From: a virus
Virus record (IMG/VR): IMGVR_UViG_3300032180_000001
Coordinates: 120,981 to 184,980 of that record
DNA length: 64,000 bases
Reading direction: 5' to 3' (one strand)
Shown here: piece by piece, positions 1-64,000 of the stretch
Layout of the letters: each line of letters starts with the position of its first letter
Numbering within the stretch: the stretch's first letter is position 1
Position numbers and translations under genes: made by a program
The notes under the pieces: generated by a model
Told to the model about the DNA's origin: nothing
Seen by the model: only the letters and a program-made list of their open reading frames with translations
The model's database searches: none

Positions 1-865
1 CGACACCAAGGTCTCCTGCCCCAGCAATGCCAAAAGGCGCATCCTTGCGCTTAAACCATTCGGTGGCCAGCTCCAGGCAGGCCTGCGATACTGTCGGCGG
101 AACAGATGGCCATCCCCAGGTGCCGGTAATCTGCACTCGGTCCATGTGCGCGAACGGGTAAATATACGGGAACCACTTACCGTTCTGCAGTACCTGTACC
201 TTCTTGAACGGGCGCTGGACTCCGAGAGCGTTCAGGTTGTAGCGATCTTTGCCAAACTTGAGCTGGTAGTCCACGTTCTGCGTCCACGCCTCAGCGAACA
301 CGCCATTCCCGGTCTGATCGACGTTAAGAGAGGTGATGCTGACCAGAGGGTCAATCGTCAGTTCCCGGATGTCGTAGGGTACGAACGTCCGCGTCTCGGT
401 AATCCGGTAAAAATGGGTGGCGCAATGCTCATTGATCCACGTACTCGCCGCCTGGATGGCCTGCTGCATGGCGAAATCGTCGGAACCGTCTTCAACGCTG
501 ATCCGGTCTCGCAGCTCCTCCAGTCCGCAGTACCAGTTGCCGAGTTGGGGCGGGAACACGCGCCAGGTGCCTGGTTGAACGTCGGAAACAGCTCCGGTAC
601 CGATCCAGATGTAGCTCCACAGCCCGTCGATTCCGGTGATGGCCGGGGAACAGGGCACGATAAGCTCATAATGCCCAACCAGTGGCTTGGTGATGTCTGC
701 GGGAGAGGCACCGTTGTACGTATGAACAACCTGATTTCCTGATGGATCAGTGACAACACAGGAAACAGTTGTCGGATCGGTGTCGACGAGTGGGTCGCCC
801 GCCTGAAACTCGTTGCTGAGCAGGGCTATCTCGTTCTGGTTGTCATAGTAGATAGTGCTGGTCAT
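1..865 (-). CDS. Head-tail adaptor (gp6/gp15-like) with N-terminal extra domain; partial, runs off left edge
   Basis: Open frame from ATG 865 to the window edge (absent from the ORF track): MTSTIYYDNQNE...WYCGLEELRDRI...QAASTWINEHC...VQITGTWGWPSVPPTVSQACLELATEWFKRKDAPFG, typical of actinophage head-tail connectors. Confidence 0.7.
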   Translation of the reverse strand, partial: MTSTIYYDNQNEIALLSNEFQAGDPLVDTDPTTVSCVVTDPSGNQVVHTYNGASPADITKPLVGHYELIVPCSPAITGIDGLWSYIWIGTGAVSDVQPGTWRVFPPQLGNWYCGLEELRDRISVEDGSDDFAMQQAIQAASTWINEHCATHFYRITETRTFVPYDIRELTIDPLVSITSLNVDQTGNGVFAEAWTQNVDYQLKFGKDRYNLNALGVQRPFKKVQVLQNGKWFPYIYPFAHMDRVQITGTWGWPSVPPTVSQACLELATEWFKRKDAPFGIAGAGDLGV

Positions 866-920
866 CAGGGCCTCCTGCGCGAGAACCCTGGCTCCATGAC
901 GGCCGCAGCGGTACGTACCC

Positions 921-3371
921 TCATGATACTCCGCTTAGGCTTCGTGCCGGGGAGGTGACAGTACTCGCGCCTGGCGCACCACCCGACACCGCCCCGTTCC
1001 GGCTCGACGCGGACTGGTTAACCGCACTCTGCGCAGGTACCAGAGCCAGTATGCTGTCCTGGCTTACCATCGGCTGTCCGATCGACGTCGCCGTGCTGTG
1101 CCCCTTAATGGTGCTGATCTCTAGGGTTCCCGGACGCAGTACGACAGACAGTGCCTCGGCAGCCTGCGCATGTGCCGCCAGCAGTAGCGAAGCAGCGGTT
1201 ATCCCTGTTCCTGTCGCTACGCCGGCAGTTAGGGCAACCTCGGTTGAAGGTGACAGCACCGATCCGGTCCCGCTGGCAAGAGAAGGAGTCACCGCAGGAG
1301 CCGCAGGCAAGACGGTTCCGGTTCCAGTTGCAAGACCAGCAACGGTAACGAAGTCGGCCGAAGCGTCCGGAGCAGTACTCACCCCGTTGGCCACTCCGGC
1401 AGTGATAGCTGTCGCGATCCCCGCATCCAGAGCGAGTCCAGACCCGAGAGCCCCCGGATCACCGCAGAATCCCGCTTCAGATGCCAATGCAACCCCGATG
1501 CCGACAGCGAGTACGGCGTCAGTAGCGATCGCGGCAGCTACAGGCAATACGGTTCCGGTTCCTACAGCGACCCCGAGCGTGGTCTGACTATCAATCGCAG
1601 AAGCCGGGGTGGCACCTGTCCCGCTGGCAAGTCCCGCACCCGCCTGATTATCAGCATCCGACGCTAGGCTAGTTCCGCTTCCGGTTGCGGTATCAGCTAC
1701 AAGCGCGAAAGAAACAACAGAAGCCTGACCCGTACCGGTAACAAGTCCAGCGGCAGTAAGCGCAGCAGTTACAGACGATACAGTCCCGATTCCGGTAGCG
1801 GTCCCCGCTGTAATCGCAATCACGGCTGGAGTCGTAACAATACTTGTTCCTGGCGCAAAACCAGCATTCCCAACGTTATCGGCATCAGGTGCCTGGCTCG
1901 CACCCGTTCCAGTCGCGAATCCAGGGGCTAGGCCAATTCCGGTAATACCAAGGCCGTAGAAACCTTCGCCGTAAGAACCTCCACCGTAAATGATCTCCGT
2001 CAGGGCGCTCGCAAGATCGGCAAAACCTTGACTGCCCGCACTAGCTGACGGGACACCCCCGGTTCCGCTGGCAGATCCCGCTGCAAGGCCGATTCCTGGT
2101 GCTTGCACAGTGACGAGGCCGTCAGCAAGCCCCGTGCCTGCAGCTACCGCGGATCCGGATGGCTGCGCAATGGCGAGACCGGTCGCAGATCCTGCCGCTA
2201 GGCTGATTCCCGGTGCTAGTGCTAGGCCCGTGCCCGATGCGAGTCCTACGAAGCCCTGATTATCGGCATCCGGTGCCTGCGCAGCTCCGGTTCCAATGGC
2301 AAGCCCCGCAGCTACGAATACCGGAATCTGAGCTGTTGGTGCCTGTGCCGTACCGGTGGCGGATGCGAAGCCGGGGGTCAGTTCTGCTCCAGGGGCTCCT
2401 GCCGTGCCCGTGCCTGAAACGAGTCCTGCGCCCCCCTGGTTGTCGGCATCAGAGGTCTGCGCTATTCCGGTTCCGGTGGCGAGACCTGGTGTCAGTCCGA
2501 CCGCAAGCCCGTCAACAACGGGAGCCCCCGTACCGATCCAGGTTTGATCTGAAGCAGCAAGGTTATCCATCCAAAACGTGTTCGTGCTGTTCGATACGCT
2601 GGAGCCGATAAGGGCGAAGTTAAGTGCGGAAACGTTGTTGTTAGCTGCGTTGTTGACTGAATCCTGCAGAGTACCAGAAGCGTCGTAAAGTCGAGCGAAA
2701 GTCTGCGCATTTCCTGCCCCGGAAACAAACATGCCTTCAATTCGGTACCAGGTGTTCAGTGACATGGCGGTACCGGTACCGTTAACATTGCCGCCAGGTC
2801 CTATGGCAGAAATATGCCCGGTGCCTGTGATACCCAGCCCTAGTGCACCGGCTCCTGCACGGAATACGTACCCGATTGAATAGTTTGTCAGGTAGATATA
2901 AGCCCGCAGATAGAGGATAGCCGAGTTATACGGAAGCGGGTTCCAGCCGGTATAGCTGAGGCTCGCGGACGTGACAAACTTATAAGCCAGGGAGCCAGCG
3001 AAAACCTGAGAGTTGTCAAAGGTAATTGTTCCCACGCCACCTTGGGTAAGCGCATCACCTGACACTCCGCCGGAGTTCCCCGCTGTTACGGCCGTAGTGT
3101 TCGAGCCGCCTTCAGCTGTGTTTTTCAGCGCTAGAAAGCGAGCGCAGGCTACTCCGGTGCCTGTGGCGAGTCCGGCAGCCAGTCCTATTCCGGAAGACTG
3201 TACAGCACCGGTTCCGTGGGCGAGTCCTGCAGTGACGAATAGAGATGCCTCGCTATACAAAACAGGTGAGGCAACCGTCGTGCAGGCCGGCCATGGGAAC
3301 TGCGGGACGACAATCTTACTAGTGCCGGGAACAAGTGCGACACCGCCGTCGAGCTGGATGACTACTGCCAT
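921..3371 (-). CDS. Ala/Gly/Thr-rich repeat protein with a beta-sandwich-like module; putative virion surface protein
   Basis: 816 aa; many AGxATGTG / DADNQ repeats; shares a module with 6670..10092. Confidence 0.55.
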   Translation of the reverse strand: MAVVIQLDGGVALVPGTSKIVVPQFPWPACTTVASPVLYSEASLFVTAGLAHGTGAVQSSGIGLAAGLATGTGVACARFLALKNTAEGGSNTTAVTAGNSGGVSGDALTQGGVGTITFDNSQVFAGSLAYKFVTSASLSYTGWNPLPYNSAILYLRAYIYLTNYSIGYVFRAGAGALGLGITGTGHISAIGPGGNVNGTGTAMSLNTWYRIEGMFVSGAGNAQTFARLYDASGTLQDSVNNAANNNVSALNFALIGSSVSNSTNTFWMDNLAASDQTWIGTGAPVVDGLAVGLTPGLATGTGIAQTSDADNQGGAGLVSGTGTAGAPGAELTPGFASATGTAQAPTAQIPVFVAAGLAIGTGAAQAPDADNQGFVGLASGTGLALAPGISLAAGSATGLAIAQPSGSAVAAGTGLADGLVTVQAPGIGLAAGSASGTGGVPSASAGSQGFADLASALTEIIYGGGSYGEGFYGLGITGIGLAPGFATGTGASQAPDADNVGNAGFAPGTSIVTTPAVIAITAGTATGIGTVSSVTAALTAAGLVTGTGQASVVSFALVADTATGSGTSLASDADNQAGAGLASGTGATPASAIDSQTTLGVAVGTGTVLPVAAAIATDAVLAVGIGVALASEAGFCGDPGALGSGLALDAGIATAITAGVANGVSTAPDASADFVTVAGLATGTGTVLPAAPAVTPSLASGTGSVLSPSTEVALTAGVATGTGITAASLLLAAHAQAAEALSVVLRPGTLEISTIKGHSTATSIGQPMVSQDSILALVPAQSAVNQSASSRNGAVSGGAPGASTVTSPARSLSGVS
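2400..3176. repeat. Copy 1 of a ~780-bp duplicated coding module
   Basis: Near-identical to 7868..8643 (ACARFLALKNTAEGGSNTT...DADNQGGAGLVSGTGTA). Confidence 0.9.
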
Positions 3372-3411
3372 AACACTACCAGCATGTGATCACGCACTTA
3401 TAATCACAACC

Positions 3412-3879
3412 CTACTTTCTAGGTGTACCGTTATAAACTCTCCCCTTATGCAAACCACATGTGCAGCCTGGAAGACAAGGTTGCTTCCTTGGAGCATTAT
3501 GCTTTCCACAATCACAGCCAGGAAGACAAGGAGGGGACCCAGGAAGACCATGTTTTGCGCATTCGCAGCCCGGAAAACATGGTGGAGATGGTCTAAGATT
3601 TCCAACTGTTCCATCATAAACTCCGTGACAGCTATAGCACAACGGCCTGTAGTGCCAAACATCTGAACCATCTAGTCCGTGAATTTGAGACCATTGCTTA
3701 GCAAAGTCGTTACAAAACGTGCATCCATAACCAGTAGCTTTGCCTCTTACTTTCTTAACAAGAGAATGGAGGTTAAAGTAGTCTAGTTCACCATCGTATG
3801 CCCTACCTTTGTGTCTACCGCACTCGCACCCTGGAAGGCATTTTTTACCGGGGTGATTACTTCGATTTCCTTTAGTCAT
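3412..3879 (-). CDS. HNH-like (His-Me finger) endonuclease with four C(L/F)PGCxCxxH repeats
   Basis: LHSLVKKVRGKA..YGCTFC..AKQWSQIHG...YRPLCYSCHGVYD; AT-rich; own promoter directly upstream of ATG 3879. Confidence 0.55.
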   Translation of the reverse strand: MTKGNRSNHPGKKCLPGCECGRHKGRAYDGELDYFNLHSLVKKVRGKATGYGCTFCNDFAKQWSQIHGLDGSDVWHYRPLCYSCHGVYDGTVGNLRPSPPCFPGCECAKHGLPGSPPCLPGCDCGKHNAPRKQPCLPGCTCGLHKGRVYNGTPRK

Positions 3880-3885
3880 AGTAGT

Positions 3886-3914
3886 ATTATACAACATTCC
3901 TTGAATAAATTCAA
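3886..3914 (-). promoter_or_regulatory. Sigma70/SigA-type promoter for a leaderless HNH transcript
   Basis: TTGAAT-17 nt-TATAAT, 6 nt before ATG 3879; the -35 lies in the palindrome TTGAAT-AA-ATTCAA (3901..3914). Confidence 0.6.
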
Positions 3915-3926
3915 CCATTGAAATTC

Positions 3927-4899
3927 CTAACCAGCATGTTATACAGACGAGTCCATTACCACCGTTCCCGCCTGCACCGCCTGTAACTCCACCGCCTCCG
4001 CCTCCGCCGCCACAGCCGATAGCACCATCGCCACCACGGCCACCGATACCAGCGCTAGCCGATCCGCCACCCGTTCCCCCGAAGAATACCCAGGTTAGAT
4101 TGGTATAACTAGCTCCGGACACTCCGGCACCTCCCCCGCCTGCGACCCCGGTACCCCCAGGAAAATTAGCCGGAAAAAAATTAGGCCCTACACCTGAATA
4201 TGTATTCGAATACGGTGTTATACTACCGCCATTTGTATCGCCATTTGCAGCTGATGCGCCCCCTCCGCCGCTGCCTCCGGTTGTCATTATTCCGCCTGCA
4301 GCAAGAGTCACACCTGTAGCATTTCCTGTTCCATTCCCGCCAGCGGAGGCGGAGGCGATAATGGAACTAGCTGATACCATCCCGACCATACCATAACCAG
4401 CATAAGACTGACTTCCATTTTCACTAGCCCCAGCTGCACCGCCCACACTAGCTGTCCCGGCTGATCCGAAAGCTGCCGACTGGTTTGAATTAGTTACAGC
4501 AAGAGCAGGGGCCTGACCGCCTATATTACTGCCGCGCATGATGTCACCAAATAGTCCTACGGCAGTAACATCGCCCGAAGAGCCGTTTGAACCAGCCGCA
4601 CCGCCCGCACCGCCAGTCCCTGCATAAACATATAGAGAGGCAGGCAAGAGAAATGCCGGGACCAGGTACCGTACAGATGCCCCGGCGCCGCCACCGCCTC
4701 CGCCGCCACGTAGTGTAGAAGTGGCTCCAGAATAGCCTCCTCCGCCACCAGCCCCGGGTCCGATCAGCATCATCCAGACCATGGTAATCCCTTTTGGTTT
4801 TGTCCATATCTGACAGGAGTTTAGACCGATATTGTAAAACACCTGCTGCCGGTCACCTGTATCTGGCCAGCCAAAAAAATCAGGCATGTCAGTAATCAC
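3927..4899 (-). CDS. Glycine-rich putative virion protein (~323 aa, ends VCITCW)
   Basis: GGGGG-rich repeats; natural end TGG T TAG; in the zero frame it reads TTA and fuses to the HNH ORF. Confidence 0.55.
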
Positions 4900-5329
4900 C
4901 GCCGACGACTGATACCCGCACTCCGGCTGCTACAGCAGTTCCTAGCGTACAGTTAATGACATATCCAGCGGGGATGGCAAAATTAAAGGCGATCTCGCTT
5001 GTCTGAAGAGCTGCTGCCGCATTCGCGGTAGATGCAGGAATAGTCAGCTCTGAGATCAAGACGTTGTTCGCTTGCGTCGCGTTAGTAGACCCATTATTAA
5101 GAAAAACACGGAGAACAGTAGTAACATTCGTACCGACCGGACGGCAGACTAGCTTCTGAATGTACGAGCCATTCGCCCCGGCGGTGAAGACCGAAGTTAC
5201 ATAACCTGTACCATCCATCGCTGTGTTAGCAGACAGTATCGGTCCTGCGGTTGCCGCCGCATTGTCGTCGACTGAACCCCAGCTGATATGCGGCGTGAGG
5301 GTAAACAGGGGGGCGGTGTTAGCAGGCAT
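4889..5329 (-). CDS. Hypothetical putative virion protein
   Basis: 146 aa, beta-rich, coupled to the downstream gene. Confidence 0.55.
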   Translation of the reverse strand: MPANTAPLFTLTPHISWGSVDDNAAATAGPILSANTAMDGTGYVTSVFTAGANGSYIQKLVCRPVGTNVTTVLRVFLNNGSTNATQANNVLISELTIPASTANAAAALQTSEIAFNFAIPAGYVINCTLGTAVAAGVRVSVVGGDY

Positions 5330-5337
5330 CTCGGCTC

Positions 5338-5550
5338 CTACTCGTGATCCCGGTCGTCACCCTGGGCGGTAACGCCTGGCTGGCTGCTCGCTGGGTAGAC
5401 GCGGGTTAGCTCGGAGCCGTCCGGGTAGACGCGAGCCGAGTCGGGGTTGCCGTCAGCGGCGAAGTACGAGCCGGTGACCGTCAGGTCGGTGAGGTTCAGG
5501 GCGGCAGCAACCGCAGACGCGAGTCCCGAGGGGAGACTGAGGTTTGCCAT
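5338..5550 (-). CDS. Small protein with RVYP motifs and GDDRDH C-terminus
   Basis: ATG 5550 after RBS GCAGGAG; C-terminus resembles that of 27253..28170. Confidence 0.5.
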   Translation of the reverse strand: MANLSLPSGLASAVAAALNLTDLTVTGSYFAADGNPDSARVYPDGSELTRVYPASSQPGVTAQGDDRDHE

Positions 5551-5680
5551 GTCGTCTCCTGCAGGTCGAGGGAACCTGGCTCCAGGATGGCGCTGGCCGC
5601 AGATGGCACTTCTCGTCCATCGTACCGTCAACCGGCCCGATCGTACCTCCGCGCTCCCGAAGACTTGCCGAGCTGCACCG

Positions 5681-6148
5681 CTATGCCGCCATCTGAATCG
5701 TAAGAATCCCGAGCACATTCCATGAAATGGCGAATGTTCCGGCTACCGTCGAATACCCGGTGCCGCCGAAATAAATGCCGCAGATTTTAGCCTTCGGACT
5801 AAGACCATTAGCATATATATAGCAGCCATAGGCAGGGGCGGTTGTAGTGGTGCTCCCGACGCTAACATTATTCATTGACCACATAAGTGTTTTACTTGGT
5901 GATTGCGTCAGGGTCGGGGCATAGGAACCAGTGCTCAGGTTGATGCCGCCCGTCGGCCAATTCGAACCCGCAGTCACCTCATTCCCATTAGTCCAGGTAG
6001 ACGGATCAGTAGCTGAAATATAGTCAGGTGTCTCCGAGTTTGTAGATAGCGACAAATTATTGTTTGTATCGAGAAGACTCATCGCGATGACTTGCTTAAG
6101 GGTATCTCTAAAAGTGGCGTAAAAGATACCACTCTCCGTCCAGGCCAT
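5681..6148 (-). CDS. Putative virion protein, intein-free paralog of 11987..12937
   Basis: RBS GGAGGG; shared motifs GNEVT..NW..GG, YGC.IY, YFGG...VAGTF. Confidence 0.6.
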   Translation of the reverse strand: MAWTESGIFYATFRDTLKQVIAMSLLDTNNNLSLSTNSETPDYISATDPSTWTNGNEVTAGSNWPTGGINLSTGSYAPTLTQSPSKTLMWSMNNVSVGSTTTTAPAYGCYIYANGLSPKAKICGIYFGGTGYSTVAGTFAISWNVLGILTIQMAA

Positions 6149-6149
6149 A

Positions 6150-6404
6150 TCACCCTCCGTTACTCGGTAGCACGCCCGCTGCCACGCCCTGCGCGGCCCG
6201 GACCGGTGCCAGCTCGTCAGCGAGAGCCTGCGCAGCGGTGTGATCTCCGTCTGCCATCGCCTCCGCGTACAGAGCGACCAGCTCATTCAGCGGACGGGAT
6301 GCGCCCAGGTGCCCGACTGCGGCCTTGCGCAGCACGGCAGGGTCAGCGTCTGGCTGATGCTCGCGCAGCGCCTTATCAAAAATCGCCTGGCTCTGCCAGC
6401 TCAT
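6150..6404 (-). CDS. Hypothetical protein
   Basis: 84 aa, helical, coupled to neighbours. Confidence 0.5.
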   Translation of the reverse strand: MSWQSQAIFDKALREHQPDADPAVLRKAAVGHLGASRPLNELVALYAEAMADGDHTAAQALADELAPVRAAQGVAAGVLPSNGG

Positions 6405-6646
6405 ATCAGCCCCGTCTTCGTCTCGATAGTCTGGGGATGGATGTTCACATCTTGCCGACAGGAAACTCCTGAGCCGGGATTACTATGTTCGGTTACCATG
6501 TTTCCAAGCGTGTCAGTAGTTTCCTTGAAAGGCAGGTGCGACTCGGGGTGCTCACGGCCTGATTTTTCTGTTACCCGTGTTCGTCCATGGGACAGATGAC
6601 CGATTGACTTCATCCGGTCCAGCTGCTTACGCCACTCATCCGTCAT
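6401..6646 (-). CDS. Hypothetical protein
   Basis: 81 aa from ATG 6646, RBS GGAGAGGA. Confidence 0.5.
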   Translation of the reverse strand: MTDEWRKQLDRMKSIGHLSHGRTRVTEKSGREHPESHLPFKETTDTLGNMVTEHSNPGSGVSCRQDVNIHPQTIETKTGLI

Positions 6647-6669
6647 CGCGATGTCCTCTCCAACTGCTC

Positions 6670-9600
6670 TCAGGGTACCGTCCACACAGCGTTAGAATTA
6701 TCCGGTACGCCAATTACGCCAGGTGCGTTCGTCCAGGCTCCCTCCCCCGCAGTCACCGGCAGGTCTTCAGCCGTGGCCCAGCTGAGCGATGTCACGTCGG
6801 TGATGACTGGGAACGCCGGCACGACGGCAAGAGTAGCCGGGTGCACGGTGGCGTTCGCATCGGCCACGACCGCCGGTACCGGGATCACCGCAGAGACGCT
6901 CAGCGCACTCGCGAAGATATGCGCGGCCTCGAACCCGGCAGTAGCGGCCGGTAGCGCTGAGGCAACGGCAAGCGTACTCGGAGCGACCGACGCGTTCACG
7001 ATCCCGCTAGCCGATGGTGCCTGAATTGCGGTGAGCACGTTGAACGTCTCCGGGAAAACAATCGCGCTGTGGCCTGGCAGCCAGACGACAGACAGGCTTA
7101 CAGCGTCAACGTTCACCGTTGCGCCGTGATTGCCCAGAAGAGTGCCGGCGATCACCCGCAGCCGGAGCGTGGCAAGCTGGCTGTAGGCTACCCCACTGAA
7201 TTCAACGACATCGGCGTGGCCGGGAACGGTAGACACGGTGCCCATCTGGGGAGAGCCGATCCGTGCAGAGGTTCCGTCCCACAGTTCGTACGAGGGCGCA
7301 ACGATACTCGCGTTGGAACCGTATTGCACGATAGTGGCGATTACGGACTGGATGAGAGAACCGGCCGGTACCTGCGGGAATGAGCTGAACCCGTAGCCTT
7401 CTAGCGCTGGAGACATAGTCGCCACGCTTGGCGGCAGTGCCGTGCCCGCTCCGGCGACGGATCCCGCGATTACCCTGCTCGCGGGCGCGGGAGCCTGTGC
7501 AGCAGCAATGCCCGAAACCAATCCAGGAGCCAATCCCATCCCGGTAATTCCGAGACCGTAGAAACCTCCTCCGTAAGAACCTCCGCCATAGGTAATTTCC
7601 GTCAAAGCGCTTGCAAGCCCGGTACTAGCGGCCTGGTTATCAGCATCGGGCGCCTGGCTTACGCCCGTCCCGGTAACAAGACCGACGGTAAGCCCGATAC
7701 CGATAAGACTGAAACCATACACTCCCGCGCCGTACACGCCACCGCTGTACACAGGTCCTGTCAACCCAGCGGCGAATCCGGCAGCGACCTGATTATCAGC
7801 ATCTGGCGACAGAACCGTACCCGTACCGCCCGCAGTCCCTGAGCTAATCCCTCGACCGACTACCTGCGCCGTGCCCGTGCCTGAAACGAGTCCTGCGCCC
7901 CCCTGGTTATCGGCATCCGGTGCCTGCGCAGCTCCGGTTCCGGTGGCAAGACCTGGTGTCAGTCCGACCGCGAGCCCGGCAACGAGAGGAGCCCCTGTAC
8001 CGATCCAGGCCTGATCAGAGGCGGCCAGGTTATCCAGCCAGAGCGTGGTCGTGCTGTTCGAGATGCTGGAACCAATAAGAGCGAAGCCAAATGTTGAAAC
8101 ATTATTGTTAGCCGCGTTGTTTACCGAGTCCAGCAAGGTGCCAGAGGTATCGTACATGCGGACAAATGCCTGCGCATTACCAGCTCCGGCTACGAACATA
8201 CCTTCAATTCGGTACCAGGTATTCAAAGAGGCCGCCGTACCGGTACCAGTAACGTTACCGCCAGGGCCTGCTGCGAGCAAATGCCCCGAGCTATTAATGA
8301 GCAACCCCAGTGCCCCGGTTCCAGCCCGGAATATATACCCGACAGAGTAGTTCGTCAGGTAAATATACGCCCGCATGTAAAGAATCGCCGGGTTGTATGG
8401 ACATGGGTTCCAGCCGGTATAGCTGAGGCTCGCAGCAGTGACGAACTTATAAGCCAGAGAGCCGGCGAAAACCTGAGAGTTGTCAAAGGTAACTGTTCCC
8501 ACGCCACCTTGGGTAAGCGCATCACCTGACACTCCGCCGGAGTTCCCTGCTGTTACGGCAGTTGTGTTCGAGCCGCCCTCGGCCGTGTTTTTCAGCGCCA
8601 GGAAGCGAGCGCAGGCGATTCCGGTACCTGTGGCGAGTCCGGCGGTGATCTGAACGTTCGAAGAAGGTGACTGCGATACCCCTGTTCCGGTAGTCAGTCC
8701 CGGTGTCAGCTCCGTACTCGGTACCTGAGCGGTTCCGGTGCCTGTCGCGAGTCCCGGAGTTAGCTCGATGCCCGATGCCGAAACGGATCCAGTACCTGTT
8801 GCCAAACCGGGCGTCAGCTCGATGCCCTGTCCTGGCGGGGTAAGGACAGAAGCGTCGTCAATATACAGCTGGATGGTCGAGTCTGGCGTCCCGTTAAATC
8901 CTACGCTGGCATGAACCTTGTAAGTGCCTGCGGGTATAGTAAACGCGCCTGACGTGTAGAATCCAGCCGTCGCGGCGGGAAGGTTAAAAGAGGCAGGATA
9001 GTATCCGCCCAGGTAGTTGCTCCCGGAATAATCAAAGTAGTCCATGGTAAATCGGGTAAGAGAGTAACCTTGCGGGCTGTAAAGATAAGCCTGAACCTGA
9101 AGAACCTGACCAGGGACAACGTTTATTGTCTCAATGGTGACGATGCCTGACGATACCCCAGTTGTTGTCATCAACCAGGACTGGGTGCCGTCGTTCGACC
9201 ACCCAGAAGAAAGCGCTCCGGTCACGCCAGTTTGGAATACATTCCACAGCCCGGTACTGCCCTCGAAATTGTCGAAGGTGATGACCGTGGTTCCGGTGCC
9301 GGTAGCGAAAGAGGTTGCCTGTGGTGGTGTCAGCCCAATGCTCGTTGCCCGAGCTGTACCTGTACCGGTGGCTAGCCCCGCGGTCACCGTGAAAGTTTCC
9401 TTTGCCAGCAAAAGATAAGAGTTGCTGGAAACGGCTTCGTTGAACGTCTGACCACCGGGCGTGACCGTTCCCGTAGACGACAAGGTCTCCGTGTAAGCTG
9501 ACACCGAGTTCGCGAAGGCCCCGCCCGCCCCCGCATATCCGCCCAGGGCGACAACTGAGAAACCACTGGACGGCGTGGTCATCGAGATAGCGGAAGAACC

Positions 9601-10092
9601 GCTTGTCTGGTAGCGCGCCGCGTTGAGAATGATCGCCATATCGGCTGCATACGTAGCAACAGCGGTATTAGGCGTATTCACCGTGCCTGGCGATGTGATG
9701 ACATGGACGCTGCTCTCAGCATCAAAAACAGCAGTAGCCGGAGCGTTCGCAGCCGTAGAGCGCAAGGCGAGCATCATATAGGCATAGGCAGCGCTGGTAC
9801 CCCAGCTAAAGGTCGGAGCGGTATCTCCGGTAGCGTATGTTTTATACGCAAGCATGGACGTAAACGGGGCGTTCGTCGCAGCATTGCTGTCGCTGCTCGT
9901 GATCGTCCAGGTACCTGTGCCTGCACTCTGGGTGAAGGTCAGGCCGGAGGCAGTGACCAGGAAGATGACGAGAACGAGGTCGCCGTTGCTGGCTCCAGCT
10001 GTCGTCCAGCCCGTATACTGGGTTGCCTGCGAGGTGACACCGGCCGTTCCGCTGTTACTCGGCGCTAGGTACCCGCGTAGTGCTACGGCCAC
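6670..10092 (-). CDS. Large multi-domain Ala/Gly/Thr-rich putative virion protein with carbohydrate-binding-like modules
   Basis: 1140 aa; ELTPGLATGTG repeats; CBM-like segment (NVVPGQVLQVQAYLYSP...QLYIDDASV). Confidence 0.55.
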   Translation of the reverse strand: MAVALRGYLAPSNSGTAGVTSQATQYTGWTTAGASNGDLVLVIFLVTASGLTFTQSAGTGTWTITSSDSNAATNAPFTSMLAYKTYATGDTAPTFSWGTSAAYAYMMLALRSTAANAPATAVFDAESSVHVITSPGTVNTPNTAVATYAADMAIILNAARYQTSGSSAISMTTPSSGFSVVALGGYAGAGGAFANSVSAYTETLSSTGTVTPGGQTFNEAVSSNSYLLLAKETFTVTAGLATGTGTARATSIGLTPPQATSFATGTGTTVITFDNFEGSTGLWNVFQTGVTGALSSGWSNDGTQSWLMTTTGVSSGIVTIETINVVPGQVLQVQAYLYSPQGYSLTRFTMDYFDYSGSNYLGGYYPASFNLPAATAGFYTSGAFTIPAGTYKVHASVGFNGTPDSTIQLYIDDASVLTPPGQGIELTPGLATGTGSVSASGIELTPGLATGTGTAQVPSTELTPGLTTGTGVSQSPSSNVQITAGLATGTGIACARFLALKNTAEGGSNTTAVTAGNSGGVSGDALTQGGVGTVTFDNSQVFAGSLAYKFVTAASLSYTGWNPCPYNPAILYMRAYIYLTNYSVGYIFRAGTGALGLLINSSGHLLAAGPGGNVTGTGTAASLNTWYRIEGMFVAGAGNAQAFVRMYDTSGTLLDSVNNAANNNVSTFGFALIGSSISNSTTTLWLDNLAASDQAWIGTGAPLVAGLAVGLTPGLATGTGAAQAPDADNQGGAGLVSGTGTAQVVGRGISSGTAGGTGTVLSPDADNQVAAGFAAGLTGPVYSGGVYGAGVYGFSLIGIGLTVGLVTGTGVSQAPDADNQAASTGLASALTEITYGGGSYGGGFYGLGITGMGLAPGLVSGIAAAQAPAPASRVIAGSVAGAGTALPPSVATMSPALEGYGFSSFPQVPAGSLIQSVIATIVQYGSNASIVAPSYELWDGTSARIGSPQMGTVSTVPGHADVVEFSGVAYSQLATLRLRVIAGTLLGNHGATVNVDAVSLSVVWLPGHSAIVFPETFNVLTAIQAPSASGIVNASVAPSTLAVASALPAATAGFEAAHIFASALSVSAVIPVPAVVADANATVHPATLAVVPAFPVITDVTSLSWATAEDLPVTAGEGAWTNAPGVIGVPDNSNAVWTVP
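7868..8643. repeat. Copy 2 of a ~780-bp duplicated coding module
   Basis: Near-identical to 2400..3176. Confidence 0.9.
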
Positions 10093-10145
10093 GGCTGGTC
10101 ACCTCCTCGGTGCGCTGCTACCGTCTATTATGCGGCTTGACGCTT

Positions 10146-11534
10146 CTAGTGATAATTGAGACCACGAACCGAAGCGTAGGTACTCACTCCATCCGGTGTC
10201 CACACATCGCAGACGTCCTCGTACCCGTTCGTCGATGACAGCGTGACCACTCCTGACCCGACGGTGGTAGCCGCCCCCGTTATCGTCAGTGTCCCTGCGG
10301 CTCCTGAAGCTGGCTGCTTGACGTGAAGAACAATCTTCTGGGCATACCCGGCGATGATATTCTTGAAAGAGATGGTATTCGCTCCGTTAGCAAGAGTAAT
10401 CTTGAACGTATTTCCTTCGGCGTTGTAGATACCGTCACCGACCGCTGCGTAAACAGTCTGGGATCCTGCCTCCAGTACTCCGCCCATAAGTATAGCAGAA
10501 AACCCCAGGCCTCTCGTATTCGCCAGGAAATCTCCGGAGGTATTGCAGTCCATTATCCCGTTGAAGCTAAACTGGTACGTAAACTCCAGGCCGCTTGTCT
10601 GCTTGTATGCGGCAGGCGAGCTGCTGTAGATCCTGATGACTCCTATGTTTCCGTAGAAGTTAAAGCTACCCCCGGCGTTAATCGGGACCGGCCCGACGTT
10701 TCCGGCTCCGGCATCCGCTTCCATGTTGATGTTGATGATGGACTCAAGGATTCCTGCTCCGGTATTCCCGAAGTCAATTCCCTTGCCCGTGTCCGAGGTC
10801 CCGCACTTGTTGTTCAGCGAGAAGTTAAATACGGGACAGGCAAAGAATCTCGATCCGCCCTGGAAGGCCAGTCCTGTCTGATTCGGGTTACAGAGGGTCT
10901 TAATGTTGACTGAAGCTCCACCGATAACATTCAGACCGGAAGTGTTCCTAGCTAGAACGCCTGTTGTGCAATTACTAGTGTTGAAATCAAAAACACCCCA
11001 GTTAGTCCACCCGACCAGGCTGTCTACCACGATTCCAAGCTGGCCTGCGGCCGAATAATTCTGTGCGCTCACCGATGACTTAGGGCTGTTGATATCTCCG
11101 CACACGAACCCTATCGCGTTAGCCCCGGCATTAGTCCCGTCAACGATAAAACCTGATACATAACCGCCGAGAGAAACAGTCGGGCTGGTAGAACCAATGT
11201 TGAACGCTGAGTCGTACTGATGAAGCCAGGTATTGTTTCCGGTATGGTTGATTGTCGCGCCGGGAGAGATAAAGTTCTGCTGAACACCAAGAACGTGACC
11301 ACCGCTGTCCTTATACGTTCCCGGAGGCAGGAAGATGGTGCCTGGCGACGTCCCAAGTGAAGTGAAAGCGGCAGCGATGGCAGTGCTGCTGTCATTGACT
11401 CCGGTAGAATCAGCACCCTGAACGGTAATCTGCCCAGCTGTCGACCCGTCAGCATTGTGACCAACCAGCAGCCAATTGTTGAGCTGCGTCCCCCAGATAT
11501 TAGTGCTGCCGCTAACCGTCGGCAGGGATGCCAT
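10146..11534 (-). CDS. Pectate-lyase-3-like beta-helix protein (tailspike/depolymerase-like)
   Basis: GADSTGVNDSSTAIAAAF...GTIFLPPGTY motif; N-terminus shared with 13885..16254. Confidence 0.6.
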   Translation of the reverse strand: MASLPTVSGSTNIWGTQLNNWLLVGHNADGSTAGQITVQGADSTGVNDSSTAIAAAFTSLGTSPGTIFLPPGTYKDSGGHVLGVQQNFISPGATINHTGNNTWLHQYDSAFNIGSTSPTVSLGGYVSGFIVDGTNAGANAIGFVCGDINSPKSSVSAQNYSAAGQLGIVVDSLVGWTNWGVFDFNTSNCTTGVLARNTSGLNVIGGASVNIKTLCNPNQTGLAFQGGSRFFACPVFNFSLNNKCGTSDTGKGIDFGNTGAGILESIININMEADAGAGNVGPVPINAGGSFNFYGNIGVIRIYSSSPAAYKQTSGLEFTYQFSFNGIMDCNTSGDFLANTRGLGFSAILMGGVLEAGSQTVYAAVGDGIYNAEGNTFKITLANGANTISFKNIIAGYAQKIVLHVKQPASGAAGTLTITGAATTVGSGVVTLSSTNGYEDVCDVWTPDGVSTYASVRGLNYH

Positions 11535-11688
11535 GCCACCTCCGCGAGCAACGAGAACCGGCTGGCTCCACGCTTACGGCCGCAGCATCTTGCTCTTCAG
11601 CGTACCAGTCCTGGCTGTCTCTCGACTGTCTCTGCCAGAAATCTGCCTCAAAACGCTGAGCACCATTGTCACAGCAGCCCCTCCTGGT

Positions 11689-11925
11689 CTACTCCGCCCC
11701 AGGCTCTGCTCTGCGAGATGCTTCTTCCAGGTACACAGCTGCTGCACGCAACCGGATCGGATCATGACCGGCATGACCAATGAAAAGGTTGCAGTTTCCG
11801 CAAAGAAGACCCCTGATTACACCGGTTCCATGATCATGGTCGACATGCGGACTTTTACCCTTACCCGTACTGCGGAGAACTCCCTGGAAGCCCCAGCACG
11901 TATTTAAGCGGTGTACTGCCCGCAT
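11689..11925 (-). pseudogene. Truncated endonuclease VII-like gene
   Basis: HVDHDHGTGVIRGLLCGNCNLFIG motif; the upstream CxxC and N-terminal part are missing. Confidence 0.55.
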
Positions 11926-11986
11926 CTAGTTCGCCTGACCCGTATTGCTGCTGCGTCCATACTCTCAGCATTTTCTGTCCTGCCCT

Positions 11987-12937
11987 CTAAACGGCGATGT
12001 TAAAGACTGCGGTAACGAGTGCTCCACCAGGTGTCGCCCAAAGGATCGTATTCCCGGTGAAGTACTGAGTCCCGTTGAGGCGAGCATACCAGGTGCGATT
12101 CGGCGTTTGCACGCACCACACCAGATCAGCCGTCTCGGCAGTAGCGGTCAGGTCGGCTACCTTGTCCGTTCGCTCCGTTTCACTAATGCAGAGCTGCGCA
12201 TCCGACGGAAGAGTCTGGGTCGTGTACCACTCGATTCCGTCTGCGCCCGGGGTTGTAGCCGGCCAGCGATGACCTGGAGTAGTAACCGACGAGTGCGAGG
12301 GGCCGTCCATCCGGATGACATCGTAAGGACCGTCGTGGAAAACGTGCACCGATGTAACGGGCTGCCATTCCGCTTGCCCGGTAACCGTGTTCAGAGTCAG
12401 GCAGATATCGCCAGGGATTACCTCGTCGTAACGAAGCCAGCCGCGCTCCGTCATAATTTCAGTATCCGGGCTAACGCAGAACGTTCCGGCCGTGACCGTT
12501 TGCGATCCGCCGAAGTAGTTGAAGCAGAGGCCCTGTTGTGCCGTGCCCGCCCCAGTAATGGTATTATCGTATACCAAACATCCGTAAAAACCGGTCAGCG
12601 TTACCGTTCCGCCGCCTGGGGTGTTTGCCGCCGTAAAGCAGATAGAACTAGAACCGGTGTCGATGGCGAATGCCTTGCCGGTGAGCGCGATACCACCGGC
12701 CGCCCAGTTTGTGCTAGTGACCTCATTACCAGTGACCCACTGGGCGACAGCGTAGGCTGAGTTGGCAACCGAGACTGTCTTGTCCGGCGCCGTGGTGTTG
12801 TTGAATAGCGCGACTTTAATCGAGTCGGCGGACAGGCTGCCATAAGTAGGCGGGGCTGCGGTAGTCCAGCACCTGCCCAGAATTGGGTTAAGCGCGGCCT
12901 GCTGGAAAATAGCCGATCCTGCGGTGGCCCAGCTCAT
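11987..12937 (-). CDS. Putative virion protein interrupted by a mini-intein
   Basis: The extein (~173 aa) is paralogous to 5681..6148. Confidence 0.65.
   Translation of the reverse strand: MSWATAGSAIFQQAALNPILGRCWTTAAPPTYGSLSADSIKVALFNNTTAPDKTVSVANSAYAVAQWVTGNEVTSTNWAAGGIALTGKAFAIDTGSSSICFTAANTPGGGTVTLTGFYGCLVYDNTITGAGTAQQGLCFNYFGGSQTVTAGTFCVSPDTEIMTERGWLRYDEVIPGDICLTLNTVTGQAEWQPVTSVHVFHDGPYDVIRMDGPSHSSVTTPGHRWPATTPGADGIEWYTTQTLPSDAQLCISETERTDKVADLTATAETADLVWCVQTPNRTWYARLNGTQYFTGNTILWATPGGALVTAVFNIAV
12050..12478 (-). mobile_element. Mini-intein (143 aa, no endonuclease)
   Basis: CVSPDTEIMTERGW...SVTTPGHRW...VWCVQTPNRTWYARLNGTQYFTGN followed by Thr(+1). Confidence 0.85.
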
Positions 12938-12944
12938 AATCGCA

Positions 12945-13130
12945 TCATTCCTTCATTTTCTTCTCGTTGCTGTTTTCTGGCTTGACCGCACCTTGGGCGG
13001 CTGCCAAGCCTGCCTGAACGGTAAAGGCTGGAGGTTCCGGAGACGCCGTCATTGAAGCAGACGCGACTCCACCCAGGGCGAGTGCCTGCTCTCGTTCGGT
13101 TTTCAGCCGACGTCGCTGACGCTTTCCCAT
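12945..13130 (-). CDS. Hypothetical protein
   Basis: 61 aa, in operon orientation. Confidence 0.4.
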   Translation of the reverse strand: MGKRQRRRLKTEREQALALGGVASASMTASPEPPAFTVQAGLAAAQGAVKPENSNEKKMKE

Positions 13131-13132
13131 GT

Positions 13133-13453
13133 TCAGTCTCCCCGCTTGCCGCTAGCCACTGACAGCCCCTGATCGCGCAAGATGCACGCAGCCGCGTCGA
13201 GGGAAACCCAGCCGTACTGATAGCCGGCAACCGCAACACTGCCGATGTGGACCTTCTCGCGCTCCTGACGTACATTAGCCAGCTCCGCGCGCAGCGCCCG
13301 GACGGTCTTCCGGCGGAAACCGAGGTGCTCGGCAATCAGCGGGATATAGTCAACTGATACCCAGCCGGGATTTTCGCGCTCGATCAGGCCCATTCGCTGC
13401 AGCTCGCGCACCGCTCGGATCGTCGTGTCCATGTCAACGTCGGCAGGATTCAT
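13133..13453 (-). CDS. Hypothetical protein
   Basis: 106 aa, in operon orientation. Confidence 0.5.
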   Translation of the reverse strand: MNPADVDMDTTIRAVRELQRMGLIERENPGWVSVDYIPLIAEHLGFRRKTVRALRAELANVRQEREKVHIGSVAVAGYQYGWVSLDAAACILRDQGLSVASGKRGD

Positions 13454-13459
13454 GAGCCG

Positions 13460-13789
13460 TCAGTCCCCGAGCCTGAGCTGCGCGAGCCCGGCGTTAGCGG
13501 CTAGATCGGTACCCTCGTCGCGAGTTGTCCTGATCGACATGTACGGCCGGCCATCGTCTCCGGTCGCCTGGATCTCACCGTTCAGGTAATCCTCGCGCTC
13601 GACAGCCTCCACCTTGCAGGCAGTCCCGGCGCGAACGAGAGGCGCGGTGAGGTAATGCAGCCGCGGGCAGGTATGGAACCGTGAAGAGCCGGGGGGTAGC
13701 GCGGGGACTCGCTCTGACAGCCCGCAGTTGGGACATGACCAGTCTTCAAACGGCGTTCGCAGCAGCGGTACGTTCCGCGGCACGTCCAT
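13460..13789 (-). CDS. Hypothetical protein with CPNC...FHTC motif
   Basis: ATG 13789 after GGGAG; Cys/His motif. Confidence 0.5.
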   Translation of the reverse strand: MDVPRNVPLLRTPFEDWSCPNCGLSERVPALPPGSSRFHTCPRLHYLTAPLVRAGTACKVEAVEREDYLNGEIQATGDDGRPYMSIRTTRDEGTDLAANAGLAQLRLGD

Positions 13790-13884
13790 GCGGCAGCTCC
13801 CGGGTTCGGAATCCGCCGGCTCCTGGGTGGCCGCAGCGCTACTGACCTTCAGCATAGCAGCCTGGACAACACTCGTTCCGCTGG

Positions 13885-16254
13885 CTACTGGAAATAGGTA
13901 ATCACGAGCGCGTACCCGGCGGCGCCCTGAGCGCCCGCACCTGAAGACGTGCCGCCTGAGCATGCTCCTCCGCCTCCGCCACCGCCGCCAGTGTTCGCCT
14001 GAGGAGATGCCCCCGCCTGTGCCGCTCCGGTGATCGCCGCCGCCCCGCCACCGCCACCAGGCCCAGTTCCGCCTTGAAAGGCCGGAGCCGTACCGCTAGT
14101 CGGAGATGCCCCGCCGACAATACCGCCAGCAGAAGTATTGGCACTTGATCCCAGGAATGTATAATAACCGACTCCGCCATTGGCAGCCGTCGGCCCGGAA
14201 GCGATCACCCCGCCACCTCCGCCGCCGCCGCTTGTCGCACCTTGGACTGCGGCATCACTGGTTCCGCCGGTTCCTGTCGTTCCGGTACCACCCGCTCCAC
14301 CGGTTGTCAGCCCGGATCCGCCTCCACCGCCGGCTGCCGTTCCCGACGCACCCGGCCCAGCCGCGCCTGCTGCTCCACCGTGCGCCCACAGATAAGAACC
14401 GAAAAACGTTCCTGATCCGGCAACGCCTGGGTTACCCGCGCCAGCCCCCGTAACGGCCGCTCCGCCCGCTCCCCCGGTGCCGAGGGTGACCGCGACCGTG
14501 CCGGATAGCTGTGACGCCTGAAACATGGCCGTCGAATAGCCGCCTCCTCCGCCGCCACTACCGCCGACTGCGGCTCCGCTTGCCTCGAATGCCCCGGATC
14601 CGCCGCCACCGCCGTCCGCGACGAGGGCGACATAAACAGTCTGCGCTCCAGCTGGCTTCGTCCATGTTGCCGTGGAGGTATAAAAATTGACTTGCGGAGT
14701 GACAATTGAAGATCCGGGGGTGTCTAGATTAGTCCACGAGCCACCCGAACCGGTACCGGTAAAAATAGATTCGAGGTCTCCGGAAGCGACAGCGGTATAA
14801 ACCCCGGTAGCAGGAGCGTAGTTAGCGTAGTTCCGGACCGAAATGCTCACCGGGCTGGCGCCGGCTGGAACGATGCAGGTAGCTTTCGGGCCATTCAGCG
14901 TCACCAGGTCCAGGTTGACTCTGCACGGCCGTGTGCTCGCCGATCCGCTGATCGATATAATCGGAGCCTGATAAGCACCTGAGGAATACATCAGAGCTGA
15001 TATACTATTAAAACTCCACTGACCGCCGATGACAGTAATAAGCGGATTACCAGCCTGCGGATAAACAGTTGTAAAGGCAATATCCTCAAATGATACCGGA
15101 GTCGGACTGAAACTATTGGTACCAAGGATAAATTGTGAACTGTTCTGCGACTGAATATTTTTAATTGTCGTCTGACCAGCACTATTATCAGTGAAATAAA
15201 AATCACACCAGTTCTGCGCTGGCTGGGCTCCGAGCAGAGCGAAACTAGAGCAATTTATCTTGTATCCGTAGTAGCACAGGTTAGCATCAACTCCGAGACC
15301 CCGGTGATCATAGTTGTTCCCGTTGCCGCCGCAGCCGAAGGCAAAAGCCACCAACCAGTTCCCGGTGCTGCTCCAGGATCCACCTGCCTGTCCTCCGGTT
15401 ACGATAACATTTTCTAGCGTCGTGCCGTCGACCTGTCGGGCACCGTTTCCTTCTAGCGAGAGCCCAGTAATGAATTTAAGAGTACGAATACGAATATCCC
15501 GGAAGCAGTTTCCCGAAGTCGACCGAGCTGCGACATTAGCCGATACAACAGCGACCGTTACGGTAACGGTTCCGGTGGCCGTGCAGTTCTGCGACAGCGT
15601 CCACCCGACACCGGAAGTGGAGGTGAGAACAGTCGTCCCGCCGGGGATGCCGGTACCCGTTACCGTCGCGCCGACGTCGTAGGCCTGAGCCAGAGTGTTA
15701 GTTACGACCGCCGACCCGGAAATAGTTCCGCAGCCCGCGTCGGTCCGGCTGGCCGTCACCCAGTCGAGCCGGATGCCGTCAATGACCTGCTCGGTTCCGT
15801 CACCCGTGACCTCGAAGCCCTCGAACACCCCGTCCGCAGATCCGTTAACGAACAGCACCGCCTGGGTGAACCCGGTTCCGGACGCGCGGATGTTGGTCAT
15901 CGCCGGGCCGTCGCCGATCAGCTTGAAGTTCTGCACCGACTGGATAATCAGGTCCGACGTTACTTTGTACGTACCGCGTGGGAGGTAGACCGGTGCGAGC
16001 GCTCCCCGGGTATGTGTGGCTGGAGCAGCATTGCCGGTGGCGGCGTTAATGGCCGCCTGAATCGCAGCGGTGTCATCGGTGGTGCCGTTGCCGGTCGCCC
16101 CGTACTGCGGGTCCTGCACGTTGATGACACCGCTGACACCGTTGACGCTGGCCAGGGATCCGTCAGCCTTGTGCGCGACCCGCAGCCAGGTATTGAGCTG
16201 CGTGCCCCATGAGTTCTGGCTAGCGCCCTGGCTGGGAAGGCTCGGCGTTGTCAT
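13885..16254 (-). CDS. Pectate-lyase-3-like beta-helix protein with Gly-rich C-terminus
   Basis: VINVQDPQYGATGNGTTDDTAAIQAAINAA...VYLPRGTYKV motif; poly-Gly tail. Confidence 0.65.
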   Translation of the reverse strand: MTTPSLPSQGASQNSWGTQLNTWLRVAHKADGSLASVNGVSGVINVQDPQYGATGNGTTDDTAAIQAAINAATGNAAPATHTRGALAPVYLPRGTYKVTSDLIIQSVQNFKLIGDGPAMTNIRASGTGFTQAVLFVNGSADGVFEGFEVTGDGTEQVIDGIRLDWVTASRTDAGCGTISGSAVVTNTLAQAYDVGATVTGTGIPGGTTVLTSTSGVGWTLSQNCTATGTVTVTVAVVSANVAARSTSGNCFRDIRIRTLKFITGLSLEGNGARQVDGTTLENVIVTGGQAGGSWSSTGNWLVAFAFGCGGNGNNYDHRGLGVDANLCYYGYKINCSSFALLGAQPAQNWCDFYFTDNSAGQTTIKNIQSQNSSQFILGTNSFSPTPVSFEDIAFTTVYPQAGNPLITVIGGQWSFNSISALMYSSGAYQAPIISISGSASTRPCRVNLDLVTLNGPKATCIVPAGASPVSISVRNYANYAPATGVYTAVASGDLESIFTGTGSGGSWTNLDTPGSSIVTPQVNFYTSTATWTKPAGAQTVYVALVADGGGGGSGAFEASGAAVGGSGGGGGGYSTAMFQASQLSGTVAVTLGTGGAGGAAVTGAGAGNPGVAGSGTFFGSYLWAHGGAAGAAGPGASGTAAGGGGGSGLTTGGAGGTGTTGTGGTSDAAVQGATSGGGGGGGVIASGPTAANGGVGYYTFLGSSANTSAGGIVGGASPTSGTAPAFQGGTGPGGGGGAAAITGAAQAGASPQANTGGGGGGGGACSGGTSSGAGAQGAAGYALVITYFQ

Positions 16255-16326
16255 GCGGCTGCTCCCGGATCGCGAGTGTCCCCGCCGGCTCCGTCTCAGG
16301 CCGCAGCGCTACTGGCCTCTAGCGTA

Positions 16327-16614
16327 TCAGCCTTGGTTCCGCCCGTTTCGCTGGCTGAGCGCCGCCACATCGAAAACCGTGGCCGGAACCACCTTGCTGC
16401 CGCCTCCGGCCATAGAATCACGGAGACCCGTCAGGACATCCAGCCAGTTGCCTAGATCTTCAGCGCTGAGCAACGCGGTGAACGTAGTCGAGGCAGACCG
16501 CAGCGTGATCACGGCGAAAGTACCGGCAGGCGCATCGATGGTACCGGTCTCCAGGCGGACGGGCACCTGAGTGAGCAGCTGGTTCGCAGAATCGACGAAC
16601 GACGGAGTTGTCAC
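16327..16614 (-). CDS. Hypothetical protein
   Basis: 95 aa, coupled to the methyltransferase. Confidence 0.5.
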   Translation of the reverse strand: MTTPSFVDSANQLLTQVPVRLETGTIDAPAGTFAVITLRSASTTFTALLSAEDLGNWLDVLTGLRDSMAGGGSKVVPATVFDVAALSQRNGRNQG

Positions 16615-18101
16615 GGCTTCTGCCAGATGCCTCGAATGACGTCTACATCATCGAGCACGACCCACCAGCTGTCCGGCGGCCTGGCAAGCAAGTTAACGCC
16701 GATGAGCACCGCTCCCCGCTTCATGTCCTCCTGCACCTTCCGCTCAAGCTGCGCCTGAAGCTCCCGGTCATGGAACGTCAGGTTGAGGAAGATGATGTCC
16801 TGATCCCCGTACCCTTCGTAGCTAAGGGCATCACGACGGCGTACCCCGTCGAGGCCGAGCTTCCGCGCTTGATCGAGATACTCGGGTACTCGCTCGATGC
16901 CGGCTACCTCGAGACCAAAAATCTCCTGCGCGAGCAGCATCTTAGTACCGATCCCGCAGTTCCCGGTCATCACTACGTTCCCGCCGCGACGCATAACCCA
17001 GAAGCCTGTCGGCACGGTAAAGCAGTAGGCCTTCCCGTCTTCGCTCGGCACCTTCAGGATATCCGTTTTCGGACGGCCTGCCATACCAACCATAGTGTTA
17101 GTATTGGCAAACACAGTGTAGTCAGTAGCATCCCCACGTCGATCTTCACGAAGTACCGCTCGGTACCCGCTGGCGGTCATCGCATACTGAATGAAGTCCG
17201 CTGATTCTCGGATACGCGTGCTAAATCGCCCGGCCCGTGATTCAGTTACACTGCCATCCCAGTGCAGGCATTCCTCTGAGATTACGCGAAGCTGCTCGGT
17301 CGAAGCAGGCCAGAACCCTTCATATGACTTCGTAGACCACGGCGGGATGAAACTGAAACGCACTGTTCGCGTATTGTCGAGTGATTCATGATAAGAAATT
17401 CCTGCTGCCGCAAGCAGTTCACGTGCACGTTCGATTTTTCGTGGCTTGCGAAACTTCAGAACCGCATTTTCAGGTCGCCGCAGATACCCGTCTGCGTTCA
17501 CCATAACCTGAACCCTGATCTGTTCATCGGACAGCTCTACCTTGGTGCTGATCTGCGGGATAAACGTCGTCTGAAACTCGCCACTAACGCCTAGCGCTAG
17601 ACGACCGTGCTCTGCTGCGAACTTTTCCGCCGTCCACACCGTAGGAACGCGACGCCTCTCTGCACCGGTGATCTTCCAGAACAGTACTCGGTGCTCTGCG
17701 GACAGACGCTGATTGATACCGTATTTGGTATGCAGGTCATAAAACTCATCGCATGACTTGACGATATAGCGCTCCGGCTGTACTAGCGCGCCCTCTCCAG
17801 TGTCCGGATCGTACTGCATCACCGGGCCGCCATCGTAGTCGACGATCCTGCACCAACCTGTCGGCGACAGGTACTCGCTGTCCGCATCAACGCAACCGAC
17901 CTCGAAGAAAACATCACCAGAAGCTTCCGGCAGTGCCTCAGCGAGCAAGGAGATGAACTCAGGTACCGAGAACGGCATCCACGGCAGGCTGTCCGGCTTC
18001 TCACGTCCGGCCGGATTGGTCATCCACTCGCGGTCCAGCTTTGCGACCGTGCGAAGCGTGTCAGCGATGTTCTTTGCGATGTGCTTACTGTTCGCGCTCA
18101 C
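16611..18101 (-). CDS. Class I SAM-dependent methyltransferase with intein
   Basis: Motif I VFFEVG|CGIG is rejoined on intein removal (184-aa extein); AGIER motif II. Confidence 0.75.
   Translation of the reverse strand: MSANSKHIAKNIADTLRTVAKLDREWMTNPAGREKPDSLPWMPFSVPEFISLLAEALPEASGDVFFEVGCVDADSEYLSPTGWCRIVDYDGGPVMQYDPDTGEGALVQPERYIVKSCDEFYDLHTKYGINQRLSAEHRVLFWKITGAERRRVPTVWTAEKFAAEHGRLALGVSGEFQTTFIPQISTKVELSDEQIRVQVMVNADGYLRRPENAVLKFRKPRKIERARELLAAAGISYHESLDNTRTVRFSFIPPWSTKSYEGFWPASTEQLRVISEECLHWDGSVTESRAGRFSTRIRESADFIQYAMTASGYRAVLREDRRGDATDYTVFANTNTMVGMAGRPKTDILKVPSEDGKAYCFTVPTGFWVMRRGGNVVMTGNCGIGTKMLLAQEIFGLEVAGIERVPEYLDQARKLGLDGVRRRDALSYEGYGDQDIIFLNLTFHDRELQAQLERKVQEDMKRGAVLIGVNLLARPPDSWWVVLDDVDVIRGIWQKP
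16959..17894 (-). mobile_element. Intein with LAGLIDADG-type endonuclease (312 aa)
   Basis: CVDADSEYLSPTGW...VMVNADG...CLHWDG...YCFTVPTGFWVMRRGGNVVMTGN followed by Cys(+1). Confidence 0.85.
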
Positions 18102-18268
18102 GCGCTGTCCTCCGGCTCGTAGTCGTTGTCGATCTTCAGCGGCAAGACCGCGTCCGGGAGTTCCGGCAGCTCCTCGCCTGGCCTAGCGTTGCTCCAGTCG
18201 GGCTTGTCACCACCGCGGTGCTCCTCGGGCGGCAGCTTCGGCTTCTTGACTTCCCTTGTCTCTTCCAC
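18098..18268 (-). CDS. Small acidic Pro-rich protein
   Basis: GTG 18268 after GGAGGA; GTGA overlap with the methyltransferase start; 56 aa. Confidence 0.45.
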   Translation of the reverse strand: MEETREVKKPKLPPEEHRGGDKPDWSNARPGEELPELPDAVLPLKIDNDYEPEDSA

Positions 18269-18293
18269 GGTTTCCTCCGCTCCTGCTGGTGCC

Positions 18294-18329
18294 GGTCCGC
18301 TGCAGCGGCAACCTACGCTGCAGCGGACC
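18294..18329. promoter_or_regulatory. Perfect 14-bp-stem hairpin in an intergenic gap
   Basis: GGTCCGCTGCAGCG-8 nt-CGCTGCAGCGGACC; no U-tract. Confidence 0.5.
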
Positions 18330-18343
18330 GAACTGCTGCCACC

Positions 18344-19417
18344 CTACGTCAGACCCCGTACCTGCGGAAAGAGGTTCTGATACGCATCGCGCCATCGGGT
18401 CCAGTTTTTCTCGATCGTCCAGCTTCGAGCATCATCGCGGGCAGCCTCACCCAGCTTCAGGCGAAGGTTTTCGTCAGAAGCCAAAATGCTGAGATACTTG
18501 AGCCACTCATGTTCATAGCGAACGAGGAATCCGTTCTCACCATGCCGGATAAAACCACTGTAAACCGGACAGTCAGTAGCGATCGACGGAATGCCGCGAG
18601 CTGCCGCCTCCAAAACCTTAATATTGCTCTTAGACAGATCGAATTCGGTAACGGCGAGCGGTGCGAGATTGATGTCGAAGTCAAGCGTCGCGTAATAGCC
18701 TTCAGGGTCCTCGTACACCGGAACCCAGGGGCGGAACTTTGCCCGGTTCCCGACCTTGAAGGTTGGCCGGTAGTCAGTACCGCCGAGATGGAAATCCCAG
18801 CCTGAAAATCGCTTCAGGAACCTGCGGACTGAACTGGTGATCAGGCTGACATCGATACCGTGACTGGCGCCTCCCTGCCAGCCGATGGACGGGCGCGACC
18901 TGACTCGGGGCGTTTCCGCTGAGCCTGTAACCTGACTGGGCGGTACCGTATCCAGCAGCCAAGCGGGGATGCAATTTGGCAGCACGGCGATGTTCTCGTT
19001 CCCGGTATGCTCATGGATAACCCGAGCCAGCTGATCGGTGGTCACGGTAACCAGGTCGGAAACTTCGGCCATGTGCGTCACAGCATCCTGGACATCTCCC
19101 CGCTGGTAGAGGCTGTAAGCCTGGAAGTTGATCGGCGAGATGCTGAACACGTCGTCGTCGGTCTCATAGACGAGCCGTGATTGCGGGGTCCGAGCGCGAC
19201 GCCAGGTTTCCAGCCCACGGTGCGTATTAAAACGCTGTCCGATGATGATGTCAAAGCCCTGCATGTCCCGGAGCGTGACCGGCGTCCTGTTGCCCTTGTC
19301 GTCGCTGGCCGACCGGAAGGTTACCTCATGACCGTGCTTTTCGAGCTGACGCAAAGGCAATTCAATCCGGTACCAGCAACATCCGCTTCCACCGTCATGA
19401 CCTGCGAAGATCCTCAC
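18344..19417 (-). CDS. Glycosyltransferase, GT-B/GT4-like
   Basis: WYRIELP, YETDDD, IGWQGG, KSNIKVLEAAARGIPSIA motifs. Confidence 0.75.
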   Translation of the reverse strand: MRIFAGHDGGSGCCWYRIELPLRQLEKHGHEVTFRSASDDKGNRTPVTLRDMQGFDIIIGQRFNTHRGLETWRRARTPQSRLVYETDDDVFSISPINFQAYSLYQRGDVQDAVTHMAEVSDLVTVTTDQLARVIHEHTGNENIAVLPNCIPAWLLDTVPPSQVTGSAETPRVRSRPSIGWQGGASHGIDVSLITSSVRRFLKRFSGWDFHLGGTDYRPTFKVGNRAKFRPWVPVYEDPEGYYATLDFDINLAPLAVTEFDLSKSNIKVLEAAARGIPSIATDCPVYSGFIRHGENGFLVRYEHEWLKYLSILASDENLRLKLGEAARDDARSWTIEKNWTRWRDAYQNLFPQVRGLT

Positions 19418-19429
19418 TGTGCTCCCTCC

Positions 19430-19648
19430 TTACCGCTGTACTGACCCTGTTGACCAGATGCCCTGCTCGTAGTGCGTTTTCATCCGGTGGTAGAGAGCGT
19501 CCAGCTCAGCGCGGGTCATCACGAGAAGCTGACAGCGCAGTTCCTCGTCCGGCTCATCCTCTCGTTCGATGAAGATGCTCGCCTCTACCCAGTCGGTCTC
19601 CGCTTCGTTCAGCTCGCTTGCCTCAAGAGAAATCCGGGACTTACTCAC
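19430..19648 (-). CDS. Hypothetical protein
   Basis: 72 aa, coupled. Confidence 0.45.
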   Translation of the reverse strand: MSKSRISLEASELNEAETDWVEASIFIEREDEPDEELRCQLLVMTRAELDALYHRMKTHYEQGIWSTGSVQR

Positions 19649-19755
19649 AGCTTTCCCTCCGCCTGCAGTCTCCGGGTCAGGCCAATTCTGTGCTCGACAT
19701 CAAGCCGGACTCCGAACCTGGCGATGAACACCGGATTGGCAGTTATCACCGTCAT
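19645..19755 (-). CDS. 36-aa peptide paralogous to the C-terminus of the PLD-like protein
   Basis: MTVITANPVFIARFGVRLDVEHRIGL versus SANPVFLARFGARLDTEHRTGL; coupled on both sides. Confidence 0.45.
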   Translation of the reverse strand: MTVITANPVFIARFGVRLDVEHRIGLTRRLQAEGKL

Positions 19756-19880
19756 GACCTGCGAAGATCTTCACCGCGCTGTCTCCTAACATACGTAAGG
19801 CCGATACCATCGGGGTGATACCAGTCGCCAAACCACGCCGGAGCGCCAAGAAACCGAAGAAAGCACCAGAGATCCTTCAC
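19752..19880 (-). CDS. 42-aa hypothetical peptide
   Basis: GTGA and ATGA overlaps at both ends. Confidence 0.35.
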   Translation of the reverse strand: MKDLWCFLRFLGAPAWFGDWYHPDGIGLTYVRRQRGEDLRRS

Positions 19881-20071
19881 CTGAACACCCCTCTCCGCTT
19901 TGCCGTCATCCGTTCAGCCTGCGTTCCGAACAGGGTAACTCGCTGCGCGTGCGGGTGCTCACGGGAGACAGTTCCGGTCCTAGTCGTGCATTTAGTTCCA
20001 GCTCGGGCATGGCAATACGGGCAGGCTACTCCGCTTTCCACCAGGCGCCGTGCGTCCCTGAGCGTGCTCAC
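19877..20071 (-). CDS. Small zinc-finger-like protein
   Basis: CPYCHARAGTKC...HPHAQR. Confidence 0.5.
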   Translation of the reverse strand: MSTLRDARRLVESGVACPYCHARAGTKCTTRTGTVSREHPHAQRVTLFGTQAERMTAKRRGVFR

Positions 20072-20691
20072 TTCTTCGCTGCCCTCGCCTGCTTTTTAGC
20101 CTGCCGTGATAGTCCGGTGCGGTGCTCCGTATCAAGCCGCGCGCCAAACCTGGCCAGGAACACCGGATTAGCGCTCACCAGCAATGTATTGTTTTGAGCC
20201 TTGTAGCCAGGAGCGGGCTTTACCGTCGGATCGAGACTGATGCCGGTTCCCTCACCGGACGCCGACCAGTTCGTTGAGCCCTCCCAGCCGAGACCCTGCC
20301 CGACCAGTACCCCGCCCTTGGTATGGCTGATCTGACCCGTCGCGGACTCTGTGACTACGAACGAATTATAAAAACCCGGATCCGCTACCTCATCGGCTGC
20401 GAGGATAACCCTCTCATAACGACCCTGCGCCTGATAGCTGTCCAGAGTACCCTGAACGGACACGTTCGGATTCTTCAGCAAAGCCATGATGGCATCGTTC
20501 AGCTCCCTGTCGTCATAGCCGAACATATCGATTTTCAGGCCCATTCTTTCATTAACAAGCAAATCGAGAAGAATGCCATGAACATCATCGCGGCCGACGA
20601 GAAACAGGTAATGATCACCGTAGCCGAGAGTCAAGACGCCTTCCGATGTATAACGGCCGAAACGAGCGAGTCGTGGGTCATCGTAAGTCAT
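20068..20691 (-). CDS. Phospholipase D/Nuc-like single-domain protein
   Basis: HTK motif followed by GSTNWS and a QNN motif. Confidence 0.6.
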   Translation of the reverse strand: MTYDDPRLARFGRYTSEGVLTLGYGDHYLFLVGRDDVHGILLDLLVNERMGLKIDMFGYDDRELNDAIMALLKNPNVSVQGTLDSYQAQGRYERVILAADEVADPGFYNSFVVTESATGQISHTKGGVLVGQGLGWEGSTNWSASGEGTGISLDPTVKPAPGYKAQNNTLLVSANPVFLARFGARLDTEHRTGLSRQAKKQARAAKK

Positions 20692-21248
20692 GGCAAGAAC
20701 CCCCAGGCTAGATGCCCGACCTGCCCCTGAACGCCTGTCACGTCGTCAGCTGCCTCCGTCACACCGAACCCCGGATGCCCAGTGGCGGCGCAGCGCCCGT
20801 AATCGTGATAAGCAATAAATCCGCCAGGCCGGATCAGCGGCAGTGTGAATGAAAGATCGGCTCGCACCGATTCCTCGCTATGATGAGCATCGAGGAACAC
20901 GCCATCGAAAATAGGCGGATCGTGCCGCATTCTGGGCAGGGCATCCTCGAACCGCTCTTTCACCGGCGTAACGCGATCTGCTACCCCGTACCGGTGGATG
21001 GTGTTCCAGAAGATGTCCCAGGTGTCACCGCGGCCGGCCATGTCGTCACCCTGATGCCAGTCGACGGACACCACGTGATCCGCAACCGAAGCAATCACCA
21101 CCGTCGAGTAGCCATGGTAGGCACCCAGCTCCAGCACATACTTGTCCCGGCACAGTGCCGCCAGCGCGGTTGCCTCGGCCGGGGTAACAGCGGAGCTGAC
21201 GTCGTACGGAAAAATGATCTGACGCTCGGGGCTATCTGTTTCGCTCAC
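20688..21248 (-). CDS. Class I SAM-dependent (O-)methyltransferase
   Basis: VLELGAYHGYST, FDGVFLDAHH, GGFIAYHDY. Confidence 0.75.
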   Translation of the reverse strand: MSETDSPERQIIFPYDVSSAVTPAEATALAALCRDKYVLELGAYHGYSTVVIASVADHVVSVDWHQGDDMAGRGDTWDIFWNTIHRYGVADRVTPVKERFEDALPRMRHDPPIFDGVFLDAHHSEESVRADLSFTLPLIRPGGFIAYHDYGRCAATGHPGFGVTEAADDVTGVQGQVGHLAWGFLP

Positions 21249-21257
21249 TAGCTCATC

Positions 21258-21923
21258 CTAATCATTCCAGGCGCTCTTCCCTCTCGGTGCCCAGTGGCTG
21301 AGACCTCGCTCGGCGTGGTCATAGTACCAGCGCTGCTCATCGGTCGGATTTTCCAGATCCTCATACCAGGCAAGATGCTCGCCAATATAGGGAGGCCCGG
21401 TACGCAGCGCGCCATCCAGGTCGAACCCAGATCCTTCCCGGTACAGGGCGAGCGTGGTATCGATATCTGCCCGGTAGGCACCATCACCCAGTGGATACTG
21501 CCAGAACTGAGTTTCGTGCCCGACGACCTGCTGCTTACGGGAGTAGTGATCTGGGAGGTTGTCGATGCGCAGCCCGAGTCCGGCCTTCGTTCGATCCGGG
21601 TACTTATCCAGCAGGGAACCGAGATGCTGCGGCCAGTCCGGTGGGCAGTCGAGCGCAGGCACGACATCCGGATCAGTGACGATATATCGTTCGCTGCCGC
21701 GTGCCACGTTGAACGGCTCCCAGCCCCAGAGACCTCGCGGGTGGCCGCCGCCCCGGCGCAGAACCGTGATACCTCGTGCTTCCCAGGACCTAAGCAAGCT
21801 GAGCGCAGCAGGCCAGGTGCTGCCGTGATCAACGATGACAACTTCCAGCTGCGCGTCCATTAGTGCCTTCAGGCAGTACCGGGCATACGTTACCCGATCT
21901 CGGAAGATTACGAAGGCCTTCAA
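21258..21923 (-). CDS. GT-A fold glycosyltransferase-like protein
   Basis: VVIVDHGST and YIVTDPDV (DxD) motifs. Confidence 0.6.
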   Translation of the reverse strand: MKAFVIFRDRVTYARYCLKALMDAQLEVVIVDHGSTWPAALSLLRSWEARGITVLRRGGGHPRGLWGWEPFNVARGSERYIVTDPDVVPALDCPPDWPQHLGSLLDKYPDRTKAGLGLRIDNLPDHYSRKQQVVGHETQFWQYPLGDGAYRADIDTTLALYREGSGFDLDGALRTGPPYIGEHLAWYEDLENPTDEQRWYYDHAERGLSHWAPRGKSAWND

Positions 21924-22270
21924 CCGCTCACGACTCCTGCTTCCGGCGCCCGGCGTCGGCGCCTCTTACGCGAAACTTCCGGCTCAACGACCAACGCGAC
22001 TTCTGGTTCCCGCGCAGCTTCCGGCACCTGCTCCGGCACCTCCATAACCGGCACAACTGCGGGCGTCTTATACCGCTGGCCGTCCAGGTAATACGACTCG
22101 CTATAGCCGATGTGCTCCCGGGCAAGGATGGCCACCGGAGTCCAGGTACGCCCGCCGATCACTACTTCGGATGACTCACATCGATAACCGTCCTGACGGT
22201 GCACGATCGCAGCCGTAGCATCGATTAGCTGAACGCGCCGGTGATGCAGCTTGCAAGTGAGTCTCGTCAT
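21920..22270 (-). CDS. Hypothetical protein
   Basis: 116 aa, coupled on both sides. Confidence 0.45.
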   Translation of the reverse strand: MTRLTCKLHHRRVQLIDATAAIVHRQDGYRCESSEVVIGGRTWTPVAILAREHIGYSESYYLDGQRYKTPAVVPVMEVPEQVPEAAREPEVALVVEPEVSRKRRRRRAPEAGVVSG

Positions 22271-22926
22271 TGTTTACACAGCTTCCTTGATGGCCAGCCT
22301 GGCAGCAAGTCGAACGCTTTCGGCTTATTCTGGCCAACCCATTCCTCCGCCTGGTGACGGTACTCATTCTCCGGCGGCGGTAGTTCCCGAAGGTATTGCG
22401 TTCTAGCCCACCAGTAATTACCACCGTACATCGGTACCGTGACCGGATAATCTGGCGGGTTGTGATGCTCTTCCGGGGTCAGCCAGTGGCAGCCGACAGT
22501 GTCATAATCGTGCAGCAGAGCCGCGCACGCCCGCCAGTTGCTGACGACATGCCTAGTCATCGACCGGCGCCAGATCGCGTTCCACTCCGAATCGTCATGA
22601 GCGCCCTTAGTGTGCGCGTACAGCACAGGGAAATTACCCGGAATATTATGGATATCGCAGTGAAGCTTCGAGAGGGTAAGCTGCTCAAATCCCTCATCTG
22701 CTTCAACCCACACCTCCGGAATTGGCACGCCGTTGCTCCCGAACCGCATCACGATATGGTTTTTAGCCCGCTCCCGGTCTTCCGGATACCCGACCAGGCC
22801 GACAACCGTTTCACCCTCGAATCCGGATTTCCCGAGAGCCTCGGCATGCTCGCGAACCGGAGTCGACCAGGCTCCAGAAGCGTAAACATGGTAGAAGTGG
22901 CGAATGTAAGAACTGATGTAACTCAC
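22267..22926 (-). CDS. Putative glycosyltransferase-like protein
   Basis: GTG 22926 (GTGA overlap); HFYH, VLYAHTKG and GGNYWWA motifs, of a kind seen in phage glycan clusters. Confidence 0.45.
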   Translation of the reverse strand: MSYISSYIRHFYHVYASGAWSTPVREHAEALGKSGFEGETVVGLVGYPEDRERAKNHIVMRFGSNGVPIPEVWVEADEGFEQLTLSKLHCDIHNIPGNFPVLYAHTKGAHDDSEWNAIWRRSMTRHVVSNWRACAALLHDYDTVGCHWLTPEEHHNPPDYPVTVPMYGGNYWWARTQYLRELPPPENEYRHQAEEWVGQNKPKAFDLLPGWPSRKLCKQ

Positions 22927-23573
22927 GTTTGTTCCTTCTCCCGCCAGCGGTAAGCACTCGGCCAGGAATCGCAGGTGATCTCGCTGACCCGTACGTACGG
23001 CACTTCTTCGTTCAGCCAGAGCAGCACCATGTCCCAGTCTTCCCAGCAGCTGCCTGGCTCGCTCCATGTCCCCCGCTCCAGAGTCTCCCGACGGTGCATG
23101 ATCATCGGCGTACCGACATTTCCGGCGGAAATCTGACCATGACCGACCTCGTGCACACCATGCGGAGCGTGACTGGCTAGCAGGGACACCGCGAATCCGG
23201 CCTTCGGGTTCTCGTCCAGCGCGCGAGCCAGCACCTCGCAGTGCTGCGGCCGGAGCGTGTCGTCGTCGTCACAGTAGGCGATGTACTCGCCGCTGGCGTA
23301 TTCTAGGCCGTGCAGCCTAGCCGGGGCGCCCCAGTGCTTATCCTCGGTATGCTCCGGCAGCTCAAAATACCAAAGCTGCTGCCCCCGACGGAAACGAAGT
23401 GCCAACGGGGTGTTTTCTATGCGCTTCCGCAACTCCGGATCCGGGCCATCGCTGATGATGATATGCTCGACTGCTGGATATGTCTGTGCCTGTACACTCG
23501 GAATACACCTGCTCACCAGTAGCTCGTGCCGTTTCCAGGTTGGGGTGATCACCGAAATCAGGGGCGTGCTCAT
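22923..23573 (-). CDS. Glycosyltransferase family 2
   Basis: LISVITPTWKR, IIISDG, GEYIAYCDDDD. Confidence 0.75.
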   Translation of the reverse strand: MSTPLISVITPTWKRHELLVSRCIPSVQAQTYPAVEHIIISDGPDPELRKRIENTPLALRFRRGQQLWYFELPEHTEDKHWGAPARLHGLEYASGEYIAYCDDDDTLRPQHCEVLARALDENPKAGFAVSLLASHAPHGVHEVGHGQISAGNVGTPMIMHRRETLERGTWSEPGSCWEDWDMVLLWLNEEVPYVRVSEITCDSWPSAYRWREKEQT

Positions 23574-23728
23574 TGTCTCCTCGCTGGTGGGTAGAGGGCG
23601 ATCCAGATCAGAACAAGCATGACAACCGTCCAGCCCCAGTAGCCCGGTATGCCAAGGATGCCCAACGCAATAATCACCGCTATCCCAGCTAGCAGTCCGG
23701 TAATGTGAACGGCTGTTCTCCGGGTCAT
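23570..23728 (-). CDS. Small two-helix membrane protein
   Basis: 52 aa, hydrophobic, ATGA coupling. Confidence 0.45.
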   Translation of the reverse strand: MTRRTAVHITGLLAGIAVIIALGILGIPGYWGWTVVMLVLIWIALYPPARRQ

Positions 23729-23820
23729 CGCAGTAGCACCTGGGCAGCCACGAGAATCAGCGCCAAGGTGCAGGCCCATGCACCAAAAGCATAATAAAAA
23801 GCACGTAGGGCAAGCCTCAT
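23725..23820 (-). CDS. Small membrane peptide
   Basis: 31 aa, hydrophobic, ATGA coupling at both ends. Confidence 0.35.
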   Translation of the reverse strand: MRLALRAFYYAFGAWACTLALILVAAQVLLR

Positions 23821-24446
23821 GACGGCCACGGTTCCGTCCATTCCCCTCTCGTAACCTTTCGCAGCGCCTCATAATACAGCGCCCGATCGTAATTGGTCCG
23901 TGCTTCCTCCGACCCCATGCCCGCCCCGCGTTTATGCATCGCCCAGTGATGGTTAAATGAGTACTTGTTGCACATCTTCGGCGGAAATCCAGCCTGCCGT
24001 CCCCTATCGCTGAAAAAATCATCAGAGTAATAATGCGACAAAAGCAGCGGACTTATTTTCTCCCACTGCTGACGGCTGCAGAACGGAATAACAGTAATAC
24101 CAGTATCGATGCCGTCCGGGAACTCGGAACTGGCATATGGCCGCGACTGAAGTATTCCCAGGTGAACGTTCAGTACCCGCGGAGCCGGCAGGAATCCACG
24201 GTCAGTCAGCTCGATTGCCGCGAGATCCCAGCCGTCCATGGGCTCCAAATCATCACATGTCAGGTGAATGTAGTCGCCTTTCGCCTTATCCGCACCGGCC
24301 TGCCAGGCCTTACCGCATGTCGAATGATCATACTCGGTAATGATCTCGTTCGGAGTGCTGGTGCGATCGCGGTAGGCGTTCAGGCAGCGCTCATAGTGAT
24401 CTTCGCGGCCGGGAATCGTCGGAATGATGATCGAGAGCAGGGTCAC
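23817..24446 (-). CDS. Glycosyltransferase family 2-like
   Basis: LSIIIPTIPGR, GDYIHLTCDD, YYSDDFFS. Confidence 0.65.
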   Translation of the reverse strand: MTLLSIIIPTIPGREDHYERCLNAYRDRTSTPNEIITEYDHSTCGKAWQAGADKAKGDYIHLTCDDLEPMDGWDLAAIELTDRGFLPAPRVLNVHLGILQSRPYASSEFPDGIDTGITVIPFCSRQQWEKISPLLLSHYYSDDFFSDRGRQAGFPPKMCNKYSFNHHWAMHKRGAGMGSEEARTNYDRALYYEALRKVTRGEWTEPWPS

Positions 24447-24616
24447 GGGAACTCCGATTTCATTGTCCGCAACGCCTCAATCAAAGCATCGAGATCTTCA
24501 CGATCTATGCTTATAGCTTCATAACCCTCATCGCGGATAACTATATCAACATCCCGGCCTTCGACATAGATACGCTCTGAGCCATCTTCCGCTACTCCGA
24601 TCCGCTTAACGGTCAC
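24443..24616 (-). CDS. Hypothetical protein
   Basis: 57 aa, RBS GGAGG, GTGA overlap. Confidence 0.4.
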   Translation of the reverse strand: MTVKRIGVAEDGSERIYVEGRDVDIVIRDEGYEAISIDREDLDALIEALRTMKSEFP

Positions 24617-24634
24617 CCCTCCACCTCCACGAAG

Positions 24635-24937
24635 CTAGACCGCCGTCAGTAGTATGTAAAGATTCAAAGCACCAGAATACGTATTCTTCACGTATACAGG
24701 GTCGCGATCTGTAATGAATGAATACGAATTAGTGCCGACAGGCGTTCCTTCTGCATTCGGAATAGCGAACGACAGCGACGTTCCTGTGGAATCTTGCGAC
24801 AGAACATTTTCTCCAGTAATACCTCCCGTGTCCCCGCTGTGCAGGCTCACCGTGCAGCGTATTGGGCTGATACCGAGAGCCGTGAACACCTCGACAACAG
24901 CTCCTCCTGCGACAGTTACTGTAGCTGCATAAATCAT
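24635..24937 (-). CDS. Hypothetical protein, paralog of 61568..61864
   Basis: Shared VVEVFTALG and TD.DPVYVKNT. Confidence 0.55.
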   Translation of the reverse strand: MIYAATVTVAGGAVVEVFTALGISPIRCTVSLHSGDTGGITGENVLSQDSTGTSLSFAIPNAEGTPVGTNSYSFITDRDPVYVKNTYSGALNLYILLTAV

Positions 24938-24963
24938 GACTACCCCTCCTGCGATTTTCTTGA

Positions 24964-25800
24964 TTAACTAATCCTACCCTCAAATGACTGTTCTGTCATT
25001 GAGAGCCTTTCATCGAGAAGCGACATAGCATAAATATCATACTCGTCTAGATCAAAATCAAAGATACTAATATTCTCCTGAAGCCGTTCAAATGTACCTG
25101 TCTTCGGAATCACCGAATTACCAAGCTGCAAACTCCAACGCAGTACTATTTGTGCTGGGGACCGCCCATACTTGCTCGCAATAGAAACTAGTATCGGCGA
25201 ATCAAGATTCTTTCTTCCCCGACCAAGCGGACCCCATGCCTGGGTAATAATATCAAACCTATTATGAAAAGTTCGTTGCGCAGCCTGGGGACACCAAGGA
25301 TTTAGCTGTATCTGATTCACGGAAGGCGGAGTAGAAGCATAACTAAGAAGACAGGTAAGATCATCAAACTTAAAGTTAGAAACACCGATACTCCGGCATC
25401 TGCCATCATTCAGAAGCCGTTCAAACGCCCGCCACGCTCCCTTGGTCAACGCTACCTCCATCCTGGGCCAGTGCATCAAGTAGAGATCAATCACGTCAAA
25501 GCCAAGACGTATCATACTGGCATCGAATGCCCGAAGCGTAGAATCGTACCCGTCCGCAGCCCATACCTTACTCGTAACAAATAGCTCATCACGAGGAAGT
25601 CCCGATTCAGCAACAGCCCGACCTATTCCCGCCTCATTGCGATACTGATCGCTCGTGTCGAACATTCGGTATCCGATATTTATAGCCTCGCCAACTATAA
25701 GTTGAGCCTGATCATCGGACAATTTCCACGTACCTAGTCCAAAATTTGGCATAGCCCTACCAGAGTTAAGTTGGACTGTCGGAACCACCGTTACTGTCAT
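24964..25800 (-). CDS. Aldo/keto reductase (2,5-DKG reductase-like)
   Basis: GLGTW, FDTSDQYRNE, LFVTSK, DLYLMHWP, SIGVSNF, IPKT. Confidence 0.9.
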   Translation of the reverse strand: MTVTVVPTVQLNSGRAMPNFGLGTWKLSDDQAQLIVGEAINIGYRMFDTSDQYRNEAGIGRAVAESGLPRDELFVTSKVWAADGYDSTLRAFDASMIRLGFDVIDLYLMHWPRMEVALTKGAWRAFERLLNDGRCRSIGVSNFKFDDLTCLLSYASTPPSVNQIQLNPWCPQAAQRTFHNRFDIITQAWGPLGRGRKNLDSPILVSIASKYGRSPAQIVLRWSLQLGNSVIPKTGTFERLQENISIFDFDLDEYDIYAMSLLDERLSMTEQSFEGRIS

Positions 25801-26741
25801 CCCAGCCACGTGCCTTCACTATCAAATCTTGACACGTAACCTAGCGTCTCCTTCATTCCATCGTCCAGGCTTTTCTCCGGTCGCCATCCCATCTTCCACA
25901 GCCGGTCACTATCAAGCATCTTACGCAGCGTAATCTGACTATCCGGGAGAATCTCAGTCAGCGACGATCTACAGCCTGGAACGAGGGCCATGCACCGACT
26001 GGCCAGCTCCCCCGTAGTGATATGCTGGTCATTCCGGTTAACGTTCCATACCCCAGATAGTCCTGATTCTACAATCAAGGCCAGTCCTCGGCAAGTATCA
26101 CCCACATACGTAAAACAGCGCATACAACCCTTATGAACGATAATTGGCAGACCATGATGCGCCTGCCAGAGCATAGTATGCAAAGCGTTGTACCCGATAA
26201 CCCCCGTGCGCCCGGAAAAACGCGGCACCGTACCAGGCAGCGGCAGAACAGCGGCTGGACCGTAGGGCATGTTCAATCGAGTAATCATCAGCCCATCGGG
26301 GGCATACAACCGACACGCTTCTTCTCCCCACTTCTTGGACAACCCATACATATTCAGCGGCTCTAGCGGCATGGACGTCAGAATATCTCCCCGCTGATCA
26401 GTGGTTTTACCATACACCTCAGACGATGACATAAACATGAGCCTAGCCCCCGTCTCCGCAGTATCCCGAGCTAGCTCAGCAGTCAGTCCAACATTAGCCT
26501 TCACCGTAAGCTGCAGATTCTTTTCACCCCACACACGCCCGTACAAAGCAGCAAGATGAATCACAACATCTGGACGCGCGTAAGCCAGCCAGCTTCGCCG
26601 AGCATCATCATCATGCAAATCAAACAGCATATCCGCCCCCGCTTGAATATCCTGCCCGAACACCTCGTGACCGCGTTCAGCAAAAGTTTTCACTAGCCAG
26701 CCACCGATATATCCAGCCGCACCAGTTATCGCGATCCTCAT
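25797..26741 (-). CDS. NAD-dependent epimerase/dehydratase (extended SDR, NDP-sugar type)
   Basis: ITGAAGYIG, SSSEVYG, YGLSK, YGP. Confidence 0.9.
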   Translation of the reverse strand: MRIAITGAAGYIGGWLVKTFAERGHEVFGQDIQAGADMLFDLHDDDARRSWLAYARPDVVIHLAALYGRVWGEKNLQLTVKANVGLTAELARDTAETGARLMFMSSSEVYGKTTDQRGDILTSMPLEPLNMYGLSKKWGEEACRLYAPDGLMITRLNMPYGPAAVLPLPGTVPRFSGRTGVIGYNALHTMLWQAHHGLPIIVHKGCMRCFTYVGDTCRGLALIVESGLSGVWNVNRNDQHITTGELASRCMALVPGCRSSLTEILPDSQITLRKMLDSDRLWKMGWRPEKSLDDGMKETLGYVSRFDSEGTWLG

Positions 26742-27055
26742 TGCCCGACCTCCCGCCAGCGCGCCTCGACCAGCCGCTCAGCCAGCACCGTAGCATCATA
26801 ATCCCAGATCTGCTCATTGCGGTACAGCGGGTGTCCCAGCGGAAGCGTCTTCGCGCGGAAGTTCTCCAGGTACCGGATGTTCTCCCAAATCTGGATCCAG
26901 CGCCCGCCCCGGGACTTAACCAGCACCTCGACCCGCTCATTGGCGCTGCCCGGATTCGGTCGCGTCACATAGGCCCGCGCCCCGACCGCCGCAACGTTCC
27001 TCGGGACGGTGAAGTTGCACTGCACGACGATCCGGTCTCCTGGCTCAGGCATCAT
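26738..27055 (-). CDS. Hypothetical protein
   Basis: 105 aa, coupled to the epimerase. Confidence 0.5.
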   Translation of the reverse strand: MMPEPGDRIVVQCNFTVPRNVAAVGARAYVTRPNPGSANERVEVLVKSRGGRWIQIWENIRYLENFRAKTLPLGHPLYRNEQIWDYDATVLAERLVEARWREVGQ

Positions 27056-27203
27056 CCGGAACCTTCCGCAGCCGGGGCAGCCGTGACCGCACCAGGTCAT
27101 CCCAGCGGTAGTGAGCACCCAGGAAGTGCCGGGTCATCCCCGTGGGCGTGAAGAACATCCTCCGGCAGGACACGCACCGGATACTGCGGCTGCTTCCTCG
27201 CAT
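27045..27203 (-). CDS. Small C2H2-like zinc-finger peptide
   Basis: CVSC-x12-H-x4-H in 52 aa. Confidence 0.35.
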   Translation of the reverse strand: MRGSSRSIRCVSCRRMFFTPTGMTRHFLGAHYRWDDLVRSRLPRLRKVPDDA

Positions 27204-27252
27204 GGAGAGACTGTATCAGACGGGAAGCTCGCTAGAAACTAGCCTGACAGGG

Positions 27253-28170
27253 TCACATGTGATCACGGTCATCACCCCTGGCAGTGACCCCGGGTTCCAT
27301 TCCCCGCGAGTACACGCGTGCACTTTCGGGACGCCCGTCGGCACTGAACCCGGTTGGCAGAACGGCAACTGTCGGGACTGAAGACGGAGAGTATGGCACC
27401 AGAGAACCACCTGTGTCCGTCACAGCAAAACCAACGTTAAACTGCTCGAACGGAAAATTCGCCTGCATGTCATCGTTATATCCCGGAGTCAGGACACCAG
27501 CGGACGAATTAACCGTGTAAAGCCATGATCCCCCAAATCCAGCCGGCCCGGTAACCCAGATGTTAAAGCCGAACGAATAGTGCGCCGAGTCATCTGCCGC
27601 CGGGGAATCCTGGAACGCACTGCTAAATTCCCAGGCAGCAAAGCACCCGGCACCAGGCGCAAGAGCTGGCATGGGAACTGGATAGCTGTTTGCAATACTA
27701 GTGTTTGAAACAAAGAAGGTGTCTACAGCAGGATACCCCCATTGCGGACTACCCCGAGTGGATCGTAGGATAAAGCCAGACGGCTCTACTGCATAGTCAG
27801 AATTCGCTGGAACAGTAACAGAGCAACTGATCCCGGTGACCGTACCAGTAACAATCCCGAACCATACCTCGGTGCTAACAGGAATATCCGAACCAAGCGG
27901 CGGCGGAGATGTCAAAACTCGATGCCATGTGACATTAGCACTGCTGACGGTACTCGATCCCGGAACGTATCCGGTCGTCAATACATGCAAGAACACCAGG
28001 ATGCAGTCACCCGAATGAACTAGGGTAAAATCGCAAGGCCAGCTGTCAGCTGTCACAACCAGGTCTCCTGAACCATTGCTAAGAGGCTGCCCCACCCCTG
28101 TTCCGGATCCCCAGAAGGGATTCTGGTTATTACCGCCTGGACCATCATTACTAATGAGGCTAATAGTCAT
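27253..28170 (-). CDS. Ser/Thr-rich putative virion protein with GDDRDH C-terminal tag
   Basis: 305 aa, beta-rich. Confidence 0.5.
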   Translation of the reverse strand: MTISLISNDGPGGNNQNPFWGSGTGVGQPLSNGSGDLVVTADSWPCDFTLVHSGDCILVFLHVLTTGYVPGSSTVSSANVTWHRVLTSPPPLGSDIPVSTEVWFGIVTGTVTGISCSVTVPANSDYAVEPSGFILRSTRGSPQWGYPAVDTFFVSNTSIANSYPVPMPALAPGAGCFAAWEFSSAFQDSPAADDSAHYSFGFNIWVTGPAGFGGSWLYTVNSSAGVLTPGYNDDMQANFPFEQFNVGFAVTDTGGSLVPYSPSSVPTVAVLPTGFSADGRPESARVYSRGMEPGVTARGDDRDHM

Positions 28171-28216
28171 GACGGACCGCCTCTCTCACGCCCCCACTGA
28201 CGTACCTTACCAGTAA

Positions 28217-28360
28217 CTACACCGTGATGTCAGTTACCTTATCGCTGTGGGCACCCTTGTTCGTCGCCTTCTCACTGCCGTTCTTCTCCGGCAGGCCACC
28301 AGTCTGGCCACCGAGAGCCTTCTCGCTCCCGTTCGGATAGACTCGGGAAAGATCGCTCAC
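28217..28360 (-). CDS. 47-aa peptide (RVYPNGSE motif)
   Basis: GTGA overlap; internal NGSEKA repeat. Confidence 0.45.
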   Translation of the reverse strand: MSDLSRVYPNGSEKALGGQTGGLPEKNGSEKATNKGAHSDKVTDITV

Positions 28361-28548
28361 GTCTGCTCCCAGTCCCCGCCACTGGAAGCGCCGTTGTCCG
28401 ACCAGCCGCCTGCGATGTTCCCGGCGCGATCAGCGGCGCCGCCATCCGGAATCTTCTCCCACTTGCCGATCGAGCCCTCGCCCGTAGCGTCGTACGGCTG
28501 CCCTGGAACGTTCGGCGGGCTGGTGATCGGGTTCGGTGCGTCTGCCAT
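28357..28548 (-). CDS. Small disordered protein ending W-x-QT
   Basis: 63 aa; motif shared with 28566..28781. Confidence 0.5.
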   Translation of the reverse strand: MADAPNPITSPPNVPGQPYDATGEGSIGKWEKIPDGGAADRAGNIAGGWSDNGASSGGDWEQT

Positions 28549-28565
28549 GTCAGTCTCCTTGCTCG

Positions 28566-28781
28566 TTATGTCTGCTTCCATCGTCCGACATCCGGAAACG
28601 CTGCGGTAACGTTCCCGCTCAGGTCTATCTCCCCGCTGTCACCGTCGACGGCCTTCCACCGACCAGCGGGAGTCTTGTCGGTGGCATCCCAGTCGCGGGG
28701 TGTCGCGCCATTCGTTCCCGTCGCCGTAACAACGTGCGGAGAATCAGTAGCCGGTCCGTTCGTCGCTGGATTGCCTGCCAT
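28566..28781 (-). CDS. Small disordered protein ending W-x-QT
   Basis: 71 aa. Confidence 0.5.
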   Translation of the reverse strand: MAGNPATNGPATDSPHVVTATGTNGATPRDWDATDKTPAGRWKAVDGDSGEIDLSGNVTAAFPDVGRWKQT

Positions 28782-28795
28782 CTAGGTCTCCCGGA

Positions 28796-29047
28796 CTACT
28801 TCCAGGCGGGCGGGCTCGGACTCCACCCTTGCTGCCCGCTCGCCTGCGGCTTCCCGTCCGTTCCCGGCTTAATCGGAGCGCTGTTGCTCGGCCCCTCGCG
28901 AACAGACTGGATATCGTCCGAGGTAACCGATTCTGAGTCCGTGCCCGGCGCCCCAAAATCCGGCTGTTCCGAGATAGTGTTCGTAGCCGCCATCGACCCA
29001 GCCTTAACACCAAGACTGTCCTTTGCCAAGCTACTGAGATCCTGCAT
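28796..29047 (-). CDS. Small disordered acidic protein
   Basis: 83 aa from ATG 29047. Confidence 0.45.
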   Translation of the reverse strand: MQDLSSLAKDSLGVKAGSMAATNTISEQPDFGAPGTDSESVTSDDIQSVREGPSNSAPIKPGTDGKPQASGQQGWSPSPPAWK

Positions 29048-29051
29048 GTCC

Positions 29052-29582
29052 TCAGCCCCGAACCGCCCGGCCACCGCGGAGAACCCTGCCGCCGGCACCC
29101 GGCTGGAAGCGTCCCGAGCCGGCCTCAGGCTCGTTGCCCCTGATGCCTTCAAGCTGCGGACCGCCGGTCGCGTAACCCTGGTCGTTGGCGTCCGTCGAGT
29201 CCCGCGGGCCGGAAACGTCATCGCTCACAGTCGTCGTGGTGTACGGGCCGATGCCGTCATTGGGAGTCGTGTAAGTGATCGAGTCCGCACCGCCCGTGCT
29301 GTCAGTTGCGCCCTGCGTACCGGGAGCGCCCGTGCTAGTGATGTCCGCATCGCTGACGCCGGTCACGCTGTCGCTAACCTGACCGATTTCGTTGGTCGGG
29401 TCGAGTCCTGCCGTCCTGCCGCCCTGCGTGCCAGGCGCACCTGTGCCGGTAGGAAGAGGACCGCCGAAGATCGCGGTGCTCCAGTCGCCGGGCGGGTAGC
29501 CTTCGTTTCCGGTGGGGTCGCCTGCCTTGCTGGTACCCGAGTACGGCCTGCCGCTCGTCGGGGTCTTTCCTGAGTCAGCCAT
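29052..29582 (-). CDS. Gly/Thr/Asp-rich disordered protein
   Basis: 176 aa, low complexity. Confidence 0.55.
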   Translation of the reverse strand: MADSGKTPTSGRPYSGTSKAGDPTGNEGYPPGDWSTAIFGGPLPTGTGAPGTQGGRTAGLDPTNEIGQVSDSVTGVSDADITSTGAPGTQGATDSTGGADSITYTTPNDGIGPYTTTTVSDDVSGPRDSTDANDQGYATGGPQLEGIRGNEPEAGSGRFQPGAGGRVLRGGRAVRG

Positions 29583-29618
29583 TTCGGGCTCCTATCGTCA
29601 TGTCCTGCCATGTCTATC

Positions 29619-30062
29619 TTACAGCCGGCCGCCGAACGCCGACTGAAGCTGGGCCTTGGTCAGCGCCCCGGCCTCATCAAGGCTGGTGCCCTGACTGACC
29701 GCGTACGCTACCCAGGCTGATTTCGGATCCGCCGGGGCCGGACGCGGAACCTCGGGAGAAGGGGCCGGCGGCGGAGGCTCGTGATGCGGAACAGGCGGTG
29801 CGGCTTCCGCTGCCTTCACCGCTGCGGGCGTCTGGGTAACTTCCGTCACCGAAACCGGAGTCTCCCATGACTGAGCGGCTGGCGGCGCTGACGGCGGTGG
29901 AGCAGGACGTGCCCAGTCCGGTGCCGCTACCTGCCTGGCCAGCTGACCGCGGACAAGCGCAATGCCTTCATCATCATCGACCTCGAACACCGCGTACTTC
30001 GGCGGCCACGCGTCCCCGCCCGGACGGCCCCCGGAGATCCCCTCGAGCATCTGAACCCACAT
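29619..30062 (-). CDS. Pro/Ala-rich protein, possible head-associated protein
   Basis: 147 aa; C-terminal K..WVAYAV...TKAQL motif; lies just after the capsid gene. Confidence 0.55.
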   Translation of the reverse strand: MWVQMLEGISGGRPGGDAWPPKYAVFEVDDDEGIALVRGQLARQVAAPDWARPAPPPSAPPAAQSWETPVSVTEVTQTPAAVKAAEAAPPVPHHEPPPPAPSPEVPRPAPADPKSAWVAYAVSQGTSLDEAGALTKAQLQSAFGGRL

Positions 30063-30064
30063 GC

Positions 30065-30373
30065 CTATGCTTCCCTCCGGAAGTCGTTAATATCGACAAG
30101 CTGCCTCGTGCCCGATGACGAGCAGTCGGTACACACGAATGTCTTCCCATCGCCATTCTCGCTGATGATCCGGGCGCCGGGAAGAGCGAAATGACCGCAG
30201 GCCAGCCGCTGCAGGCCACCCGTCTCCCGGCACTTAGCGCACGCGAGCTGACCTGTCTTCAGCCGGAGTGCCCGCCGCACCGAACCCGACCCAAGCGACC
30301 GCCCGCAGAACGCGCACCGTTCCCGAGGAGCCGACGGTGCCTGCCGGATCCTGGCTCGACGCGTATTACTCAT
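30065..30373 (-). CDS. Cys-rich hypothetical protein
   Basis: Several CxxC motifs. Confidence 0.4.
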   Translation of the reverse strand: MSNTRRARIRQAPSAPRERCAFCGRSLGSGSVRRALRLKTGQLACAKCRETGGLQRLACGHFALPGARIISENGDGKTFVCTDCSSSGTRQLVDINDFRREA

Positions 30374-31280
30374 GTCGGGTCACCGTCTCCAAAGCCTCGC
30401 GCACCTCATCAGGATAATTCTCGACAACGAACGCGATAAGGTCTGAAACCCGCTGCCCCCGCGGCTGGCGCTGGTTCGTCCACAGTTCCAGGTTCTCCGG
30501 CCGGTTGTCGCTGCGGATACCGTTCTTGTGATGCGGTTCCTCGAACGTGCGCAGCTCGCGCCCGAGCATCTGCTCCATCACTAGCCGATGCTCCAGGATC
30601 GGGCGACCGTTCCGACGCTCGGGTGACATCCTGTAGCCATCGGTAGTGGTATATCCCTGGCTCTTGCGAGGCTGCGCGCCCCACTTGCCTTCCGGATCGC
30701 CGGTAAGCTTCCACCGACTATAGTGCATCCGACACCAACCGCGTGACGTAGCCTGCCTGGGACACTCTTCAATAGAGCAAGACTTACCCTTGTACTTAGA
30801 CTTACGTTCCTGCTGAGGAGTAACTAGCTCCGGTCCCCCAGGATCTCCGGTTCGCCGTACGCGGGCGTAATGCCCCTGACAGTAACCGCGCGCTTTAGCA
30901 GGATTATCACAGCCTCCTACCGAGCACTCCGCACCTGGATTCCAGATCCGAGTAGGTTCTGGCGTCCCCCGTCGCTGCACTCTCATATAATGCGCTTTGC
31001 AGTAACCCTTGGCGTAGGGCTTTTCATCGCAATCATCAGCCTGGCATTCGGAAGCCTGCCGTACATACTCCCGCAACGGATGCAGTGGCTTACCACTCAT
31101 GAACTGCTTATAGTGCTGCGTACAGTAACTACGACTGTAGTACGGCCTGCCGCAATCCTCGTAGTCACAGATTCGATCTGAGGCTGGCATCTCCTGGTGT
31201 GTCCTTCCGTGAGATGGTACGAAGGCAAACGGCATCTGCACCGTGCGCCTCCTAAACTGTACCATCTCACGGACTGACAT
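30366..31280 (-). CDS. HNH homing endonuclease with four C-x4-C...GxCxxHY repeats (true start probably 31238 or 31190)
   Basis: ILEHRLVME...HHKNGIRSDNRPENLELW. Confidence 0.8.
   Translation of the reverse strand: MSVREMVQFRRRTVQMPFAFVPSHGRTHQEMPASDRICDYEDCGRPYYSRSYCTQHYKQFMSGKPLHPLREYVRQASECQADDCDEKPYAKGYCKAHYMRVQRRGTPEPTRIWNPGAECSVGGCDNPAKARGYCQGHYARVRRTGDPGGPELVTPQQERKSKYKGKSCSIEECPRQATSRGWCRMHYSRWKLTGDPEGKWGAQPRKSQGYTTTDGYRMSPERRNGRPILEHRLVMEQMLGRELRTFEEPHHKNGIRSDNRPENLELWTNQRQPRGQRVSDLIAFVVENYPDEVREALETVTRHE
31206..31273. promoter_or_regulatory. 15-bp perfect inverted repeat enclosing the HNH RBS and start
   Basis: TCCGTGAGATGGTAC...GTACCATCTCACGGA, with AGGAGG and GTG in the 38-nt loop. 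Confidence 0.55.
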
Positions 31281-31348
31281 GTAAATCCCGACTTTCCCCT
31301 GTCCGACCTAATCGAACGAGTTCTCGAAAAAACTCTTTGAACTGCTGA

Positions 31349-32602
31349 TCAGGTAGAAGCTCCCTTAAAGAGCTTCACGGCGCCGGTGCGATCGACCATA
31401 GTCCCATCACCACGGAGGATGGCCCTAAATGTCACGAGATCAGTGGAAAATGCGAAATCATCGCTACGCTCGAAGCGGACCCCGCCGACGAGCCGGACGA
31501 AATACTGGCTGAAGTCACCGAACGCGATGGGGGTCGCGCCGGTGGCGAGAGCGGGCATGAACGGGTCCGCGACGAGGGGCTTGCCGAGTAGCAGGTCGGG
31601 CGATCCGAGCACCGCGGAGGGCTCCCAGATCGGCCTGCCTACGGTGTCCGTGATCTTGCGGAATCCGCCGATGGTCTTGTCCGCCGCGAGCCAGTAGCAG
31701 CTGCGTGACTGACGATACGGTGCGATGACCGAGTACTCCAGGTCCACCAGGTTGGCGTAGCTGGGGGCACCCGCAACGCCGGTCGTAGCGCCGGTGACGC
31801 CGACCGAGTTGTTGATGATCCCGTAAGGCTGACCGGAACCGGTGCCGTTCACCAGGTCGGTGCCGAATGCGTTGCCCAGCGCGCGGCCGGCCTGCATGGC
31901 GAGATAGCCGAGCAGGTCGACGGCAGTGTCATCGATCAGCTCGCGAGCCACCTGCAGCATGATGCCGTACTTGTAAGCCGACAGCTGCTGCATGCTGAAC
32001 GCCGGGTCGGAGGTAGCGAGGGCACCCGCCTGGGCCGCCGACGCCGCCGTGGAGTGCGCGGTCGTCTTCGGCACCTGCAGCGTCTCGCCGCCCCCGGTGT
32101 TGAGCACCGTAGGACCGCACTGCATGACCCCGGACACCTCGATGAGGTGCGCGATGAGCATGTCGTAGAAGTCTGTAGGCACAATGCTCGACGCGTTGGT
32201 GCCCTGTGTGCCTGTGGTCAGGACACGATAGTTGACCGGACCGCGGGCACTGGTGTCGTGCCGGAATTCCATCGCCCGGGGTGCGCCATCCTCGCCACGC
32301 GCCCACTTGCGGAATTCGCCTTCCAGGCCCTGCATCGCTGCCGGGACCGGGCGCTGATCGGCTGGCTTGCCGGAAAGCGCATCATAAGCAGCGTCCGCAT
32401 CCTTGGCCCTCTTCTCGGTGTCGAGAACGGCCTTGATGCGAGTATCGAGGGTACCCATCTCCTCCTGCATGGCGTCCCAGCGGCCCTGCTCTTCGGGAGT
32501 GAAGGCCCTGTTCTCCTCGGCCGCGGTCTCGGCGATCTTCCTTGCCTCGTTCCAGACGCCGAGACGCCGGTCACGAAGCTTCTTCGCAACTTCACTAGCC
32601 AT
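31349..32602 (-). CDS. Major capsid protein, HK97 family
   Basis: N-terminal coiled-coil delta domain; IVPTDF, LLGKPLV, FGDFSQY, DLVTFRAILRGDG. Confidence 0.92.
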   Translation of the reverse strand: MASEVAKKLRDRRLGVWNEARKIAETAAEENRAFTPEEQGRWDAMQEEMGTLDTRIKAVLDTEKRAKDADAAYDALSGKPADQRPVPAAMQGLEGEFRKWARGEDGAPRAMEFRHDTSARGPVNYRVLTTGTQGTNASSIVPTDFYDMLIAHLIEVSGVMQCGPTVLNTGGGETLQVPKTTAHSTAASAAQAGALATSDPAFSMQQLSAYKYGIMLQVARELIDDTAVDLLGYLAMQAGRALGNAFGTDLVNGTGSGQPYGIINNSVGVTGATTGVAGAPSYANLVDLEYSVIAPYRQSRSCYWLAADKTIGGFRKITDTVGRPIWEPSAVLGSPDLLLGKPLVADPFMPALATGATPIAFGDFSQYFVRLVGGVRFERSDDFAFSTDLVTFRAILRGDGTMVDRTGAVKLFKGAST

Positions 32603-32732
32603 AGCTAGCCCCTCCTTCTACGGGGGATCGGTTGAAACACCCACATCGGATGTCTCGGTACCGGCTCCGTCCGCACCCTGGAAGGGCAGCTACGGCCTCG
32701 GAAATTTTGTTGTCAGCTACCTGCGCGGACTG

Positions 32733-33761
32733 CTAGATCTCGTCTGCGTAGGGGTCTTCCTGGTTGGCCTGCAGCGCGAGCATGGCCTGCGCCCCGGACA
32801 GCACCGGCTTGGGCGGCGGCTTCGGAGCCGGGATGTTCCGCTTGTCCGGGCCGATATTGTCGGTACGCTTGAAGAATTCGAGTACACGCCCGTCGTTCAC
32901 CCTGGAACGAACTTCCTCGACGTCGGCCTGCACCCAATTGGCGAGGGATTCGACCGCACCGTTCATGGCCCTGGCTGCGGCCGTCGCGTCGGGGTAGGCC
33001 GGGTCGAGCACCGGCGCCACGTCGACGAGCTGCACGGACACGAGGGTCCGCATCGGGAAGTTGAAGTCCGTGACGCCCCATTCGTCACCGCCGGGGAAGA
33101 CCCGGAATGCAAAGCTGGAATGCCGGACGTCTCCGCGATCGACGTATTCGAGAATGTCAGCCCGGGACTGCGGCGGCAGGACGTCGTAGAGAAGGCCCTG
33201 CTGATCGACTCGAAGCGAGAGCGTGTTGGCGTGCGTGGTGCCAAGTAGCAGGTCATCCTTGTGGTTGAATCGGCACACGACATCCGGCCAGTTCTCAGTG
33301 CGCGACTGGTCGAAGGCGGTAGTGTCGACCTGCTCCACGAAGCCGCTCATCCGTCGGGACAGCTTGTTGAAGCACGCGGCGTAGCCGTAGATACGCTTCG
33401 GACCACCGGAATGCTCTTCCCTGGTCTCCAGCGGGAACTTGGTGAACCGGCGCTCCGGCCACGCATCACCCGAGGTGGTTGCCCCGAGAGCGTCACGCTG
33501 CGCTCCCGACACCTTGATGCCGAAACGCCTCGCGGCCGTCATGATCTTCGGCATTGCCTGCTTGCCGAACGGAGACTGCGGTGCCCGCGCGAGAGCATTA
33601 CGAGCATGTGCCTCATCATGCACCGGGAAATGCCGCTTGCTTCGCGGCGATGTCCGACCTGACGGGTCCTTTATGCCACCCGGCTCGATAAATGCGAATG
33701 CGCTGTCTTCGAGGTCGTTGATTGCTTGAGATGATAGTGTGCTCACAGATCTTCCTTCCAT
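32733..33761 (-). CDS. HK97-family prohead protease with N-terminal DUF6582-like domain (alternative start GTG 33746)
   Basis: IYGYAACFN, FNHKDDLLLG, SSFAF, DVAPVLDPAYPD. Confidence 0.88.
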   Translation of the reverse strand: MEGRSVSTLSSQAINDLEDSAFAFIEPGGIKDPSGRTSPRSKRHFPVHDEAHARNALARAPQSPFGKQAMPKIMTAARRFGIKVSGAQRDALGATTSGDAWPERRFTKFPLETREEHSGGPKRIYGYAACFNKLSRRMSGFVEQVDTTAFDQSRTENWPDVVCRFNHKDDLLLGTTHANTLSLRVDQQGLLYDVLPPQSRADILEYVDRGDVRHSSFAFRVFPGGDEWGVTDFNFPMRTLVSVQLVDVAPVLDPAYPDATAAARAMNGAVESLANWVQADVEEVRSRVNDGRVLEFFKRTDNIGPDKRNIPAPKPPPKPVLSGAQAMLALQANQEDPYADEI

Positions 33762-33769
33762 GTTATACT
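33761..33769 (+). promoter_or_regulatory. Extended -10 promoter for the leaderless HNH gene 33776
   Basis: TGT-TATACT, 6 nt before the ATG. Confidence 0.5.
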
Positions 33770-33775
33770 TAGGTC

Positions 33776-34468
33776 ATGACCAGTGGACGTAACCCTGACT
33801 ACATCCCGGGCAAGACCTGCGAGAACTGCGGGAAGCCTATTCCGTGGCGTCCCGGGATAGAGGTGCGAGCGAGAGCCCGCTGGTGCAGCAAAGACTGCTT
33901 CCAAACCGCTGGACGCGATGCTGCACCTAAGCCGTGTGAAAACTGCGGCAAGCCAATCCCGTGGCGGGAAGGCCGCGCAGCCCGTACTAAGGCTCGCTTC
34001 TGCTGCGACGCCTGTAAATTCGCTTGGCAGAAGCTCCACCCGCCGAATCCACGACAACCTCGGGAAACGAAGCCATGCGACACATGCGGCAAGCCTGTCG
34101 AGTACCTTCCATCCCAGAAGCTGGCAAGTAAGTACCCGAACGGAAACATCTACTGCTCCCGAGAATGCTTCGGTATCGGGCATTCTAAAACCATGACGGG
34201 ACGCCGTCCCAGCGGAGGCATCTATACCTCGCCCAGCACCTTCCGACTGATGATCCGACGCGAATTCTTCGACCGCTGCGCCATCTGCGGCTGGGACACA
34301 ACCCCGTGCGACGTCGCGCACATCATCGATCGGAAAGACGGCGGACCCGACTCGCTGGAGAACGTTGTGATGCTGTGCCCGAACCACCACCGGGCCTTCG
34401 ACATGAAGTTGATCCCCGTCGAGACAATCCGGCTGGCACGAGAAACGATCCTGCGTAATCATCAGTGA
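33776..34468 (+). CDS. HNH endonuclease with treble-clef zinc repeats, antisense to the head operon
   Basis: Three CxxC...CxxxC repeats; CAICGW...DVAHII...NVVMLCPNHH. Confidence 0.82.
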   Translation: MTSGRNPDYIPGKTCENCGKPIPWRPGIEVRARARWCSKDCFQTAGRDAAPKPCENCGKPIPWREGRAARTKARFCCDACKFAWQKLHPPNPRQPRETKPCDTCGKPVEYLPSQKLASKYPNGNIYCSRECFGIGHSKTMTGRRPSGGIYTSPSTFRLMIRREFFDRCAICGWDTTPCDVAHIIDRKDGGPDSLENVVMLCPNHHRAFDMKLIPVETIRLARETILRNHQ

Positions 34469-37153
34469 TCACCGTGCCCGTTTCCGTTACCATTCATTGA
34501 TCCGGCCAGGACTGACCGCTCCGCATCGGACGGTATCCACGCCCCAACGTATTCAGGCTCGACCTTTTCCGCACGAGCCCGTCCTTCACGCGCCAGCGCC
34601 CGCAGGACAGCTATCAGACCATCCGTGGACAGATCTCCGGCATCTCGCGTCTTCGTCAGAACGGCTGCAAGCAATGATGCGGGAGATTTCGCAGACGGCT
34701 CAATATTAGGCTGCGCGATACCTTCCTGCTGAAGCTTTTCCAGCCGGTCTGCGGCTAGGTCCATCTCCAGCGTAATCTGGGGAAGCATGGAGTTCGGAAT
34801 GCCGCGAATAGAGTGAGCCATCGCGACCATGACATCCGCCGGGATAACCTCATTGCCTGCCCCGCCTGGAAGTGGCCCCATGTCTTCCTTCTCGCGAATC
34901 TCGTCGATGGTCAGGATCCCCGTGTCCCGCTGAGACTCGTAGATCTCCGTCCGGGTCTTCAGATCAGTCTTCAGCAGCGCGTCAGAATTAAAGCGAACGT
35001 ACCGGTTAGCGGGAATAATATCGAAGAACGCGGTCTCTAGCCTAACCATCCACGGACGCAAGGATTCAATGACCTGAAGGGTACTCATCTCTACCGTGTT
35101 GCCAGTAAAATAGCAGGTGCCGTTCCGACGCGCATACCAAGACTTACTTGGCGTACTTACACACCATACAAGATCTGTAACCTCGTCGGTCACGTACTCC
35201 GGATGACCCTTCGGCTTACGCCACGGTGAAATCTGAATCGGCATAACATACATACCATGCTTATTCGGTCCCCGTACCACGCCCGAGCGTCCAGACAGTG
35301 CGCAGGCAACCTGGAACGCATCAAGCCGCGCTTTATCCTTCTGTGCCATCGTCCAACTTGCGGCATGCCGAGAGCCATCAGCATCGAGGGACGTTTGAAT
35401 GAAAAGCTCAAGCTGTGCCCTGGTAAGCTGGCTCAGAAATTCCGTAGAAACTACCTTAGCAGGAGCATGCTTTGTCAGCACCTGCCCAGCTTGCGCGTTC
35501 AACCTGAAATGCACGTGCCCCCGCTCGTCCAGGTCTTCCTGCCATGCCGGACCGCCATCGTGCTGTCCCGTAAGACCATTTCGCAGATTTCGCACCACAC
35601 TCGCGTGTGAACCGCACTTCCGAGCTATTCCCCGATTCGTCCCACTCGGATCACGAAGTAGCTCAACCCGGATAAGATCCCGCTTCTTCCGCCCACGCCC
35701 GCCTAGCAACGAAACGCCACGCTCTACAGCACTTGGCCCAAACATCTCCGTCAGCGCTGCCCTAATCCGCATTACGTTCAGCGGGTTCACTCGCTCCGAC
35801 TGAGCAATTGTCACGGCACCTGATTCCCCGATCCATCCCTCTGTCCAGAACCAAGCCACCAACTCAGCTAGTGCGTCCGACCACTTCGGCTCTACCGGAG
35901 TCACAACCGGAGCCGCCGCGCAGACCCGCGAATTAATCGGCATAGTTTCTGTAGTTCGCCACTGGTAACCTTCGTTTCTGCGCCTTTCCCCAGACAACAT
36001 CACAGGCCAACGATGATTTGGCGTGGTTACCGACGAATGTGACAGGTTCTCCAGGCGGATAACCGGATAAGACGCGTCATCAAAAACATGTACCTTTTGA
36101 ACTGGCTGCCATTCAGCCATACCCGTTTCAGTATTCAGTCCAAGACAAGTGTCCCCGGCAAGCACCTGATCGTGCCTCAGCCAACCGCGCAAGGTTAGGA
36201 TTTCCGTCTCAGCATCAGCGCAGTTGTAGGTTAGACTGTCAGCCCTTTTCCCGCCAACGCGATCCGGAGGAAGCCCATAAATGGCAGCAAGCTGGGTAGC
36301 GCTAAACTGCTGACTCTCGATGAATTGAGCTTCAGACGGCGGAACTGTTATCGGCTTGTATTCCCAGTCTCGACCGTAGACGAGTGGCGTATGGTTCCGG
36401 ATCGCATCGACTAGCTGCTCCTTGATCTGGTCAGACGCATCCTTATCCACTTCCAGCTGATTATTCTGAAAGGTGCCTGGTGGAAAACCACCGGAAGCGA
36501 ACCAGTCGTTGCCAAACCGCTGGGCTTCCGTTCCCGACGAGATCGTCAGCATGAAATGCCGTAGCGGAGAAATACCCTCCGTACGGCCGGGGAGCGTAAA
36601 TGCCCGGATATGAAAAAGCTCGTCACGCCAGTTTTCAATCAACCGTCCGTAGACGTACACCCGGGTACGAAGGGGATTCCATGGCTGCTGCGGGTCATCA
36701 ATGACGTTAACCATGTCCGGCGGAATCCAATCGATTCCAGTCGGGTAACTAAAGCCATCGCGACCGGTGACGAAACCCCAGGCGTTTCCGTGCAGGAGCA
36801 GTGATGTCATGCACTGGTACACCCAGTCAAAGGTGTTCGCGCTGACTGATGGCCGATCAAAAATAGACGGTCCCCAGTACCTGGCCGCAACGCCACCGCC
36901 GGGGGCTCGTGTGTAAAGCTTGATTGGCAGGCTGGCGAGAGATTCGGCTAGCAACCGGACGCAGGAATAGAGTGCCGGAAGACCGAGTGCCTGATCCTGG
37001 CCGTAGAACGCCCGGGACGGATGAATCGGCCCACCTTGCGAAAATTTGAAGTAAATAGGGTGAATCCCATGGACGAATTAATCGCCATGGAACTCCGCCG
37101 ATAACGCGCTGCTCAACACTTCTGTCAGCCAAGATGCGATCAAGGAAACCCAT
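34462..37153 (-). CDS. Phage portal protein (HK97-like) with intein; needs a +1 shift near codon 34
   Basis: ATG 37153 (RBS GGAGGTGG); the +1 frame from 37053 gives ALYSCVRLLAESLASLP, LLLHGNAW, GISPL, FIESQQFS..LAAIYGLPP. Confidence 0.85.
35098..36222 (-). mobile_element. Intein with LAGLIDADG-type endonuclease (375 aa) in the portal
   Basis: CADAETEILTLRGW...AWFWTEG...SLDADG...VWCVSTPSKSWYARRNGTCYFTGN followed by Thr(+1). Confidence 0.88.
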
Positions 37154-37179
37154 AACCCCTACCACCTCCCTCCGCCTAC

Positions 37180-37188
37180 TGCTAGAAT
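37180..37188 (+). promoter_or_regulatory. Extended -10 promoter for the leaderless HNH gene 37195
   Basis: TGC-TAGAAT, 6 nt before the ATG. Confidence 0.5.
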
Positions 37189-37194
37189 GGAACT

Positions 37195-37887
37195 ATGGGT
37201 AGAGGGACGCCGGACCTGGCAGATCAAAAATTCGGGCGCCTGCGGGTGCTGACGCGAGACTGGGACGCTCCTGGTCCACATGCTCAATGGCTGTGCTGGT
37301 GCGACTGTGGCACGATGACTTCGGTAGCTAGCAGCGCTCTGCGCTCGGGTGCAACACAAAGCTGCGGCTGCCTGCACAGTGAACGAACGGCAACATCGAA
37401 CGCAGCTCGCGCAGGCTATAGCGCGCCTATCCGCAGGAACACAAAGCCCCGACCTAGCTTGGCTGACCCAACAGTATGGCGCAGTAGCTCCCGATCCTAC
37501 GGAAGCTGGATTAACATGATTCGCCGTTGCACGCACATGAACGATCCGCGATACCCCGAATGGGGTGGACGAGGTATCACTGTCTGCGAACGCTGGTTGT
37601 CCTTCGACAATTTTCTGGCCGATATGGGAGAACGTCCGCCTAAAATGTCCCTGAACAGAATCGATAACAACGGGAACTACGAACCCGAAAACTGCAACTG
37701 GGCTACATCTCATGAGCAACAGATGAACACCAGGAGCTTTAAACTGATACCCGAAGTGGTAGCCGAGATCAAACGTCTCCGCACAACTGGACTGACACTG
37801 GACGCGATTGGAACGAAGCTCAACCTGCATCGCAATACTGTGTCGCGAGCCCTGAGCGGGAAGACGCGGCAGCGTAGCGGTAAGTAG
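37195..37887 (+). CDS. HNH homing endonuclease with C-terminal HTH, antisense to the head operon
   Basis: [46 protein letters not shown]. Confidence 0.85.
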
Positions 37888-38075
37888 CTTTGACCTACCG
37901 TTCACCTGCTCGACTTGCCTCACCTGACAACAGACCCTTCGCTGGAACGAGGGCCTGGCTCCGACGCTGGCCGCAGGCACTATTGGCTACAGAGTACGTC
38001 ATGGACGCCGTTCCGCAAACCATTCTAGGCACTTATCTCGGATCAGCGACGCTTACAGACTTTACGATACAGTCT

Positions 38076-38378
38076 TTAAACTTTGCTGTTGTCCTGAGAT
38101 CGCGACCCGGCTGCCGCCTGCCGAACTGACTTTTCGGTCTGCCGAACGTCCCACCCGGTACCATCCCGCCAGCCACGGCGTACCGCTATCGCAAAAATAA
38201 CCAGGCCGTTATGCCACACCCATAGCGCACCGATGACAAGCACAAGCCACACGCGCCCCAATACAAAACCTGGAACCCAGCAAAGCCAGAGAACCACGGC
38301 AAGAACTATCTGCGAAAACCTGACCTTCTTAGCGCGGACCGTAATCTCGCTCAGCGGCAGAAACTTCAGCGTTGTCAT
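38076..38378 (-). CDS. Small membrane protein between terL and portal
   Basis: 100 aa, two hydrophobic segments. Confidence 0.55.
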   Translation of the reverse strand: MTTLKFLPLSEITVRAKKVRFSQIVLAVVLWLCWVPGFVLGRVWLVLVIGALWVWHNGLVIFAIAVRRGWRDGTGWDVRQTEKSVRQAAAGSRSQDNSKV

Positions 38379-40123
38379 ACCGGCATCCTAAGGCAGATGT
38401 TCTCCGCTAAGCGCACAGAGCTGAGAAGGTCGTAGCCGCGCCTCTTCTTCCCGAGCGCCCAGCTAGCCAGGGTAACGGCAACGATCGGCGTAATATCAGC
38501 CTCGCTGTCGCGTCGTGACCAGCCGCGCCCGCCATCTCCGATCTGCCGGGTTTCGGCACTGCCGATCGCAGACCACAGCACAGGTGCCTGCTCCCTGCCG
38601 AGATGAATGACCTGGCGATCACGGATGCCGGTGACAATCTGAGCAAATGCAGCAGCCTCATCAGCACTGCCGGCCGCCAGCACTTCAATCCCTGCCTGCT
38701 CTGCCGCGTCAATCAGCCCGGCCGCCGGTCCGTTCTTCGGAATGCAGACAGCAGCAGGATGGTACTCGCGGTTCAGCTCGACAAGCCGGGGGATGACCCA
38801 GTCCGTACCCTCGCGAGAGCAGCCGCGGGGGATCTCCAGCACCGTTCGATACCTCGTCCTCGGTGGTGACAGAGGAAATTTTTCCTCGAGCTTCGGCTCT
38901 GGCCGTTCCCAGGCCGCTCCGATAGTAGTGACAGTCATCTCCGGGTTGACATCAACCGCGAAGGCCAACGGTCGGACCGCACCACCGGGATCTCCCAGGG
39001 CACACTGACTCCAGGCTTCTTCGGAGACGACCGCCCAGGCTTCCTCTTCGGCCGGCCAGTCGCCAACGCTGAGGATCTCACGGTCAAACTGCGCCATGGT
39101 CATCGTCGCGAATTCCTTGGCCGTCTGCTCATAGCTGATCCTGGTACCCAGGGCAGGATTCGCCTTCGCCCAGGATCGCGGGTCATCCCGGTCATCATGT
39201 CGGTCGCAGACGATGTACCGATTGGTCTTCCGGCCAAGCACCTCATCGCGCGGGCAGGTATCGAGGTGCGGGTCGATCGACCACTCGGCACCCATCAGCG
39301 TCTGATCTTGACGCATGATCCGGCGCCGGACGAGGGCAAGCTGAATGCTATCGTGGTAGCCCGCTGAAGCGGTATAAATGACCTGCGGATTAGGAACCGC
39401 GCGCATGGTCGGCAAAGACGCCCCAACTTGCTCATCGGTCAAAAACATTGCCTCGTCATAGACGACCGTATCAGCTGTGAAACTTCGCCCGGAACCGCGA
39501 GAGCGAGCCAGAAAACGAAGTCGGCTACCAACGCTACGCCGAATCATCTTGCCGCCTTGTCCAAAGATAAGCGTCGGCGCTGGCTTCAACTCGATTGACT
39601 CTTCACCATGACTGGTAATAACCCGGTGAACGCGCCTTCTCAGCTCATCATAAGCGGAGATAGTATCCTGAACCCGGCGGAAATGCTCAGCAGCAGCCTT
39701 GAACTCATGCGCGGTATGAATAATCATCCGCTCGCCGAATACAAAAAGCCCGCCTATCTCCCGAACTTCCAAATTTTGGTTCTTACCGTTCTGCCTGGCA
39801 ACAATTGCAGCGTTCTCAAAAGCAGCCCACCTTCCATCAGGCTTAGTCCCGCAGCATTCGCCGAGCCACCATTCCTGCCATTCATCAAGGCTGTACCCGA
39901 CGGTAGGAGCCCAGTCCAGTAGCTCTTCCGATGCGTGGTTCCCGCAACCTGACTGGTACCCGTTCTGCTTACCGCGCCAGCACGCCCCGCACTTCGGGTC
40001 GATCTCCCGATGCCTGGGGGGAGCGGTCCAGAACCGCGGCATCTGGCTGCCGACTAGCTGACCGTGCAGGATCGACCCGTCGGGCAGGTAAACGTCAGGC
40101 ACCGCGACGAGGTGAACGCTCAT
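38375..40123 (-). CDS. terL: Terminase large subunit
   Basis: Walker A ARQNGKN, Walker B VVYDEA, PQVIYTAS, KANPALG, AFAVDV; possible natural end at CGC T TAG (38407). Confidence 0.92.
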   Translation of the reverse strand: MSVHLVAVPDVYLPDGSILHGQLVGSQMPRFWTAPPRHREIDPKCGACWRGKQNGYQSGCGNHASEELLDWAPTVGYSLDEWQEWWLGECCGTKPDGRWAAFENAAIVARQNGKNQNLEVREIGGLFVFGERMIIHTAHEFKAAAEHFRRVQDTISAYDELRRRVHRVITSHGEESIELKPAPTLIFGQGGKMIRRSVGSRLRFLARSRGSGRSFTADTVVYDEAMFLTDEQVGASLPTMRAVPNPQVIYTASAGYHDSIQLALVRRRIMRQDQTLMGAEWSIDPHLDTCPRDEVLGRKTNRYIVCDRHDDRDDPRSWAKANPALGTRISYEQTAKEFATMTMAQFDREILSVGDWPAEEEAWAVVSEEAWSQCALGDPGGAVRPLAFAVDVNPEMTVTTIGAAWERPEPKLEEKFPLSPPRTRYRTVLEIPRGCSREGTDWVIPRLVELNREYHPAAVCIPKNGPAAGLIDAAEQAGIEVLAAGSADEAAAFAQIVTGIRDRQVIHLGREQAPVLWSAIGSAETRQIGDGGRGWSRRDSEADITPIVAVTLASWALGKKRRGYDLLSSVRLAENICLRMPV

Positions 40124-40373
40124 GACTCAGCCCAGGCACTCCTTGTCCGAAGGTTGCCTGGCTCCGGTTCCGAGAGGAACGGCCGCAGGATAACGCTAGT
40201 TTAAACCCCATCAAGGCACGAGCCTCATCGATGGTCATCATCCCCCGGTTAATCTTAACCATAATCCGTGCCAGTGCTCGGCCGAATTCCTGGTCCGGCT
40301 CGGGCAGCTCGCCGCGTCGCACGGTCCCATCGGGCAGAAAGACATCCGGTACGACAACAAGATGCGCAGCCAT
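40095..40373 (-). CDS. TerL-leader cassette 1 (ends at 40127 if +1 shifted at TTA 40193)
   Basis: Starts MAAHLVVVPDVFLPDGTVRRGE. Confidence 0.55.
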   Translation of the reverse strand: MAAHLVVVPDVFLPDGTVRRGELPEPDQEFGRALARIMVKINRGMMTIDEARALMGFKLALSCGRSSRNRSQATFGQGVPGLSHERSPRRGA

Positions 40374-40376
40374 GGC

Positions 40377-40652
40377 TCAGACCCCGTTGCCACTAATAAG
40401 ACTGACCTGGTTCGTCCGGCAGACCGGCATGCCCACAAGAGCATCCAGATACAGGGACCTCCGGAAAGACGAATCTGAAAACTGTGAACTCATGAAATTA
40501 AACGGAAGGGGCGCGGAAAGGAAGCCCGGAATGATCCCGGCTGTCAGGGCAGGCTCATATGTGTACTCGCCACCGCCCCCGCCCGCAGGCAGCTCGCCAC
40601 GTCGCACAGTCCCATCGGGCAGAAAGACATCCGGTACGGCAACAAGCCTCAT
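40377..40652 (-). CDS. TerL-leader cassette 2
   Basis: Starts MRLVAVPDVFLPDGTVRRGE. Confidence 0.55.
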   Translation of the reverse strand: MRLVAVPDVFLPDGTVRRGELPAGGGGGEYTYEPALTAGIIPGFLSAPLPFNFMSSQFSDSSFRRSLYLDALVGMPVCRTNQVSLISGNGV

Positions 40653-40831
40653 GACCATTGTTCCTCGCTGAGCAGAAGAATCTGAGCCTCATGATAAGTA
40701 ATCCACCCATAACTGAGTGCTGTCTTAACTTGCCTTATACGCCGCTCCCTGCTCGTCTCAGGTGGCTTCCCGCGCCGCACAGACCCATCCGGCAGGAAGA
40801 CATCGGGCACAGCGACAAGACGAATGGTCAT
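40649..40831 (-). CDS. TerL-leader cassette 3
   Basis: Starts MTIRLVAVPDVFLPDGSVRRGK; ATGA coupling. Confidence 0.55.
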   Translation of the reverse strand: MTIRLVAVPDVFLPDGSVRRGKPPETSRERRIRQVKTALSYGWITYHEAQILLLSEEQWS

Positions 40832-41058
40832 GCCAGATCACTCATCTGGGTCTTGAGTTTTTCCATGATCGCAGCCTGGCTTTTCAGTGTCTGTTGCAGC
40901 TTGTCCGCAACCTCCGTTACCGCCGCAATAGCCATGATGATCTGACACATCTGAGGTACCCGATGCTTTCGCTGCTCCAGCCAGTCGGCCAGATCACCAC
41001 GCCGCGCTGTGCCATCGGGCAGGAAAACATCGGGTACGGCAACGAGGCGAACGGTCAT
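40828..41058 (-). CDS. TerL-leader cassette 4
   Basis: Starts MTVRLVAVPDVFLPDGTARRGD; ATGA coupling. Confidence 0.55.
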   Translation of the reverse strand: MTVRLVAVPDVFLPDGTARRGDLADWLEQRKHRVPQMCQIIMAIAAVTEVADKLQQTLKSQAAIMEKLKTQMSDLA

Positions 41059-41240
41059 AACTCTCTTCGCCCCTTGCTGATCCGAAATGTCGGCTCAAAG
41101 CCAGCCTCAACGAGCAAATTCTTGAAGACAGCCAGTCTCCCGAGCCGATGTTTCCACTTGTAAGGCAACGCCTGCTCCCCATGCAAAACGGTACCGTCGG
41201 GCAGGAAAACATCGGGTACGACAACGAGGTGAACGGTCAC
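41055..41240 (-). CDS. TerL-leader cassette 5
   Basis: Starts MTVHLVVVPDVFLPDGTVLHGE; GTGA overlap with the terS stop. Confidence 0.55.
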   Translation of the reverse strand: MTVHLVVVPDVFLPDGTVLHGEQALPYKWKHRLGRLAVFKNLLVEAGFEPTFRISKGRREL

Positions 41241-41524
41241 TGCGACGCTGCCCCCGCAAGACGCTTCTCCCGCCGCGCCCGGATCTCATCTGTCTGATCG
41301 CCCTTCACCTCGCCAGGCGCCATCTTCCGAAGCTGGTCGAGAGACAACCGGACCTCCCGAGCGAACCCGGCCGCATCACGCGGAGCGAGACCGCCTTCAT
41401 CCAGGATCCTGGCAGCATGGAGTGCTACAGCGGCTACTCCGCCGCTTCGCATCTTCACCGGCAGCTCCAGCAGATCGGAGAGTACCGCCGTCTCGATCGG
41501 TCCGCAGTACTTAGAAGTTGTCAT
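41237..41524 (-). CDS. Probable terminase small subunit
   Basis: 95 aa, helical, ends DEIRARREKR; lies upstream of terL. Confidence 0.6.
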   Translation of the reverse strand: MTTSKYCGPIETAVLSDLLELPVKMRSGGVAAVALHAARILDEGGLAPRDAAGFAREVRLSLDQLRKMAPGEVKGDQTDEIRARREKRLAGAASQ

Positions 41525-41648
41525 TCCTCATCATCGTCCTTACCGCAGCATTCCCTGCGTTCCCAGCCTCCGTCGCCATCCGTGATACGCTATGAGAACC
41601 CAGGAGCAAGAGTGTCCATGTCCCTCACGATACCCCCAGAAAGTCGTC

Positions 41649-41855
41649 ATGACCCTCGTAACTATCCGGATTCTCTGGATGGACGACAAGAAAACCACTC
41701 TGAAGGATGTCACCACCAGCGTGCGCGAAGGCGTCCTGCACGTCCATCGGTACCGTGACAATAGCATCATCCACGAGTGGCACCTCCCCATCGCCAACAT
41801 CCGGTGGTGGACACCTGTACGAAACGGCGATCCGGAGCCTACCCTAGAGACATAA
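41649..41855 (+). CDS. Hypothetical protein
   Basis: 68 aa; ends HLPIANIRWW... Confidence 0.5.
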   Translation: MTLVTIRILWMDDKKTTLKDVTTSVREGVLHVHRYRDNSIIHEWHLPIANIRWWTPVRNGDPEPTLET

Positions 41856-41977
41856 AGAGCTACTGCCATGCCTGCCATACCTGGGCTTCACTCGACCTCG
41901 CCTGGATGTGCTCACCGTGCTCCGCCGGCTGGTACGCCCGGCCCCGTCGCTCTGCCCTACTGATGGAAGAGTCACTC

Positions 41978-42691
41978 ATGCCCTTGCTCCTCGACGGCTG
42001 CTGTGGTGCAGGAGGTGCCGCACGGGGGTACACCGAGGCCGGATTTGAAGTCTGGGGTGTCGACAGCAACCCGCGGCTCGAACGGGACTACCTCGCCTCC
42101 GGTGCCACCCGGTTCTTCTGCGCAGACATCCTCGAAGTCCTGGAAGACCCGTTCTTCCTTCGCAGCTTCGACCTCGTCCACGTAAGCCCGCCTTGCCAGG
42201 GCTACTCAAAAATGTCAAATTGCCGACCGGGACTCGCTGACAGGTACCAGAAACTGATCAGCCCAGTACGCGACCGGCTGGAAGCAAGCGGCAAGCCCTT
42301 CGTCATCGAGAACGTCTCCGGTGCCCGCCCGTGGCTTCGCGATCCGGTAACGCTGTGCGGGGAGATGTTCGGCCGCCGGGTCTACCGGCACCGGCTGTTC
42401 GAGCCCGGCGGAGGACTCACGCTGTCAGCGCCTGTGCCCGGACAACTAAGACAGCTCGCTGAAAAGCAACCTAACAGGGAATGCGGCTGGGTGCACCCCG
42501 TAGCGGCGGCGAAGGCCGGGCACTGGCGGCCAGGCGCGTACGTATCGGTAAGCGGACACGAAAGGAAAGAACCCGTCCGCGAAGCGATGGCTATTGACTG
42601 GATGAGCAATCGGGAAGACATCAAGGAAGCAATCCCCCCATACATGAGCAACTTTCTAGGACTTCAAGTACTAGAACAACTAACAGCATAG
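41978..42691 (+). CDS. C5-cytosine DNA methyltransferase (copy 1)
   Basis: DGCCGAGG, SPPCQ, IENV, RHRLFE. Confidence 0.8.
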   Translation: MPLLLDGCCGAGGAARGYTEAGFEVWGVDSNPRLERDYLASGATRFFCADILEVLEDPFFLRSFDLVHVSPPCQGYSKMSNCRPGLADRYQKLISPVRDRLEASGKPFVIENVSGARPWLRDPVTLCGEMFGRRVYRHRLFEPGGGLTLSAPVPGQLRQLAEKQPNRECGWVHPVAAAKAGHWRPGAYVSVSGHERKEPVREAMAIDWMSNREDIKEAIPPYMSNFLGLQVLEQLTA

Positions 42692-42702
42692 GAGTTAACC
42701 AG

Positions 42703-43165
42703 ATGATGCGAGACGTCCAGATGGAACTAGGGCGTGCTATCAGATTTATTGACGGCGCTCCCGACATTACCGGACTGCCTTGCGATAAAATAGAATCGGA
42801 AGAAGCGGGGGAGTACATGCGCCGCTATCATCTAGAATTTTCTCGGGACCGCTGCATCCGCTTCCATCACATACTAACCTCTGACCCCGAGATTGACCTG
42901 CATGATCATCCTTGGGATTTTGCATCAGTCATGCTAGCTGGTTCCTACGTCGAAATTACCCCTGACGGGCCGGTAACGTACGAGGCTCCGTGCGTCATCA
43001 CCCGGACAGCCAGGCAGCTGCACCGCCTAGTGCTAGCCGAACCTGTGTGGACCTACGTCATCTGCGGCAAGGTTCAACGCAAATGGGGTTTTGCTACTGA
43101 CCATGGGTGGGTGCCCTGGGATCAGCACGGGAATACCCGCGACACCAGCTCCTGCGGAAACTTAA
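42703..43165 (+). CDS. Cupin-like protein (HDHPW motif); fused to the next ORF via TTA in the zero frame
   Basis: LHDHPWDF...GSYVE...HRLVL...RKWGF; +1-frame TAA at 43163..43165. Confidence 0.55.
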
Positions 43166-43353
43166 TGCACCTTACCGTACGAGAAAAAGCCCTCATCGCT
43201 CATTCTCTCCGGGCGACCGCCGCAAACCTTGACCAAGAAGCCAGATCACATAGATTCAGGCACGGTCGGTGGGCAGAACACCGTACGGCTCTTCACGAAG
43301 AAGCACACGAACTGCGCGAGCTAGCCGAAAGATTCGAAAACGGAAAACCGTAA
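43165..43353 (+). CDS. Small helical protein (TAATG-coupled; in frame with the cupin as sequenced)
   Basis: MHLTVREKALIAHSLR..., 62 aa. Confidence 0.45.
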   Translation: MHLTVREKALIAHSLRATAANLDQEARSHRFRHGRWAEHRTALHEEAHELRELAERFENGKP

Positions 43354-43361
43354 CCCGTAGA

Positions 43362-43553
43362 TCAGAGTAGCAAGTTCGCAGGATCTATTCCCTCTCGGAG
43401 ACGAGCAGCGATGGCGCGGCGTTCCTCCGCAATCTTGCGCAGCCGATCACGCTCCCGTTGCTTCTGCTGCCGTGCAGCCCGGTCAGCAAGGCGCGCAGCC
43501 TGCTCATCAAGCGCACCAGCAGCCATCAGCCGGTCAAATTCTGTTATCTCCAC
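43362..43553 (-). CDS. Hypothetical coiled-coil peptide
   Basis: 63 aa. Confidence 0.45.
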   Translation of the reverse strand: MEITEFDRLMAAGALDEQAARLADRAARQQKQRERDRLRKIAEERRAIAARLREGIDPANLLL

Positions 43554-43564
43554 GAATAATCCTT

Positions 43565-43735
43565 CTAGTAACCAAGCGGGCCAACAGCCGTGCTAGTCTC
43601 TTCGTCGTAACTGCCAACGGCTTCCTTCAGGTCATTCTTATCCTGCTCGCTCATCTTCTTCCACTCCTTGGAGAAGTCTCCTGGCTTCATCCCAAAGTAG
43701 GCCATAACCGCGCTCATACCTGTCTTCACTGCCAT
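43565..43735 (-). CDS. Hypothetical protein
   Basis: 56 aa with FSKEWKKMSEQDK; strong RBS. Confidence 0.5.
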   Translation of the reverse strand: MAVKTGMSAVMAYFGMKPGDFSKEWKKMSEQDKNDLKEAVGSYDEETSTAVGPLGY

Positions 43736-43796
43736 ATCTCTTTCCCTCTTCCTTTCACTGATCTGAGCCGATCCAGCTCACCCGCCATCACAAGCC

Positions 43797-44021
43797 TTAC
43801 CACGGGCGCTCCTCGAGAACACGGAGATCAGCCTCATTCTCCCAGACGGGCGGATACTGCGCCTGATGCCAGCGGACAAGAACCGATCCATCATAGGGCT
43901 GATCTGGGTCCGGCCCTTCCACGCCAATCCAGGTGGTGTTCACCGTCTGCCCCTGAACACCGACAACGAGTCCAGTGTCATGCGTGTCAAGGTGCTCGAC
44001 GTATGCGTGATAAGCGATCAC
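43797..44021 (-). CDS. Hypothetical protein
   Basis: 74 aa. Confidence 0.45.
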   Translation of the reverse strand: MIAYHAYVEHLDTHDTGLVVGVQGQTVNTTWIGVEGPDPDQPYDGSVLVRWHQAQYPPVWENEADLRVLEERPW

Positions 44022-44033
44022 CCTAGCCTCTTC

Positions 44034-44900
44034 TCACCGCGGTGCCAGGTAAGGGACACTGTGGCCGAGGCCGATCCAGTGCTGGGCTAGCAGCCCGAGC
44101 AAGATAAGGATTGTGCAGACGAAGATGAGCACGGTAATCAGCCATTTGCTCGCCTGATCACGTACCCGAACGGAAATGTCGTGTTCCTTCATCTGCCACC
44201 AGCGCTCCCGCAGAACCGGCGGGCTGATCGGGGCGCGCGTCCACACAGGGGGATTGCTCCTGCTGCTGACCTTGAACCGGTCAACGGACCGGTCGACGAT
44301 AAAACCCTGAATGGTGGCCCCGACGGGTGCCCACAACCGGTGCAGTACCAGGCCAATCACGATGCCGAGAAGAATCACCTGCCAGGAGGAATGCGAAATC
44401 CACGACGGTGCGGTTACCGTACCGAGTTTCAGCGCATGCCACGCATTCGGCAGACCAAAGTCGAGCAGCCAGACGCCGCCCGCGGCCAATCCTACGGCGA
44501 GCGCCACAAGCAGCACGGGAGTCGCGATCAGCCGAAACCGGCCGCAGCGAATCCCCCACCACTTTGGCTTGGCAAGCAGCGTCTTCACGAACATGGTGGC
44601 CATGGCGGGTTCGAGCAGATCCCGCTCACCGTGCCGGTAGAGAACCCAGCTCTTATACCGATTGAAGACGCCCATACCACTGTCGAACCAGTGCTTCAGG
44701 TAGAAGATCTGGAAGTGCACGCTGGCGACGTGAACGTACCAGCGCACCTGGAAGACCCCGAAATAGATGCCTGCGATGAGCGCGGAGCCGAGCGCCGCAG
44801 CCACGGCTCCCCAGATGACCGTCTGTACTAGCCGGAGCCGGACTGGCTTCCCGTTGACGAGAAGTTCCCCGGCTTGCGGTTCGGCGGTAGCGGCGCTCAT
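44034..44900 (-). CDS. Multi-pass membrane protein
   Basis: 288 aa, at least four hydrophobic helices; ATGA coupling. Confidence 0.6.
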   Translation of the reverse strand: MSAATAEPQAGELLVNGKPVRLRLVQTVIWGAVAAALGSALIAGIYFGVFQVRWYVHVASVHFQIFYLKHWFDSGMGVFNRYKSWVLYRHGERDLLEPAMATMFVKTLLAKPKWWGIRCGRFRLIATPVLLVALAVGLAAGGVWLLDFGLPNAWHALKLGTVTAPSWISHSSWQVILLGIVIGLVLHRLWAPVGATIQGFIVDRSVDRFKVSSRSNPPVWTRAPISPPVLRERWWQMKEHDISVRVRDQASKWLITVLIFVCTILILLGLLAQHWIGLGHSVPYLAPR

Positions 44901-45241
44901 GCCCTGATGGCGATAGCCACGCACGCCTGCGCCCCCGTGTGCTTGAAGTACGTCGGCCCGCGGAGCGCTGCCGTTGCCAGGCACTTCCCTAGCGCGGTAC
45001 GAGCCGGCGCAGGTACCTGCTTCTCGAGGCAGGGCTTCATGTCCGCAATATGAGCGGATCCGCTGACGCAGGCCTTCAGGATCTTCGCTGCCGCCGCCTC
45101 ATCGGTCTTCACCGCGGTAGACGTCGCAAGCGCCGACACACGCGCGCTCGTCTTACCGCTGGCCGACGAATGACACCCTGCCACTGCCGCAACCATCGCC
45201 AGCGCTACTGCCGACACTGCCGTGATCCCCCGTATGCTCAC
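44897..45241 (-). CDS. Putative lipoprotein
   Basis: Signal peptide with AVAGC lipobox-like motif. Confidence 0.55.
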   Translation of the reverse strand: MSIRGITAVSAVALAMVAAVAGCHSSASGKTSARVSALATSTAVKTDEAAAAKILKACVSGSAHIADMKPCLEKQVPAPARTALGKCLATAALRGPTYFKHTGAQACVAIAIRA

Positions 45242-45297
45242 TGATTTTACCCCTTACGCCGCAGGGAACTCTTCCAGTACCTAGCCTATCCTACTGG

Positions 45298-45501
45298 CTA
45301 CCTCTGTCGCAGCCGTGCGGCAACATTCTTGTTAAGAACGTAGCGCCTAGTGTGAACCCACTGGCAGGTACCGCACCAGAATCCTCCCTCGTGCCCGCAC
45401 GGACACTGGCACAGAGCAGCCGCCCGGCACTCCTGGCAGTCTGCTGGACCGCAGAACCGCCCGACCGAATTCCGGTGCCTGGGAGGGTAGTGCTCGAACA
45501 T
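45298..45501 (-). CDS. Cys-rich small protein
   Basis: Several Cys pairs. Confidence 0.4.
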   Translation of the reverse strand: MFEHYPPRHRNSVGRFCGPADCQECRAAALCQCPCGHEGGFWCGTCQWVHTRRYVLNKNVAARLRQR

Positions 45502-45507
45502 CCCCGC

Positions 45508-45753
45508 CTAACCTTCCATGCCAATACCTCGCTGCTGATGGTAGTCCCGCCATGCCGTCAAGGCCTCCGGTGTCGTCCACCGTGACCGCACCTCAATCGG
45601 AGCCTCAGACCGACAGCAGTTGCAAGTCACCTCAATCTGCCCGCTCCTGCTCCCGTAACGCCTGCTACTAGCATTCTGATAAAACCTGATCACAATCTGA
45701 TGAGCAGCAGACAAATCCTCCGGCAGCGGCAGATAAGGAAGAACCCCCGGCAT
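45508..45753 (-). CDS. Hypothetical protein
   Basis: 81 aa, coupled. Confidence 0.45.
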   Translation of the reverse strand: MPGVLPYLPLPEDLSAAHQIVIRFYQNASSRRYGSRSGQIEVTCNCCRSEAPIEVRSRWTTPEALTAWRDYHQQRGIGMEG

Positions 45754-45995
45754 TAGCCTCCTGACCTCTTCCTGAGCGCATCAATTTTTTCCAGAACATC
45801 CGCGTACGCGTCTGATCTGCCTCGCTTGTAGTCAACCTGCACCCCGGCGCATCCGTCATCGGCACGGGCCTTCATGTAGGTATCACGCCAGCCTTCCGCC
45901 GAAGACCACAGCTCGCGCCGAAGGGCGACTACCGTGAACGGATCGACCCCGTATCTCCGGAACAGCCAGCCTCTCAGCCTGATGATCACACTCAT
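45753..45995 (-). CDS. Hypothetical protein
   Basis: 80 aa, ATGA coupling. Confidence 0.45.
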   Translation of the reverse strand: MSVIIRLRGWLFRRYGVDPFTVVALRRELWSSAEGWRDTYMKARADDGCAGVQVDYKRGRSDAYADVLEKIDALRKRSGG

Positions 45996-46261
45996 CCGAG
46001 CACCTCCGCCCGAAACGGATCGCCTGGATCCCACCCGCAATGCCGTGCCATCATCAGATCGTACCGTTCCTGGAACTTCTGGTTCCTCACATGTGCCTGC
46101 CGCGCGGGGCACCCGACCCCCTCACAATGCCACCAGCCTGCCGCCACGGCCTCCGTAGTCTGCGCTACAGCGATCAGCCTGTCCCGGGTCCTTGGTGAGA
46201 TGTCCTGCGCAGCTTTCTCGACGATCCGCAGCAAGTCGGCCCTGCTGATAGTAAAGCTCAT
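45992..46261 (-). CDS. Hypothetical protein
   Basis: 89 aa, ATGA coupling. Confidence 0.45.
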   Translation of the reverse strand: MSFTISRADLLRIVEKAAQDISPRTRDRLIAVAQTTEAVAAGWWHCEGVGCPARQAHVRNQKFQERYDLMMARHCGWDPGDPFRAEVLG

Positions 46262-46515
46262 GTCCCCGGCTGCCCTCTCCGCACGGTTCCGTCAGGCAGG
46301 ATAACATCCGGAACGACGACGAGACGAGGCTGACCCAGCAGCCAAACTTTCTCCAGCGAGAAAATCTTCCGGATAAGAATATCTCCCTGTGAATCGTCCC
46401 ACTCATCAGCAGTAACAATATAGCTCGATCCCAGCGGGGGAGGCTCGGTATGCCATTCCTCGATATACCGAAAGCCTGATGCTTGCACCAAAACCCTGGA
46501 AACTACCTCACTCAT
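46258..46515 (-). CDS. Hypothetical protein ending in a TerL-leader copy
   Basis: C-terminus RLVVVPDVILPDGTVRRGQPGT. Confidence 0.5.
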   Translation of the reverse strand: MSEVVSRVLVQASGFRYIEEWHTEPPPLGSSYIVTADEWDDSQGDILIRKIFSLEKVWLLGQPRLVVVPDVILPDGTVRRGQPGT

Positions 46516-46808
46516 CCAAACGCCCCCGGGCTGGTCATCGCGTGCAACCGTCGGCCTACCTCACCGGCCACCGCCAGCTGGAACGCTGCCTGAGTACGCT
46601 CTAGTCCGAGATCGGCCGGAATCGGTACCCTCGTACTCTCCTGGCAGAAGACGACCTGACCATGCGTCGCGCCGCCCATCACCCGTCCGACCACAGTCGC
46701 GGTCGCCCGATCCGCTGTTTCCCGGACCGCCGCGTCCCATGCCTGCCGGAAGTCATCGTGCTCCAGCGCGAACAGTGTCACGTGGATAAGGTCGTTCGTC
46801 TCTTCCAT
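46512..46808 (-). CDS. Hypothetical protein
   Basis: 98 aa. Confidence 0.45.
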   Translation of the reverse strand: MEETNDLIHVTLFALEHDDFRQAWDAAVRETADRATATVVGRVMGGATHGQVVFCQESTRVPIPADLGLERTQAAFQLAVAGEVGRRLHAMTSPGAFG

Positions 46809-46810
46809 GC

Positions 46811-47065
46811 TTACTCCCGCCCTTCAGCGTAGCCTGGACCGCGAAGCTCCTGCTGTCCCTTCCAGCTCACTCTACGCTCCAGCTCGTCCTGCGCTGCCTG
46901 TTTCAGCAGCCCGGCCGCCTTCGCCAGCCGCTGCAAATCCTTACTGTCTTCTAGCCAGCGCATCTCAGCATAGACCTCACCCGGAATATCATTCAAAGCG
47001 TAGGCGAGTGCCCTGGCGGAAACCGCCGTTATCTGCGTTGCCGGATCTCTGCCTGAATCGTCCAT
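46811..47065 (-). CDS. Hypothetical helical protein
   Basis: 84 aa. Confidence 0.45.
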   Translation of the reverse strand: MDDSGRDPATQITAVSARALAYALNDIPGEVYAEMRWLEDSKDLQRLAKAAGLLKQAAQDELERRVSWKGQQELRGPGYAEGRE

Positions 47066-47139
47066 AACAGCTTTCCTTTCCAGATGCCGGAACCCGGCCA
47101 CGAGCTTTCGCGTGACCGGGTTCCAGTGCTCTTCCGAAG

Positions 47140-47679
47140 TTACGCCGCAGGAAGCGTGAACGTACCCGTCACCGTGAAGGTGGTCAACGCGCTACCGGGA
47201 ACCGGGTTGACGTTCTGCGAATTATCGCACCCGCGCCCGCCCGTTAGCCGCGGCATGGTAGCGGTGAAAACAACCCAGTACGTCCCCTTCCCGGTGATCC
47301 CCTTGTACGCGCCCGTGCTGCCAGGCACTAGATGGAACGTCCCGGTCTCGGAAAACTTAATCGAGCAGGTTCGAGGATTGAAGATCGTTCCCGGGCTGCG
47401 GGTCTGCTTGTGGTAAACGCGGAGACCGCCCTTGCTGAGCTTCAGCGTGTCGGTACCGGCATTGCTATTGCCGCTGAGGGTGATGCTCCCGGTGTCGGCA
47501 AACAGGCCGCTGGCCTTCAACGGGATCGTCGGGGCGTTCGCCACACTCGTTGTCGTCCCAGTGATGACCTCCGTACCCGTTCGCGGCACTGGCGCCGTCG
47601 AACTGCTGCTCGACGAGCTGGAGCAGGCCGCCAGCCCGGCCGTAGCGAGAACAGCGATTACTGCGAGGATCTTTCTCAC
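47140..47679 (-). CDS. Putative lipoprotein
   Basis: MRKILAVIAVLATAGLAAC followed by a Ser linker. Confidence 0.65.
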   Translation of the reverse strand: MRKILAVIAVLATAGLAACSSSSSSSSTAPVPRTGTEVITGTTTSVANAPTIPLKASGLFADTGSITLSGNSNAGTDTLKLSKGGLRVYHKQTRSPGTIFNPRTCSIKFSETGTFHLVPGSTGAYKGITGKGTYWVVFTATMPRLTGGRGCDNSQNVNPVPGSALTTFTVTGTFTLPAA

Positions 47680-48914
47680 GTTGTCACCTTCCAGGTGAAC
47701 GTTGCGGTGGCGTGCACCGTGGTAACCGCTTCGGTTCCGGTGACGTGGACGGTATAAGTAGCAATATGCGTGGGTGTGCCGGTGATCTTGCCTGTAGAAC
47801 TGATGTGCAGTCCAGCCGGAAGTCCGCTGGCAGTAAAGCTAACCGATCGGTGGACAGTAACTGGCGAGGTGCAGGCGCTACCGAAAGGCTCAGTGCAGTA
47901 GACGGTCGTCGCCGAAGCATGAATCTGCAGGCTAACCGCGTGATTAACACGAGTCGTCTGAGTACCTGGGCTCGGCACGAACACCCCATCCGACAGGGCA
48001 CACGCGCTGCCGACATTACTCCACTCAGGCTGCTCAACGTACTTGCTGCTGCCAATGCTCTGGGTGAAGACACCCGACCATGCGCACTTGTCGCCATTCT
48101 CGAAACCGGCCGCATCCCACCATGCGCTCAGCTGCGGGTCGTTGACCGATTCCGCGAACTCGTGACCGCCGACAATCGACCAGCCCTGAAGCGCCGGAGA
48201 CGGGCCGGACGGAAGGAAGTCCGCCCCGCAATTGCCGCCCTGATCAGGCATGTACGGCTCGTTGGTGTAGGACAACTCAAGTGAGCCATCACTAGCCCAG
48301 CTATGCCAGGCGCAGTAGGAAGAGCCGAAGCCGCCACCAGGATTAGTGCCGGACGGGCTGACCACGATAATCTGGGTGTTGGCGTTGATCAGCTGCCCAT
48401 GTGCCTTGAAGTAGTTAGCGTAGGCGACGGCGACCGCAGCGAGCTGTGCCTGCGTCGCGCTGGCGGGCGGGTTACTGCAGTCCGCGACCGCACCGTAAAG
48501 AACCTTGCCGCTGAACTCCGAACGCTGACCCGGAACACCGTGATACTGAGTCATGGTGTTTGACAGCAGATCCGGACCAGTACCCCGGGCATTGAAGAAG
48601 TTGATCAGGTAATTCTCGTCAGCCAGCCCGTGACCTTGCTGACCAACGCACGCGGAATGCCACCACTTACCCCAGAAGACGAGGTAGACGCGCGGGGTAG
48701 TCTGAACCGGCCCGCCGTGATAGGCGAGGTTGCCGCTGCCGAGCTTCCCGAGGGTAGCAAGCGACGCGGCACCGCCCTTCGTTGGAAGATAGTTGATCGG
48801 AGAAGTAGCCGTCGGTGGTGCACTGCGGCGCATGGCGCTAGCAGCCCCGGCGGGGATAGCCATCGTCATCGCTACGGCTGCGATTGAGATGAGAGCCAGG
48901 ATGATCTTTTTCAC
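47676..48914 (-). CDS. Secreted protein with YHGG...ENGDKCAW domain and C-terminal putative Ig domain
   Basis: Signal peptide; FTASGLPAGLHISSTGKITGTP. Confidence 0.65.
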   Translation of the reverse strand: MKKIILALISIAAVAMTMAIPAGAASAMRRSAPPTATSPINYLPTKGGAASLATLGKLGSGNLAYHGGPVQTTPRVYLVFWGKWWHSACVGQQGHGLADENYLINFFNARGTGPDLLSNTMTQYHGVPGQRSEFSGKVLYGAVADCSNPPASATQAQLAAVAVAYANYFKAHGQLINANTQIIVVSPSGTNPGGGFGSSYCAWHSWASDGSLELSYTNEPYMPDQGGNCGADFLPSGPSPALQGWSIVGGHEFAESVNDPQLSAWWDAAGFENGDKCAWSGVFTQSIGSSKYVEQPEWSNVGSACALSDGVFVPSPGTQTTRVNHAVSLQIHASATTVYCTEPFGSACTSPVTVHRSVSFTASGLPAGLHISSTGKITGTPTHIATYTVHVTGTEAVTTVHATATFTWKVTT

Positions 48915-48972
48915 TCTTGTCCTTTCGAGTACTTTCTGTCCCTAAGGGGACCACGTACCCCACCACGATACC

Positions 48973-49155
48973 CTACCTTGACCGTCGCGGGTAGCGCCTC
49001 GCCCGACGACCGCATGAACACCGGGAAATTTCCTCGACAGTGACGCCGTTCCAGCGATTTTCCAGCCAGAACATCTCCCGGTGACGGCGGAGCGCACACG
49101 ACGGCCACAGTAGCCAGCGGCGCAGCTCCCAGTTGTCAAGCAGGACGCCCTTCAC
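48973..49155 (-). CDS. Hypothetical protein
   Basis: 60 aa, coupled. Confidence 0.35.
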   Translation of the reverse strand: MKGVLLDNWELRRWLLWPSCALRRHREMFWLENRWNGVTVEEISRCSCGRRARRYPRRSR

Positions 49156-49385
49156 CCGAAGTCTTCCCGCTCATCGGGCTCCAGAGCACACCCGCAAACG
49201 TAAGCAATCAACTGTTTGCTGACACCGACCTCCCGGGCCAGCCGGCCGAAGGTCCAGCGCTTCGGATCTTCCTGGCGAAGCTGGCGGATGATGATATCAC
49301 GCAGGTAGCGGCGGCGGTGGGCCTGATCATCCAGGTCCGCTGCCGCCGCGTGGTGCTCCCTCGCCTGCGCTATCCGGACATCCAC
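49152..49385 (-). CDS. Small HTH DNA-binding protein
   Basis: WTFGRLAREVGVSKQLIAYV. Confidence 0.55.
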   Translation of the reverse strand: MDVRIAQAREHHAAAADLDDQAHRRRYLRDIIIRQLRQEDPKRWTFGRLAREVGVSKQLIAYVCGCALEPDEREDFG

Positions 49386-49409
49386 GGCCGACTACCTGCC
49401 TGCACCTGT

Positions 49410-51011
49410 TCAGATATCTCCTCGCGCGTGATCTGCAAGCAGGGTCGGAATAGCTGAGTCAAAACCCGAGACATCGAGTTCTCGTCCATCCTCGGGACGA
49501 GCGATGCTGAACTCAGTCGGCGAGATCGCGATGACCTGAAGCCGGGCGTCGATGCCCATCTTCTGCCGGTACTCTTCCAGAGCCTGATGCGGGTGAATCG
49601 GACCGTACCAGGTCTCCCCATCCGTCCACACTCTGAAAACATCCGCTTGCACTCGGTGACGAGTCGCCCAGGTCATCGGCGCCGCGCAGTCAGTGGATCC
49701 GCCCCAGACGCTCATGATCTTGGCGATAACGGCGTCAAGGCGCATCCGCGGCGACAGGTCGATCGGAAGCAGTTCGGTGCTGAAGGTGAACATGCCGGAA
49801 TACGGCTCGGTCTTCTGGGTGACCATGGCCATGGCAGCGACCGCCTCGACGGCGGTGAACGGGTACCCGGCAATCGCCCAGCCCATCGAGCCAGACGTGT
49901 CGGTGGCGTTGACGATCCGCTTTCCGGACGGCTCAACCGAACCGTAGGCCGCGTAGAATCCCGCATCGCAGGCGTCGGTGATGACCGGAACCGGGGTCCA
50001 GGTGCCGCCCCTGCCGCGCATCGGACGGCCGGCCGCGTATGCCTTCAAGGTGAGCAGCATCTCAACAGGATGGATGCGAGCCTTCGCCAGTCCGGCCGAG
50101 TCGGCGATCCTGGTGGCGACGTCGCTGGTCAGGCTGTCCATCGGGGCGAGCACGCCGAGCCGGGTCAGCTTGGCCAGGTTGCGAGTCAGCGCGCCCAGCG
50201 GAACGTTGCCGTTCGCGATCAGCGCCCGCCATACGTCAGCGTTCCCCGTTGCCTCGGACGGCAGCATCTCGTGCGACAGGGAGCGACAGCCCTCGATGAT
50301 CGAAACCCACTCGCTGACGTCCTGGGTGGCGTGCGCAGCTGCAGCAGCCTGGACAACCGGAATCCCGGCCAGCTCATCGCCGAGAACGCCCTTAGCGATG
50401 TAATTCCACAGAGCCTGCTGCCGCGTGTTGCCGTGGTGCTGGACGTGCGCGAGCCGGATCAGGTCACGCTGCGCCCACTTATCCCGCTGCTTGTACTTGA
50501 GCACCTGGTAGGCGGCACCCTCAGTGCTCTGGCCGGTGTACCAGTTACGGACGCCCTTGATAAGCTGCGGACCCCAGCCGCGGAACATCTCCGCGTACAG
50601 CGCGTACTTCAGGATGTGACCGCCGGTGCGCGCGACCTGCGGCAGTGCCCACAGGGCATGAGCGCGAGCCTCAGTGCTGCCCAGGCCGGATGCCGCCGCG
50701 AGAGCGAAGAGCGCTGGGTCGTTGCACGGTGCCCGGCCCGCCTGGCTGATCGCTACCGCATCGTTGACGAGTCGCGGATCGGATGCCTTTGCGAGCTTGG
50801 TGACTACCCCGGCATTATCACGGGTGAGATCACGCTCGGTAACGTAGTACGTTCCGCCTTCGACCCCCAATGTCAAAAACCTGTTGAGCCGCGCGTAATC
50901 GTCGATGACGAAGACAAACCCGCCCGCGTTGTTCTTGACCTGGTCCTCACGGGCCGGCTCGGACTGCGGAGTGCGCCTCGGGGTGACATGACGCTCCAGC
51001 GCGCTGCTCAT
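49410..51011 (-). CDS. Ro60/TROVE-domain ribonucleoprotein (Rsr-like) with vWA domain
   Basis: QVKNNAGGFVF, RFLTLGVEGGTYY, KYKQRDKW..RDLIRLAH, ALTRNLAKL, DTSGSM (MIDAS), TDGETW; RBS GAAAGGA before ATG 51011. Confidence 0.9.
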   Translation of the reverse strand: MSSALERHVTPRRTPQSEPAREDQVKNNAGGFVFVIDDYARLNRFLTLGVEGGTYYVTERDLTRDNAGVVTKLAKASDPRLVNDAVAISQAGRAPCNDPALFALAAASGLGSTEARAHALWALPQVARTGGHILKYALYAEMFRGWGPQLIKGVRNWYTGQSTEGAAYQVLKYKQRDKWAQRDLIRLAHVQHHGNTRQQALWNYIAKGVLGDELAGIPVVQAAAAAHATQDVSEWVSIIEGCRSLSHEMLPSEATGNADVWRALIANGNVPLGALTRNLAKLTRLGVLAPMDSLTSDVATRIADSAGLAKARIHPVEMLLTLKAYAAGRPMRGRGGTWTPVPVITDACDAGFYAAYGSVEPSGKRIVNATDTSGSMGWAIAGYPFTAVEAVAAMAMVTQKTEPYSGMFTFSTELLPIDLSPRMRLDAVIAKIMSVWGGSTDCAAPMTWATRHRVQADVFRVWTDGETWYGPIHPHQALEEYRQKMGIDARLQVIAISPTEFSIARPEDGRELDVSGFDSAIPTLLADHARGDI

Positions 51012-51050
51012 CAGAAAAATCCTTTCTCGTACTGCGATATAAAAGCAGAA

Positions 51051-51124
51051 GCCCTGCGGGCATAAGAACGGCTGACGGATTGCCATGGTTTGAGTGATAA
51101 CCGTCTGCCTCCGGCTCGCAGGGT
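51051..51124 (-). ncRNA. Short Y-RNA-like unit 6 (no tRNA domain)
   Basis: CCCTGCG/CGCAGGG terminal stem, GCGAGCCGG...CGGTTATC motif, GACGG/CCGTC stem. Confidence 0.65.
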
Positions 51125-51129
51125 GCTGC

Positions 51130-51426
51130 TCAGAACTGCGTCTCGGTAAGAGCCTCAACGATGGTGATCTCCGGCGGGCCTTGCGCACCGACTTCCGCGA
51201 TGAATGACTGCAGAGCAGGGTTGGCGAAGAACTGCTGGAACTGCTCCGCGGTCTCCCACTCGTCGACGACCACGACGATGCCGTCGCCGATGCCGAACTG
51301 GTGATGGAGCGCGCCCTGTGACTGGCTTGAATCGGTGATTTCCGTGAACACAGCGGCCCGATCGGTCAGGGCCTGACGGAACACTGCGGTATCACCGGGG
51401 AACTTCATGATGACGAGTACGCTCAT
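51130..51426 (-). CDS. ABM-like dimeric alpha/beta-barrel protein
   Basis: 98 aa; VVVDEWETAEQFQQFF; RBS GAAAGGA. Confidence 0.6.
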   Translation of the reverse strand: MSVLVIMKFPGDTAVFRQALTDRAAVFTEITDSSQSQGALHHQFGIGDGIVVVVDEWETAEQFQQFFANPALQSFIAEVGAQGPPEITIVEALTETQF

Positions 51427-51454
51427 CGGATAAATCCTTTCGTGGCTGACTAAA

Positions 51455-51522
51455 GCCCTGCGGGCGTAAGAACGACTGACGGGTTTCGTCCAAGATAACC
51501 GTCTGCCTCCGGCTCGCAGGGC
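51455..51522 (-). ncRNA. Short Y-RNA-like unit 5 (no tRNA domain)
   Basis: GCCCTGCG/CGCAGGGC stem; 28 nt identical to unit 6. Confidence 0.65.
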
Positions 51523-51540
51523 CTCGGCATGCGTGCGGGT

Positions 51541-51656
51541 ACGGCGGGCGTAAAGCTTCTTCCGGGTGCTCGGCCAATTGAGCATGCAGACCAAACCTTT
51601 CGGATGGACTGCGGAGGAATCGAACCTTCGATAACCGGAGGATTCCGGCTCGCCGC
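51541..51656 (-). ncRNA. YrlA-like Y RNA unit 4 (permuted tRNA-like domain)
   Basis: T arm GGTTCGATTCC, GAAA-capped acceptor hairpin, D arm GCTCAATTGGCCGAGC. Confidence 0.75.
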
Positions 51657-51675
51657 GATGTAGTTGTGTGTAAGT

Positions 51676-51789
51676 GCGGCGGGCATATGTCGTATCCGGA
51701 AGTGGAGAAGCCGCACTCCCTAACCCTTGCAGGCCGGGGGATTCGAACCCCATATCCCATCAGATAACCGGACGCGTCCGGCTCGCCGC
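51676..51789 (-). ncRNA. YrlA-like Y RNA unit 3
   Basis: T arm GGGGTTCGAATCCCC, GCAA hairpin, degenerate D arm, GCGGCG/CGCCGC terminal stem. Confidence 0.7.
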
Positions 51790-51809
51790 GATGTAGTTGT
51801 GTGTTAATC

Positions 51810-51954
51810 AGCATAGCGGGCATAAAATCCGTCCCGGCATATATCATGCTGGTGCTCTATCCATTGAGCTACCCGATCTTACAACCGGAGCGAGGATTCG
51901 AACCTCGCTACCCCCAGCTCCCGCGATAACCAGGTCGATCCGGCTCGCCATGCT
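51810..51954 (-). ncRNA. YrlA-like Y RNA unit 2
   Basis: AGCATGGCG/CGCTATGCT stem; CGAGGTTCGAATCCTCG; closed acceptor; TAGCTCAATGGATAGAGC. Confidence 0.8.
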
Positions 51955-51983
51955 AAGTCCGTGAACACTATGCGGTTGTCAGT

Positions 51984-52117
51984 GACAGCAGGCATAAGTT
52001 CAGTCCCGGCATTTTCGGTGCTCCATCCTGAGCTACCCCGGTCTCCCGGGAGCAGGGACTCCCACCCCGCGTCCACCGGCTTAGAAGGCGATAACCAGGT
52101 CGATCCGGCTTGCTGTC
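51984..52117 (-). ncRNA. YrlA-like Y RNA unit 1 (degenerate T loop)
   Basis: GACAGCA/TGCTGTC stem; GAGA-capped acceptor; TAGCTCAGGATGGAGC D arm. Confidence 0.7.
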
Positions 52118-52124
52118 GTACAGC

Positions 52125-52152
52125 AGCTTACACGGTTCCTGACGGAGCGCAA
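52125..52152 (-). promoter_or_regulatory. Putative promoter of the Y RNA-Ro60 operon
   Basis: TTGCGC-16 nt-TAAGCT; the -10 ends 7 nt before the 5' G of unit 1. Confidence 0.45.
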
Positions 52153-52231
52153 GGGGGATTTTCCCCGCTACAGCCATCGTGTACCGTGAGCATCGCAGAC
52201 GAGCAGACAGGACAAGGAGAAGGGCGAGATC

Positions 52232-52588
52232 ATGCTGGAAGTGAAGAACCTCGGCACACCCGACGACCACCGCGTGTTCCCGAACGGGCAGCTGGATGTC
52301 GTAACCGTGGGCGCGATGACCTTCGGGTTCGCTACCTTCGAGCCCGGTTGGCGCTGGACGCAGTCGCTGCGGTCGATCGTCGGCACGGACACTTGCCAGG
52401 CGGCGCACAACGGATACTGCGCGAGCGGAAGCATGCACATCCTCATGGATGATGGAACAGAATCCGACATCGGGCCAGGCGACGCGTTCGTCATCTCGCC
52501 GGGACATGACGCCTGGGTGACCGGGAACGAGCCATGCATCGCCTACGACTTCTCTGGCTACGCGAACTACGCCAAGCCTCAGGAGTAG
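52232..52588 (+). CDS. Cupin-domain protein (host-like)
   Basis: FEPGWRW...CQAAHNGYC.SG...ISPGHDAWV. Confidence 0.8.
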   Translation: MLEVKNLGTPDDHRVFPNGQLDVVTVGAMTFGFATFEPGWRWTQSLRSIVGTDTCQAAHNGYCASGSMHILMDDGTESDIGPGDAFVISPGHDAWVTGNEPCIAYDFSGYANYAKPQE

Positions 52589-52600
52589 TCCTCGCACAGC

Positions 52601-52632
52601 GAAGGCCCCCGACGTTCTCGTCAGGGGCCTTC
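52601..52632. terminator. Hairpin between convergent genes (bidirectional terminator candidate)
   Basis: GAAGGCCCC...GGGGCCTTC. Confidence 0.6.
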
Positions 52633-52643
52633 ATCTTGCCCGG

Positions 52644-53180
52644 CTAGGCCGACGGCGGCACCGCCGTGTGGCTCTCAACATAGGCACGAACCACGGAGTA
52701 GAGAGCCCGCTGGCCCGCCACGATCGCCGCAGCCAGTCCGATGAAAGCACCAAAGCCCCAGCCGATGGAGAGTCCTGGTATCCCCGAGTCCGGCTTGTCG
52801 AAAAACGCGATCAGCACGAGAAGCAGCTGAACGGCGGTCCCGATGGCGAGCAGGTTCCCGTGCGCAGCAGGAGAGATCAGCCGGCCCCAGGCCGTGGTTG
52901 CCACTAGGTAACCGATCAGCGCGAGCGCGACAAGGAACTCGACCCACATCCATCCGTAGTAGGTGGCGTCCGTACTTCCCCCGATCGAGTACCCGAATCC
53001 GCTAATCGAAGCGGTGTACCAGGGCAGGAAAAGCGCGATCAGCGCGACGAGGGACGCCACTCCGACAACCTTGTCGACGTTGGTCAGCCGACTCAGATCG
53101 AAACTGACCGGGGCCTGGCTCACCGAACGCGGCGCTGGTTCTGGTGCCGGTGTCCCGTTGTCCTTATTTTCTATGGGCAT
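52644..53180 (-). CDS. Four-helix membrane protein (host-like)
   Basis: LFLPWY...GWGFGAFIGL. Confidence 0.6.
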   Translation of the reverse strand: MPIENKDNGTPAPEPAPRSVSQAPVSFDLSRLTNVDKVVGVASLVALIALFLPWYTASISGFGYSIGGSTDATYYGWMWVEFLVALALIGYLVATTAWGRLISPAAHGNLLAIGTAVQLLLVLIAFFDKPDSGIPGLSIGWGFGAFIGLAAAIVAGQRALYSVVRAYVESHTAVPPSA

Positions 53181-53267
53181 CTTCCGCCTCTTCCTCTTTC
53201 TTTCGTCACATCTTAGACTCTATGATACTACTAGACCAACACTACAGGGAAGGTAGCCGTGCAACAG

Positions 53268-53726
53268 TCACGCATCAGGAAACCATCCGTTCCCAGAAGA
53301 GTAACCGCCGTCACCGTCATCGAAGTTCCGGCAGACCTCCGCGATGAGCAGTTGAGCGATGACGTAAGCTGCTGCCTCGGTGAGATCGACGAGCTGCTCG
53401 CTGACAACTAGGCACCGCCACTCTAACCGTTCGATCCGGTGCGTGGTGTCTGTCAGTCCTTTTGCCAGTCCGGCCCGGTAGTTCTGTTCCAACGCGAGCC
53501 AAAACCGGGCCGGGATGAAAGTCCCCATAGCGAGACAGTCCGCGTGCGACTTAAGCAGGGGCTTCCGATCCAGAACTTCACGGATCAGCGTGACCGCGTA
53601 CTGCTTGTTCTCCCTGCCCACGCAGGCAACGGCGAGCACATCCACGGACAAGCCGTTCTCCTGCATCCAGTCGTCCAGCGTCGCGGCCGGGGCGATCGTC
53701 CAATCCGGATCGAAGGGGATTGTCAT
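53268..53726 (-). CDS. HigA-like XRE/HTH protein
   Basis: APAATLDDWM...A..LAMGTFIPARFWLALEQNYR. Confidence 0.55.
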   Translation of the reverse strand: MTIPFDPDWTIAPAATLDDWMQENGLSVDVLAVACVGRENKQYAVTLIREVLDRKPLLKSHADCLAMGTFIPARFWLALEQNYRAGLAKGLTDTTHRIERLEWRCLVVSEQLVDLTEAAAYVIAQLLIAEVCRNFDDGDGGYSSGNGWFPDA

Positions 53727-54211
53727 AACAGCGCCGCCGACTCGATCATCCCTTGGTACGGAGGCGTGACGCAGTGCCACTCACGGAGCTTCCCGACCCG
53801 TTTTGCAAATCGCAATGTTTGCCAGGTCCCGCTCCGCAGCGACTGCGGATCCTCCTCGGAATAGGCAGGAAAGCCGAACACCATCGTGCTCTCGTCGACG
53901 ATACGCCGATTCCGGTCGGCATACGTGGTGCCCGGCGGCATCTCAATCACCGTGATCCTACGCAGCCCTGTCGGAACAGCTCCCCACCAGGGATCCACCC
54001 GACTACGGTCTGCCGGAACAACGATCACATGCTCAGCAGTATCCCGATGATAACAAAGCCACTTGCCGATAAAGGCGTCCCCGCCGATGCAGGCACCCGT
54101 AATGTAACGATCGGCATCCGGAACCCGGGCAGTCAGCACGTTAGTCACCACGCCGTTCCGCGCCTCGGCGGACAGCTCCCGTGAAGCACTAAAGCCAACG
54201 CTGGTGATCAC
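53723..54211 (-). CDS. SLOG-superfamily (DprA/YspA-like) protein
   Basis: TGACIGGDAF, YADRNRRIVD, RSGTWQTLRFA. Confidence 0.6.
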   Translation of the reverse strand: MITSVGFSASRELSAEARNGVVTNVLTARVPDADRYITGACIGGDAFIGKWLCYHRDTAEHVIVVPADRSRVDPWWGAVPTGLRRITVIEMPPGTTYADRNRRIVDESTMVFGFPAYSEEDPQSLRSGTWQTLRFAKRVGKLREWHCVTPPYQGMIESAALL

Positions 54212-54450
54212 AGATACGGCCCATCTTGGGGAGGCTCGCCGTTGAGAATCCTGTCGACTTCTGCCTCGACCAGTGCGGACGTCCAGTTGTAGTGATCATC
54301 GATCACGTAGGTACGAAGGATCTGCCGTTCGATCCGCTCATCCGACCAGTCCGGGTTCCGCTCGCGCAGCCACCGAGCACAGTCCCTGTCCGCAGCGGGA
54401 TTCCGGCCCTCGGCATTCCTACGCTTATCAGCGCCTGCTCTTGCTCTCAT
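54208..54450 (-). CDS. Hypothetical protein
   Basis: 80 aa, coupled. Confidence 0.4.
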   Translation of the reverse strand: MRARAGADKRRNAEGRNPAADRDCARWLRERNPDWSDERIERQILRTYVIDDHYNWTSALVEAEVDRILNGEPPQDGPYL

Positions 54451-54800
54451 TATTCTTCTTCCTCTTTTGACAGGATAACTTCGGTAAACCCGCCCAGCCG
54501 GGCCATGACCCGAATAAAGTTGTTTTTATACCCGTAAGTGTCATAAAACCAGCGACACAAAGCCCCGCCAACCTCCCGGTGAACGCCATAGGAAAGCGTT
54601 TCGTGGCAGATGATCCCCTGACTGCCTTCCTGCATCCCGTCTCGCACCATCTGCCGGAGCCGTCCTGACTGCAAATACATCGAATTCCCTGGTCGGCCGA
54701 TGCACGTTGGGCATTGCTCGGACAGTACCCGCGGCCTGGATTCCCCGCGAACGAAGCATGATTCCCTGCTTGGCGGTTCGTCTCCGTCGTCATAGCTCAT
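54450..54800 (-). CDS. Cys-containing hypothetical protein
   Basis: CPTC...ICH...LC pattern. Confidence 0.5.
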   Translation of the reverse strand: MSYDDGDEPPSRESCFVRGESRPRVLSEQCPTCIGRPGNSMYLQSGRLRQMVRDGMQEGSQGIICHETLSYGVHREVGGALCRWFYDTYGYKNNFIRVMARLGGFTEVILSKEEEE

Positions 54801-55144
54801 CTATATTACCCCCGTAATTCTCAGAACAATCACAATTATCGCAAGGATGCAGCCGATAGCCGCTTCCAGGTCGTCACGCCAGACCGGCTCGGTGACCGTC
54901 CGCTCACACTCGGAGCACCAGAACTGGTAGCGTGCGAGCCAGAGGCGTTTCCATGACCGGTACGGAACGATCATAAGCACATGGCTCTCACAGTACTGCT
55001 TCGATCTCATCCCGCCGATCCTTCCCCGCAAGGCGCTCTGGTCATTCTACCCTCTGCGGAGCACTTCAGCTACACATCTGCCCGTTTGACGAACAGCATC
55101 TTACGGTATAGAACAGGCAGACCACCCGCGGCCTGGAGGAGCGC

Positions 55145-55327
55145 ATGTCTGATCTCGCTGTTTCCCTCACTGTCACCGGCCTGCACGGAACGCTGATCCT
55201 GATCGCCGTCATCCTGATCGCGATCGGGGCCATCATCACCGTGTTCGTGAATCCGCGAACCCCCTGGGCGACGTTCGTAGCGCTCGGCCTGTGCCTTGCT
55301 ACCCTGGCGTTGCTGATCACCGGCTAA
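55145..55327 (+). CDS. Small membrane protein
   Basis: 60 aa, two hydrophobic helices, RBS GGAGG. Confidence 0.55.
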   Translation: MSDLAVSLTVTGLHGTLILIAVILIAIGAIITVFVNPRTPWATFVALGLCLATLALLITG

Positions 55328-55642
55328 AACAGAGTACCCATCCGGCCAAAGTTCCCGCGGCGGAAGCGCGCTCAGCAGCACGTGCTCCGGCTCCGCCCTA
55401 GCCGCCTCCCCGGTCGCATCGTCCCGGAACCTGAAACCACCCTCGTTCCGTCGATACCGATAGACAACAGCGCTATACCCGTCGAGAATGTAGAACTCGA
55501 TGCGGTAAATGCACCGCTCGACGGGCTCGGGGATGTTCTGTCTCACCCAGGTAAACACCTCTGGCGAGTTCGATATCCGAAAGACAGCCGGGTCGCCACC
55601 GCTGTTACAATCCCAGACAAGAACAGGCGCGGCCGGAATCAC
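55324..55642 (-). CDS. Hypothetical protein (probable end GTT T TAG at 55324)
   Basis: 105 aa; zero-frame readthrough would span the entire convergent gene. Confidence 0.45.
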
Positions 55643-55860
55643 CTGGCAAGATCACCGCGCTCCAGCCGGTCAGCGTTTAGCTCGAGAACCCGAATGATCC
55701 CCCACGGCCAGAACGTCTTCGGCCTCGTCGTCCGACGCCGGATCACCTCTGCGGCCTCACGCAGCTTCCGGGCATCCGCCTCCCGTCCCAACCGGACGAC
55801 ATCCTCCACGTACTCACTGTCCATCCGCCTGCCCGGCCCTCTCATCTCATGCGGTCCCAT
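55639..55860 (-). CDS. Hypothetical protein
   Basis: 73 aa, coupled. Confidence 0.4.
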   Translation of the reverse strand: MGPHEMRGPGRRMDSEYVEDVVRLGREADARKLREAAEVIRRRTTRPKTFWPWGIIRVLELNADRLERGDLAR

Positions 55861-55869
55861 CTTGTTCTC

Positions 55870-56259
55870 CTATCGTCCGCATGCCGAATTCCACCGCTTG
55901 CCCGTTCGCTTCCAGTGGCACTGCCCAGCCTTCACGGCATCATCGACCGAAAAAGATGACCCGTCCGCCATCACCGGGTTAATGAACGCGAATGCGCTGA
56001 TCCCGTCGAGGGTAACTATTTTTCCGCACATGCATTTCGCGCCGGTTAGCAGCTTCACCGCCAGCGCCTCAGCGGCCTCGCACGGGTCAGAGTGATTTTC
56101 AGCAATGATGCGCATACCTTTATAATAAGCAGTGGCGTACCAGCCTGCCTCGGCAACAGGAACATCCTCATGGAGACATCCAAGCTCGAACGATGTCGCT
56201 CCGGTTCGCCCGGTCAGATCAGCGGCGGCTATTACTCGGTTCTCATCGTCGGGCGTCAT
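55870..56259 (-). CDS. Hypothetical protein
   Basis: 129 aa, CMCG motif. Confidence 0.5.
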   Translation of the reverse strand: MTPDDENRVIAAADLTGRTGATSFELGCLHEDVPVAEAGWYATAYYKGMRIIAENHSDPCEAAEALAVKLLTGAKCMCGKIVTLDGISAFAFINPVMADGSSFSVDDAVKAGQCHWKRTGKRWNSACGR

Positions 56260-56447
56260 GACCATACTGAAAACAACACCTTCATCATAGTCCTGATAAG
56301 CCCCTCGAAATTATCCAGGATTTTCGTGTACGGCGAACCGTCTCCGCTGACCGACCACGCATCCCAGTCTTGCTCCGAGTACCGCTCCAAGGGGATGTTA
56401 CCTGCTCGGGCTGCTGACGCGTACCAGTCATCGTTATCGCGTGCCAT
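56256..56447 (-). CDS. Hypothetical protein
   Basis: 63 aa. Confidence 0.4.
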   Translation of the reverse strand: MARDNDDWYASAARAGNIPLERYSEQDWDAWSVSGDGSPYTKILDNFEGLIRTMMKVLFSVWS

Positions 56448-56682
56448 TAGCATCCTTCGCGTGATCAGGACAGAAATCCAGCCGCGTGCCGTACTCAACC
56501 TCACGTTCGCTCACCCGGATGATGTTTTCCACACCTGTTTTCCAGCCGAGCGGGCGCAGCCTGGCCCGGACCGCCGTTACCGTCATACCCTCCCCGAGTT
56601 GAAGCTGCGAACCGTAGCGCATCTCCGCGCAACCCTCATGATTGCACATCACGCCCATGTCGGTGAAGCGGATCGCGCTCAT
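56434..56682 (-). CDS. Small Cys/His protein
   Basis: CNHEGC...DFCPDH. Confidence 0.5.
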   Translation of the reverse strand: MSAIRFTDMGVMCNHEGCAEMRYGSQLQLGEGMTVTAVRARLRPLGWKTGVENIIRVSEREVEYGTRLDFCPDHAKDANGTR

Positions 56683-56912
56683 TGCTGTTCCCTTGCCGGC
56701 ACGAGCGAGCGAAGCAGCTCTTCCACGTGCTCCTCGTCGAGATGGTGACCATGATACTCACACACCTTACACAGCCGAACGCCTTCCGCGATAGAAACAT
56801 CCCCAGGGATACCATCGAGTCCGCAGCACGGGCAGCTTCCGGCCAGCCAGCGCTCCCGCACCCGGCAGTAATAGGCCTCATTCAGCCCTCTCCGCCACTT
56901 TTCCTCAGGCAT
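56679..56912 (-). CDS. Double-CxxC protein, paralog of 59717..59929
   Basis: W..G.CPCCG...AEGV..C..C...ELL..LVP. Confidence 0.5.
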   Translation of the reverse strand: MPEEKWRRGLNEAYYCRVRERWLAGSCPCCGLDGIPGDVSIAEGVRLCKVCEYHGHHLDEEHVEELLRSLVPAREQQ

Positions 56913-57189
56913 TGCTATCCGATTCAGTATATAGCTCCAAGTCTTCCAAATAATCACAAGCGGCTAGCTTTCCCTCAAGGTATGTCACGACCCACGCTAT
57001 AAAACGAGCATCGTCCTCCAAACTGTTTTTCTCCGCCAAAATAACAGTTAGAGAGCACCTCCCGCTACCTCCATTATGGGTACGCAGACCTGACGCCTTC
57101 ACCCTCAGCATCCGAAGAGGCTGCCCGCCGGATCCCCCTCCATATTTTTCATCCAGACGAATTTCCGTCGTTATCGTTGCTGCAATCAC
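56905..57189 (-). CDS. Hypothetical protein
   Basis: 94 aa, coupled. Confidence 0.4.
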   Translation of the reverse strand: MIAATITTEIRLDEKYGGGSGGQPLRMLRVKASGLRTHNGGSGRCSLTVILAEKNSLEDDARFIAWVVTYLEGKLAACDYLEDLELYTESDSNA

Positions 57190-58205
57190 TGTTGTCCGTC
57201 TTTCAGTTCGTTTAGACACGTCGCATTTGCATCAGTAATCATAGCGATGGCCGACCCGTGTCGAGCAGCCGTCTCAACAATTCCGGACGCGTTCTTAGCT
57301 AGCATCTCTATGCGCTGCCGATGCTGCTCAACAGTTGCCGTACCCCAGGTAACCATCGTACCATCACCGAGCGCTATCTGGGTATTCAACAGCTCAGTTG
57401 TAACTTCCAGACGAGTCTGCGCAGCTACCTCATAGATCAGCTTATAAATTTGTTTTCTTCGAAGCTCCTCGTAATACGCCATTGGCCCATCCGGATGCCA
57501 ATTAGATTCAAAAAAAGCAACACTCCTCTCATCGGTATTTGCAGCAGCAGCACGCGCACGCTCATACCAGTCGGCAAAATCCTTGCCAAGCCACCTGCGG
57601 AACTTCTTTCGTTCATGTGCATCCAGCCATACGCCTGGCCCCGCCAAGCAGTCTCTATACTTGATAAACTCCGGTGGTGTGGGGGCGACCGCATGCTGCG
57701 GATCATCTCGACGCCACTCAACCAAATTTTCTCTCGCCGTAGCCGTATATACATACTCCACGCCGATAGCCTCCGCGTACTCTTGCCTGATTCCCTCTGG
57801 TATAGCACCACGATCCGGTACTACGCGACCTGTCCTAACCCCCCATTCCCGAATAACACGAGCCGGATGAGCTGCTACGAAATCACTTCGCTGACGACAC
57901 CACTCCCGATGCTGTTCTTCCTTGAGCCTCTGCTCTGAACGTCGTACCTCTCGTGCCGTCTGCTGTGCTGTTTCATATTCGATTCGCTGCGCTTCCCTAG
58001 CTGCACGATCCTCCGCTACGCGCGCCTGCTGACGACGATGACCTGCCACATAAGAACTAAGCATCCCGATAGCAAACTCGCGAAGCCGATCCTGATTCAT
58101 TCCTCTCGCCACAGTAGCAGCAATGACTTCCGGGTCATCATCCTGACGCTCATCAGCTAGCTGAAGTGCCTGCGTGATCCAGGCGGAATACGTGTCCTCA
58201 GGCAT
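57186..58205 (-). CDS. Helical protein with an internal Lsr2-like DNA-binding domain
   Basis: IREWGVRTGRVVPDRGAIPEGIRQEY. Confidence 0.55.
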   Translation of the reverse strand: MPEDTYSAWITQALQLADERQDDDPEVIAATVARGMNQDRLREFAIGMLSSYVAGHRRQQARVAEDRAAREAQRIEYETAQQTAREVRRSEQRLKEEQHREWCRQRSDFVAAHPARVIREWGVRTGRVVPDRGAIPEGIRQEYAEAIGVEYVYTATARENLVEWRRDDPQHAVAPTPPEFIKYRDCLAGPGVWLDAHERKKFRRWLGKDFADWYERARAAAANTDERSVAFFESNWHPDGPMAYYEELRRKQIYKLIYEVAAQTRLEVTTELLNTQIALGDGTMVTWGTATVEQHRQRIEMLAKNASGIVETAARHGSAIAMITDANATCLNELKDGQQ

Positions 58206-58254
58206 TACGGTGCATCCATCCCACGAAAATCCTCGCTGACGTGCTTGCCTGCTG

Positions 58255-58407
58255 TCACTCTTCCCAGCCTCCCTCGCACGGGCAGTCATCGACGTTGCAG
58301 TGCCCCCAGCCGTGCTCCTCAGAGTCATGCTCGCAGGTGCAGTCGCTGAAGCTCGCCGAGTACTCCCACTCGCCGCCTTCGTCATCATCCGGGTCGATCA
58401 CCGTCAC
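58255..58407 (-). CDS. 50-aa acidic Cys/His peptide
   Basis: CTCEH...H..HC...CPC. Confidence 0.4.
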   Translation of the reverse strand: MTVIDPDDDEGGEWEYSASFSDCTCEHDSEEHGWGHCNVDDCPCEGGWEE

Positions 58408-58524
58408 CCTCCCCTGTAGGGCGTTACAATACTCCGATGCTACGGCGAGCGATACAGGCGGTACCCGAATGACAACCGTGAAATTTTCGAACTACAGTAA
58501 TGCAAGTATCGAACAGTAGCAGCA

Positions 58525-59046
58525 GTGTCACTCATCCACGTCAGAGGTGAAGACTGGCCCAGCCTGCCACCCGATCTGGCTTACTACCTGGGCTGGTATT
58601 TTTGGTCACCCTGGGTGCTCGACAACGCCCCGCACGACGACCGGCTGTTCCGCGGGTACGCCGAAATGATGACCAACATCGCCTGGTGGCTCGTCGCGTA
58701 CCATCGCCTGCCCGCGGACGTCGCCGTTGCCTGGCTCCCGTGGTATCACCGGCTGGGGCTCGCTGCCGCTGCGGCCATGCCACCCGCCCCCGTGGCTGCC
58801 GCAGTAACCAGTCCGGGCGGAGAGCCTAGCCCAAGACAACCAGCTAAGCCCGTCCGCCCGATAAGCCCCGCCAGTGCCGAAGGACGACGAGGAGCAATAG
58901 GCACACTCTACCGCATGAAAGGCCCGTGGTTCTACGCCGCCTACCGAGGGCTGTGCTCCAGGTGCGGATCTCCCATCGAGCCTGGCGAGAAGATCCGGGC
59001 GGACGGTGACGGCGGGTGGGAGTGCCGAGAATGTGACGAGCAGTAA
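58525..59046 (+). CDS. Hypothetical protein with C-terminal zinc domain
   Basis: CSRCG...DGDGGWECREC. Confidence 0.5.
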   Translation: MSLIHVRGEDWPSLPPDLAYYLGWYFWSPWVLDNAPHDDRLFRGYAEMMTNIAWWLVAYHRLPADVAVAWLPWYHRLGLAAAAAMPPAPVAAAVTSPGGEPSPRQPAKPVRPISPASAEGRRGAIGTLYRMKGPWFYAAYRGLCSRCGSPIEPGEKIRADGDGGWECRECDEQ

Positions 59047-59055
59047 CCTGCCTTA

Positions 59056-59346
59056 CTACCAGGCGCGCAGAACATCGAGGTTGCGGAAGACCGGCGGAGT
59101 TCCGGACAGCTGCTGGTACCGCTCGGCCGCAGCCTGAGTCTCGGGCAGGGCAGAGTTCTCCATCGCGGACTCGTAGGAGTCGAAGACCACCGCCATGCGG
59201 TAGAGCTGAGAATCGGAGCGATCGCGGGTCACCGTTATCGATCGTGCCGTGCGTTTTCCCTCGGTGGCAGCCCACCAGTCATCGTTAATCGTGTACGCCG
59301 CGCTGATGTCAGACGTACGAAATTCGATAACCTGAACGAATGTCAT
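59056..59346 (-). CDS. ABM-like/dimeric barrel protein (host-like)
   Basis: FVQVIEFRT...VFDSYESAMENSALPET. Confidence 0.6.
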   Translation of the reverse strand: MTFVQVIEFRTSDISAAYTINDDWWAATEGKRTARSITVTRDRSDSQLYRMAVVFDSYESAMENSALPETQAAAERYQQLSGTPPVFRNLDVLRAW

Positions 59347-59359
59347 GATCCTGCTCCTG

Positions 59360-59659
59360 TCAGTTCGCCACCCTGGGGCGAGCATCTCCTACATACTGAC
59401 CGGGCTGAGCGCCTAGCTCGAACAGATCGAAACACGGAAAATCCTCTGAGATACCGCCTGAAAGATCGAGGCGAGACTTGCCGCCTCCCGATTCTGGTAC
59501 GTACTGCACGACCGTAACGCGCACTTCCGCCGACGGCAGCATCTCGAGGCCTACCACCACCATCGTACCGCCTGCTGACCCGAAGTAAGAAGAGGCTAGC
59601 TCTCCGTGTATGAGGTTAATTCTATCGCCGAGCCGAAGCTCATGCGCGTGCTTGATCAT
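59360..59659 (-). CDS. Hypothetical protein
   Basis: 99 aa. Confidence 0.45.
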   Translation of the reverse strand: MIKHAHELRLGDRINLIHGELASSYFGSAGGTMVVVGLEMLPSAEVRVTVVQYVPESGGGKSRLDLSGGISEDFPCFDLFELGAQPGQYVGDARPRVAN

Positions 59660-59716
59660 AATTCTCCCTGATAACCCGAACCACTACCGATCCGGTCTCA
59701 GTATCAGAGGATACAC

Positions 59717-59929
59717 TCACGGCACCAGGGCTTCCAGCAGCTCGTCGAGGAAGCCGGGCGGATCTTCGTAGTGCCGATTCCCGATGCAGCGCCCGCACAT
59801 GAACACGCCCTCCGCAACAGCGGCCGGCTCGTAGTCCCGATCCCTGCCTGGCCAGGAGGTCAGCTCGCTCCCGCAGCACGGACAGCGGCCTTCCCGCCAG
59901 TACCGTCGACAGTACTCGAGATCACTCAT
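59717..59929 (-). CDS. Double-CxxC protein, paralog of 56679..56912
   Basis: 70 aa. Confidence 0.5.
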   Translation of the reverse strand: MSDLEYCRRYWREGRCPCCGSELTSWPGRDRDYEPAAVAEGVFMCGRCIGNRHYEDPPGFLDELLEALVP

Positions 59930-60891
59930 TGTGCTAGAACCTCCAAGATCTGCTTTCCGAGATAAAACGTATAAGCCGGAGGAATTGCCTGCGCTATTTC
60001 CTTCGCATCCATCCAGTCGATTCCCATGGCTACCCGGTGAAGATTTACCTGCTCGATACCGTCCAAGTGATCACCATTCCCCGTGCCATACACCCCGATA
60101 GTCCCGGTCATCTTATCACTACCAGGTCCGTACTTCACCTGATAATATGGACGGTGCCTATCCTGCCATTGATGATTACATGCGACGCCTCGCAACGGCA
60201 AGCTCGACTCGAAAAGCCGATGACGACGAACGCGAAGCGCGAATGACGACCCGCAAAGCTGAACTGGATTTAGCAACGGAGCACCCGGAACATTTTCGAT
60301 AATATAGGGAAGACCAATTGATTGCACCATCTCACGAAACGGAACTACTAGATCTGGATAATCATCACGACCGGAATAAATGCCTTTCTTTTTCTGATGT
60401 GTAACTTTCACCAGCTCCGTCATTGCTGAATAATGCTGACATGGCGGACTGCCGACTACTACATCAAAATCCTGTGCGATAGCACTCAGCTCACCTGCCG
60501 TCAGTTTCGTAAAATCAGCCTTCCAGAACTCAAATGGATAGTGTGGTTGCGGGTCAATGTCCATCCCGGTCACCTCAAACCCAGCCATATGGTAACCCAT
60601 TGAAGCCCCGCCAGCCTTACAGCAGATGTCCAGGAGCTTCTTCGCACTACTCCTAGCACCTGTCGCGCTCGACGACATTTTCGGCACTGACTCCGAAAAT
60701 CCACGCTCACGCTGAGCACACCCGCACGAACGGGTATGCCCGGTCCTGAGATGCTCTACTGACACAGCAACCTCGTTGCCGCACTTGCAACGACATATAG
60801 CCATCCAGCGGGTCGTGCGTACCTCACGAATCACCGTAAGCCTGCCGAACCGGTTACCCGGGTATACCTGATACTCTCGCGGACGCGCCAT
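59926..60891 (-). CDS. C5-cytosine DNA methyltransferase (copy 2) fused to an HNH-type N-terminal Cys domain
   Basis: FGRLTVI...CRCKCG...SCGC, then DICCKAGG, SPPCQ, IENV, RHRLFE. Confidence 0.8.
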   Translation of the reverse strand: MARPREYQVYPGNRFGRLTVIREVRTTRWMAICRCKCGNEVAVSVEHLRTGHTRSCGCAQRERGFSESVPKMSSSATGARSSAKKLLDICCKAGGASMGYHMAGFEVTGMDIDPQPHYPFEFWKADFTKLTAGELSAIAQDFDVVVGSPPCQHYSAMTELVKVTHQKKKGIYSGRDDYPDLVVPFREMVQSIGLPYIIENVPGAPLLNPVQLCGSSFALRVRRHRLFESSLPLRGVACNHQWQDRHRPYYQVKYGPGSDKMTGTIGVYGTGNGDHLDGIEQVNLHRVAMGIDWMDAKEIAQAIPPAYTFYLGKQILEVLAQ

Positions 60892-60940
60892 CTAGCCATT
60901 ATGCCCGAACGCCCGGGGTTATGCCCCTACGAGGACTTGC

Positions 60941-61288
60941 TCATCCCGAAGCCTTCCGATCTGAGAGCGCGGTGTTATGCGCGTTCACGGCTGCCTGGGC
61001 TAGCTCTCTGGTGTCCATGACACCGATCAGCTCGTCATCATCCGAGGGCAGCTTCGCAACCATGGCGTAGATCGTCCGCCCCACCTTCCGGCCTGTCCTC
61101 CACAGAGCTTCTACGACCGCGAGCCGCACCTCACTAGATTCTAGATCTGCGACCTCCCCCGAGTGACCTTCACCTGAGCCAGGCGCCGGGTTGATGACAC
61201 CGCCCTCGTCACCAGGAGGGGCGACCGGCGGCCCGCCGATTTCCTCCCCCATCGGGGACTTGCTCTCCGGGCGTTCGTCACTAGCCAC
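60941..61288 (-). CDS. Hypothetical protein
   Basis: 115 aa; RBS GGAGG, upstream TATAAT at 61312..61317. Confidence 0.5.
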   Translation of the reverse strand: MASDERPESKSPMGEEIGGPPVAPPGDEGGVINPAPGSGEGHSGEVADLESSEVRLAVVEALWRTGRKVGRTIYAMVAKLPSDDDELIGVMDTRELAQAAVNAHNTALSDRKASG

Positions 61289-61567
61289 TTGTTCCTCCTC
61301 GACGGATCGAGATTATACTCGCAGGCATACCGCGTCAGTGCCCTTCGCGGGTACGCCCCGGACCTGGCTTCAAATGGCAGGGTAAAGGCTAGCGCCTAGC
61401 GGGCGCCGGGGTGGCGCGGTCCCTCGGTCCCGTAGTCCCAGGGCAGAACTCAGCCGGGTCATCACTGGGTGACGGATAGGGAGGCCGCTCCTGCGCCAGT
61501 CGGTCAGCCTGCTCGGTCGTCAGTCGCATCGCTCATCCTCACCTGTCTCTCTTACGCGATCCCGCGG

Positions 61568-61864
61568 CTAAACGGCAGCCGTCAGCAGCACAAGCAAGTC
61601 CAGGTCTTCCGGGCTCGTGTTCTTCACGTACACCGGATCCCCGTCCGTCACGAACTGGAACGGCGGGCGGGGATCCGGCCACGACTGGGGAATGCGAATC
61701 GACAGTGATGTGCCTTCCGCGTCCTGGGCAAGCTGCAGCGAACCCTTGTGCGACGCATCCGAACTCAGGGTGACGGTGCGCCTACGCGGCATATCGAAGC
61801 CAAGGGCCGTGAACACCTCAACGACAGTCCCGGCCGGTACGGACACGGTAACCGCATGAATCAT
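61568..61864 (-). CDS. Hypothetical protein, paralog of 24635..24937
   Basis: 98 aa. Confidence 0.55.
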   Translation of the reverse strand: MIHAVTVSVPAGTVVEVFTALGFDMPRRRTVTLSSDASHKGSLQLAQDAEGTSLSIRIPQSWPDPRPPFQFVTDGDPVYVKNTSPEDLDLLVLLTAAV

Positions 61865-62196
61865 GACTGCTCCTTGTTTTCGGCCCAAGCTCTGTAACCA
61901 TCGCGGCTATCACCGTAGCGCTTTTCCTGCCGAACATCGGACTCTGGTTCCCGGGCAGCCTTCCGAACGAGCCTGATCTCGACCCCGGACCCGGTGCCCT
62001 TGCGGCTGAGGAGCTTCCCGAACTGATCTCGCTCACCGGTGGAATGACTCCGATCGACGCCGGTGATCTCCCAGCGCAGATCTTCTTCGAAGTCCGGCAG
62101 CTCCTGATCGTCTGGCCAGAAGCGAGCCACAACGCGCAGCAGCTCGTCATCGGTGAGGGTAACGCGGATGGTTTCGGCGCGTGAAACTTCTACCAT
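61861..62196 (-). CDS. Hypothetical protein
   Basis: 111 aa. Confidence 0.45.
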   Translation of the reverse strand: MVEVSRAETIRVTLTDDELLRVVARFWPDDQELPDFEEDLRWEITGVDRSHSTGERDQFGKLLSRKGTGSGVEIRLVRKAAREPESDVRQEKRYGDSRDGYRAWAENKEQS

Positions 62197-62301
62197 CTCT
62201 GGCTCCCTGTCTGGGCTCGCGGCCTGTCTGACCGCTTTCTGCCTCTACGAGTATCACTCCTCGACGCCTCGCGCAACCCGTCCCGCGCCAGCTGCTATCC
62301 C

Positions 62302-63066
62302 TTACTTATGGAGGGCCACAACGATAATAACGCTGACAATGGCAATGATAACCGAAATAGCGGCGATCGCCTGGCTGAGTCGCGCCTGTCCGCCTGCCTG
62401 CTGCGATGCTGTCGCGAATTGGCTGTACGTCGACGCGTCAAAAGGGGTACCGGTCACCGATGCGACCCCGCTCTGAGTTCCCTCACCGCGGTCAACACGC
62501 TCCTTCAACTCGGTAATCCGGGCATCCAGCGCTTTCTCCAGGGTAGAAATAATCGTGCCGATCTGGTCTATCTGCTTCGCGAACGAGGTCTCTGATTTAA
62601 CGGCTGCTGCTGCGGACGCCTCACCCTGCGCATTGACTAGCTCCTTAGCGGCCTGCAGCGCCGCGTCGAGGGCCTCTTTCGCGGCCTTGCTCGCCTGATC
62701 CGTCCGGATGTCCCGCTCGGAAAACTGCTGTGAGATCGAACTGAACCGCTCCTCGTGCAGCTCGCGCAGTGACGCGATCGCGGTCGTCATCTCGGTCGGA
62801 ACATTTCGAAGGTCGGAGGCAAGAAGAACGGTGGCCCGGTCGATGGCATCCAGCCGGGTTTCAATGATCTCCCGAAGGCTTCTAATCTCCTGAGTGCGCT
62901 CCAGCCGCGCCGCCGAGATCCGCTCAGCGAGAAGCGTAGCCTGGGCATCCAGCGCCCGGTTGAACTGGGCCGTCGCCCGCTCGATAGCGATATCAGTCAA
63001 GCGTGACGGGTCGGGTCTCGGAATGTTCCAACCTCCGGACGGTGCGTCCCCAGACTGCTCGGTCAC
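62302..63066 (-). CDS. Coiled-coil protein with C-terminal transmembrane helix
   Basis: Heptad-rich body; ends IAAISVIIAIVSVIIVVALHK. Confidence 0.6.
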   Translation of the reverse strand: MTEQSGDAPSGGWNIPRPDPSRLTDIAIERATAQFNRALDAQATLLAERISAARLERTQEIRSLREIIETRLDAIDRATVLLASDLRNVPTEMTTAIASLRELHEERFSSISQQFSERDIRTDQASKAAKEALDAALQAAKELVNAQGEASAAAAVKSETSFAKQIDQIGTIISTLEKALDARITELKERVDRGEGTQSGVASVTGTPFDASTYSQFATASQQAGGQARLSQAIAAISVIIAIVSVIIVVALHK

Positions 63067-63126
63067 GCCAGGCTCCCTTCGCTCACGACGGCTGCGGCCT
63101 TACCCTGCCAGTCTAGCCGCACCGAT

Positions 63127-63828
63127 TCAAGGGGTGCCCTCGACGGCCGTCATCTGCTCGCCAACCCAGCGCGTGTACGCCGGCGGAATCGCTTCGCACA
63201 CCTCCCGGATTCCTTCCTTGATGCGCGCGACAGGGGCATCTTCCGGAACCGCCATCCACGGCGTGCCCATCACCTCGCAAGCCTTCCGCTGCCAAGCGCG
63301 AGAATGCTTCCCGCCATGAATCGACATCAGTGGCGCGGCTCCCGTCGGCAAGTACCCGTTCCTCGTGCAACGCAGGGAGTGCGGCGGGTGCACGGGCTGC
63401 CGCAGATCGAAGTTCCCGGCTTCAAACAGCCGGTGTCGCTCGACGAGCAGATCTTCGAACATATAACCGCACAGCATGACGGGGTCGCGAAGCGGGGCGC
63501 CGGGCACGTTCTCGATCACGTACGGCATCTGATACCCGGAAAGCAACTCCCGAATCGGCTCGATCAGCATCGGGTAGTCATGGTGATTGTAGGCGTTGAG
63601 AGGCGAGTATCCCTGACACGGCGGACTCGCGTGAACAGCGGAAAATCCGGCCATGAACTTCACGTCCGCCAGCAGATCAAGAGCATCCGCCTGAATGAAC
63701 CGCTCCGGATTGAGGTAGTGCGGCTGCGGCTCGATATCCACGCCCCACACCTCGAAGCCCGCCTGCTCGTAGCCGCGGCAAGAGCCGCCCGCGCAGCAGC
63801 ACAGGTTGAGCAGCCTCGGCCTTGTCAT
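63127..63828 (-). CDS. C5-cytosine DNA methyltransferase (copy 3)
   Basis: NLCCCAGG, SPPCQ, IENV, RHRLFE. Confidence 0.8.
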   Translation of the reverse strand: MTRPRLLNLCCCAGGSCRGYEQAGFEVWGVDIEPQPHYLNPERFIQADALDLLADVKFMAGFSAVHASPPCQGYSPLNAYNHHDYPMLIEPIRELLSGYQMPYVIENVPGAPLRDPVMLCGYMFEDLLVERHRLFEAGNFDLRQPVHPPHSLRCTRNGYLPTGAAPLMSIHGGKHSRAWQRKACEVMGTPWMAVPEDAPVARIKEGIREVCEAIPPAYTRWVGEQMTAVEGTP

Positions 63829-64000
63829 GCGCCCATTTAGCACCACCAACCCATAGCGCGCAAGTCTGTCTCTACGAGTATCACCCTCCGAAGTCTTGCG
63901 CAACCCGTCCCGCAGTGGCGCATTCCCGTGAAATCGCGACGCTTCTCGACGAAGACCGGTTTCTTGCCCGAATCTGGGCAAGAATCGGCCTCAAAATCCG

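What the first reader, a model, noticed from the sequence alone, without database searches (positions are those of the whole stretch)
3927..55330. Window-wide pattern: in-frame TTA codons sit where a +1 slip restores the expected stop or frame (candidate UUA-triggered recoding)
Seen: the in-frame TTA codons I found by eye in credible genes are at 3928 (TGG TTA G), 37079 and 37052 (portal), 38408 (terL, CGC TTA G), 40191 (cassette 1, GCG TTA T), 43162 (AAC TTA ATG) and 55325 (GTT TTA G). At six of these seven sites, skipping one T gives a sensible result: a TAG right after a natural-looking C-terminus (VCITCW, YDLLSSVR, PDGYSV); a canonical TAATG stop-start overlap; the restored portal frame; or a frame ending TGA 3 nt before the terL ATG. 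I noticed no in-frame TTA in the long structural genes or the AT-rich enzyme genes, and no comparable frameshifts elsewhere. Random sequencing error should not concentrate at gene ends. Established: UUA is the rare, bldA-tRNA-dependent codon in Streptomyces, and UUA-linked bypassing has been proposed for the terminase of phage phiHau3. Inference: hungry-UUA +1 recoding is used at several loci here, so protein ends, fusions and portal output could track host tRNA-Leu(UAA) availability.
Basis: partly seen in the sequence, partly recalled or inferred. Interest (0 to 1): 0.9.

Follow-up and report, generated by a model that had tools for sequence, protein, structure and literature searches.

The report
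Ribosome hops at rare TTA codons
In this 185-kb phage of an actinobacterium the leucine codon TTA is never used as an ordinary codon: it occurs only where ribosomes must hop over a few extra bases to make essential proteins (portal, a glycosyltransferase) or right where a gene should end. This greatly widens a decoding trick so far proposed for three Streptomyces phage terminase genes.

Summary
All seven TTA codons are in frame where stated, and I found three more (41060, 53426, 53728).

- **TTA is not an ordinary codon here.** In-frame TTA is about 10-fold depleted, although the trinucleotide is common out of frame. None of 33 in-frame TTAs in the genome is followed by continuing coding sequence. 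For CTA the figure is 53%. Pooled over five related genomes it is 3/103 for TTA against 55% for CTA (p=6e-29).
- **Internal sites are short hops, not +1 slips.** The design is take-off codon, TTA, 0-8 further bases, then a matching landing codon.
  - Ten of 19 related portal genes carry such inserts (4-11 nt) at four positions.
  - Three related terL genes and this genome's glycosyltransferase carry them too.
  - The hop product matches uninterrupted homologues exactly.
- **It is the phiHau3 design.** phiHau3 terminase, read directly, has the same architecture.
- **terL ends at a TTA.** TTA-G sits exactly where about 30 relatives have the terL stop, in two lineages independently.
- **No tRNA for TTA.** Relatives carry 31-39 tRNA genes but never tRNA-Leu(UAA).
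- **Host.** It is actinobacterial (WhiB, Lsr2); the genus is unknown.

Assembly error is unlikely, though raw reads could not be checked. This scan has reported the same trick in other phage genomes. Verdict: a new variant of a known, rare kind of recoding.

The parts
34462..37153 (-). Portal gene. ATG at 37153 and 33 codons in one frame; the rest (Phage_portal domain) lies in the +1 frame.
   Evidence: Pfam Phage_portal 1.9e-48 and phrog_12 on 34462-36954. Three-frame view. The N-terminal peptide MGFLDRI..GGVPWR is conserved in relatives and continuous with the portal in uninterrupted relatives such as L005.
37073..37084 (-). Portal hop site A. Take-off CGA (37084-37082), gap TTAATT (37081-37076), landing CGT (37075-37073). 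The 9-nt total keeps the frame, so both hopping and read-through give an in-frame product.
   Evidence: Coordinates checked. Alignment A1 shows the same CGA-TTA(N0-4)-CGN insert in L022, L032, L012, L008 and L009, with totals of 6, 9, 7, 10 and 10 nt. It is absent from 9 other lineages.
37051..37057 (-). Portal hop site B. Take-off TAT (37057-37055), A-site TTA (37054-37052), skipped T (37054), landing TAC (37053-37051), resume TTC (37050). The +4 hop is needed to enter the portal frame.
   Evidence: The hop product DSPY|FKFSQGGPIHP has the same length as uninterrupted relatives (P-[YF]-x-K-F). There is no start codon in the portal frame before the TTG inside the conserved helix.
38408..38410 (-). 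TTA immediately after terL codon 571 (..YDLLSSVR), followed by G. It sits at the position of the stop codon in relatives. The zero frame adds 10 codons up to TGA 38377-38375.
   Evidence: In one search, about 30 distinct relatives end terL here with TAG, TAA or TGA (for example L016 ..YDLLASVR*). In one search, L012 has GGA TTA G at the same place.
38411..40123 (-). Large terminase (terL) coding sequence up to Arg571.
   Evidence: phrog_9 terminase large subunit 7e-60. 52 related loci at 30-74% identity.
40184..40196 (-). Candidate hop in the small gene upstream of terL (start ATG 40373). Take-off GCG (40196-40194), gap TTATCCT (40193-40187), landing GCG (40186-40184). The new frame ends at TGA 40129-40127, 3 nt before the terL ATG.
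   Evidence: The resulting junction CTGAGTCATG mirrors the preceding paralogue's junction CTGAGCCATG (40382-40371). No homologue of the C-terminus was found, so this remains a candidate only.
3928..3930 (-). TTA after the last codon (TGG) of a glycine-rich tail-fibre-like gene (3931-4899), followed by G. AGGA-N7-ATG (3918) then starts a separate Cys-rich gene of lower GC (3412-3918).
   Evidence: The Pfam Gly_rich_2 profile ends at residue 321 of 323 (weak hit, E 6e-4). Codon usage changes at the TTA. The downstream product has CxxC/HNH-like motifs and weak atlas leads to HNH/NUMOD3 clusters.
43162..43164 (+). TTA between a cysteine-dioxygenase-like gene (42703-43161) and the ATG (43165) of a 62-aa helical ORF. 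A +1 reading gives TAATG.
   Evidence: phrog_4786 5.5e-38. Homologues end 8-35 residues after the GWV(P/H)W motif, which is about where the TTA lies.
55325..55327 (-). TTA after ..PDGYSV of a 105-codon gene (55328-55642), followed by G. The same three bases are the TAA stop of a convergent plus-strand gene for a 60-aa membrane protein (55145-55327).
   Evidence: The zero frame beyond the TTA is the antisense of that membrane-protein gene, which has GGAGGAG 5 nt before its ATG.
41058..41060 (-). Additional in-frame TTA: last sense codon before TGA, with the next gene's ATG overlapping (TTATGA).
   Evidence: The downstream ORF starts MTVRLVAVP.., another copy of the cassette N-terminal motif.
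53726..53728 (-). Additional in-frame TTA: last sense codon before TGA, with the next gene's ATG overlapping (TTATGA).
53424..53426 (-). Additional in-frame TTA followed by G (+1 gives TAG). The zero frame shows no coding signal afterwards. The gene end is not verified by homology.

Best explanation
In this phage and its relatives UUA is a codon that the translation system reads very poorly or not at all. The host is an actinobacterium. The phage carries no tRNA, and related phages bring 31-39 tRNAs but never tRNA-Leu(UAA). A ribosome that arrives with UUA in its A site therefore waits.

**Inside genes.** The peptidyl-tRNA in the P site lets go of its codon (take-off). It re-pairs with the next matching codon 4 to 11 nt downstream (landing), and decoding resumes after that codon. 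This is short-range translational bypassing, the design proposed for the phiHau3 terminase. Here it is needed for the portal protein (TAT-T-TAC at 37057-37051) and for a glycosyltransferase just outside the window (TAC-T-TAT). It is optional at the in-frame portal site CGA-TTAATT-CGT. It is a candidate at GCG-TTATCCT-GCG upstream of terL.

**At gene ends.** The same stall is harmless. A UAG or UAA lies one base ahead (TTA-G or TTA-A at 3928, 38408, 43162, 55325 and 53426), or an in-frame stop follows at once (TTA-TGA at 41060 and 53728).

**What is shown and what is inferred.**
- Shown by sequence comparison: the anatomy of the sites, the match between take-off and landing codons, the exact restoration of homologous protein sequence, the exclusion of TTA from ordinary coding positions, and the missing tRNA.
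- Inferred: that the hop happens in the cell, how efficient it is, how termination happens at TTA-R, and whether the sites tune portal and terminase output to tRNA-Leu(UAA) supply.
For: 1. **Portal alignment A1.** Ten of 19 distinct lineages carry inserts. Every insert begins with TTA directly after a sense codon and ends in a synonymous or two-base-matching codon.

| Take-off-gap-landing | Lineage(s) |
|---|---|
| CGA-TTA(N0-4)-CGN | window, L022, L032, L012, L008, L009 |
| TCT-TTAG-TCC | L003 |
| TCT-TTAGGTAA-TCC | L010 |
| TAT-T-TAC | window |
| TGG-TT-AGG | L009, L016 |
| TGG-TTACC-CGG | L036 |

Total lengths are 4, 5, 6, 7, 8, 9, 10 and 11 nt, so the inserts evolve as untranslated sequence.

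2. **Other genes with hops.**
- terL of L036 and L041: GAA-TTACT-GAG/GAA gives HTAHE|FK, as in four uninterrupted genomes.
- terL of L032: AAA-TT-AAA gives QNGK|NQ, as in the window.
- Glycosyltransferase of this genome: TAC-T-TAT gives TESPY|QD. All four relatives have a single Tyr there in one contiguous ORF.

3. **Chance match is unlikely.** A random triplet matches a take-off codon by these criteria with probability 0.07-0.16, and all 16 events match.

4. **Unbiased screen.** Every frame break inside a conserved gene has TTA at the junction.

5. **TTA is absent from ordinary coding positions.** 0/33 continue here and 3/103 continue across five genomes, against 55% for CTA (p=6e-29). Observed 12 against expected 106 in frame, with 370 and 164 out of frame.

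6. **tRNA arrays.** Eight arrays in relatives hold about 250 tRNA genes, including Leu CAA, GAG, CAG and UAG and nearly all other U34 tRNAs. None is Leu(UAA). This genome has none at 99% estimated completeness.

7. **terL end.** TTA lies at the exact stop position in two independent lineages.

8. **Rapid turnover.** Insert states differ between near-identical relatives (L022, L023, L036), so they arise and vanish quickly and did so several times.

9. **phiHau3 terminase read directly.** GGC-TTACTCC-GGT and TCT-TTAACGG-TCC. The junction peptide was found by mass spectrometry in E. coli (PMC10732093).

10. **Actinobacterial host.** WhiB and two Lsr2 genes. The nearest isolated-phage terL genes are from Rhodococcus, Arthrobacter and Mycobacterium phages.
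Against: - There is no experimental or read-level evidence for this genome.
- The two frame-changing sites specific to this genome (portal site B, glycosyltransferase) have no independent replicate assembly.
- The host, and therefore its tRNA-Leu(UAA) status, is unknown.
- For TAT-T-TAC and TAC-T-TAT, a +1 shift that decodes the Tyr codon differs from the hop by only one residue. It is rejected only by comparison with homologues.
- The TGG to AGG/CGG landings pair at two of three positions only. A -1 shift would also restore the frame there, with two extra residues.
- The gene-end class is less secure.
  - Only terL is anchored by homologues.
  - Across all 33 in-frame TTAs, the next base is not enriched for purine (G 10, A 6, T 9, C 8).
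  - Several gene-end TTAs are followed by T, where +1 gives Tyr rather than a stop. Examples are TTATCC at 40191, genome 14106, and L005 12273.
- RNA folding around the sites is mostly unremarkable.
Confidence: 0.8

Rival explanations
1. Plain +1 frameshifting at a hungry UUA. The ribosome shifts one base, so the A-site codon becomes UAN. This is Tyr when N is a pyrimidine and a stop when N is a purine.
For: It fits every TTA-G/TTA-A gene end in the window (3928, 38408, 43162, 55325, 53426), genome 24419 (GGC TTA G ATG) and L012 terL. It also restores the frame at 37052, 40191 and the glycosyltransferase site, and in L012's portal (CGA T TAT CGC).
Against: It cannot repair inserts of 5, 8 or 11 nt (L009, L016, L036, L010, and terL of L032, L036, L041). 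It would terminate the portal in L003, L008, L009, L010 and L016, where the +1 codon is TAG or TAA. It adds a Tyr that no homologue has at SPY|FKF and TESPY|QD. It does not explain why every insert ends in a codon matching the take-off codon.
Confidence: 0.12
2. UUA acts as a true termination signal in this system, through a release factor or a rescue factor. Genes can then end on TTA alone, and internal TTAs are hopped over as the UAG of T4 gene 60 is.
For: TTA never behaves as an internal sense codon. It sits at the terL stop position twice. TTATG junctions analogous to TAATG recur (G001 37455, G002 71317, G004 90347, L003, L023, L025, L029). Some gene-end TTAs have no nearby stop in the 0 or +1 frame (L005 12273, genome 14106).
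Against: No bacterial code with UUA as a stop is known; that statement rests on my own knowledge. As the codon before an overlapping ATG, TTA (6 cases) is no commoner than other NNA codons (TCA 28, GCA 23). All seven best-supported gene ends have a purine next, so a canonical stop is one base away. This is what a shift model predicts and a stop model does not require.
Confidence: 0.1
3. The hops occur but have no regulatory role. The inserts are neutral scars, for example left by homing-endonuclease genes or small duplications, and survive only because a UUA-led insert with a matching landing codon is bypassed well enough.
For: Insert states turn over quickly between near-identical relatives, and many lineages have none. 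Site 3928 abuts an HNH/NUMOD-like gene. Earlier notes of this scan on other genomes link such inserts to HNH genes (not tested here). An intein sits in terL of L038 and L040 next to the L032 hop site, which shows that these genes are targets of selfish elements.
Against: Independent inserts cluster within 10 codons of the portal N-terminus in 10 of 19 lineages and recur in terL. That looks selected, or at least strongly site-biased. Portal and terminase are low-copy packaging proteins, as in phiHau3.
Confidence: 0.3
4. Assembly or sequencing indel errors, or a degraded (pseudogenised) phage genome.
For: Single-base differences decide the frame at 37054 and at the glycosyltransferase site. Reads could not be inspected.
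Against: The same class of interruption occurs in more than 10 independent metagenome assemblies, always with TTA and a matching landing codon. No frame break without TTA was found in conserved genes. Random indels would not create the rarest codon in frame each time. The genome is estimated 99% complete, with intact long structural genes.
Confidence: 0.03

Closest known systems
UUA-mediated translational bypassing in the large terminase of Streptomyces phage phiHau3 and two Streptomyces prophages (Smith et al. 2013, J Bacteriol; Antonov et al. 2023, RNA Biol, PMC10732093)
   Same: The anatomy is identical: a sense take-off codon, an in-frame UUA in the A site, a short untranslated gap, and a synonymous landing codon. 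I read phiHau3 directly and found GGC-TTACTCC-GGT and TCT-TTAACGG-TCC. The second uses the same Ser pair as L003 and L010 here. Both systems are actinophages, both affect packaging genes, and in both the restored protein matches uninterrupted homologues.
   Different: The genes differ (portal, glycosyltransferase, a terL-upstream ORF, and other positions in terL). Gaps here are 1-8 nt (shift 4-11 nt) against 4 or 7 nt there (shift 7 or 10 nt). The lineage is an unrelated, large (140-190 kb), uncultured clade. Only 3 of 100 terminase genes carry such a site in that study, against 10 of 19 portal lineages here. The genome-wide exclusion of TTA, the tRNA arrays lacking only Leu(UAA), and the TTA-purine gene ends have not been described, as far as the papers I read show.
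Phage T4 gene 60 bypass
   Same: Peptidyl-tRNA take-off and landing on matching codons (GGA to GGA), with a non-decodable codon (UAG) in the A site.
   Different: There the gap is 50 nt and the bypass depends on a nascent-peptide signal and a take-off stem-loop. Here the gaps are 1-8 nt, no conserved structure was found, and the trigger is a sense codon without a tRNA.
Hungry-codon and stop-codon +1 frameshifting (prfB CUU UGA C, yeast Ty1/Ty3, Euplotes AAA-UAA)
   Same: A slow or empty A site drives a change of frame. The TTA-G and TTA-A gene ends could work this way.
   Different: The internal sites here need shifts of +4 to +11 with re-pairing, not +1. No slippery P-site codon or nearby Shine-Dalgarno element is conserved.
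Mycobacteriophage Bxb1 primase gp50/gp51 overlap with a rare UUA (PMC12646305)
   Same: An actinophage gene is split over two frames with a rare UUA at the overlap, and a bypass has been suggested.
   Different: The mechanism there is undefined and no matched take-off and landing codons are reported. I read it only as a literature mention.
Byp elements of Magnusiomyces capitatus mitochondria
   Same: Many bypass inserts are scattered through essential genes of one genome, and they turn over quickly.
   Different: Those are 27-55 nt mobile GC clusters in a mitochondrial system, and the trigger is not a single dedicated codon.

Membership tests
UUA-mediated translational bypass (phiHau3 type) | In-frame UUA immediately 3' of the last correctly decoded (take-off) codon | tested here: met
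   All 16 homology-anchored events: 12 in the portal, 3 in terL, 1 in the glycosyltransferase.
UUA-mediated translational bypass (phiHau3 type) | Short block that is untranslated and would otherwise break or lengthen the protein | tested here: met
   Insert totals are 4-11 nt, including lengths not divisible by 3. Spacer length varies among relatives at the same site.
UUA-mediated translational bypass (phiHau3 type) | Landing codon cognate or near-cognate with the take-off codon | tested here: met
   13 of 16 landing codons are synonymous and 3 of 16 match at the last two bases (TGG to AGG or CGG). The chance of a match per site is 0.07-0.16.
UUA-mediated translational bypass (phiHau3 type) | Bypass product collinear with uninterrupted homologues | tested here: met
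   Portal P-[YF]-x-K-F, TESPY|QD, HTAHE|FK, QNGK|NQ.
UUA-mediated translational bypass (phiHau3 type) | Host in which tRNA-Leu(UAA) is scarce or conditionally active | tested here: inconclusive
   Actinobacterial hallmarks are present (WhiB, Lsr2). No phage tRNA-Leu(UAA) occurs in about 250 tRNA genes of relatives. The host itself is unidentified.
UUA-mediated translational bypass (phiHau3 type) | Junction peptide or full-length product demonstrated | not testable with these tools
   Needs mass spectrometry or reporter assays.
Programmed +1 ribosomal frameshift | A one-base forward shift is enough to give the functional product | tested here: not met
   It fails for inserts of 5, 8 and 11 nt and where the +1 codon is a stop. 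It gives an extra Tyr at the window's portal site and the glycosyltransferase site. It remains possible for the TTA-purine gene ends.
T4 gene 60-type long bypass | Coding gap of about 50 nt with a take-off stem-loop and a nascent-peptide signal | tested here: not met
   Gaps are 1-8 nt. Folds give z -0.2 to -1.5 at the hop sites; only the 40191 region reaches z -3.1.
Codon reassignment (UUA = stop, as in NCBI table 23) | Genes regularly end on TTA with no canonical stop nearby | tested here: inconclusive
   A few candidates exist (L005 12273, genome 14106). The best-supported ends all have UAG or UAA in +1, or a stop within 0-10 codons.

The most novel reading that the evidence does not exclude
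In a whole clade of large actinophages UUA has stopped being a sense codon and serves as a dedicated 'hop-or-stop' signal. The phages' near-complete tRNA sets deliberately omit tRNA-Leu(UAA). Essential packaging genes (portal, terminase) are repeatedly and independently fitted with UUA hops that gate virion assembly on the host's UUA-decoding state. Writing a gene end as UUA-purine is a further, so far undescribed, way of ending (or conditionally extending or fusing) proteins.
Probability: 0.35. Interest if true: 0.85.

Novelty: new variant of a known kind. Interest (0 to 1): 0.7.

Why it matters
**State of the field.** Until now UUA-triggered bypassing rested on four sites in three terminase genes. 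Its authors describe the hypothesis as 'mostly languishing unknown' (PMC10732093).

**What this clade adds.** It supplies at least 16 natural variants in three genes.
- Gaps range from 1 to 8 nt, and six different amino acids serve as the take-off codon.
- Near-identical phages occur with and without the insert.
- This is a ready-made comparative data set for the rules of short hops: which tRNAs can take off, how far they scan, and how good the landing pairing must be.

**What it shows.** A virus can keep one sense codon entirely out of normal use and omit exactly that tRNA from a near-complete tRNA set.

**Practical consequences.**
- Gene callers split or truncate portal, terminase and other genes in such phages.
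- They also fuse neighbouring genes across TTA, such as 3412-4899, 42703-43353 and 55070-55642 here.
- Annotation pipelines for actinophages should treat in-frame TTA as a flag.

**If the sites are regulatory.** They would link phage assembly to the host's growth phase through a single tRNA.

Tried and rejected
**Searches that gave nothing.**
- Homologues for the 3412-4899 ORF: none in viral contigs and none in five large relatives.
- Homologues for the C-terminus of the 40191 gene: none. Only the shared N-terminal LVAVPDVFLPDG motif hits, mostly terL N-termini.
- Prophage relatives that could name the host: only a 40%-identical terL in a Streptomyces sp. contig and a 30% hit in a Chloroflexota MAG.

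**Candidate sites rejected.**
- G001 44187, 58136 and 10418, and G004 17596 and 184933: the upstream 'protein' is Arg-rich off-frame junk and no homologue spans the junction.
- Genome 110698 and 34227: the upstream ORFs are antisense-like.
- Genome 12194: better read as a gene end overlapping the start of a DNA methylase.
- Genome 14106 (Clp_N protein, then a VVPW-tag ORF in +1): left open.

**Tests that were not informative.**
- The C-terminal VVPWxP family does not define a stop position, because 1-8 residues follow the tag. TTA-TAG at genome 15723 is therefore just a last codon.
- The permissive 'matching landing codon' scan gives similar raw counts for control codons. It is uninformative without homology anchoring.
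- As the codon before an overlapping ATG, TTA is not commoner than other NNA codons.
- RNA structure: only the CCATGG..CCATGG palindrome around portal site A (not conserved in L008) and a structured stretch at 40130-40250.
- Five of the 17 TTA 'codons' of my crude gene set lie in the non-coding Y-RNA-like array upstream of Ro60. They are not codons.

Full report
**What the window is.** The window is the last 64 kb of a single 184,980-bp contig with 59% GC. IMG/VR classes it as a virus record, estimated 99% complete.
- It carries a portal gene (Pfam Phage_portal, 1.9e-48) and a large terminase (phrog_9, 7e-60) on the minus strand.
- It has one WhiB gene and two Lsr2 genes. These families matched only Corynebacterium among the control genomes.
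- Its terL is most similar, at 30-35% identity, to terL of Rhodococcus, Arthrobacter and Mycobacterium phages.

The host is therefore an actinobacterium. Its genus is not known. The only genome hit for terL is a 40%-identical copy in a Streptomyces sp. contig. ARAGORN finds no tRNA gene in the genome.

**The observation.** Six are on the minus strand, and each is in frame with a credible ORF. The stated +1 outcomes are correct at sequence level.

In-frame TTA is far rarer than chance:
- A crude gene set has 17 TTA in 47,114 codons, against 288 CTA and 222 ATA. Five of those 17 lie in a non-coding RNA array.
- In long ORFs, 12 are observed against 106 expected from position-specific base frequencies. 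TTA occurs 370 and 164 times in the other two frames.
- The sharpest test asks how many in-frame TTAs, preceded by 60 or more open codons with coding signal, are followed by 60 or more codons of coding sequence in the same frame. The answer is 0 of 33. For CTA it is 118 of 222 (p=2e-10).

I found three further in-frame TTAs in credible genes of the window. Sites 41060 and 53728 are both TTA-TGA with the next gene's ATG overlapping. Site 53426 is TTA-G.

**Relatives show that the interruptions are real and are hops.** A terL search in IMG/VR returned 52 related loci at 30-74% identity.

In uninterrupted relatives such as L005, the portal begins MGLLERIQADR..GVPWRPWDNPFIKFNLGGPVHPSR.. in a single frame.

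In the window, the first 33 codons (ATG at 37153) are in one frame and the rest of the portal is in the +1 frame. The portal frame has no start codon before a TTG inside the conserved helix.

Ten of 19 distinct lineages carry inserts in this 10-codon stretch (alignment A1):

| Take-off-gap-landing | Lineage(s) |
|---|---|
| CGA-TTAATT-CGT | window (site A) |
| TAT-T-TAC | window (site B) |
| CGA-TTA-CGC | L022 |
| CGA-TTATCT-CGC | L032 |
| CGA-TTAT-CGC | L012 |
| CGA-TTAAAAT-CGT | L008 |
| CGA-TTAATTT-CGA | L009 |
| TGG-TT-AGG | L009, L016 |
| TGG-TTACC-CGG | L036 |
| TCT-TTAG-TCC | L003 |
| TCT-TTAGGTAA-TCC | L010 |

- Every insert starts with TTA directly after a sense codon.
- Every insert ends with a codon that matches that sense codon.
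- Total lengths are 4, 5, 6, 7, 8, 9, 10 and 11 nt.
- Removing the gap plus the landing codon restores the homologues' residue count exactly.
- A +1 slip cannot be general. It would meet TAA or TAG in L003, L008, L009, L010 and L016. It cannot repair inserts of 5, 8 or 11 nt.

**The same design appears in other genes.**
- terL of L036 and L041: GAA-TTACT-GAG/GAA gives ..MIIHTAHE|FKAAAE.., as in four uninterrupted genomes.
- terL of L032: AAA-TT-AAA gives ..SRQNGK|NQDLEVREL.., as in the window's terL.
- A GT-B glycosyltransferase of this genome, 3.7 kb before the window, is split at TAC-T-TAT.
  - The downstream half is Pfam Glyco_trans_1_2.
  - All four large relatives have one contiguous ORF reading TESPYQD, with a single Tyr.
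  - This favours a +4 hop over a +1 shift, which would give SPYYQD.
- I ran a homology screen of 1,610 ORFs against five genomes and 48 loci. Once query artefacts and intergenic indels were set aside, it found no frame break inside a conserved gene without a TTA at the junction.
- A random triplet matches a take-off codon (first two or last two bases) with probability 0.07-0.16. All 16 events match.

**Evolution.** On a portal tree the insert types are scattered. L022 (CGA-TTA-CGC), L023 (no insert) and L036 (TGG-TTACC-CGG) are near-identical, with terminal branches of about 0.05. Inserts are therefore gained and lost quickly, and arose several times, within the same few codons of the portal.

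**The clade avoids UUA and does not supply its tRNA.** I fetched four large relatives of 159-190 kb and 54-71% GC.
- In-frame TTAs that continue as coding number 0/24, 0/6, 0/13 and 3/27.
- Pooled with this genome that is 3/103, against 705/1285 for CTA (p=6e-29).
- This holds even in the two genomes with 54-55% GC, where CTA, GTA and TTT are common.
- These relatives carry 33-39 tRNA genes each. Four more arrays occur in other loci.
- All arrays include Leu-CAA, Leu-GAG and Leu-CAG, several include Leu-UAG, and nearly every other U34 tRNA is present. Among about 250 tRNA genes none has the anticodon UAA.

**Gene ends.**
- **terL.** The window reads ..YDLLSSVR-TTA-G. About 30 relatives end at exactly this position with TAG, TAA or TGA, for example L016 ..YDLLASVR*. 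L012 independently has ..RSIG-TTA-G where its neighbours have ..SIG*.
- **3928.** The TTA follows the last codon of a glycine-rich tail-fibre-like gene. A weak Gly_rich_2 hit ends at residue 321 of 323. Codon usage changes at that point. A separate Cys-rich gene of lower GC starts 9 nt later behind an AGGA. It has only weak leads to HNH/NUMOD3 endonucleases.
- **55325.** The zero frame after the TTA is the antisense of a convergent gene for a 60-aa membrane protein. That gene's TAA stop is the complement of this TTA.
- **43162.** Homologues of the dioxygenase-like protein end 8-35 residues after the GWVPW motif, which is about where the TTA lies. An ATG follows at once.
- **40191.** The motif is GCG-TTATCCT-GCG. 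The new frame ends at TGA 3 nt before the terL ATG. The junction CTGAGTCATG mirrors CTGAGCCATG between the two preceding paralogous cassettes. No homologue confirms its C-terminus.

The best-supported ends all have a purine after TTA, so UAG or UAA is one base ahead. The others have an in-frame stop within 0-10 codons. Over all 33 in-frame TTAs, many of them low-confidence, the next base is not purine-enriched. Some ends read TTA-T. The termination route is therefore inferred, not shown.

**Comparison with what is known.** Smith et al. (2013) proposed UUA-mediated bypassing for the phiHau3 terminase. Antonov et al. (2023, PMC10732093) supported it.
- They found UUA-led gaps of 10 and 7 nt in 3 of 100 terminase genes.
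- They detected a junction peptide by mass spectrometry in E. coli.
- I read phiHau3 directly and found GGC-TTACTCC-GGT and TCT-TTAACGG-TCC, the same anatomy.
- A 2025 paper mentions a possible UUA bypass in Bxb1 primase.

All sequence-level defining features of the phiHau3 type are met here. The host's tRNA status and the protein product could not be tested.

What is new:
- The genes involved (portal, glycosyltransferase, new terL positions).
- The very short hops (+4, +5).
- The frequency and turnover of the inserts.
- The genome-wide exclusion of TTA.
- tRNA arrays that lack only Leu(UAA).
- The TTA-purine gene ends.

Earlier notes of this scan report the same trick in portal, tape-measure and baseplate genes of other phage genomes. 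They suggest that HNH genes leave the inserts. I did not test that origin. I note only that site 3928 abuts an HNH-like gene, and that an intein occupies terL of L038 and L040 next to the L032 hop site.

**Verdict.**
- UUA-triggered recoding is supported.
- The mechanism at internal sites is a take-off/landing hop rather than a +1 slip.
- The gene-end class is real at terL and plausible elsewhere.
- Regulation by tRNA-Leu(UAA) supply is an attractive inference without direct evidence.
- Assembly error is unlikely, but reads were not available.

Noticed in passing
whole genome G000 versus relatives G001-G004, L011, L029, L032, L033: Relatives carry arrays of 21-39 tRNA genes a few kb upstream of terL. 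This genome, estimated 99% complete, has none. At the corresponding place it has the Ro60 / Y-RNA-like array noted by another reader.
   Followed up: partly
L038:2614-3621 and L040:2910-3917: An in-frame intein of about 336 aa of the LAGLIDADG type (..LLGYWLGDGAS.., ends ..THN|C) is inserted in terL at ..QNGKN|C... This is next to the AAA-TT-AAA hop site of L032.
   Followed up: partly
window 40090-41060, minus strand: At least three small tandem ORFs upstream of terL start with the same motif as terL itself (M..LVAVPDVFLPDGTVRRGELP). Two junctions have the form CTGAG(C/T)CATG, that is a stop, 3 nt, then a start.
   Followed up: partly
window 3412-3918, minus strand: A Cys-rich 168-aa ORF of lower GC with repeated CLPGC-x-CG-x-H motifs and a ..WHYRPLCYSCHGVYDG.. 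stretch. There are only weak leads to HNH/NUMOD3 homing endonucleases. It lies directly after the TTA at 3928.
   Followed up: partly
window 37060-37100, minus strand: The two Pro-Trp codon pairs flanking portal site A are both CCATGG, a palindrome. They can pair to form a hairpin with the UUA in its loop. L009 has the same arrangement, but L008 (CCCTGG) does not.
   Followed up: partly
window 40130-40250, minus strand: This stretch between the 40191 TTA and the terL start folds unusually well (-53.8 kcal/mol, z -3.1). Two hairpins lie just before the terL ATG.
   Followed up: no
window 40187-40193; G000 14100-14106 and 34221-34227; L005:12273; L029:11806; L012:7007: The heptamer TTATCC(T/C/G) recurs after in-frame TTA codons more often than I would expect. 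The reason is unknown.
   Followed up: no
window 37159-37980: The 273-codon minus-strand ORF between terL and the portal translates to a Cys/Arg/Ser-rich sequence that looks non-coding. Yet it is 38-45% similar in several relatives. A gene on the other strand (ORF 37195-37887 +) or an RNA may be the real feature.
   Followed up: no
G000 13779-14802, minus strand (outside the window): A Clp_N-domain protein ends at CAG-TTA-T with no stop for 55 codons. The +1 frame runs straight into a VVPWxP-tag ORF. This may be a conditional fusion or another recoding site.
   Followed up: partly
G000 37858-38055 (+), 63395-63565 (-), 73446-73613 (+) (outside the window): One WhiB-like gene and two Lsr2-like genes, which are hallmarks of phages of actinobacteria.
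   Followed up: yes

Follow-up and report, generated by a model that had tools for sequence, protein, structure and literature searches.

Candidate UUA-triggered translational bypass sites at the start of the portal gene of an uncultured soil phage

Translational bypassing triggered by the leucine codon UUA has been described for the large terminase gene of the Streptomyces phage phiHau3 and for two Streptomyces prophages (Smith et al. 2013, cited in PMC10732093; Antonov et al., RNA Biol 2023, PMC10732093). The phiHau3 bypass is backed by mass spectrometry and reporters (PMC10732093), and its sites, as we read them in GenBank JX182369, are GGC[TTACTCC]GGT and TCT[TTAACGG]TCC. With one phage terminase and two prophages as its basis, UUA-mediated bypassing is still a candidate mechanism. 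The other systems with which the present locus can be compared are T4 gene 60, which has a 50-nt coding gap (47–50 nt), UAG as trigger and a MobA homing-endonuclease cassette (PMC5009743; bioRxiv 10.1101/2022.08.31.505936); the short tRNA hops at hungry codons in E. coli (Weiss et al. 1987 and Gallant et al. 2003, as cited in PMC10732093); and the mobile byp elements of 27–55 nt in the mitochondria of Magnusiomyces capitatus (cited in PMC10732093 and PMC5009743).

The window analyzed here is a 64,000-nt stretch of the genome of an uncultured 185-kb soil phage, which is rated 99% complete and has an intact head module. On the minus strand the start of its portal gene reads CCA TGG CGA TTA ATT CGT CCA TGG GAT TCA CCC TAT TTA C TTC AAA, and the sequence and coordinates of the two TTA sites that had originally been predicted agree with ours to the base (Table 1). 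At both sites the codons flanking the TTA are synonymous, as predicted (CGA with CGT, TAT with TAC). The two TTA codons are the only ones in the gene of ~900 codons, and given 21 parallel cases in relatives, their occurrence between matched codons is far beyond chance. The ORF list gives GTG 37165 as the portal start; homologues, however, begin MGF or MGL, and we place the start at an ATG behind a Shine-Dalgarno-like GGAGGGAGGTGG.

Table 1. Features of the portal locus (positions in the window)
Feature	Position	Strand	Basis or remark
HNH endonuclease gene, free-standing and divergent, with 42 nt between it and the portal ATG	37195..37887	+	phrog_374, E 7e-61
Shine-Dalgarno-like GGAGGGAGGTGG, ahead of the portal start	37162..37173	-	sequence
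Portal start, ATG	37153-37151	-	placed behind GGAGGGAGGTGG
Portal segment 1 in the take-off frame, from ATG 37153 through Arg codon 24 (MGFLDRILADRSVEQRVIGGVPWR)	37082..37153	-	N-terminus as in uninterrupted homologues
Predicted hairpin, UUAAU in the loop	37058..37099	-	in the stem the two CCAUGG (Pro-Trp) copies pair, as do CGA and UCG; SD-like GGAG at the 5' base
Site 1 take-off codon CGA (Arg)	37082..37084	-	take-off shared with L001, L003, L150, L151, L160, L185 and L191
Site 1 coding gap TTAATT	37076..37081	-	TTA 37081-37079 (UUA would occupy the A site), ATT 37078-37076
Site 1 landing codon CGT (Arg)	37073..37075	-	predicted hop +9, in frame
Portal segment 2, CCA TGG GAT TCA CCC TAT (PWDSPY), between sites 1 and 2	37055..37072	-	
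Site 2 take-off codon TAT (Tyr)	37055..37057	-	
Site 2 in-frame TTA	37052..37054	-	skipped: first T (37054) only
Site 2 landing codon TAC (Tyr)	37051..37053	-	predicted hop +4 into the portal frame; then TTC 37050-37048
Portal segment 3, remainder to the stop	34462..37050	-	contains Pfam PF04860; no more TTA
Zero-frame stop codon	36857..36859	-	ends a 98-aa product if site 2 is read as Leu

The reading frames bear out much of the original prediction. A 9-nt hop at site 1 would stay in frame and a +1 slip there meets the TAA at 37080-37078; a 4-nt hop at site 2 leads into the portal frame; the zero frame stops at 36857; and the portal frame, closed by that same TAA, has no ATG, GTG or TTG before TTG 36954, which opens an 830-codon ORF free of TTA. 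The N-terminal 30 codons and the Phage_portal domain lie in different frames, with the portal frame entered only after site 2, and standard decoding could not make the portal. Normal decoding of site 2 ends translation prematurely after 98 codons, while site 1, being in frame, has no such effect. Deletion of both inserts gives GGVPWRPWDSPYFKFSQGGP, which has the length of every uninterrupted homologue and is nearly identical to them in sequence, so that the joined form foreseen by the prediction (of the type VPWRPWDSPY) is indeed what the uninterrupted homologues encode in the alignment. An exact-match search with the window's 57-nt site against viral contigs found no second copy. A 356-aa insertion within the portal is not called an intein because it has no match in Pfam or PDB.

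The comparison covered ~38 related portal genes found in soil metagenomes, of which about 20 are uninterrupted and encode GGVPW[RQ]PWDSPYWKFSQGGP. The 18 interrupted genes together have 23 inserts, which are confined to an 18-codon stretch of the first 40 codons and occupy eight codon positions there; a single gene has as many as three, the implied hops take nine different lengths from +2 to +11, and the gaps measure 0–8 nt. An in-frame TTA directly follows the take-off codon at every site, both those in the window and all 21 in relatives. The landing codon belongs to the same tRNA as the take-off codon, matching it in amino acid and first two bases, at 19 of the 23 sites, and the four UGG (Trp) take-offs have near-cognate landings (AGG, AGG, UGU and UGA). 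At the codon position of site 1, relatives show frame-changing hops of +10 (L001 and L003) and +7 (L160 and L191); in-frame sites occur in L151 and L185 (+9) and in L150 and L199 (+6). The same inserts are found in independent assemblies (L001 equals L002, and L003 equals L004), and the sole other frame break among 37 portal genes is a plain 1-nt deletion in L159.

When gap and landing codon are deleted, a 23-aa core of identical length results in 29/29 sequences (14 interrupted, 15 uninterrupted). The core pN/pS is 0.25 in interrupted and 0.32 in uninterrupted genes, values obtained with synonymous sites near saturation, and purifying selection acts across the breaks. In L003 and L152 the core is spread over three frames and each piece is still constrained at the protein level.

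Taking the frames and the family together, we consider it probable that both sites are short UUA-triggered translational bypass elements like those put forward for the phiHau3 terminase. Translation would initiate at ATG 37153 and proceed until peptidyl-tRNA(Arg) sits on CGA with UUA in the A site, where little cognate Leu-tRNA would cause a pause; the peptidyl-tRNA(Arg) would then unpair and re-pair on CGU 9 nt downstream. Six codons on, peptidyl-tRNA(Tyr) on UAU would meet the second UUA and re-pair on UAC, 4 nt downstream and in the portal frame. The result would be a full-length portal with the canonical N-terminus of the family (...GGVPWRPWDSPYFKFSQGGP...) and a predicted junction peptide ...VPWRPWDSPYFK... 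that contains no Leu and one Tyr, whereas a ribosome that decodes the site 2 UUA as Leu would yield no portal. The natural reading is that sites 1 and 2 would respond alike to scarce Leu-tRNA(UAA), because site 1 is built (CGA, TTA.., CGT) like the obligatory frame-changing sites at the same codon in relatives. As to purpose, the sites could sense the tRNA level, attenuate the dosage of portal, or allow inserts linked to an endonuclease to be tolerated.

The codon usage of the phage is in keeping with such a role for UUA. In 37 portal genes, the 19,697 codons that follow the hop zone include a single TTA, and the large ORFs of the phage genome contain 7 TTA in 21,662 codons. A search for tRNA genes in the phage genome found none. 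Actinophages have the closest counterparts of the terminase, capsid and portal proteins, and the host is probably an actinobacterium, in which slow UUA decoding or a scarcity of Leu-tRNA(UAA) is suggested by the codon avoidance of the phage alone.

Judged by sequence, the portal sites would be the known phiHau3 type of bypass in another gene, because their anatomy is equal: in both systems an in-frame UUA comes right after the take-off codon, there is a short block that does not code, and the landing codon is a synonym of the take-off codon (GGC to GGT and TCT to TCC in phiHau3). Removal of the block restores a conserved protein. Both concern a late structural or packaging gene in an actinophage-like genome that otherwise avoids TTA, and both have a local hairpin (a predicted one, at site 1, in the portal), something resembling an SD element, and a nascent peptide rich in Trp and Gly before take-off (KGWG in phiHau3, GGVPW in the portal). 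They differ in the gene concerned (terminase there, portal and glycosyltransferase here) and in the hops (+10 and +7 there, +9 in frame and +4 here, +2 to +11 in the family), and the portal sites lie in the first 40 codons in an 18-codon hotspot with up to three per gene. The hairpin predicted at site 1 has a folding energy of -24.3 kcal/mol (z = -4.83; 0/200 shuffles fold as well), and similar hairpins recur at this site in 8 relatives, although the hairpin and SD-like statistics are modest and uncorrected for shared ancestry. Fold prediction gave no hairpin at site 2. We infer that hopping is aided by the hairpin, by the SD-like GGAG and by take-off codons with weak wobble pairing.

The more distant systems share the principle and differ in scale or setting. 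As cited in PMC10732093, the E. coli hops agree with the present model in that the A site stays empty because its codon is starved or rare, and peptidyl-tRNA re-pairs a few nt downstream on a cognate codon; those were low-level events in artificial constructs, whereas the hop proposed here would be the sole route to an essential protein and selected in many lineages. T4 gene 60 shares with the model a peptidyl-tRNA re-pairing on a matched landing codon, a slow A-site codon after take-off and a hairpin-capable take-off region (predicted here at site 1), as well as a free-standing homing-type endonuclease gene beside the interrupted gene; in contrast, the portal gaps are 6 and 1 nt, the trigger would be the sense codon UUA and we saw no homology to the gene 60 element. 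The byp elements, in the accounts cited above, resemble the portal sites in being many independent short intragenic inserts with matched, sometimes two-out-of-three, codons and rapid gain and loss, and they differ in belonging to a mitochondrial translation system, in being mobile and in not being UUA-led.

A second gene of the same genome, encoding a glycosyltransferase, is broken at TAC-T-TAT, the same build as portal site 2. Removal of the block restores the conserved protein with no residue gained or lost; the relatives have a single Y in the 11 loci read, and in all 14 loci the two parts meet at a single Tyr codon that they share. This site was recovered when the whole genome was scanned, by ORF geometry and codon-usage scores, for frame changes at X-TTA-gap-X'. 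The scan showed no TTA enrichment, and genome-wide enrichment of the motif cannot be claimed since control triplets passed as often as TTA. Those of its other candidates that were translated proved to be junk, and a motif scan on the flanks of all related loci returned only spurious GC-rich ORFs.

The original prediction differed from ours in giving the two sites opposite requirements, that is, passing site 1 and shifting at site 2, so that they might act as a window filter on the tRNA level: decoding of site 1 as Leu-Ile-Arg would need Leu-tRNA(UAA), the hop at site 2 would need its scarcity, and portal would be made only at a mid level. Site 1 is in frame and read-through as Leu-Ile-Arg is possible, a +1 slip at site 1 meets TAA, and in-frame R-L-x-R is also found in L151 and L185. 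We nevertheless think a filter unlikely. Nothing forces read-through of site 1; reading it and hopping over it both keep the frame, and site 1 has the features of an in-frame hop site of the same type as site 2. In each of the family's six in-frame sites the landing codon still matches the take-off codon, a match for which plain decoding has no use, and obligatory +7 and +10 hops occur at the same codon position in relatives. A 3-residue insertion would moreover be unique, since the core length is invariant at 23 residues. Homologues with a frame-intact R-L-x-R had been named as evidence against hopping, and they do exist in L151 (RLLR) and L185 (RLSR); in both, however, TTA and an Arg codon matching that of take-off specify these residues, which therefore speak for hopping and not against it. 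We regard as very improbable a programmed +1 frameshift at TAT-TTA-C of the classical Ty3 or hungry-codon type, with an incoming Tyr-tRNA decoding TAC out of frame, no re-pairing, and site 1 as an ordinary insertion. A hungry A-site codon is a known +1 trigger (reviewed in PMC5009743) and the net change at site 2 is +1, but this shift would yield SPYYFKF, one residue more than all 29 cores, and the glycosyltransferase would read ESPYYQ against the single Y of 14/14 relative loci; the extra Tyr at either site is found in no homologue. In its prfB/Ty form it would need UAU re-pairing on AUU, which is non-cognate, and the +1 codon at site 1 is a stop. At most sites of the family the +1 codon is TAA or TAG, which rules out a simple +1 shift there, and relatives require shifts of +2, +5, +7, +8, +10 and +11.

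We give still less credence to a sequencing or assembly indel, or to a decaying pseudogene of a defective phage. The contig is of metagenomic origin and L159 has its plain 1-nt deletion, but the completeness of the contig and its intact head module speak against decay, as does the purifying selection across the breaks. The portal break has no homopolymer, and its TTA and matched codons are built as at 22 other sites, some of them identical across independent assemblies; for this contig itself an assembly indel is excluded only by analogy with the relatives. We find it hardly credible that the portal begins further downstream, at TTG 36954 or some non-canonical codon, and that the upstream ORF encodes a separate small peptide. 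The length of the ORF opened by TTG 36954 is in favor of this; the codon, which the original prediction had named as a functional start that would refute it, lies 8 residues inside the Pfam domain, so that a start there would cut into a conserved domain. No ATG, GTG or TTG stands between the TAA and this codon, and the upstream 23-aa core is conserved in all relatives and constrained across three frames in L003 and L152. Transcriptional slippage was rejected because even a T5 run is present in L155 only, and quadruplet-decoding or phage-encoded suppressor tRNAs were rejected because the genome has no tRNA gene and the gap lengths range from 0 to 8 nt.

If UUA-triggered bypassing is the correct reading, the portal family offers a natural mutational series of 23 variants with eight take-off positions and nine hop lengths, in and out of frame. 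The series includes cognate and two-out-of-three landings, is matched by ~20 controls without an interruption and is joined by the second broken gene of this genome. It makes the requirements of the hop testable, candidates being the landing codon, a weak take-off wobble, the hairpin, the SD-like element and the GGVPW nascent peptide. It would also mean that essential genes of soil actinophages are truncated or split by standard gene callers.

The HNH gene beside the portal raises the possibility, which we hold only tentatively, that the TTA inserts are bypassable scars or immunity alleles of homing-endonuclease attack, instead of or besides a tRNA sensor. The target of the endonuclease would be lost through small insertions, such as those left by end-joining repair, and the essential gene would remain expressible only with inserts that start in an undecodable TTA and end in a matched landing codon. 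Such an origin would also account for the in-frame inserts and for rapid gain and loss, and the crowding of the inserts in an 18-codon stretch near the HNH gene is what a cleavage or recognition site would predict. If true, the locus would parallel the T4 gene 60/MobA cassette in an actinophage and on a miniature scale, and the link would tie recoding to selfish-element conflict outside the T4 family. The evidence from relatives amounts to a statistical hint: homologues of the endonuclease lie upstream of the portal in 7/16 interrupted relatives versus 1 full copy and 1 remnant among 15–16 uninterrupted ones (Fisher p 0.04 to 0.11). In relatives lacking the window's endonuclease, no other HNH families were found upstream of the portal. 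Another HNH gene lies 14 nt upstream of the glycosyltransferase gene, and both broken genes adjoin a divergent HNH gene at their 5' end.

Read on the minus strand, the portal gene opens at an ATG that is preceded by a strong Shine-Dalgarno sequence and continues for 24 codons (MGFLDRILADRSVEQRVIGGVPWR) into CGA TTA ATT CGT (site 1), CCA TGG GAT TCA CCC TAT, T-TAC (37054-37051, with the preceding TAT forming site 2) and TTC AAA TTT TCG. The Pfam Phage_portal domain (E 1e-52) was found in a frame other than that of the ATG, a frame that is closed by a TAA within site 1 and whose first ATG/GTG/TTG lies 8 residues within the domain. Frames, sites and stops were re-read, and the original prediction had described all of them correctly. 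An ORF listing opens the zero frame at a GTG. The ATG is likely the actual start, because homologues begin with MGF or MGL.

The break recurs across related portal genes. We assembled ~38 distinct genes from three collection scans (47-79% identity; all from soil-type metagenomes). Approximately 20 are uninterrupted and read in a single frame as ...GGVPW[RQ]PWDSPYWKFSQGGP.HP..., while 18 are interrupted by a total of 23 inserts, listed in the table with their L-numbered metagenome loci. A TTA stands directly 3' of the take-off codon at all 23 inserts, and at 19 of them the landing codon either repeats the take-off codon or is a synonym sharing its first two bases; at the four inserts with a Trp take-off, the landing codon shares two of three bases. 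By our own estimate, a random insert would open with TTA and close on a matched codon about once in a thousand cases. The same inserts were recovered in independent assemblies (L001/L002 and L003/L004). On a portal-domain tree interrupted and uninterrupted genes are intermixed, with L154 sister to L156, L007 sister to L134, and L001 grouped with L005. This interleaving indicates that the inserts are gained and lost often.

Take-off[gap]landing sites, hop lengths and coordinates of features (window positions unless stated)
Source	Feature	Position (strand)	Hop length
Window	Site 1, CGA[TTAATT]CGT	37084-37073 (-)	+9
Window	Site 2, TAT[T]TAC	37057-37051 (-)	+4
L001/L002	CGA[TTAAAAT]CGT		+10
L003/L004	CGA[TTAATTT]CGA; TGG[TT]AGG		+10; +5
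L007	TCT[TTAGGTAA]TCC		+11
L008	TCT[TTAG]TCC		+7
L143	AGC[TT]AGC		+5
L145	CAG[TTAC]CAG		+7
L150	GTT[TTA]GTC; CGA[TTA]CGC		+6; +6
L151	CGA[TTATTA]CGT		+9
L152	CAG[TTATT]CAG; TGG[TTAG]TGT; CCG[TTAG]CCG		+8; +7; +7
L154	CGC[TTAGGAC]CGT		+10
L155	TTT to TTT on TTTTTA		+2
L157	TGG[TTAAGCC]AGG		+10
L160	CGA[TTAC]CGC		+7
L185	CGA[TTATCT]CGC		+9
L191	CGA[TTAA]CGC		+7
L198	TGG[TTAACATC]TGA		+11
L199	GTT[TTA]GTC		+6
phiHau3 (JX182369)	Terminase, GGC[TTACTCC]GGT; TCT[TTAACGG]TCC		
Own genome	Glycosyltransferase, TAC[T]TAT	genome 117,319-117,325 (-) = L133:1820-1826	+4
Own genome	HNH endonuclease beside glycosyltransferase	L133:2323-2856 (+)	
Window	HNH endonuclease beside portal	37195-37887 (+)	
Window	Portal ATG	37153-37151 (-)	
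Window	GTG of ORF listing	37165 (-)	
Window	Stop of ATG frame	36859-36857 (-)	
Window	TAA closing the domain frame	37080-37078 (-)	
Window	First start codon of the domain frame	TTG 36954 (-)	
Window	Portal insertion, residues 292-647 from TTC 37050	~35110-36177 (-)	
L159	1-nt deletion	L159:1590-1615	
Window	Large terminase	38375-40123 (-)	
Window	CGC TTA G in terminase	38408-38410 (-)	
Window	TGG TTA GG in ORF 3412-4899	3928-3930 (-)	
Own genome	Small ORFs, outside window	genome 12,200-16,100; 30,700-32,000; 65,700-66,600	

When the gap and landing codon were deleted at 19 sites in 14 interrupted genes, the joined 23-residue core had the same length as in the 15 uninterrupted genes tested and matched the consensus; the four sites found later, read by eye, restored the same consensus. 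The pN/pS of the core is 0.25 in interrupted and 0.32 in uninterrupted genes, with synonymous sites near saturation. The ratio indicates that the pieces are translated, including those of L003 and L152, which occupy three different frames. Past the hop zone, TTA accounts for 1 of 19,697 codons in 37 portal genes (1 of 1,871 Leu codons), and large ORFs of the window's genome contain 7 in 21,662 codons, five of them at extreme ORF ends. A whole-portal tblastn search against all loci, which gauges the background error rate, detected one other frame break among the 37 genes, a plain 1-nt deletion in L159 relative to L156 that lacks a TTA; it probably stems from misassembly or from a genuine mutation. 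The proposal that an essential head gene is recoded at two UUA sites is supported.

A frame-change scan of the genome yielded a second break with an in-frame TTA, 3.6 kb before the window, which separates 130 upstream codons of a glycosyltransferase gene from 229 downstream codons (Pfam Glyco_trans_1_2). All 14 related loci fetched are uninterrupted, and in each the halves meet at one shared Tyr codon; the junction in the 11 relatives that were read is ...[ST]E[SE]PY[QE]..., with a single Tyr. A +4 hop restores precisely HTESPYQDGEQL, the sequence found in L168.

The portal family cannot be accounted for by a simple +1 shift: at most sites such a shift would read TAA or TAG, and the moves needed include +2, +5, +7, +8, +10 and +11. 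A +1 shift without re-pairing was also rejected at both +4 sites (portal and glycosyltransferase), where it would leave an extra Tyr that is in no homologue. The explanation that fits is hungry-codon bypassing: with the A site paused at UUA, the peptidyl-tRNA would re-pair farther downstream. The terminase sites of Streptomyces phage phiHau3 have the same anatomy. Bypass in phiHau3 was proposed in 2013 and received experimental support in 2023. Full-length terminase product has been reported in Streptomyces; for E. coli, with UUA replaced by UAA, the reported evidence comprises a junction peptide together with a +1-stop control (PMC10732093). On comparative evidence, which gives high support, we conclude that the portal feature is real and of the same kind as that of phiHau3. 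A literature search turned up no paper describing bypass in a portal gene and none describing a comparable series across a family.

Three regularities of the sites are only suggestive. A hand count of wobble changes gave CGA to CGT/CGC (n = 7), TCT to TCC (n = 2), GTT to GTC (n = 2) and TAT to TAC (n = 1), with one change in reverse, as if a weaker wobble pair were favored at take-off and a stronger one at landing. A hairpin with UUA in its loop is predicted at nine of nine sites following VPW[RQ] (z = -4.83 in the window, -4.94 in L003), as the CCNUGG sequences of the two Pro-Trp codon pairs can base-pair with one another; folding of the +2, +4 and +5 hop sites gave no such hairpin. GGAG or GAGG occurs in the Gly-Gly-Val codons of 9/18 interrupted vs 2/19 uninterrupted genes (Fisher p = 0.013, uncorrected for ancestry).

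The original prediction also assigned the two sites opposite requirements, possibly making them a window filter on tRNA level. We found no support for this, as site 1 is in frame, so that hopping and reading both preserve the frame. Its matched Arg codons, common to obligatory +7 and +10 sites at that codon and to five other in-frame sites, indicate that site 1 is itself a hop site. If Leu-tRNA(UAA) were scarce both sites would be hopped; if it were abundant, site 2 would be read and translation would stop at 36857. The two sites would then respond alike, in keeping with the phiHau3 model, and by analogy could serve in host-state sensing. Alternatively, they could attenuate the dosage of the portal, of which a virion requires just 12 copies, their 5' position keeping the abortive product short, or the inserts could merely be tolerated.

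A divergent HNH endonuclease gene (phrog_374, E 7e-61) is separated from the portal ATG by 42 nt, and a different one (phrog_1492, E 8e-41), also divergent, lies 14 nt from the glycosyltransferase start, an arrangement that recalls T4 gene 60 and MobA (PMC5009743). With ~17 HNH-like genes in the genome, we estimate the chance of one at the 5' end of both broken genes at ~0.005-0.02. Of the 16 interrupted relatives that could be assessed, 7 have a homologue of the portal-side endonuclease upstream of the portal; the 15-16 uninterrupted relatives have one full copy (L009, with the most substituted core) and one remnant (L006), giving a Fisher p of 0.037 or 0.11 according to the treatment of L006. 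In the relatives without this endonuclease, a search of the region upstream of the portal detected no other HNH family, and the second endonuclease is present in none of the 14 uninterrupted glycosyltransferase relatives. As a secondary reading, these counts point weakly to endonuclease-linked inserts, which would explain both their pile-up in one short stretch and the in-frame inserts.

The window makes up the final 64 kb of a viral record that consists of one 184,980-bp contig (59% G+C, rated 99% complete) in which no tRNA gene was found. The minus-strand head module consists of the large terminase, the portal, an ORF of no assigned function, an S78 prohead protease and an HK97-type capsid. 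The terminase matched 1,573 phage records, nearly all from phages of Actinobacteria; the best capsid matches are Streptomyces phages and the best portal matches cluster J mycobacteriophages, all at ~30-35% identity. The host is therefore probably an actinobacterium.

The portal also contains a 356-residue insertion that is missing in most relatives. It opens with Cys and closes with Asn then Thr, is intein-like by position, and gave no match in Pfam and PDB sequence searches. A comparable insertion is present in L001/L002, L137 and L138, while the portal of L009 contains additional sequence at a different position. The sole portal-frame TTA past the hop zone is codon 705 of the open frame that follows this zone in L008 (AAC TTA TGC), a frame that far exceeds the usual portal length; this TTA may lie at a boundary between genes or at a further recoding site.

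Two more in-frame TTA codons, each with TAG in the +1 frame, may act as effective terminators. One is codon 324 of its ORF and is directly followed by a low-GC stretch that carries an AGGA-ATG start of its own; the other lies 11 codons before the terminase stop, past the terminase-homologous region. In approximately 16 small ORFs, ...R-L-V-V-V-P-W-[RQ]-P forms the end of the product save for a few residues ahead of the stop, and the portal N-terminus has a similar R-V-I-G-G-V-P-W-R-P-W exactly at the hop sites, a likeness that could reflect a common docking motif or a signal in the nascent peptide. Of the minus-strand ORFs 49410-51188 and 57186-58388, one codes for a Ro60/TROVE protein (Pfam vWA_Ro60, E 2e-51). 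The other matches the Lsr2 DNA-binding domain weakly and below threshold, which hints at an actinobacterial host.

Follow-up and report, generated by a model that had tools for sequence, protein, structure and literature searches.

The terminase operon of a large uncultured soil phage carries, between the putative terS gene and terL, five mini-genes that each open with a leader of about 22 codons resembling the one at the start of TerL. On the evidence of the comparisons below, these mini-genes are a real, conserved and selected protein family, not an accident of one genome. Six diverged copies of the leader lie on the minus strand at 40052-41240 of the window (the 64,000 nucleotides of record IMGVR_UViG_3300032180_000001 that were analysed), one heading TerL and five heading the chained mini-ORFs, here called m1 to m5. 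The starts of TerL and of all five mini-ORFs match those quoted in an earlier note on this DNA, and a repeat search found a 79-nt unit in 6 copies, spaced by 173-285 nt and 61-82% identical to the reference copy. The five leader-bearing mini-genes described in that note are thus borne out. The VPDV(F/Y)LPDG core, searched as a degenerate pattern, gave 7 matches in the window versus 0 in 100 shuffles, and these 7 are the only leader copies in the entire 185-kb genome.

The genes follow each other closely, all on the minus strand. The stop codon of the putative small terminase subunit (95 aa, 41237..41524) overlaps the start of m1 as GTGA, the m1/m2 and m2/m3 junctions are ATGA overlaps, as is m3/m4 if the second ATG of m4 (40652) is taken as its start, and m4 and m5 are separated by a 3-nt gap. 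The chaining by ATGA or GTGA overlaps or 3-nt gaps that had been proposed therefore holds from terS through m5, but m5 and terL overlap by 29 nt. Since the stop/start overlaps chain the mini-genes to terS and terL, co-production with the terminase is probable, and the gene arrangement indicates that the mini-genes are probably co-translated with it. A promoter and terminator scan of 4.1 kb gave one promoter-like and four terminator-like sites, no excess over shuffles.

The first gene, m1 (61 aa, GTG start, 41055..41240), has a TerL-like leader ending in LHG, and its similarity to TerL may extend to about residue 32. No homologue of its tail was found, the annotated frame has the best codon usage in this tail but weakly so (LLR 0.04 per codon), and a public gene caller skipped m1, for which support as a gene is weak. 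In m2 (76 aa, 40828..41058) the leader is followed by a helical, coiled-coil-like tail (LLR 0.34). By its position and R-G-D-L start m2 is the counterpart of the first array gene of L111, a contig from a diverged relative, and it is 37% identical to L111:6-302; homologues of m1 and m2 were not found outside L111. The third gene, m3 (60 aa, 40649..40831), belongs to family B and consists of the leader, a helix and a SHOCT-like G-x-I-T-x-x-E-A motif; it is 54% identical to L111:514-711, and matches the family B profile at E 3e-26, being among the sequences that built this profile. The family C member m4 (91 aa from the second ATG onwards, 40377..40652, in an ORF that opens at 40658) carries the leader, a Gly run and an E-Y-x-x-E-P motif (tail LLR 0.20), and its homologue in L111, P0019, is 51% identical over 69 aligned residues. 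The last gene, m5 (92 aa, 40095..40373), is again of family B. Its conserved unit comprises residues 1-60, and the last 32 codons (residues 61-92) overlap terL and have the look of a non-coding run-on. For the tails of all five mini-genes, codon usage scores best in the annotated frame, with values that fall inside the range for real genes. An AF2 model of m5 residues 1-60 (mean pLDDT 79.9) is helix-turn-helix-like, with a predicted beta-hairpin (10-12/18-20) and helices at 28-42 and 48-54; a fold search with this model gave no match at E <= 0.001 in PDB or BFVD. Word-index protein searches with m5(1-40) and m2 returned self-matches only, by a method that failed to recover even the paralogues within the window. 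None of the mini-proteins matched a Pfam or PHROG family significantly.

An assembly artefact, such as a collapse of terL starts from different phages, was rejected as unlikely because the copies have diverged from each other, because a Logan contig (run SRR9648402, from another public assembly collection) has identical gene sizes (95/76/60/91/92/582 aa), and because the diverged relative keeps the local gene order.

The synonymous variation of the leader had been taken as a sign of selection on the peptide, and codon positions as well as substitution rates confirm at the sequence level that purifying selection acts on the leader peptide. When all seven copies are compared, codon position 3 is variable at 15 of 16 columns, as against 10 of 32 at positions 1 and 2 (5, 5 and 15 variable columns per codon position, each of 16; Fisher p = 4e-5). 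Between leader copies dS ranges from 0.4 to mostly saturated, with the exception of m4/m5 (0.15), while dN is 0.03-0.33, and 0.03-0.15 among m1 to m5, which speaks against neutral decay of the leader. In the comparison of the window with L111, the mini-gene leaders have a pN/pS of 0.11-0.35 and the tails one of 0.56-0.83, and by this measure the leader is the most constrained part of the mini-genes. Parts of the tails are close to neutral, with pN/pS reaching 0.83 at saturation of synonymous sites, a pattern that fits conflict proteins or weakly useful proteins as well as assembly factors. The mini-gene leaders share a T-V-(R/Q)-R-G ending across phages, whereas TerL leaders end differently. 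Consequently, the view that the leaders are copies of the terL start holds as far as paralogy is concerned, but judged by this ending the mini-gene leaders are a lineage of their own, more than simple copies of the resident TerL leader. When the leader profile was compared to PDB sequences, only a generic L-P-D-G-T-V beta-turn motif matched.

A search for such arrays in other phages revealed leader-tagged mini-genes of variable content at the terS/terL junction in at least 10 other contigs; the carriers besides L111 include L009, L011, L012, L092, L106, L112, L115, L117 and L118. The clade consists of uncultured, actinophage-like soil phages; a DNA search of cultured phages gave no match, and the GTDB genomes held just two distant TerL relatives, neither with a leader. 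The junction is a hypervariable hotspot that ranges in length from 63 to about 3500 nt. L111 nevertheless keeps its gene order next to terL despite saturated dS: a coiled-coil unit, an A-like unit, B, C, B and terL, to be compared with m1, m2, m3 (B), m4 (C), m5 (B) and terL in the window. Two contigs, L112 and L114, differ by the presence or absence of one 210-bp unit with flanks that are 100% identical, and the junction falls inside leader copies that are 96% identical to each other, which shows that a unit was gained or lost by recombination between leaders. The idea of a cassette array at this site thus holds, as units are gained and lost there. In the same way, recombination between short repeats adds and removes modules in the PeSL cassettes of T4-type hyperplastic regions, which are non-coding promoter and terminator units flanking small non-core genes (PMC2839356). 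Unlike in PeSL, the repeat is here the translated 5' end of a gene, is conserved as a peptide and carries no promoter or terminator signal above chance.

The tails had been described as unrelated, a description that does not hold: m3 and m5 share 45% identity across 55 aa, m4 has its homologue in L111, and three families, A, B and C, each with conserved motifs in the tail, turn up in many contigs. Family B usually lies directly before terL, and all 10 distinct B-type tails found come after a leader. The family B profile matches SHOCT-repeat proteins, among them P0012 (E 8.5e-7, four stretches), as well as the stretches that follow the Phage_portal domain in the C-terminal direction in four portals. 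The members themselves stay below the Pfam gathering score for SHOCT (PF09851), with no match at E <= 1. Pfam Phage_portal matched two family B members at E 0.019-0.099. An origin of the B tail in the clade's own portal is kept as a lead only, the hhalign match to portal residues 339-351 (E 0.13) being not significant. The origin of other tails is clearer. Family A tails, which occur in relatives only, correspond by profile and translated searches to the N-terminus of the delta domain of an HK97-type capsid protein (residues 7-61 of the window's capsid protein; hhalign probability 97.3%, E 1.9e-11, 55 columns; tblastn E 1e-8), and a 56-aa protein of L009 is, from its match to portal residues 313-347 (BLASTP E 1e-10), clearly portal-derived. 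No capsid-derived unit was found in the window or in the genome. As judged by these matches, the tails of relatives are partly borrowed from head proteins, namely the capsid delta-domain N-terminus, a portal segment and a SHOCT-like motif.

TerL (582 aa, 38375..40123, minus strand) carries its leader at residues 1-24 (40052-40123), outside the region matching PHROG family phrog_9 (residues 21-561, E 7.1e-60), and it is 28-35% identical to terminases of cultured actinophages. Most TerLs of the clade have the leader, but in some (L018, L075, L077) it is absent or degenerate, which indicates that it is dispensable for packaging. In-frame partial leader duplications occur within the TerLs of L008/L011, L009 and L016. 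The full-length AF2 model of TerL, from a 22-sequence alignment, was poor (mean pLDDT 54.8), and packing of the leader on the core is not readable from it. The putative terS lies directly upstream of terL in relatives as well (39-67% identity), and its name rests on this conserved position. It had no match in Pfam, PHROGs, NCBIfam or PDB sequences; 11% of the members of its Atlas neighbour cluster carry Terminase_6, a weak lead only. A complex prediction for the putative TerS with TerL residues 1-60 scored 0.00, a value that weighs neither way.

The reading we favour, albeit tentatively and at somewhat less than even odds, is that the mini-proteins are accessory proteins, translated together with the terminase, that have a docking hairpin in common with TerL and tune the contact between terminase and procapsid. 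The array would then be a conserved group of small late genes belonging to the terminase operon, whose products each combine an N-terminal beta-hairpin of about 22 residues, paralogous to the TerL extension, with a short, fast-evolving and mostly helical tail. The hairpin may dock TerL and the mini-proteins on one common partner, which could be TerS, the portal, the capsid protein or TerL itself. Given such a common partner, the mini-proteins would serve as adaptors or competitors and so adjust the encounter of the terminase with the procapsid, presumably with family B as the core member. MicroProteins, a eukaryotic concept, consist of a single interaction module of a larger protein and regulate that protein by competition. 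The mini-proteins are similar in having little beyond a module of a larger protein (the TerL N-terminus, and capsid or portal pieces in relatives), but they differ in being encoded in tandem arrays in a phage operon, and competition is only proposed here. No description of such a system was found in the literature, nor anything relevant on terminase N-terminal duplications or on capsid delta-domain paralogues or decoys.

Fast-evolving tails next to a conserved tag, unit turnover with array content varying among relatives, and the location in a hypervariable hotspot would also suit proteins used in conflicts, as would tails that copy the N-terminus of the capsid protein or segments of the portal. 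The array might in that case be a recombining library of micro-mimics of the phage's own morphogenetic proteins, in which pieces of TerL (its N-terminus), capsid (the delta-domain N-terminus) and portal (crown or SHOCT-like segments) are set on one docking hairpin, and which would serve as decoys for host terminase, portal or capsid sensors, or sabotage co-infecting relatives or satellites as dominant-negative poisons of assembly. We regard this as unlikely, given that fragments of 30-55 aa could hardly imitate whole folds, which are what the known Avs-type terminase and portal sensors recognise, that no defence or anti-defence family was matched in the general family searches, and that the window is without a capsid-derived unit. 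Less probable still is a role as encapsidated or injected cargo, with either the leader or the delta-domain-like and portal-like tails targeting the procapsid. In the procapsid, the delta domain of the capsid protein and the crown of the portal point inwards, and it is these interior-facing parts that the tails resemble. The layout is also formally like that of the T4 internal proteins, diverse small proteins with only a targeting sequence in common (PMC3012670): in both cases small, fast-evolving proteins with a short conserved N-terminal peptide are encoded at a variable locus. However, the peptide of the array is about 22 residues long, is predicted to form a beta-hairpin, shows neither sequence similarity to its T4 counterpart nor any sign of protease cleavage, and is also borne by the essential TerL, which works outside the capsid. 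Moreover, the array lies between terS and terL in the terminase operon, away from scaffold and core genes.

It also seems improbable that the mini-genes are largely functionless by-products, left when unequal recombination at the 5' end of terL fused leader stubs to downstream sequence, with synonymous-only differences reflecting divergence of the TerL leaders of donor phages or gene conversion from TerL. Recombination within leaders was indeed seen (L112/L114), as were the partial duplications inside TerL, and both the run-on tail of m5, without a coding look, and the near-neutral m2-type tail would be expected of such remnants. Against this stand a mini-gene leader signature that is conserved across phages and distinct from that of TerL, recurring families A, B and C with conserved tail motifs, the gene order kept in L111 despite saturated dS, and gene-like codon usage in the tails. 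Barely credible is a DNA-level element, in which the repeats would be bound by the terminase, as a pac- or cos-like array, or by another regulator, and would fall in reading frames by chance. Other phages do have repeated TerS sites close to their terminase genes, and six repeats lie here within 1.2 kb, but the copies are just 61-82% identical as DNA, and their conservation lies in the first two codon positions while the third is nearly saturated, which is the signature of a peptide rather than of a DNA site.

In this locus the N-terminus of an essential packaging enzyme has become a portable module heading a family of small proteins. Should this module be a docking peptide, it would reveal a hitherto unknown regulatory layer at the terminase-procapsid contact and provide a natural tag to bring proteins there; if the products are conflict mimics, they would represent a new kind of phage counter-measure. 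The locus also shows directly how new genes of phages are seeded, with the translated 5' end of an essential neighbour being duplicated and units then shuffled by recombination between the duplicated ends. The seventh leader copy lies apart from the array, where it forms the C-terminus of an 85-aa ORF (46258..46515, minus strand) and is of the mini-gene type, with an R-R-G ending; in L118, a comparable protein with a C-terminal leader is found directly after terS.

The small leader-tagged proteins encoded in the terminase operon are a real, selected and recombining family. The virus record, 184,980 bp long with the window as its final 64 kb, is rated 99% complete. On the minus strand, a 95-aa gene in the terS position (putative terS, 41237-41524) is followed by the small leader-headed ORFs m1 (41055-41240), m2 (40828-41058), m3 (40649-40831), m4 (40377-40652) and m5 (40095-40373), by terL (38375-40123; phrog_9, E 7e-60, matching from residue 21 on) and then by portal, protease and HK97-type capsid genes. 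TerL and the five mini-ORF products all begin with the ~21-residue leader, as the earlier note had described. The junctions from terS through m5 are GTGA, ATGA, ATGA, ATGA and a 3-nt gap, and m5 overlaps terL by 29 nt. No promoter or terminator signals above chance were found in the array region, and the mini-gene products are probably translationally coupled. The annotated frame of the m1-m5 tails scored best of six in 5/5 cases, within the real-gene range; the coding score of the final 32 codons of m5 lies outside it. These codons (40098-40193, minus) show non-coding-like usage and enter terL in another frame, and no slippery site was noticed in this run-on.

A repeat search of the window returned six 79-nt leader copies, 61-82% identical, and a degenerate pattern for the leader core gave 7 matches in the window versus 0 in shuffles. 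The seventh copy forms the C-terminus of an ORF 5 kb away from the array (46258-46515, minus); no further copies were found in the whole genome. Among 16 shared codons, 15/16 third positions are variable, compared with 5/16 first and 5/16 second positions (Fisher p = 4e-5). Pairwise dS between copies ranges from 0.4 to saturated, except for m4/m5 (0.15), and pairwise dN is 0.03-0.33 across all seven copies and 0.03-0.15 within m1-m5. The codon-position pattern and these dS and dN values indicate that the copies are old and kept as peptide, in agreement with the selection that had been suspected from synonymous variation.

About 100 related terL loci were collected from viral and soil metagenome contigs. 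Most TerLs at ≥50% identity carry the leader at the N-terminus, with a missing or degenerate version in L018, L075 and L077. In more distant relatives (38-40% identity), one of them a contig from a Streptomyces genome, terS abuts a leaderless TerL core, and matches to cultured actinophage terminases (at most 35% identical) begin at query residue 17 or later, leaving most of the leader uncovered. Between terS and TerL residue 21 lie anywhere from 63 nt (L017: leader alone, with an ATGA overlap) to ~3500 nt; the junction is therefore an insertion hotspot. Mini-gene leaders across phages, with the exception of the TerL-like m1, end in T-V-(R/Q)-R-G, an ending absent from TerL leaders. The mini-gene leaders thus form a separate paralogous lineage and are not recent duplicates of the resident TerL leader, as the description of them as terL leader copies would have implied. 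Partial in-frame leader duplications occur within the TerLs of L008/L011, L009 and L016. Four further TerLs (L013, L014, L015, L032) have a leader-like stretch with an R-R-G-Q-P-P ending of the mini-gene type inserted inside the nuclease half (HMM E 7e-4; residues 416-435 in L013:3986-5743); sites within a protein may thus also be able to take up the module.

The tails, previously regarded as unrelated, fall into recurrent families: m3 and m5 belong to family B, and m4 (family C) has a homologue, P0019. Among 1.84 billion representatives, a family B profile built from m5, m3 and one L009 homologue recovered more small leader-bearing proteins (54-133 aa); in the collected loci all 10/10 distinct B-type tails are preceded by a leader, and in several contigs a B unit directly precedes terL. 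The diverged relative L111 (TerL N-terminus 78% identical, dS ~0.8) has the order coiled-coil unit, A-like, B, C, B, terL, matching m2, m3, m4, m5 and terL of the window. L118/L119 encode TerL and three leader units, one with a C-terminal leader like the window's seventh copy, and L117 has a single unit upstream of terS. In L118, the protein with the C-terminal leader (L118:2445-2711) immediately follows terS, and its gene overlaps the leader-headed one that comes next.

In relatives, some tails derive from structural genes. Family A (L011, L012, L092, L106, L118) joins the leader to a copied N-terminal piece of the capsid protein (hhalign probability 97%, E 1.9e-11, against window capsid residues 7-61). 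Leaderless ORFs just downstream of terL (L013:5770-5931, L065:2094-2258, L066:2437-2613) copy the first ~55 capsid residues; the window's own genome holds no family A-like capsid copies. A 56-aa L009 protein combines a divergent leader with portal residues 313-347 (E 1e-10), and P0010, another protein from the searches, has the portal N-terminal motif G-G-V-P-W-R-P-W. For the family B tail, the hits are SHOCT-repeat proteins and, in four portals, the regions beyond the Phage_portal domain; its similarity to the portal of its own clade falls short of significance (E 0.13), and it stays below Pfam thresholds. The AF2 model of m5 residues 1-60 shows a beta-hairpin (10-12/18-20) and two helices (mean pLDDT 79.9).

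Gain or loss of a unit is visible in L112 and L114, contigs from sister samples, which are 100% identical save one 210-bp unit (tail + leader), with the junction within two leader copies that are themselves 96% identical. Unequal homologous recombination would be expected to yield just such a pair, although an assembly error could conceivably do so too. Loss of one array unit places B in frame with TerL (P0005, L114:1181-1984), which hints that the phage can tolerate a B unit attached to TerL; P0005 may be a natural fusion, or TerL may start at an internal Met instead.

The earlier interpretation holds in part, namely for the selected, recombining family at terS/terL; a shared interaction hairpin is what we infer. 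Since TerL and the mini-proteins have the hairpin in common, the latter would meet TerL's partner and might tune the meeting of terminase with procapsid, a reading we hold tentatively, at just short of an even chance. Conflict or decoy proteins, as also proposed earlier, seem unlikely. Between the window and L111, pN/pS is 0.11-0.35 for mini-gene leaders and 0.56-0.83 for tails, so the leaders are far more constrained. An origin of the units as mere by-products is improbable and a DNA-level site scarcely credible. T4 internal proteins are diverse, with the targeting sequence as their only common part (PMC3012670), and PeSL elements mediate module shuffling (PMC2839356). These are the two nearest known analogues, but the array lacks the testable defining features of either. 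T4-like cargo is as improbable as by-products. Literature searches returned no description of such a leader-tagged array.

Several neighbouring genes were also observed. A ~100-aa predicted membrane protein (38079-38378, minus) overlaps the terL stop, and small proteins resembling it follow terL in L112 (95 aa) and L115 (82 aa). Just upstream of terS, on the opposite strand (41777-43353), lie a DNA methyltransferase (phrog_363) and a cysteine-dioxygenase-like protein (phrog_4786); L006 and L118 have a methyltransferase at the equivalent place. An HNH endonuclease gene (30366-31280, minus) is located just downstream of the capsid gene. In several relatives the TerL or portal genes are much longer than in others (e.g. 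L085 TerL, 983 aa), which suggests inteins.
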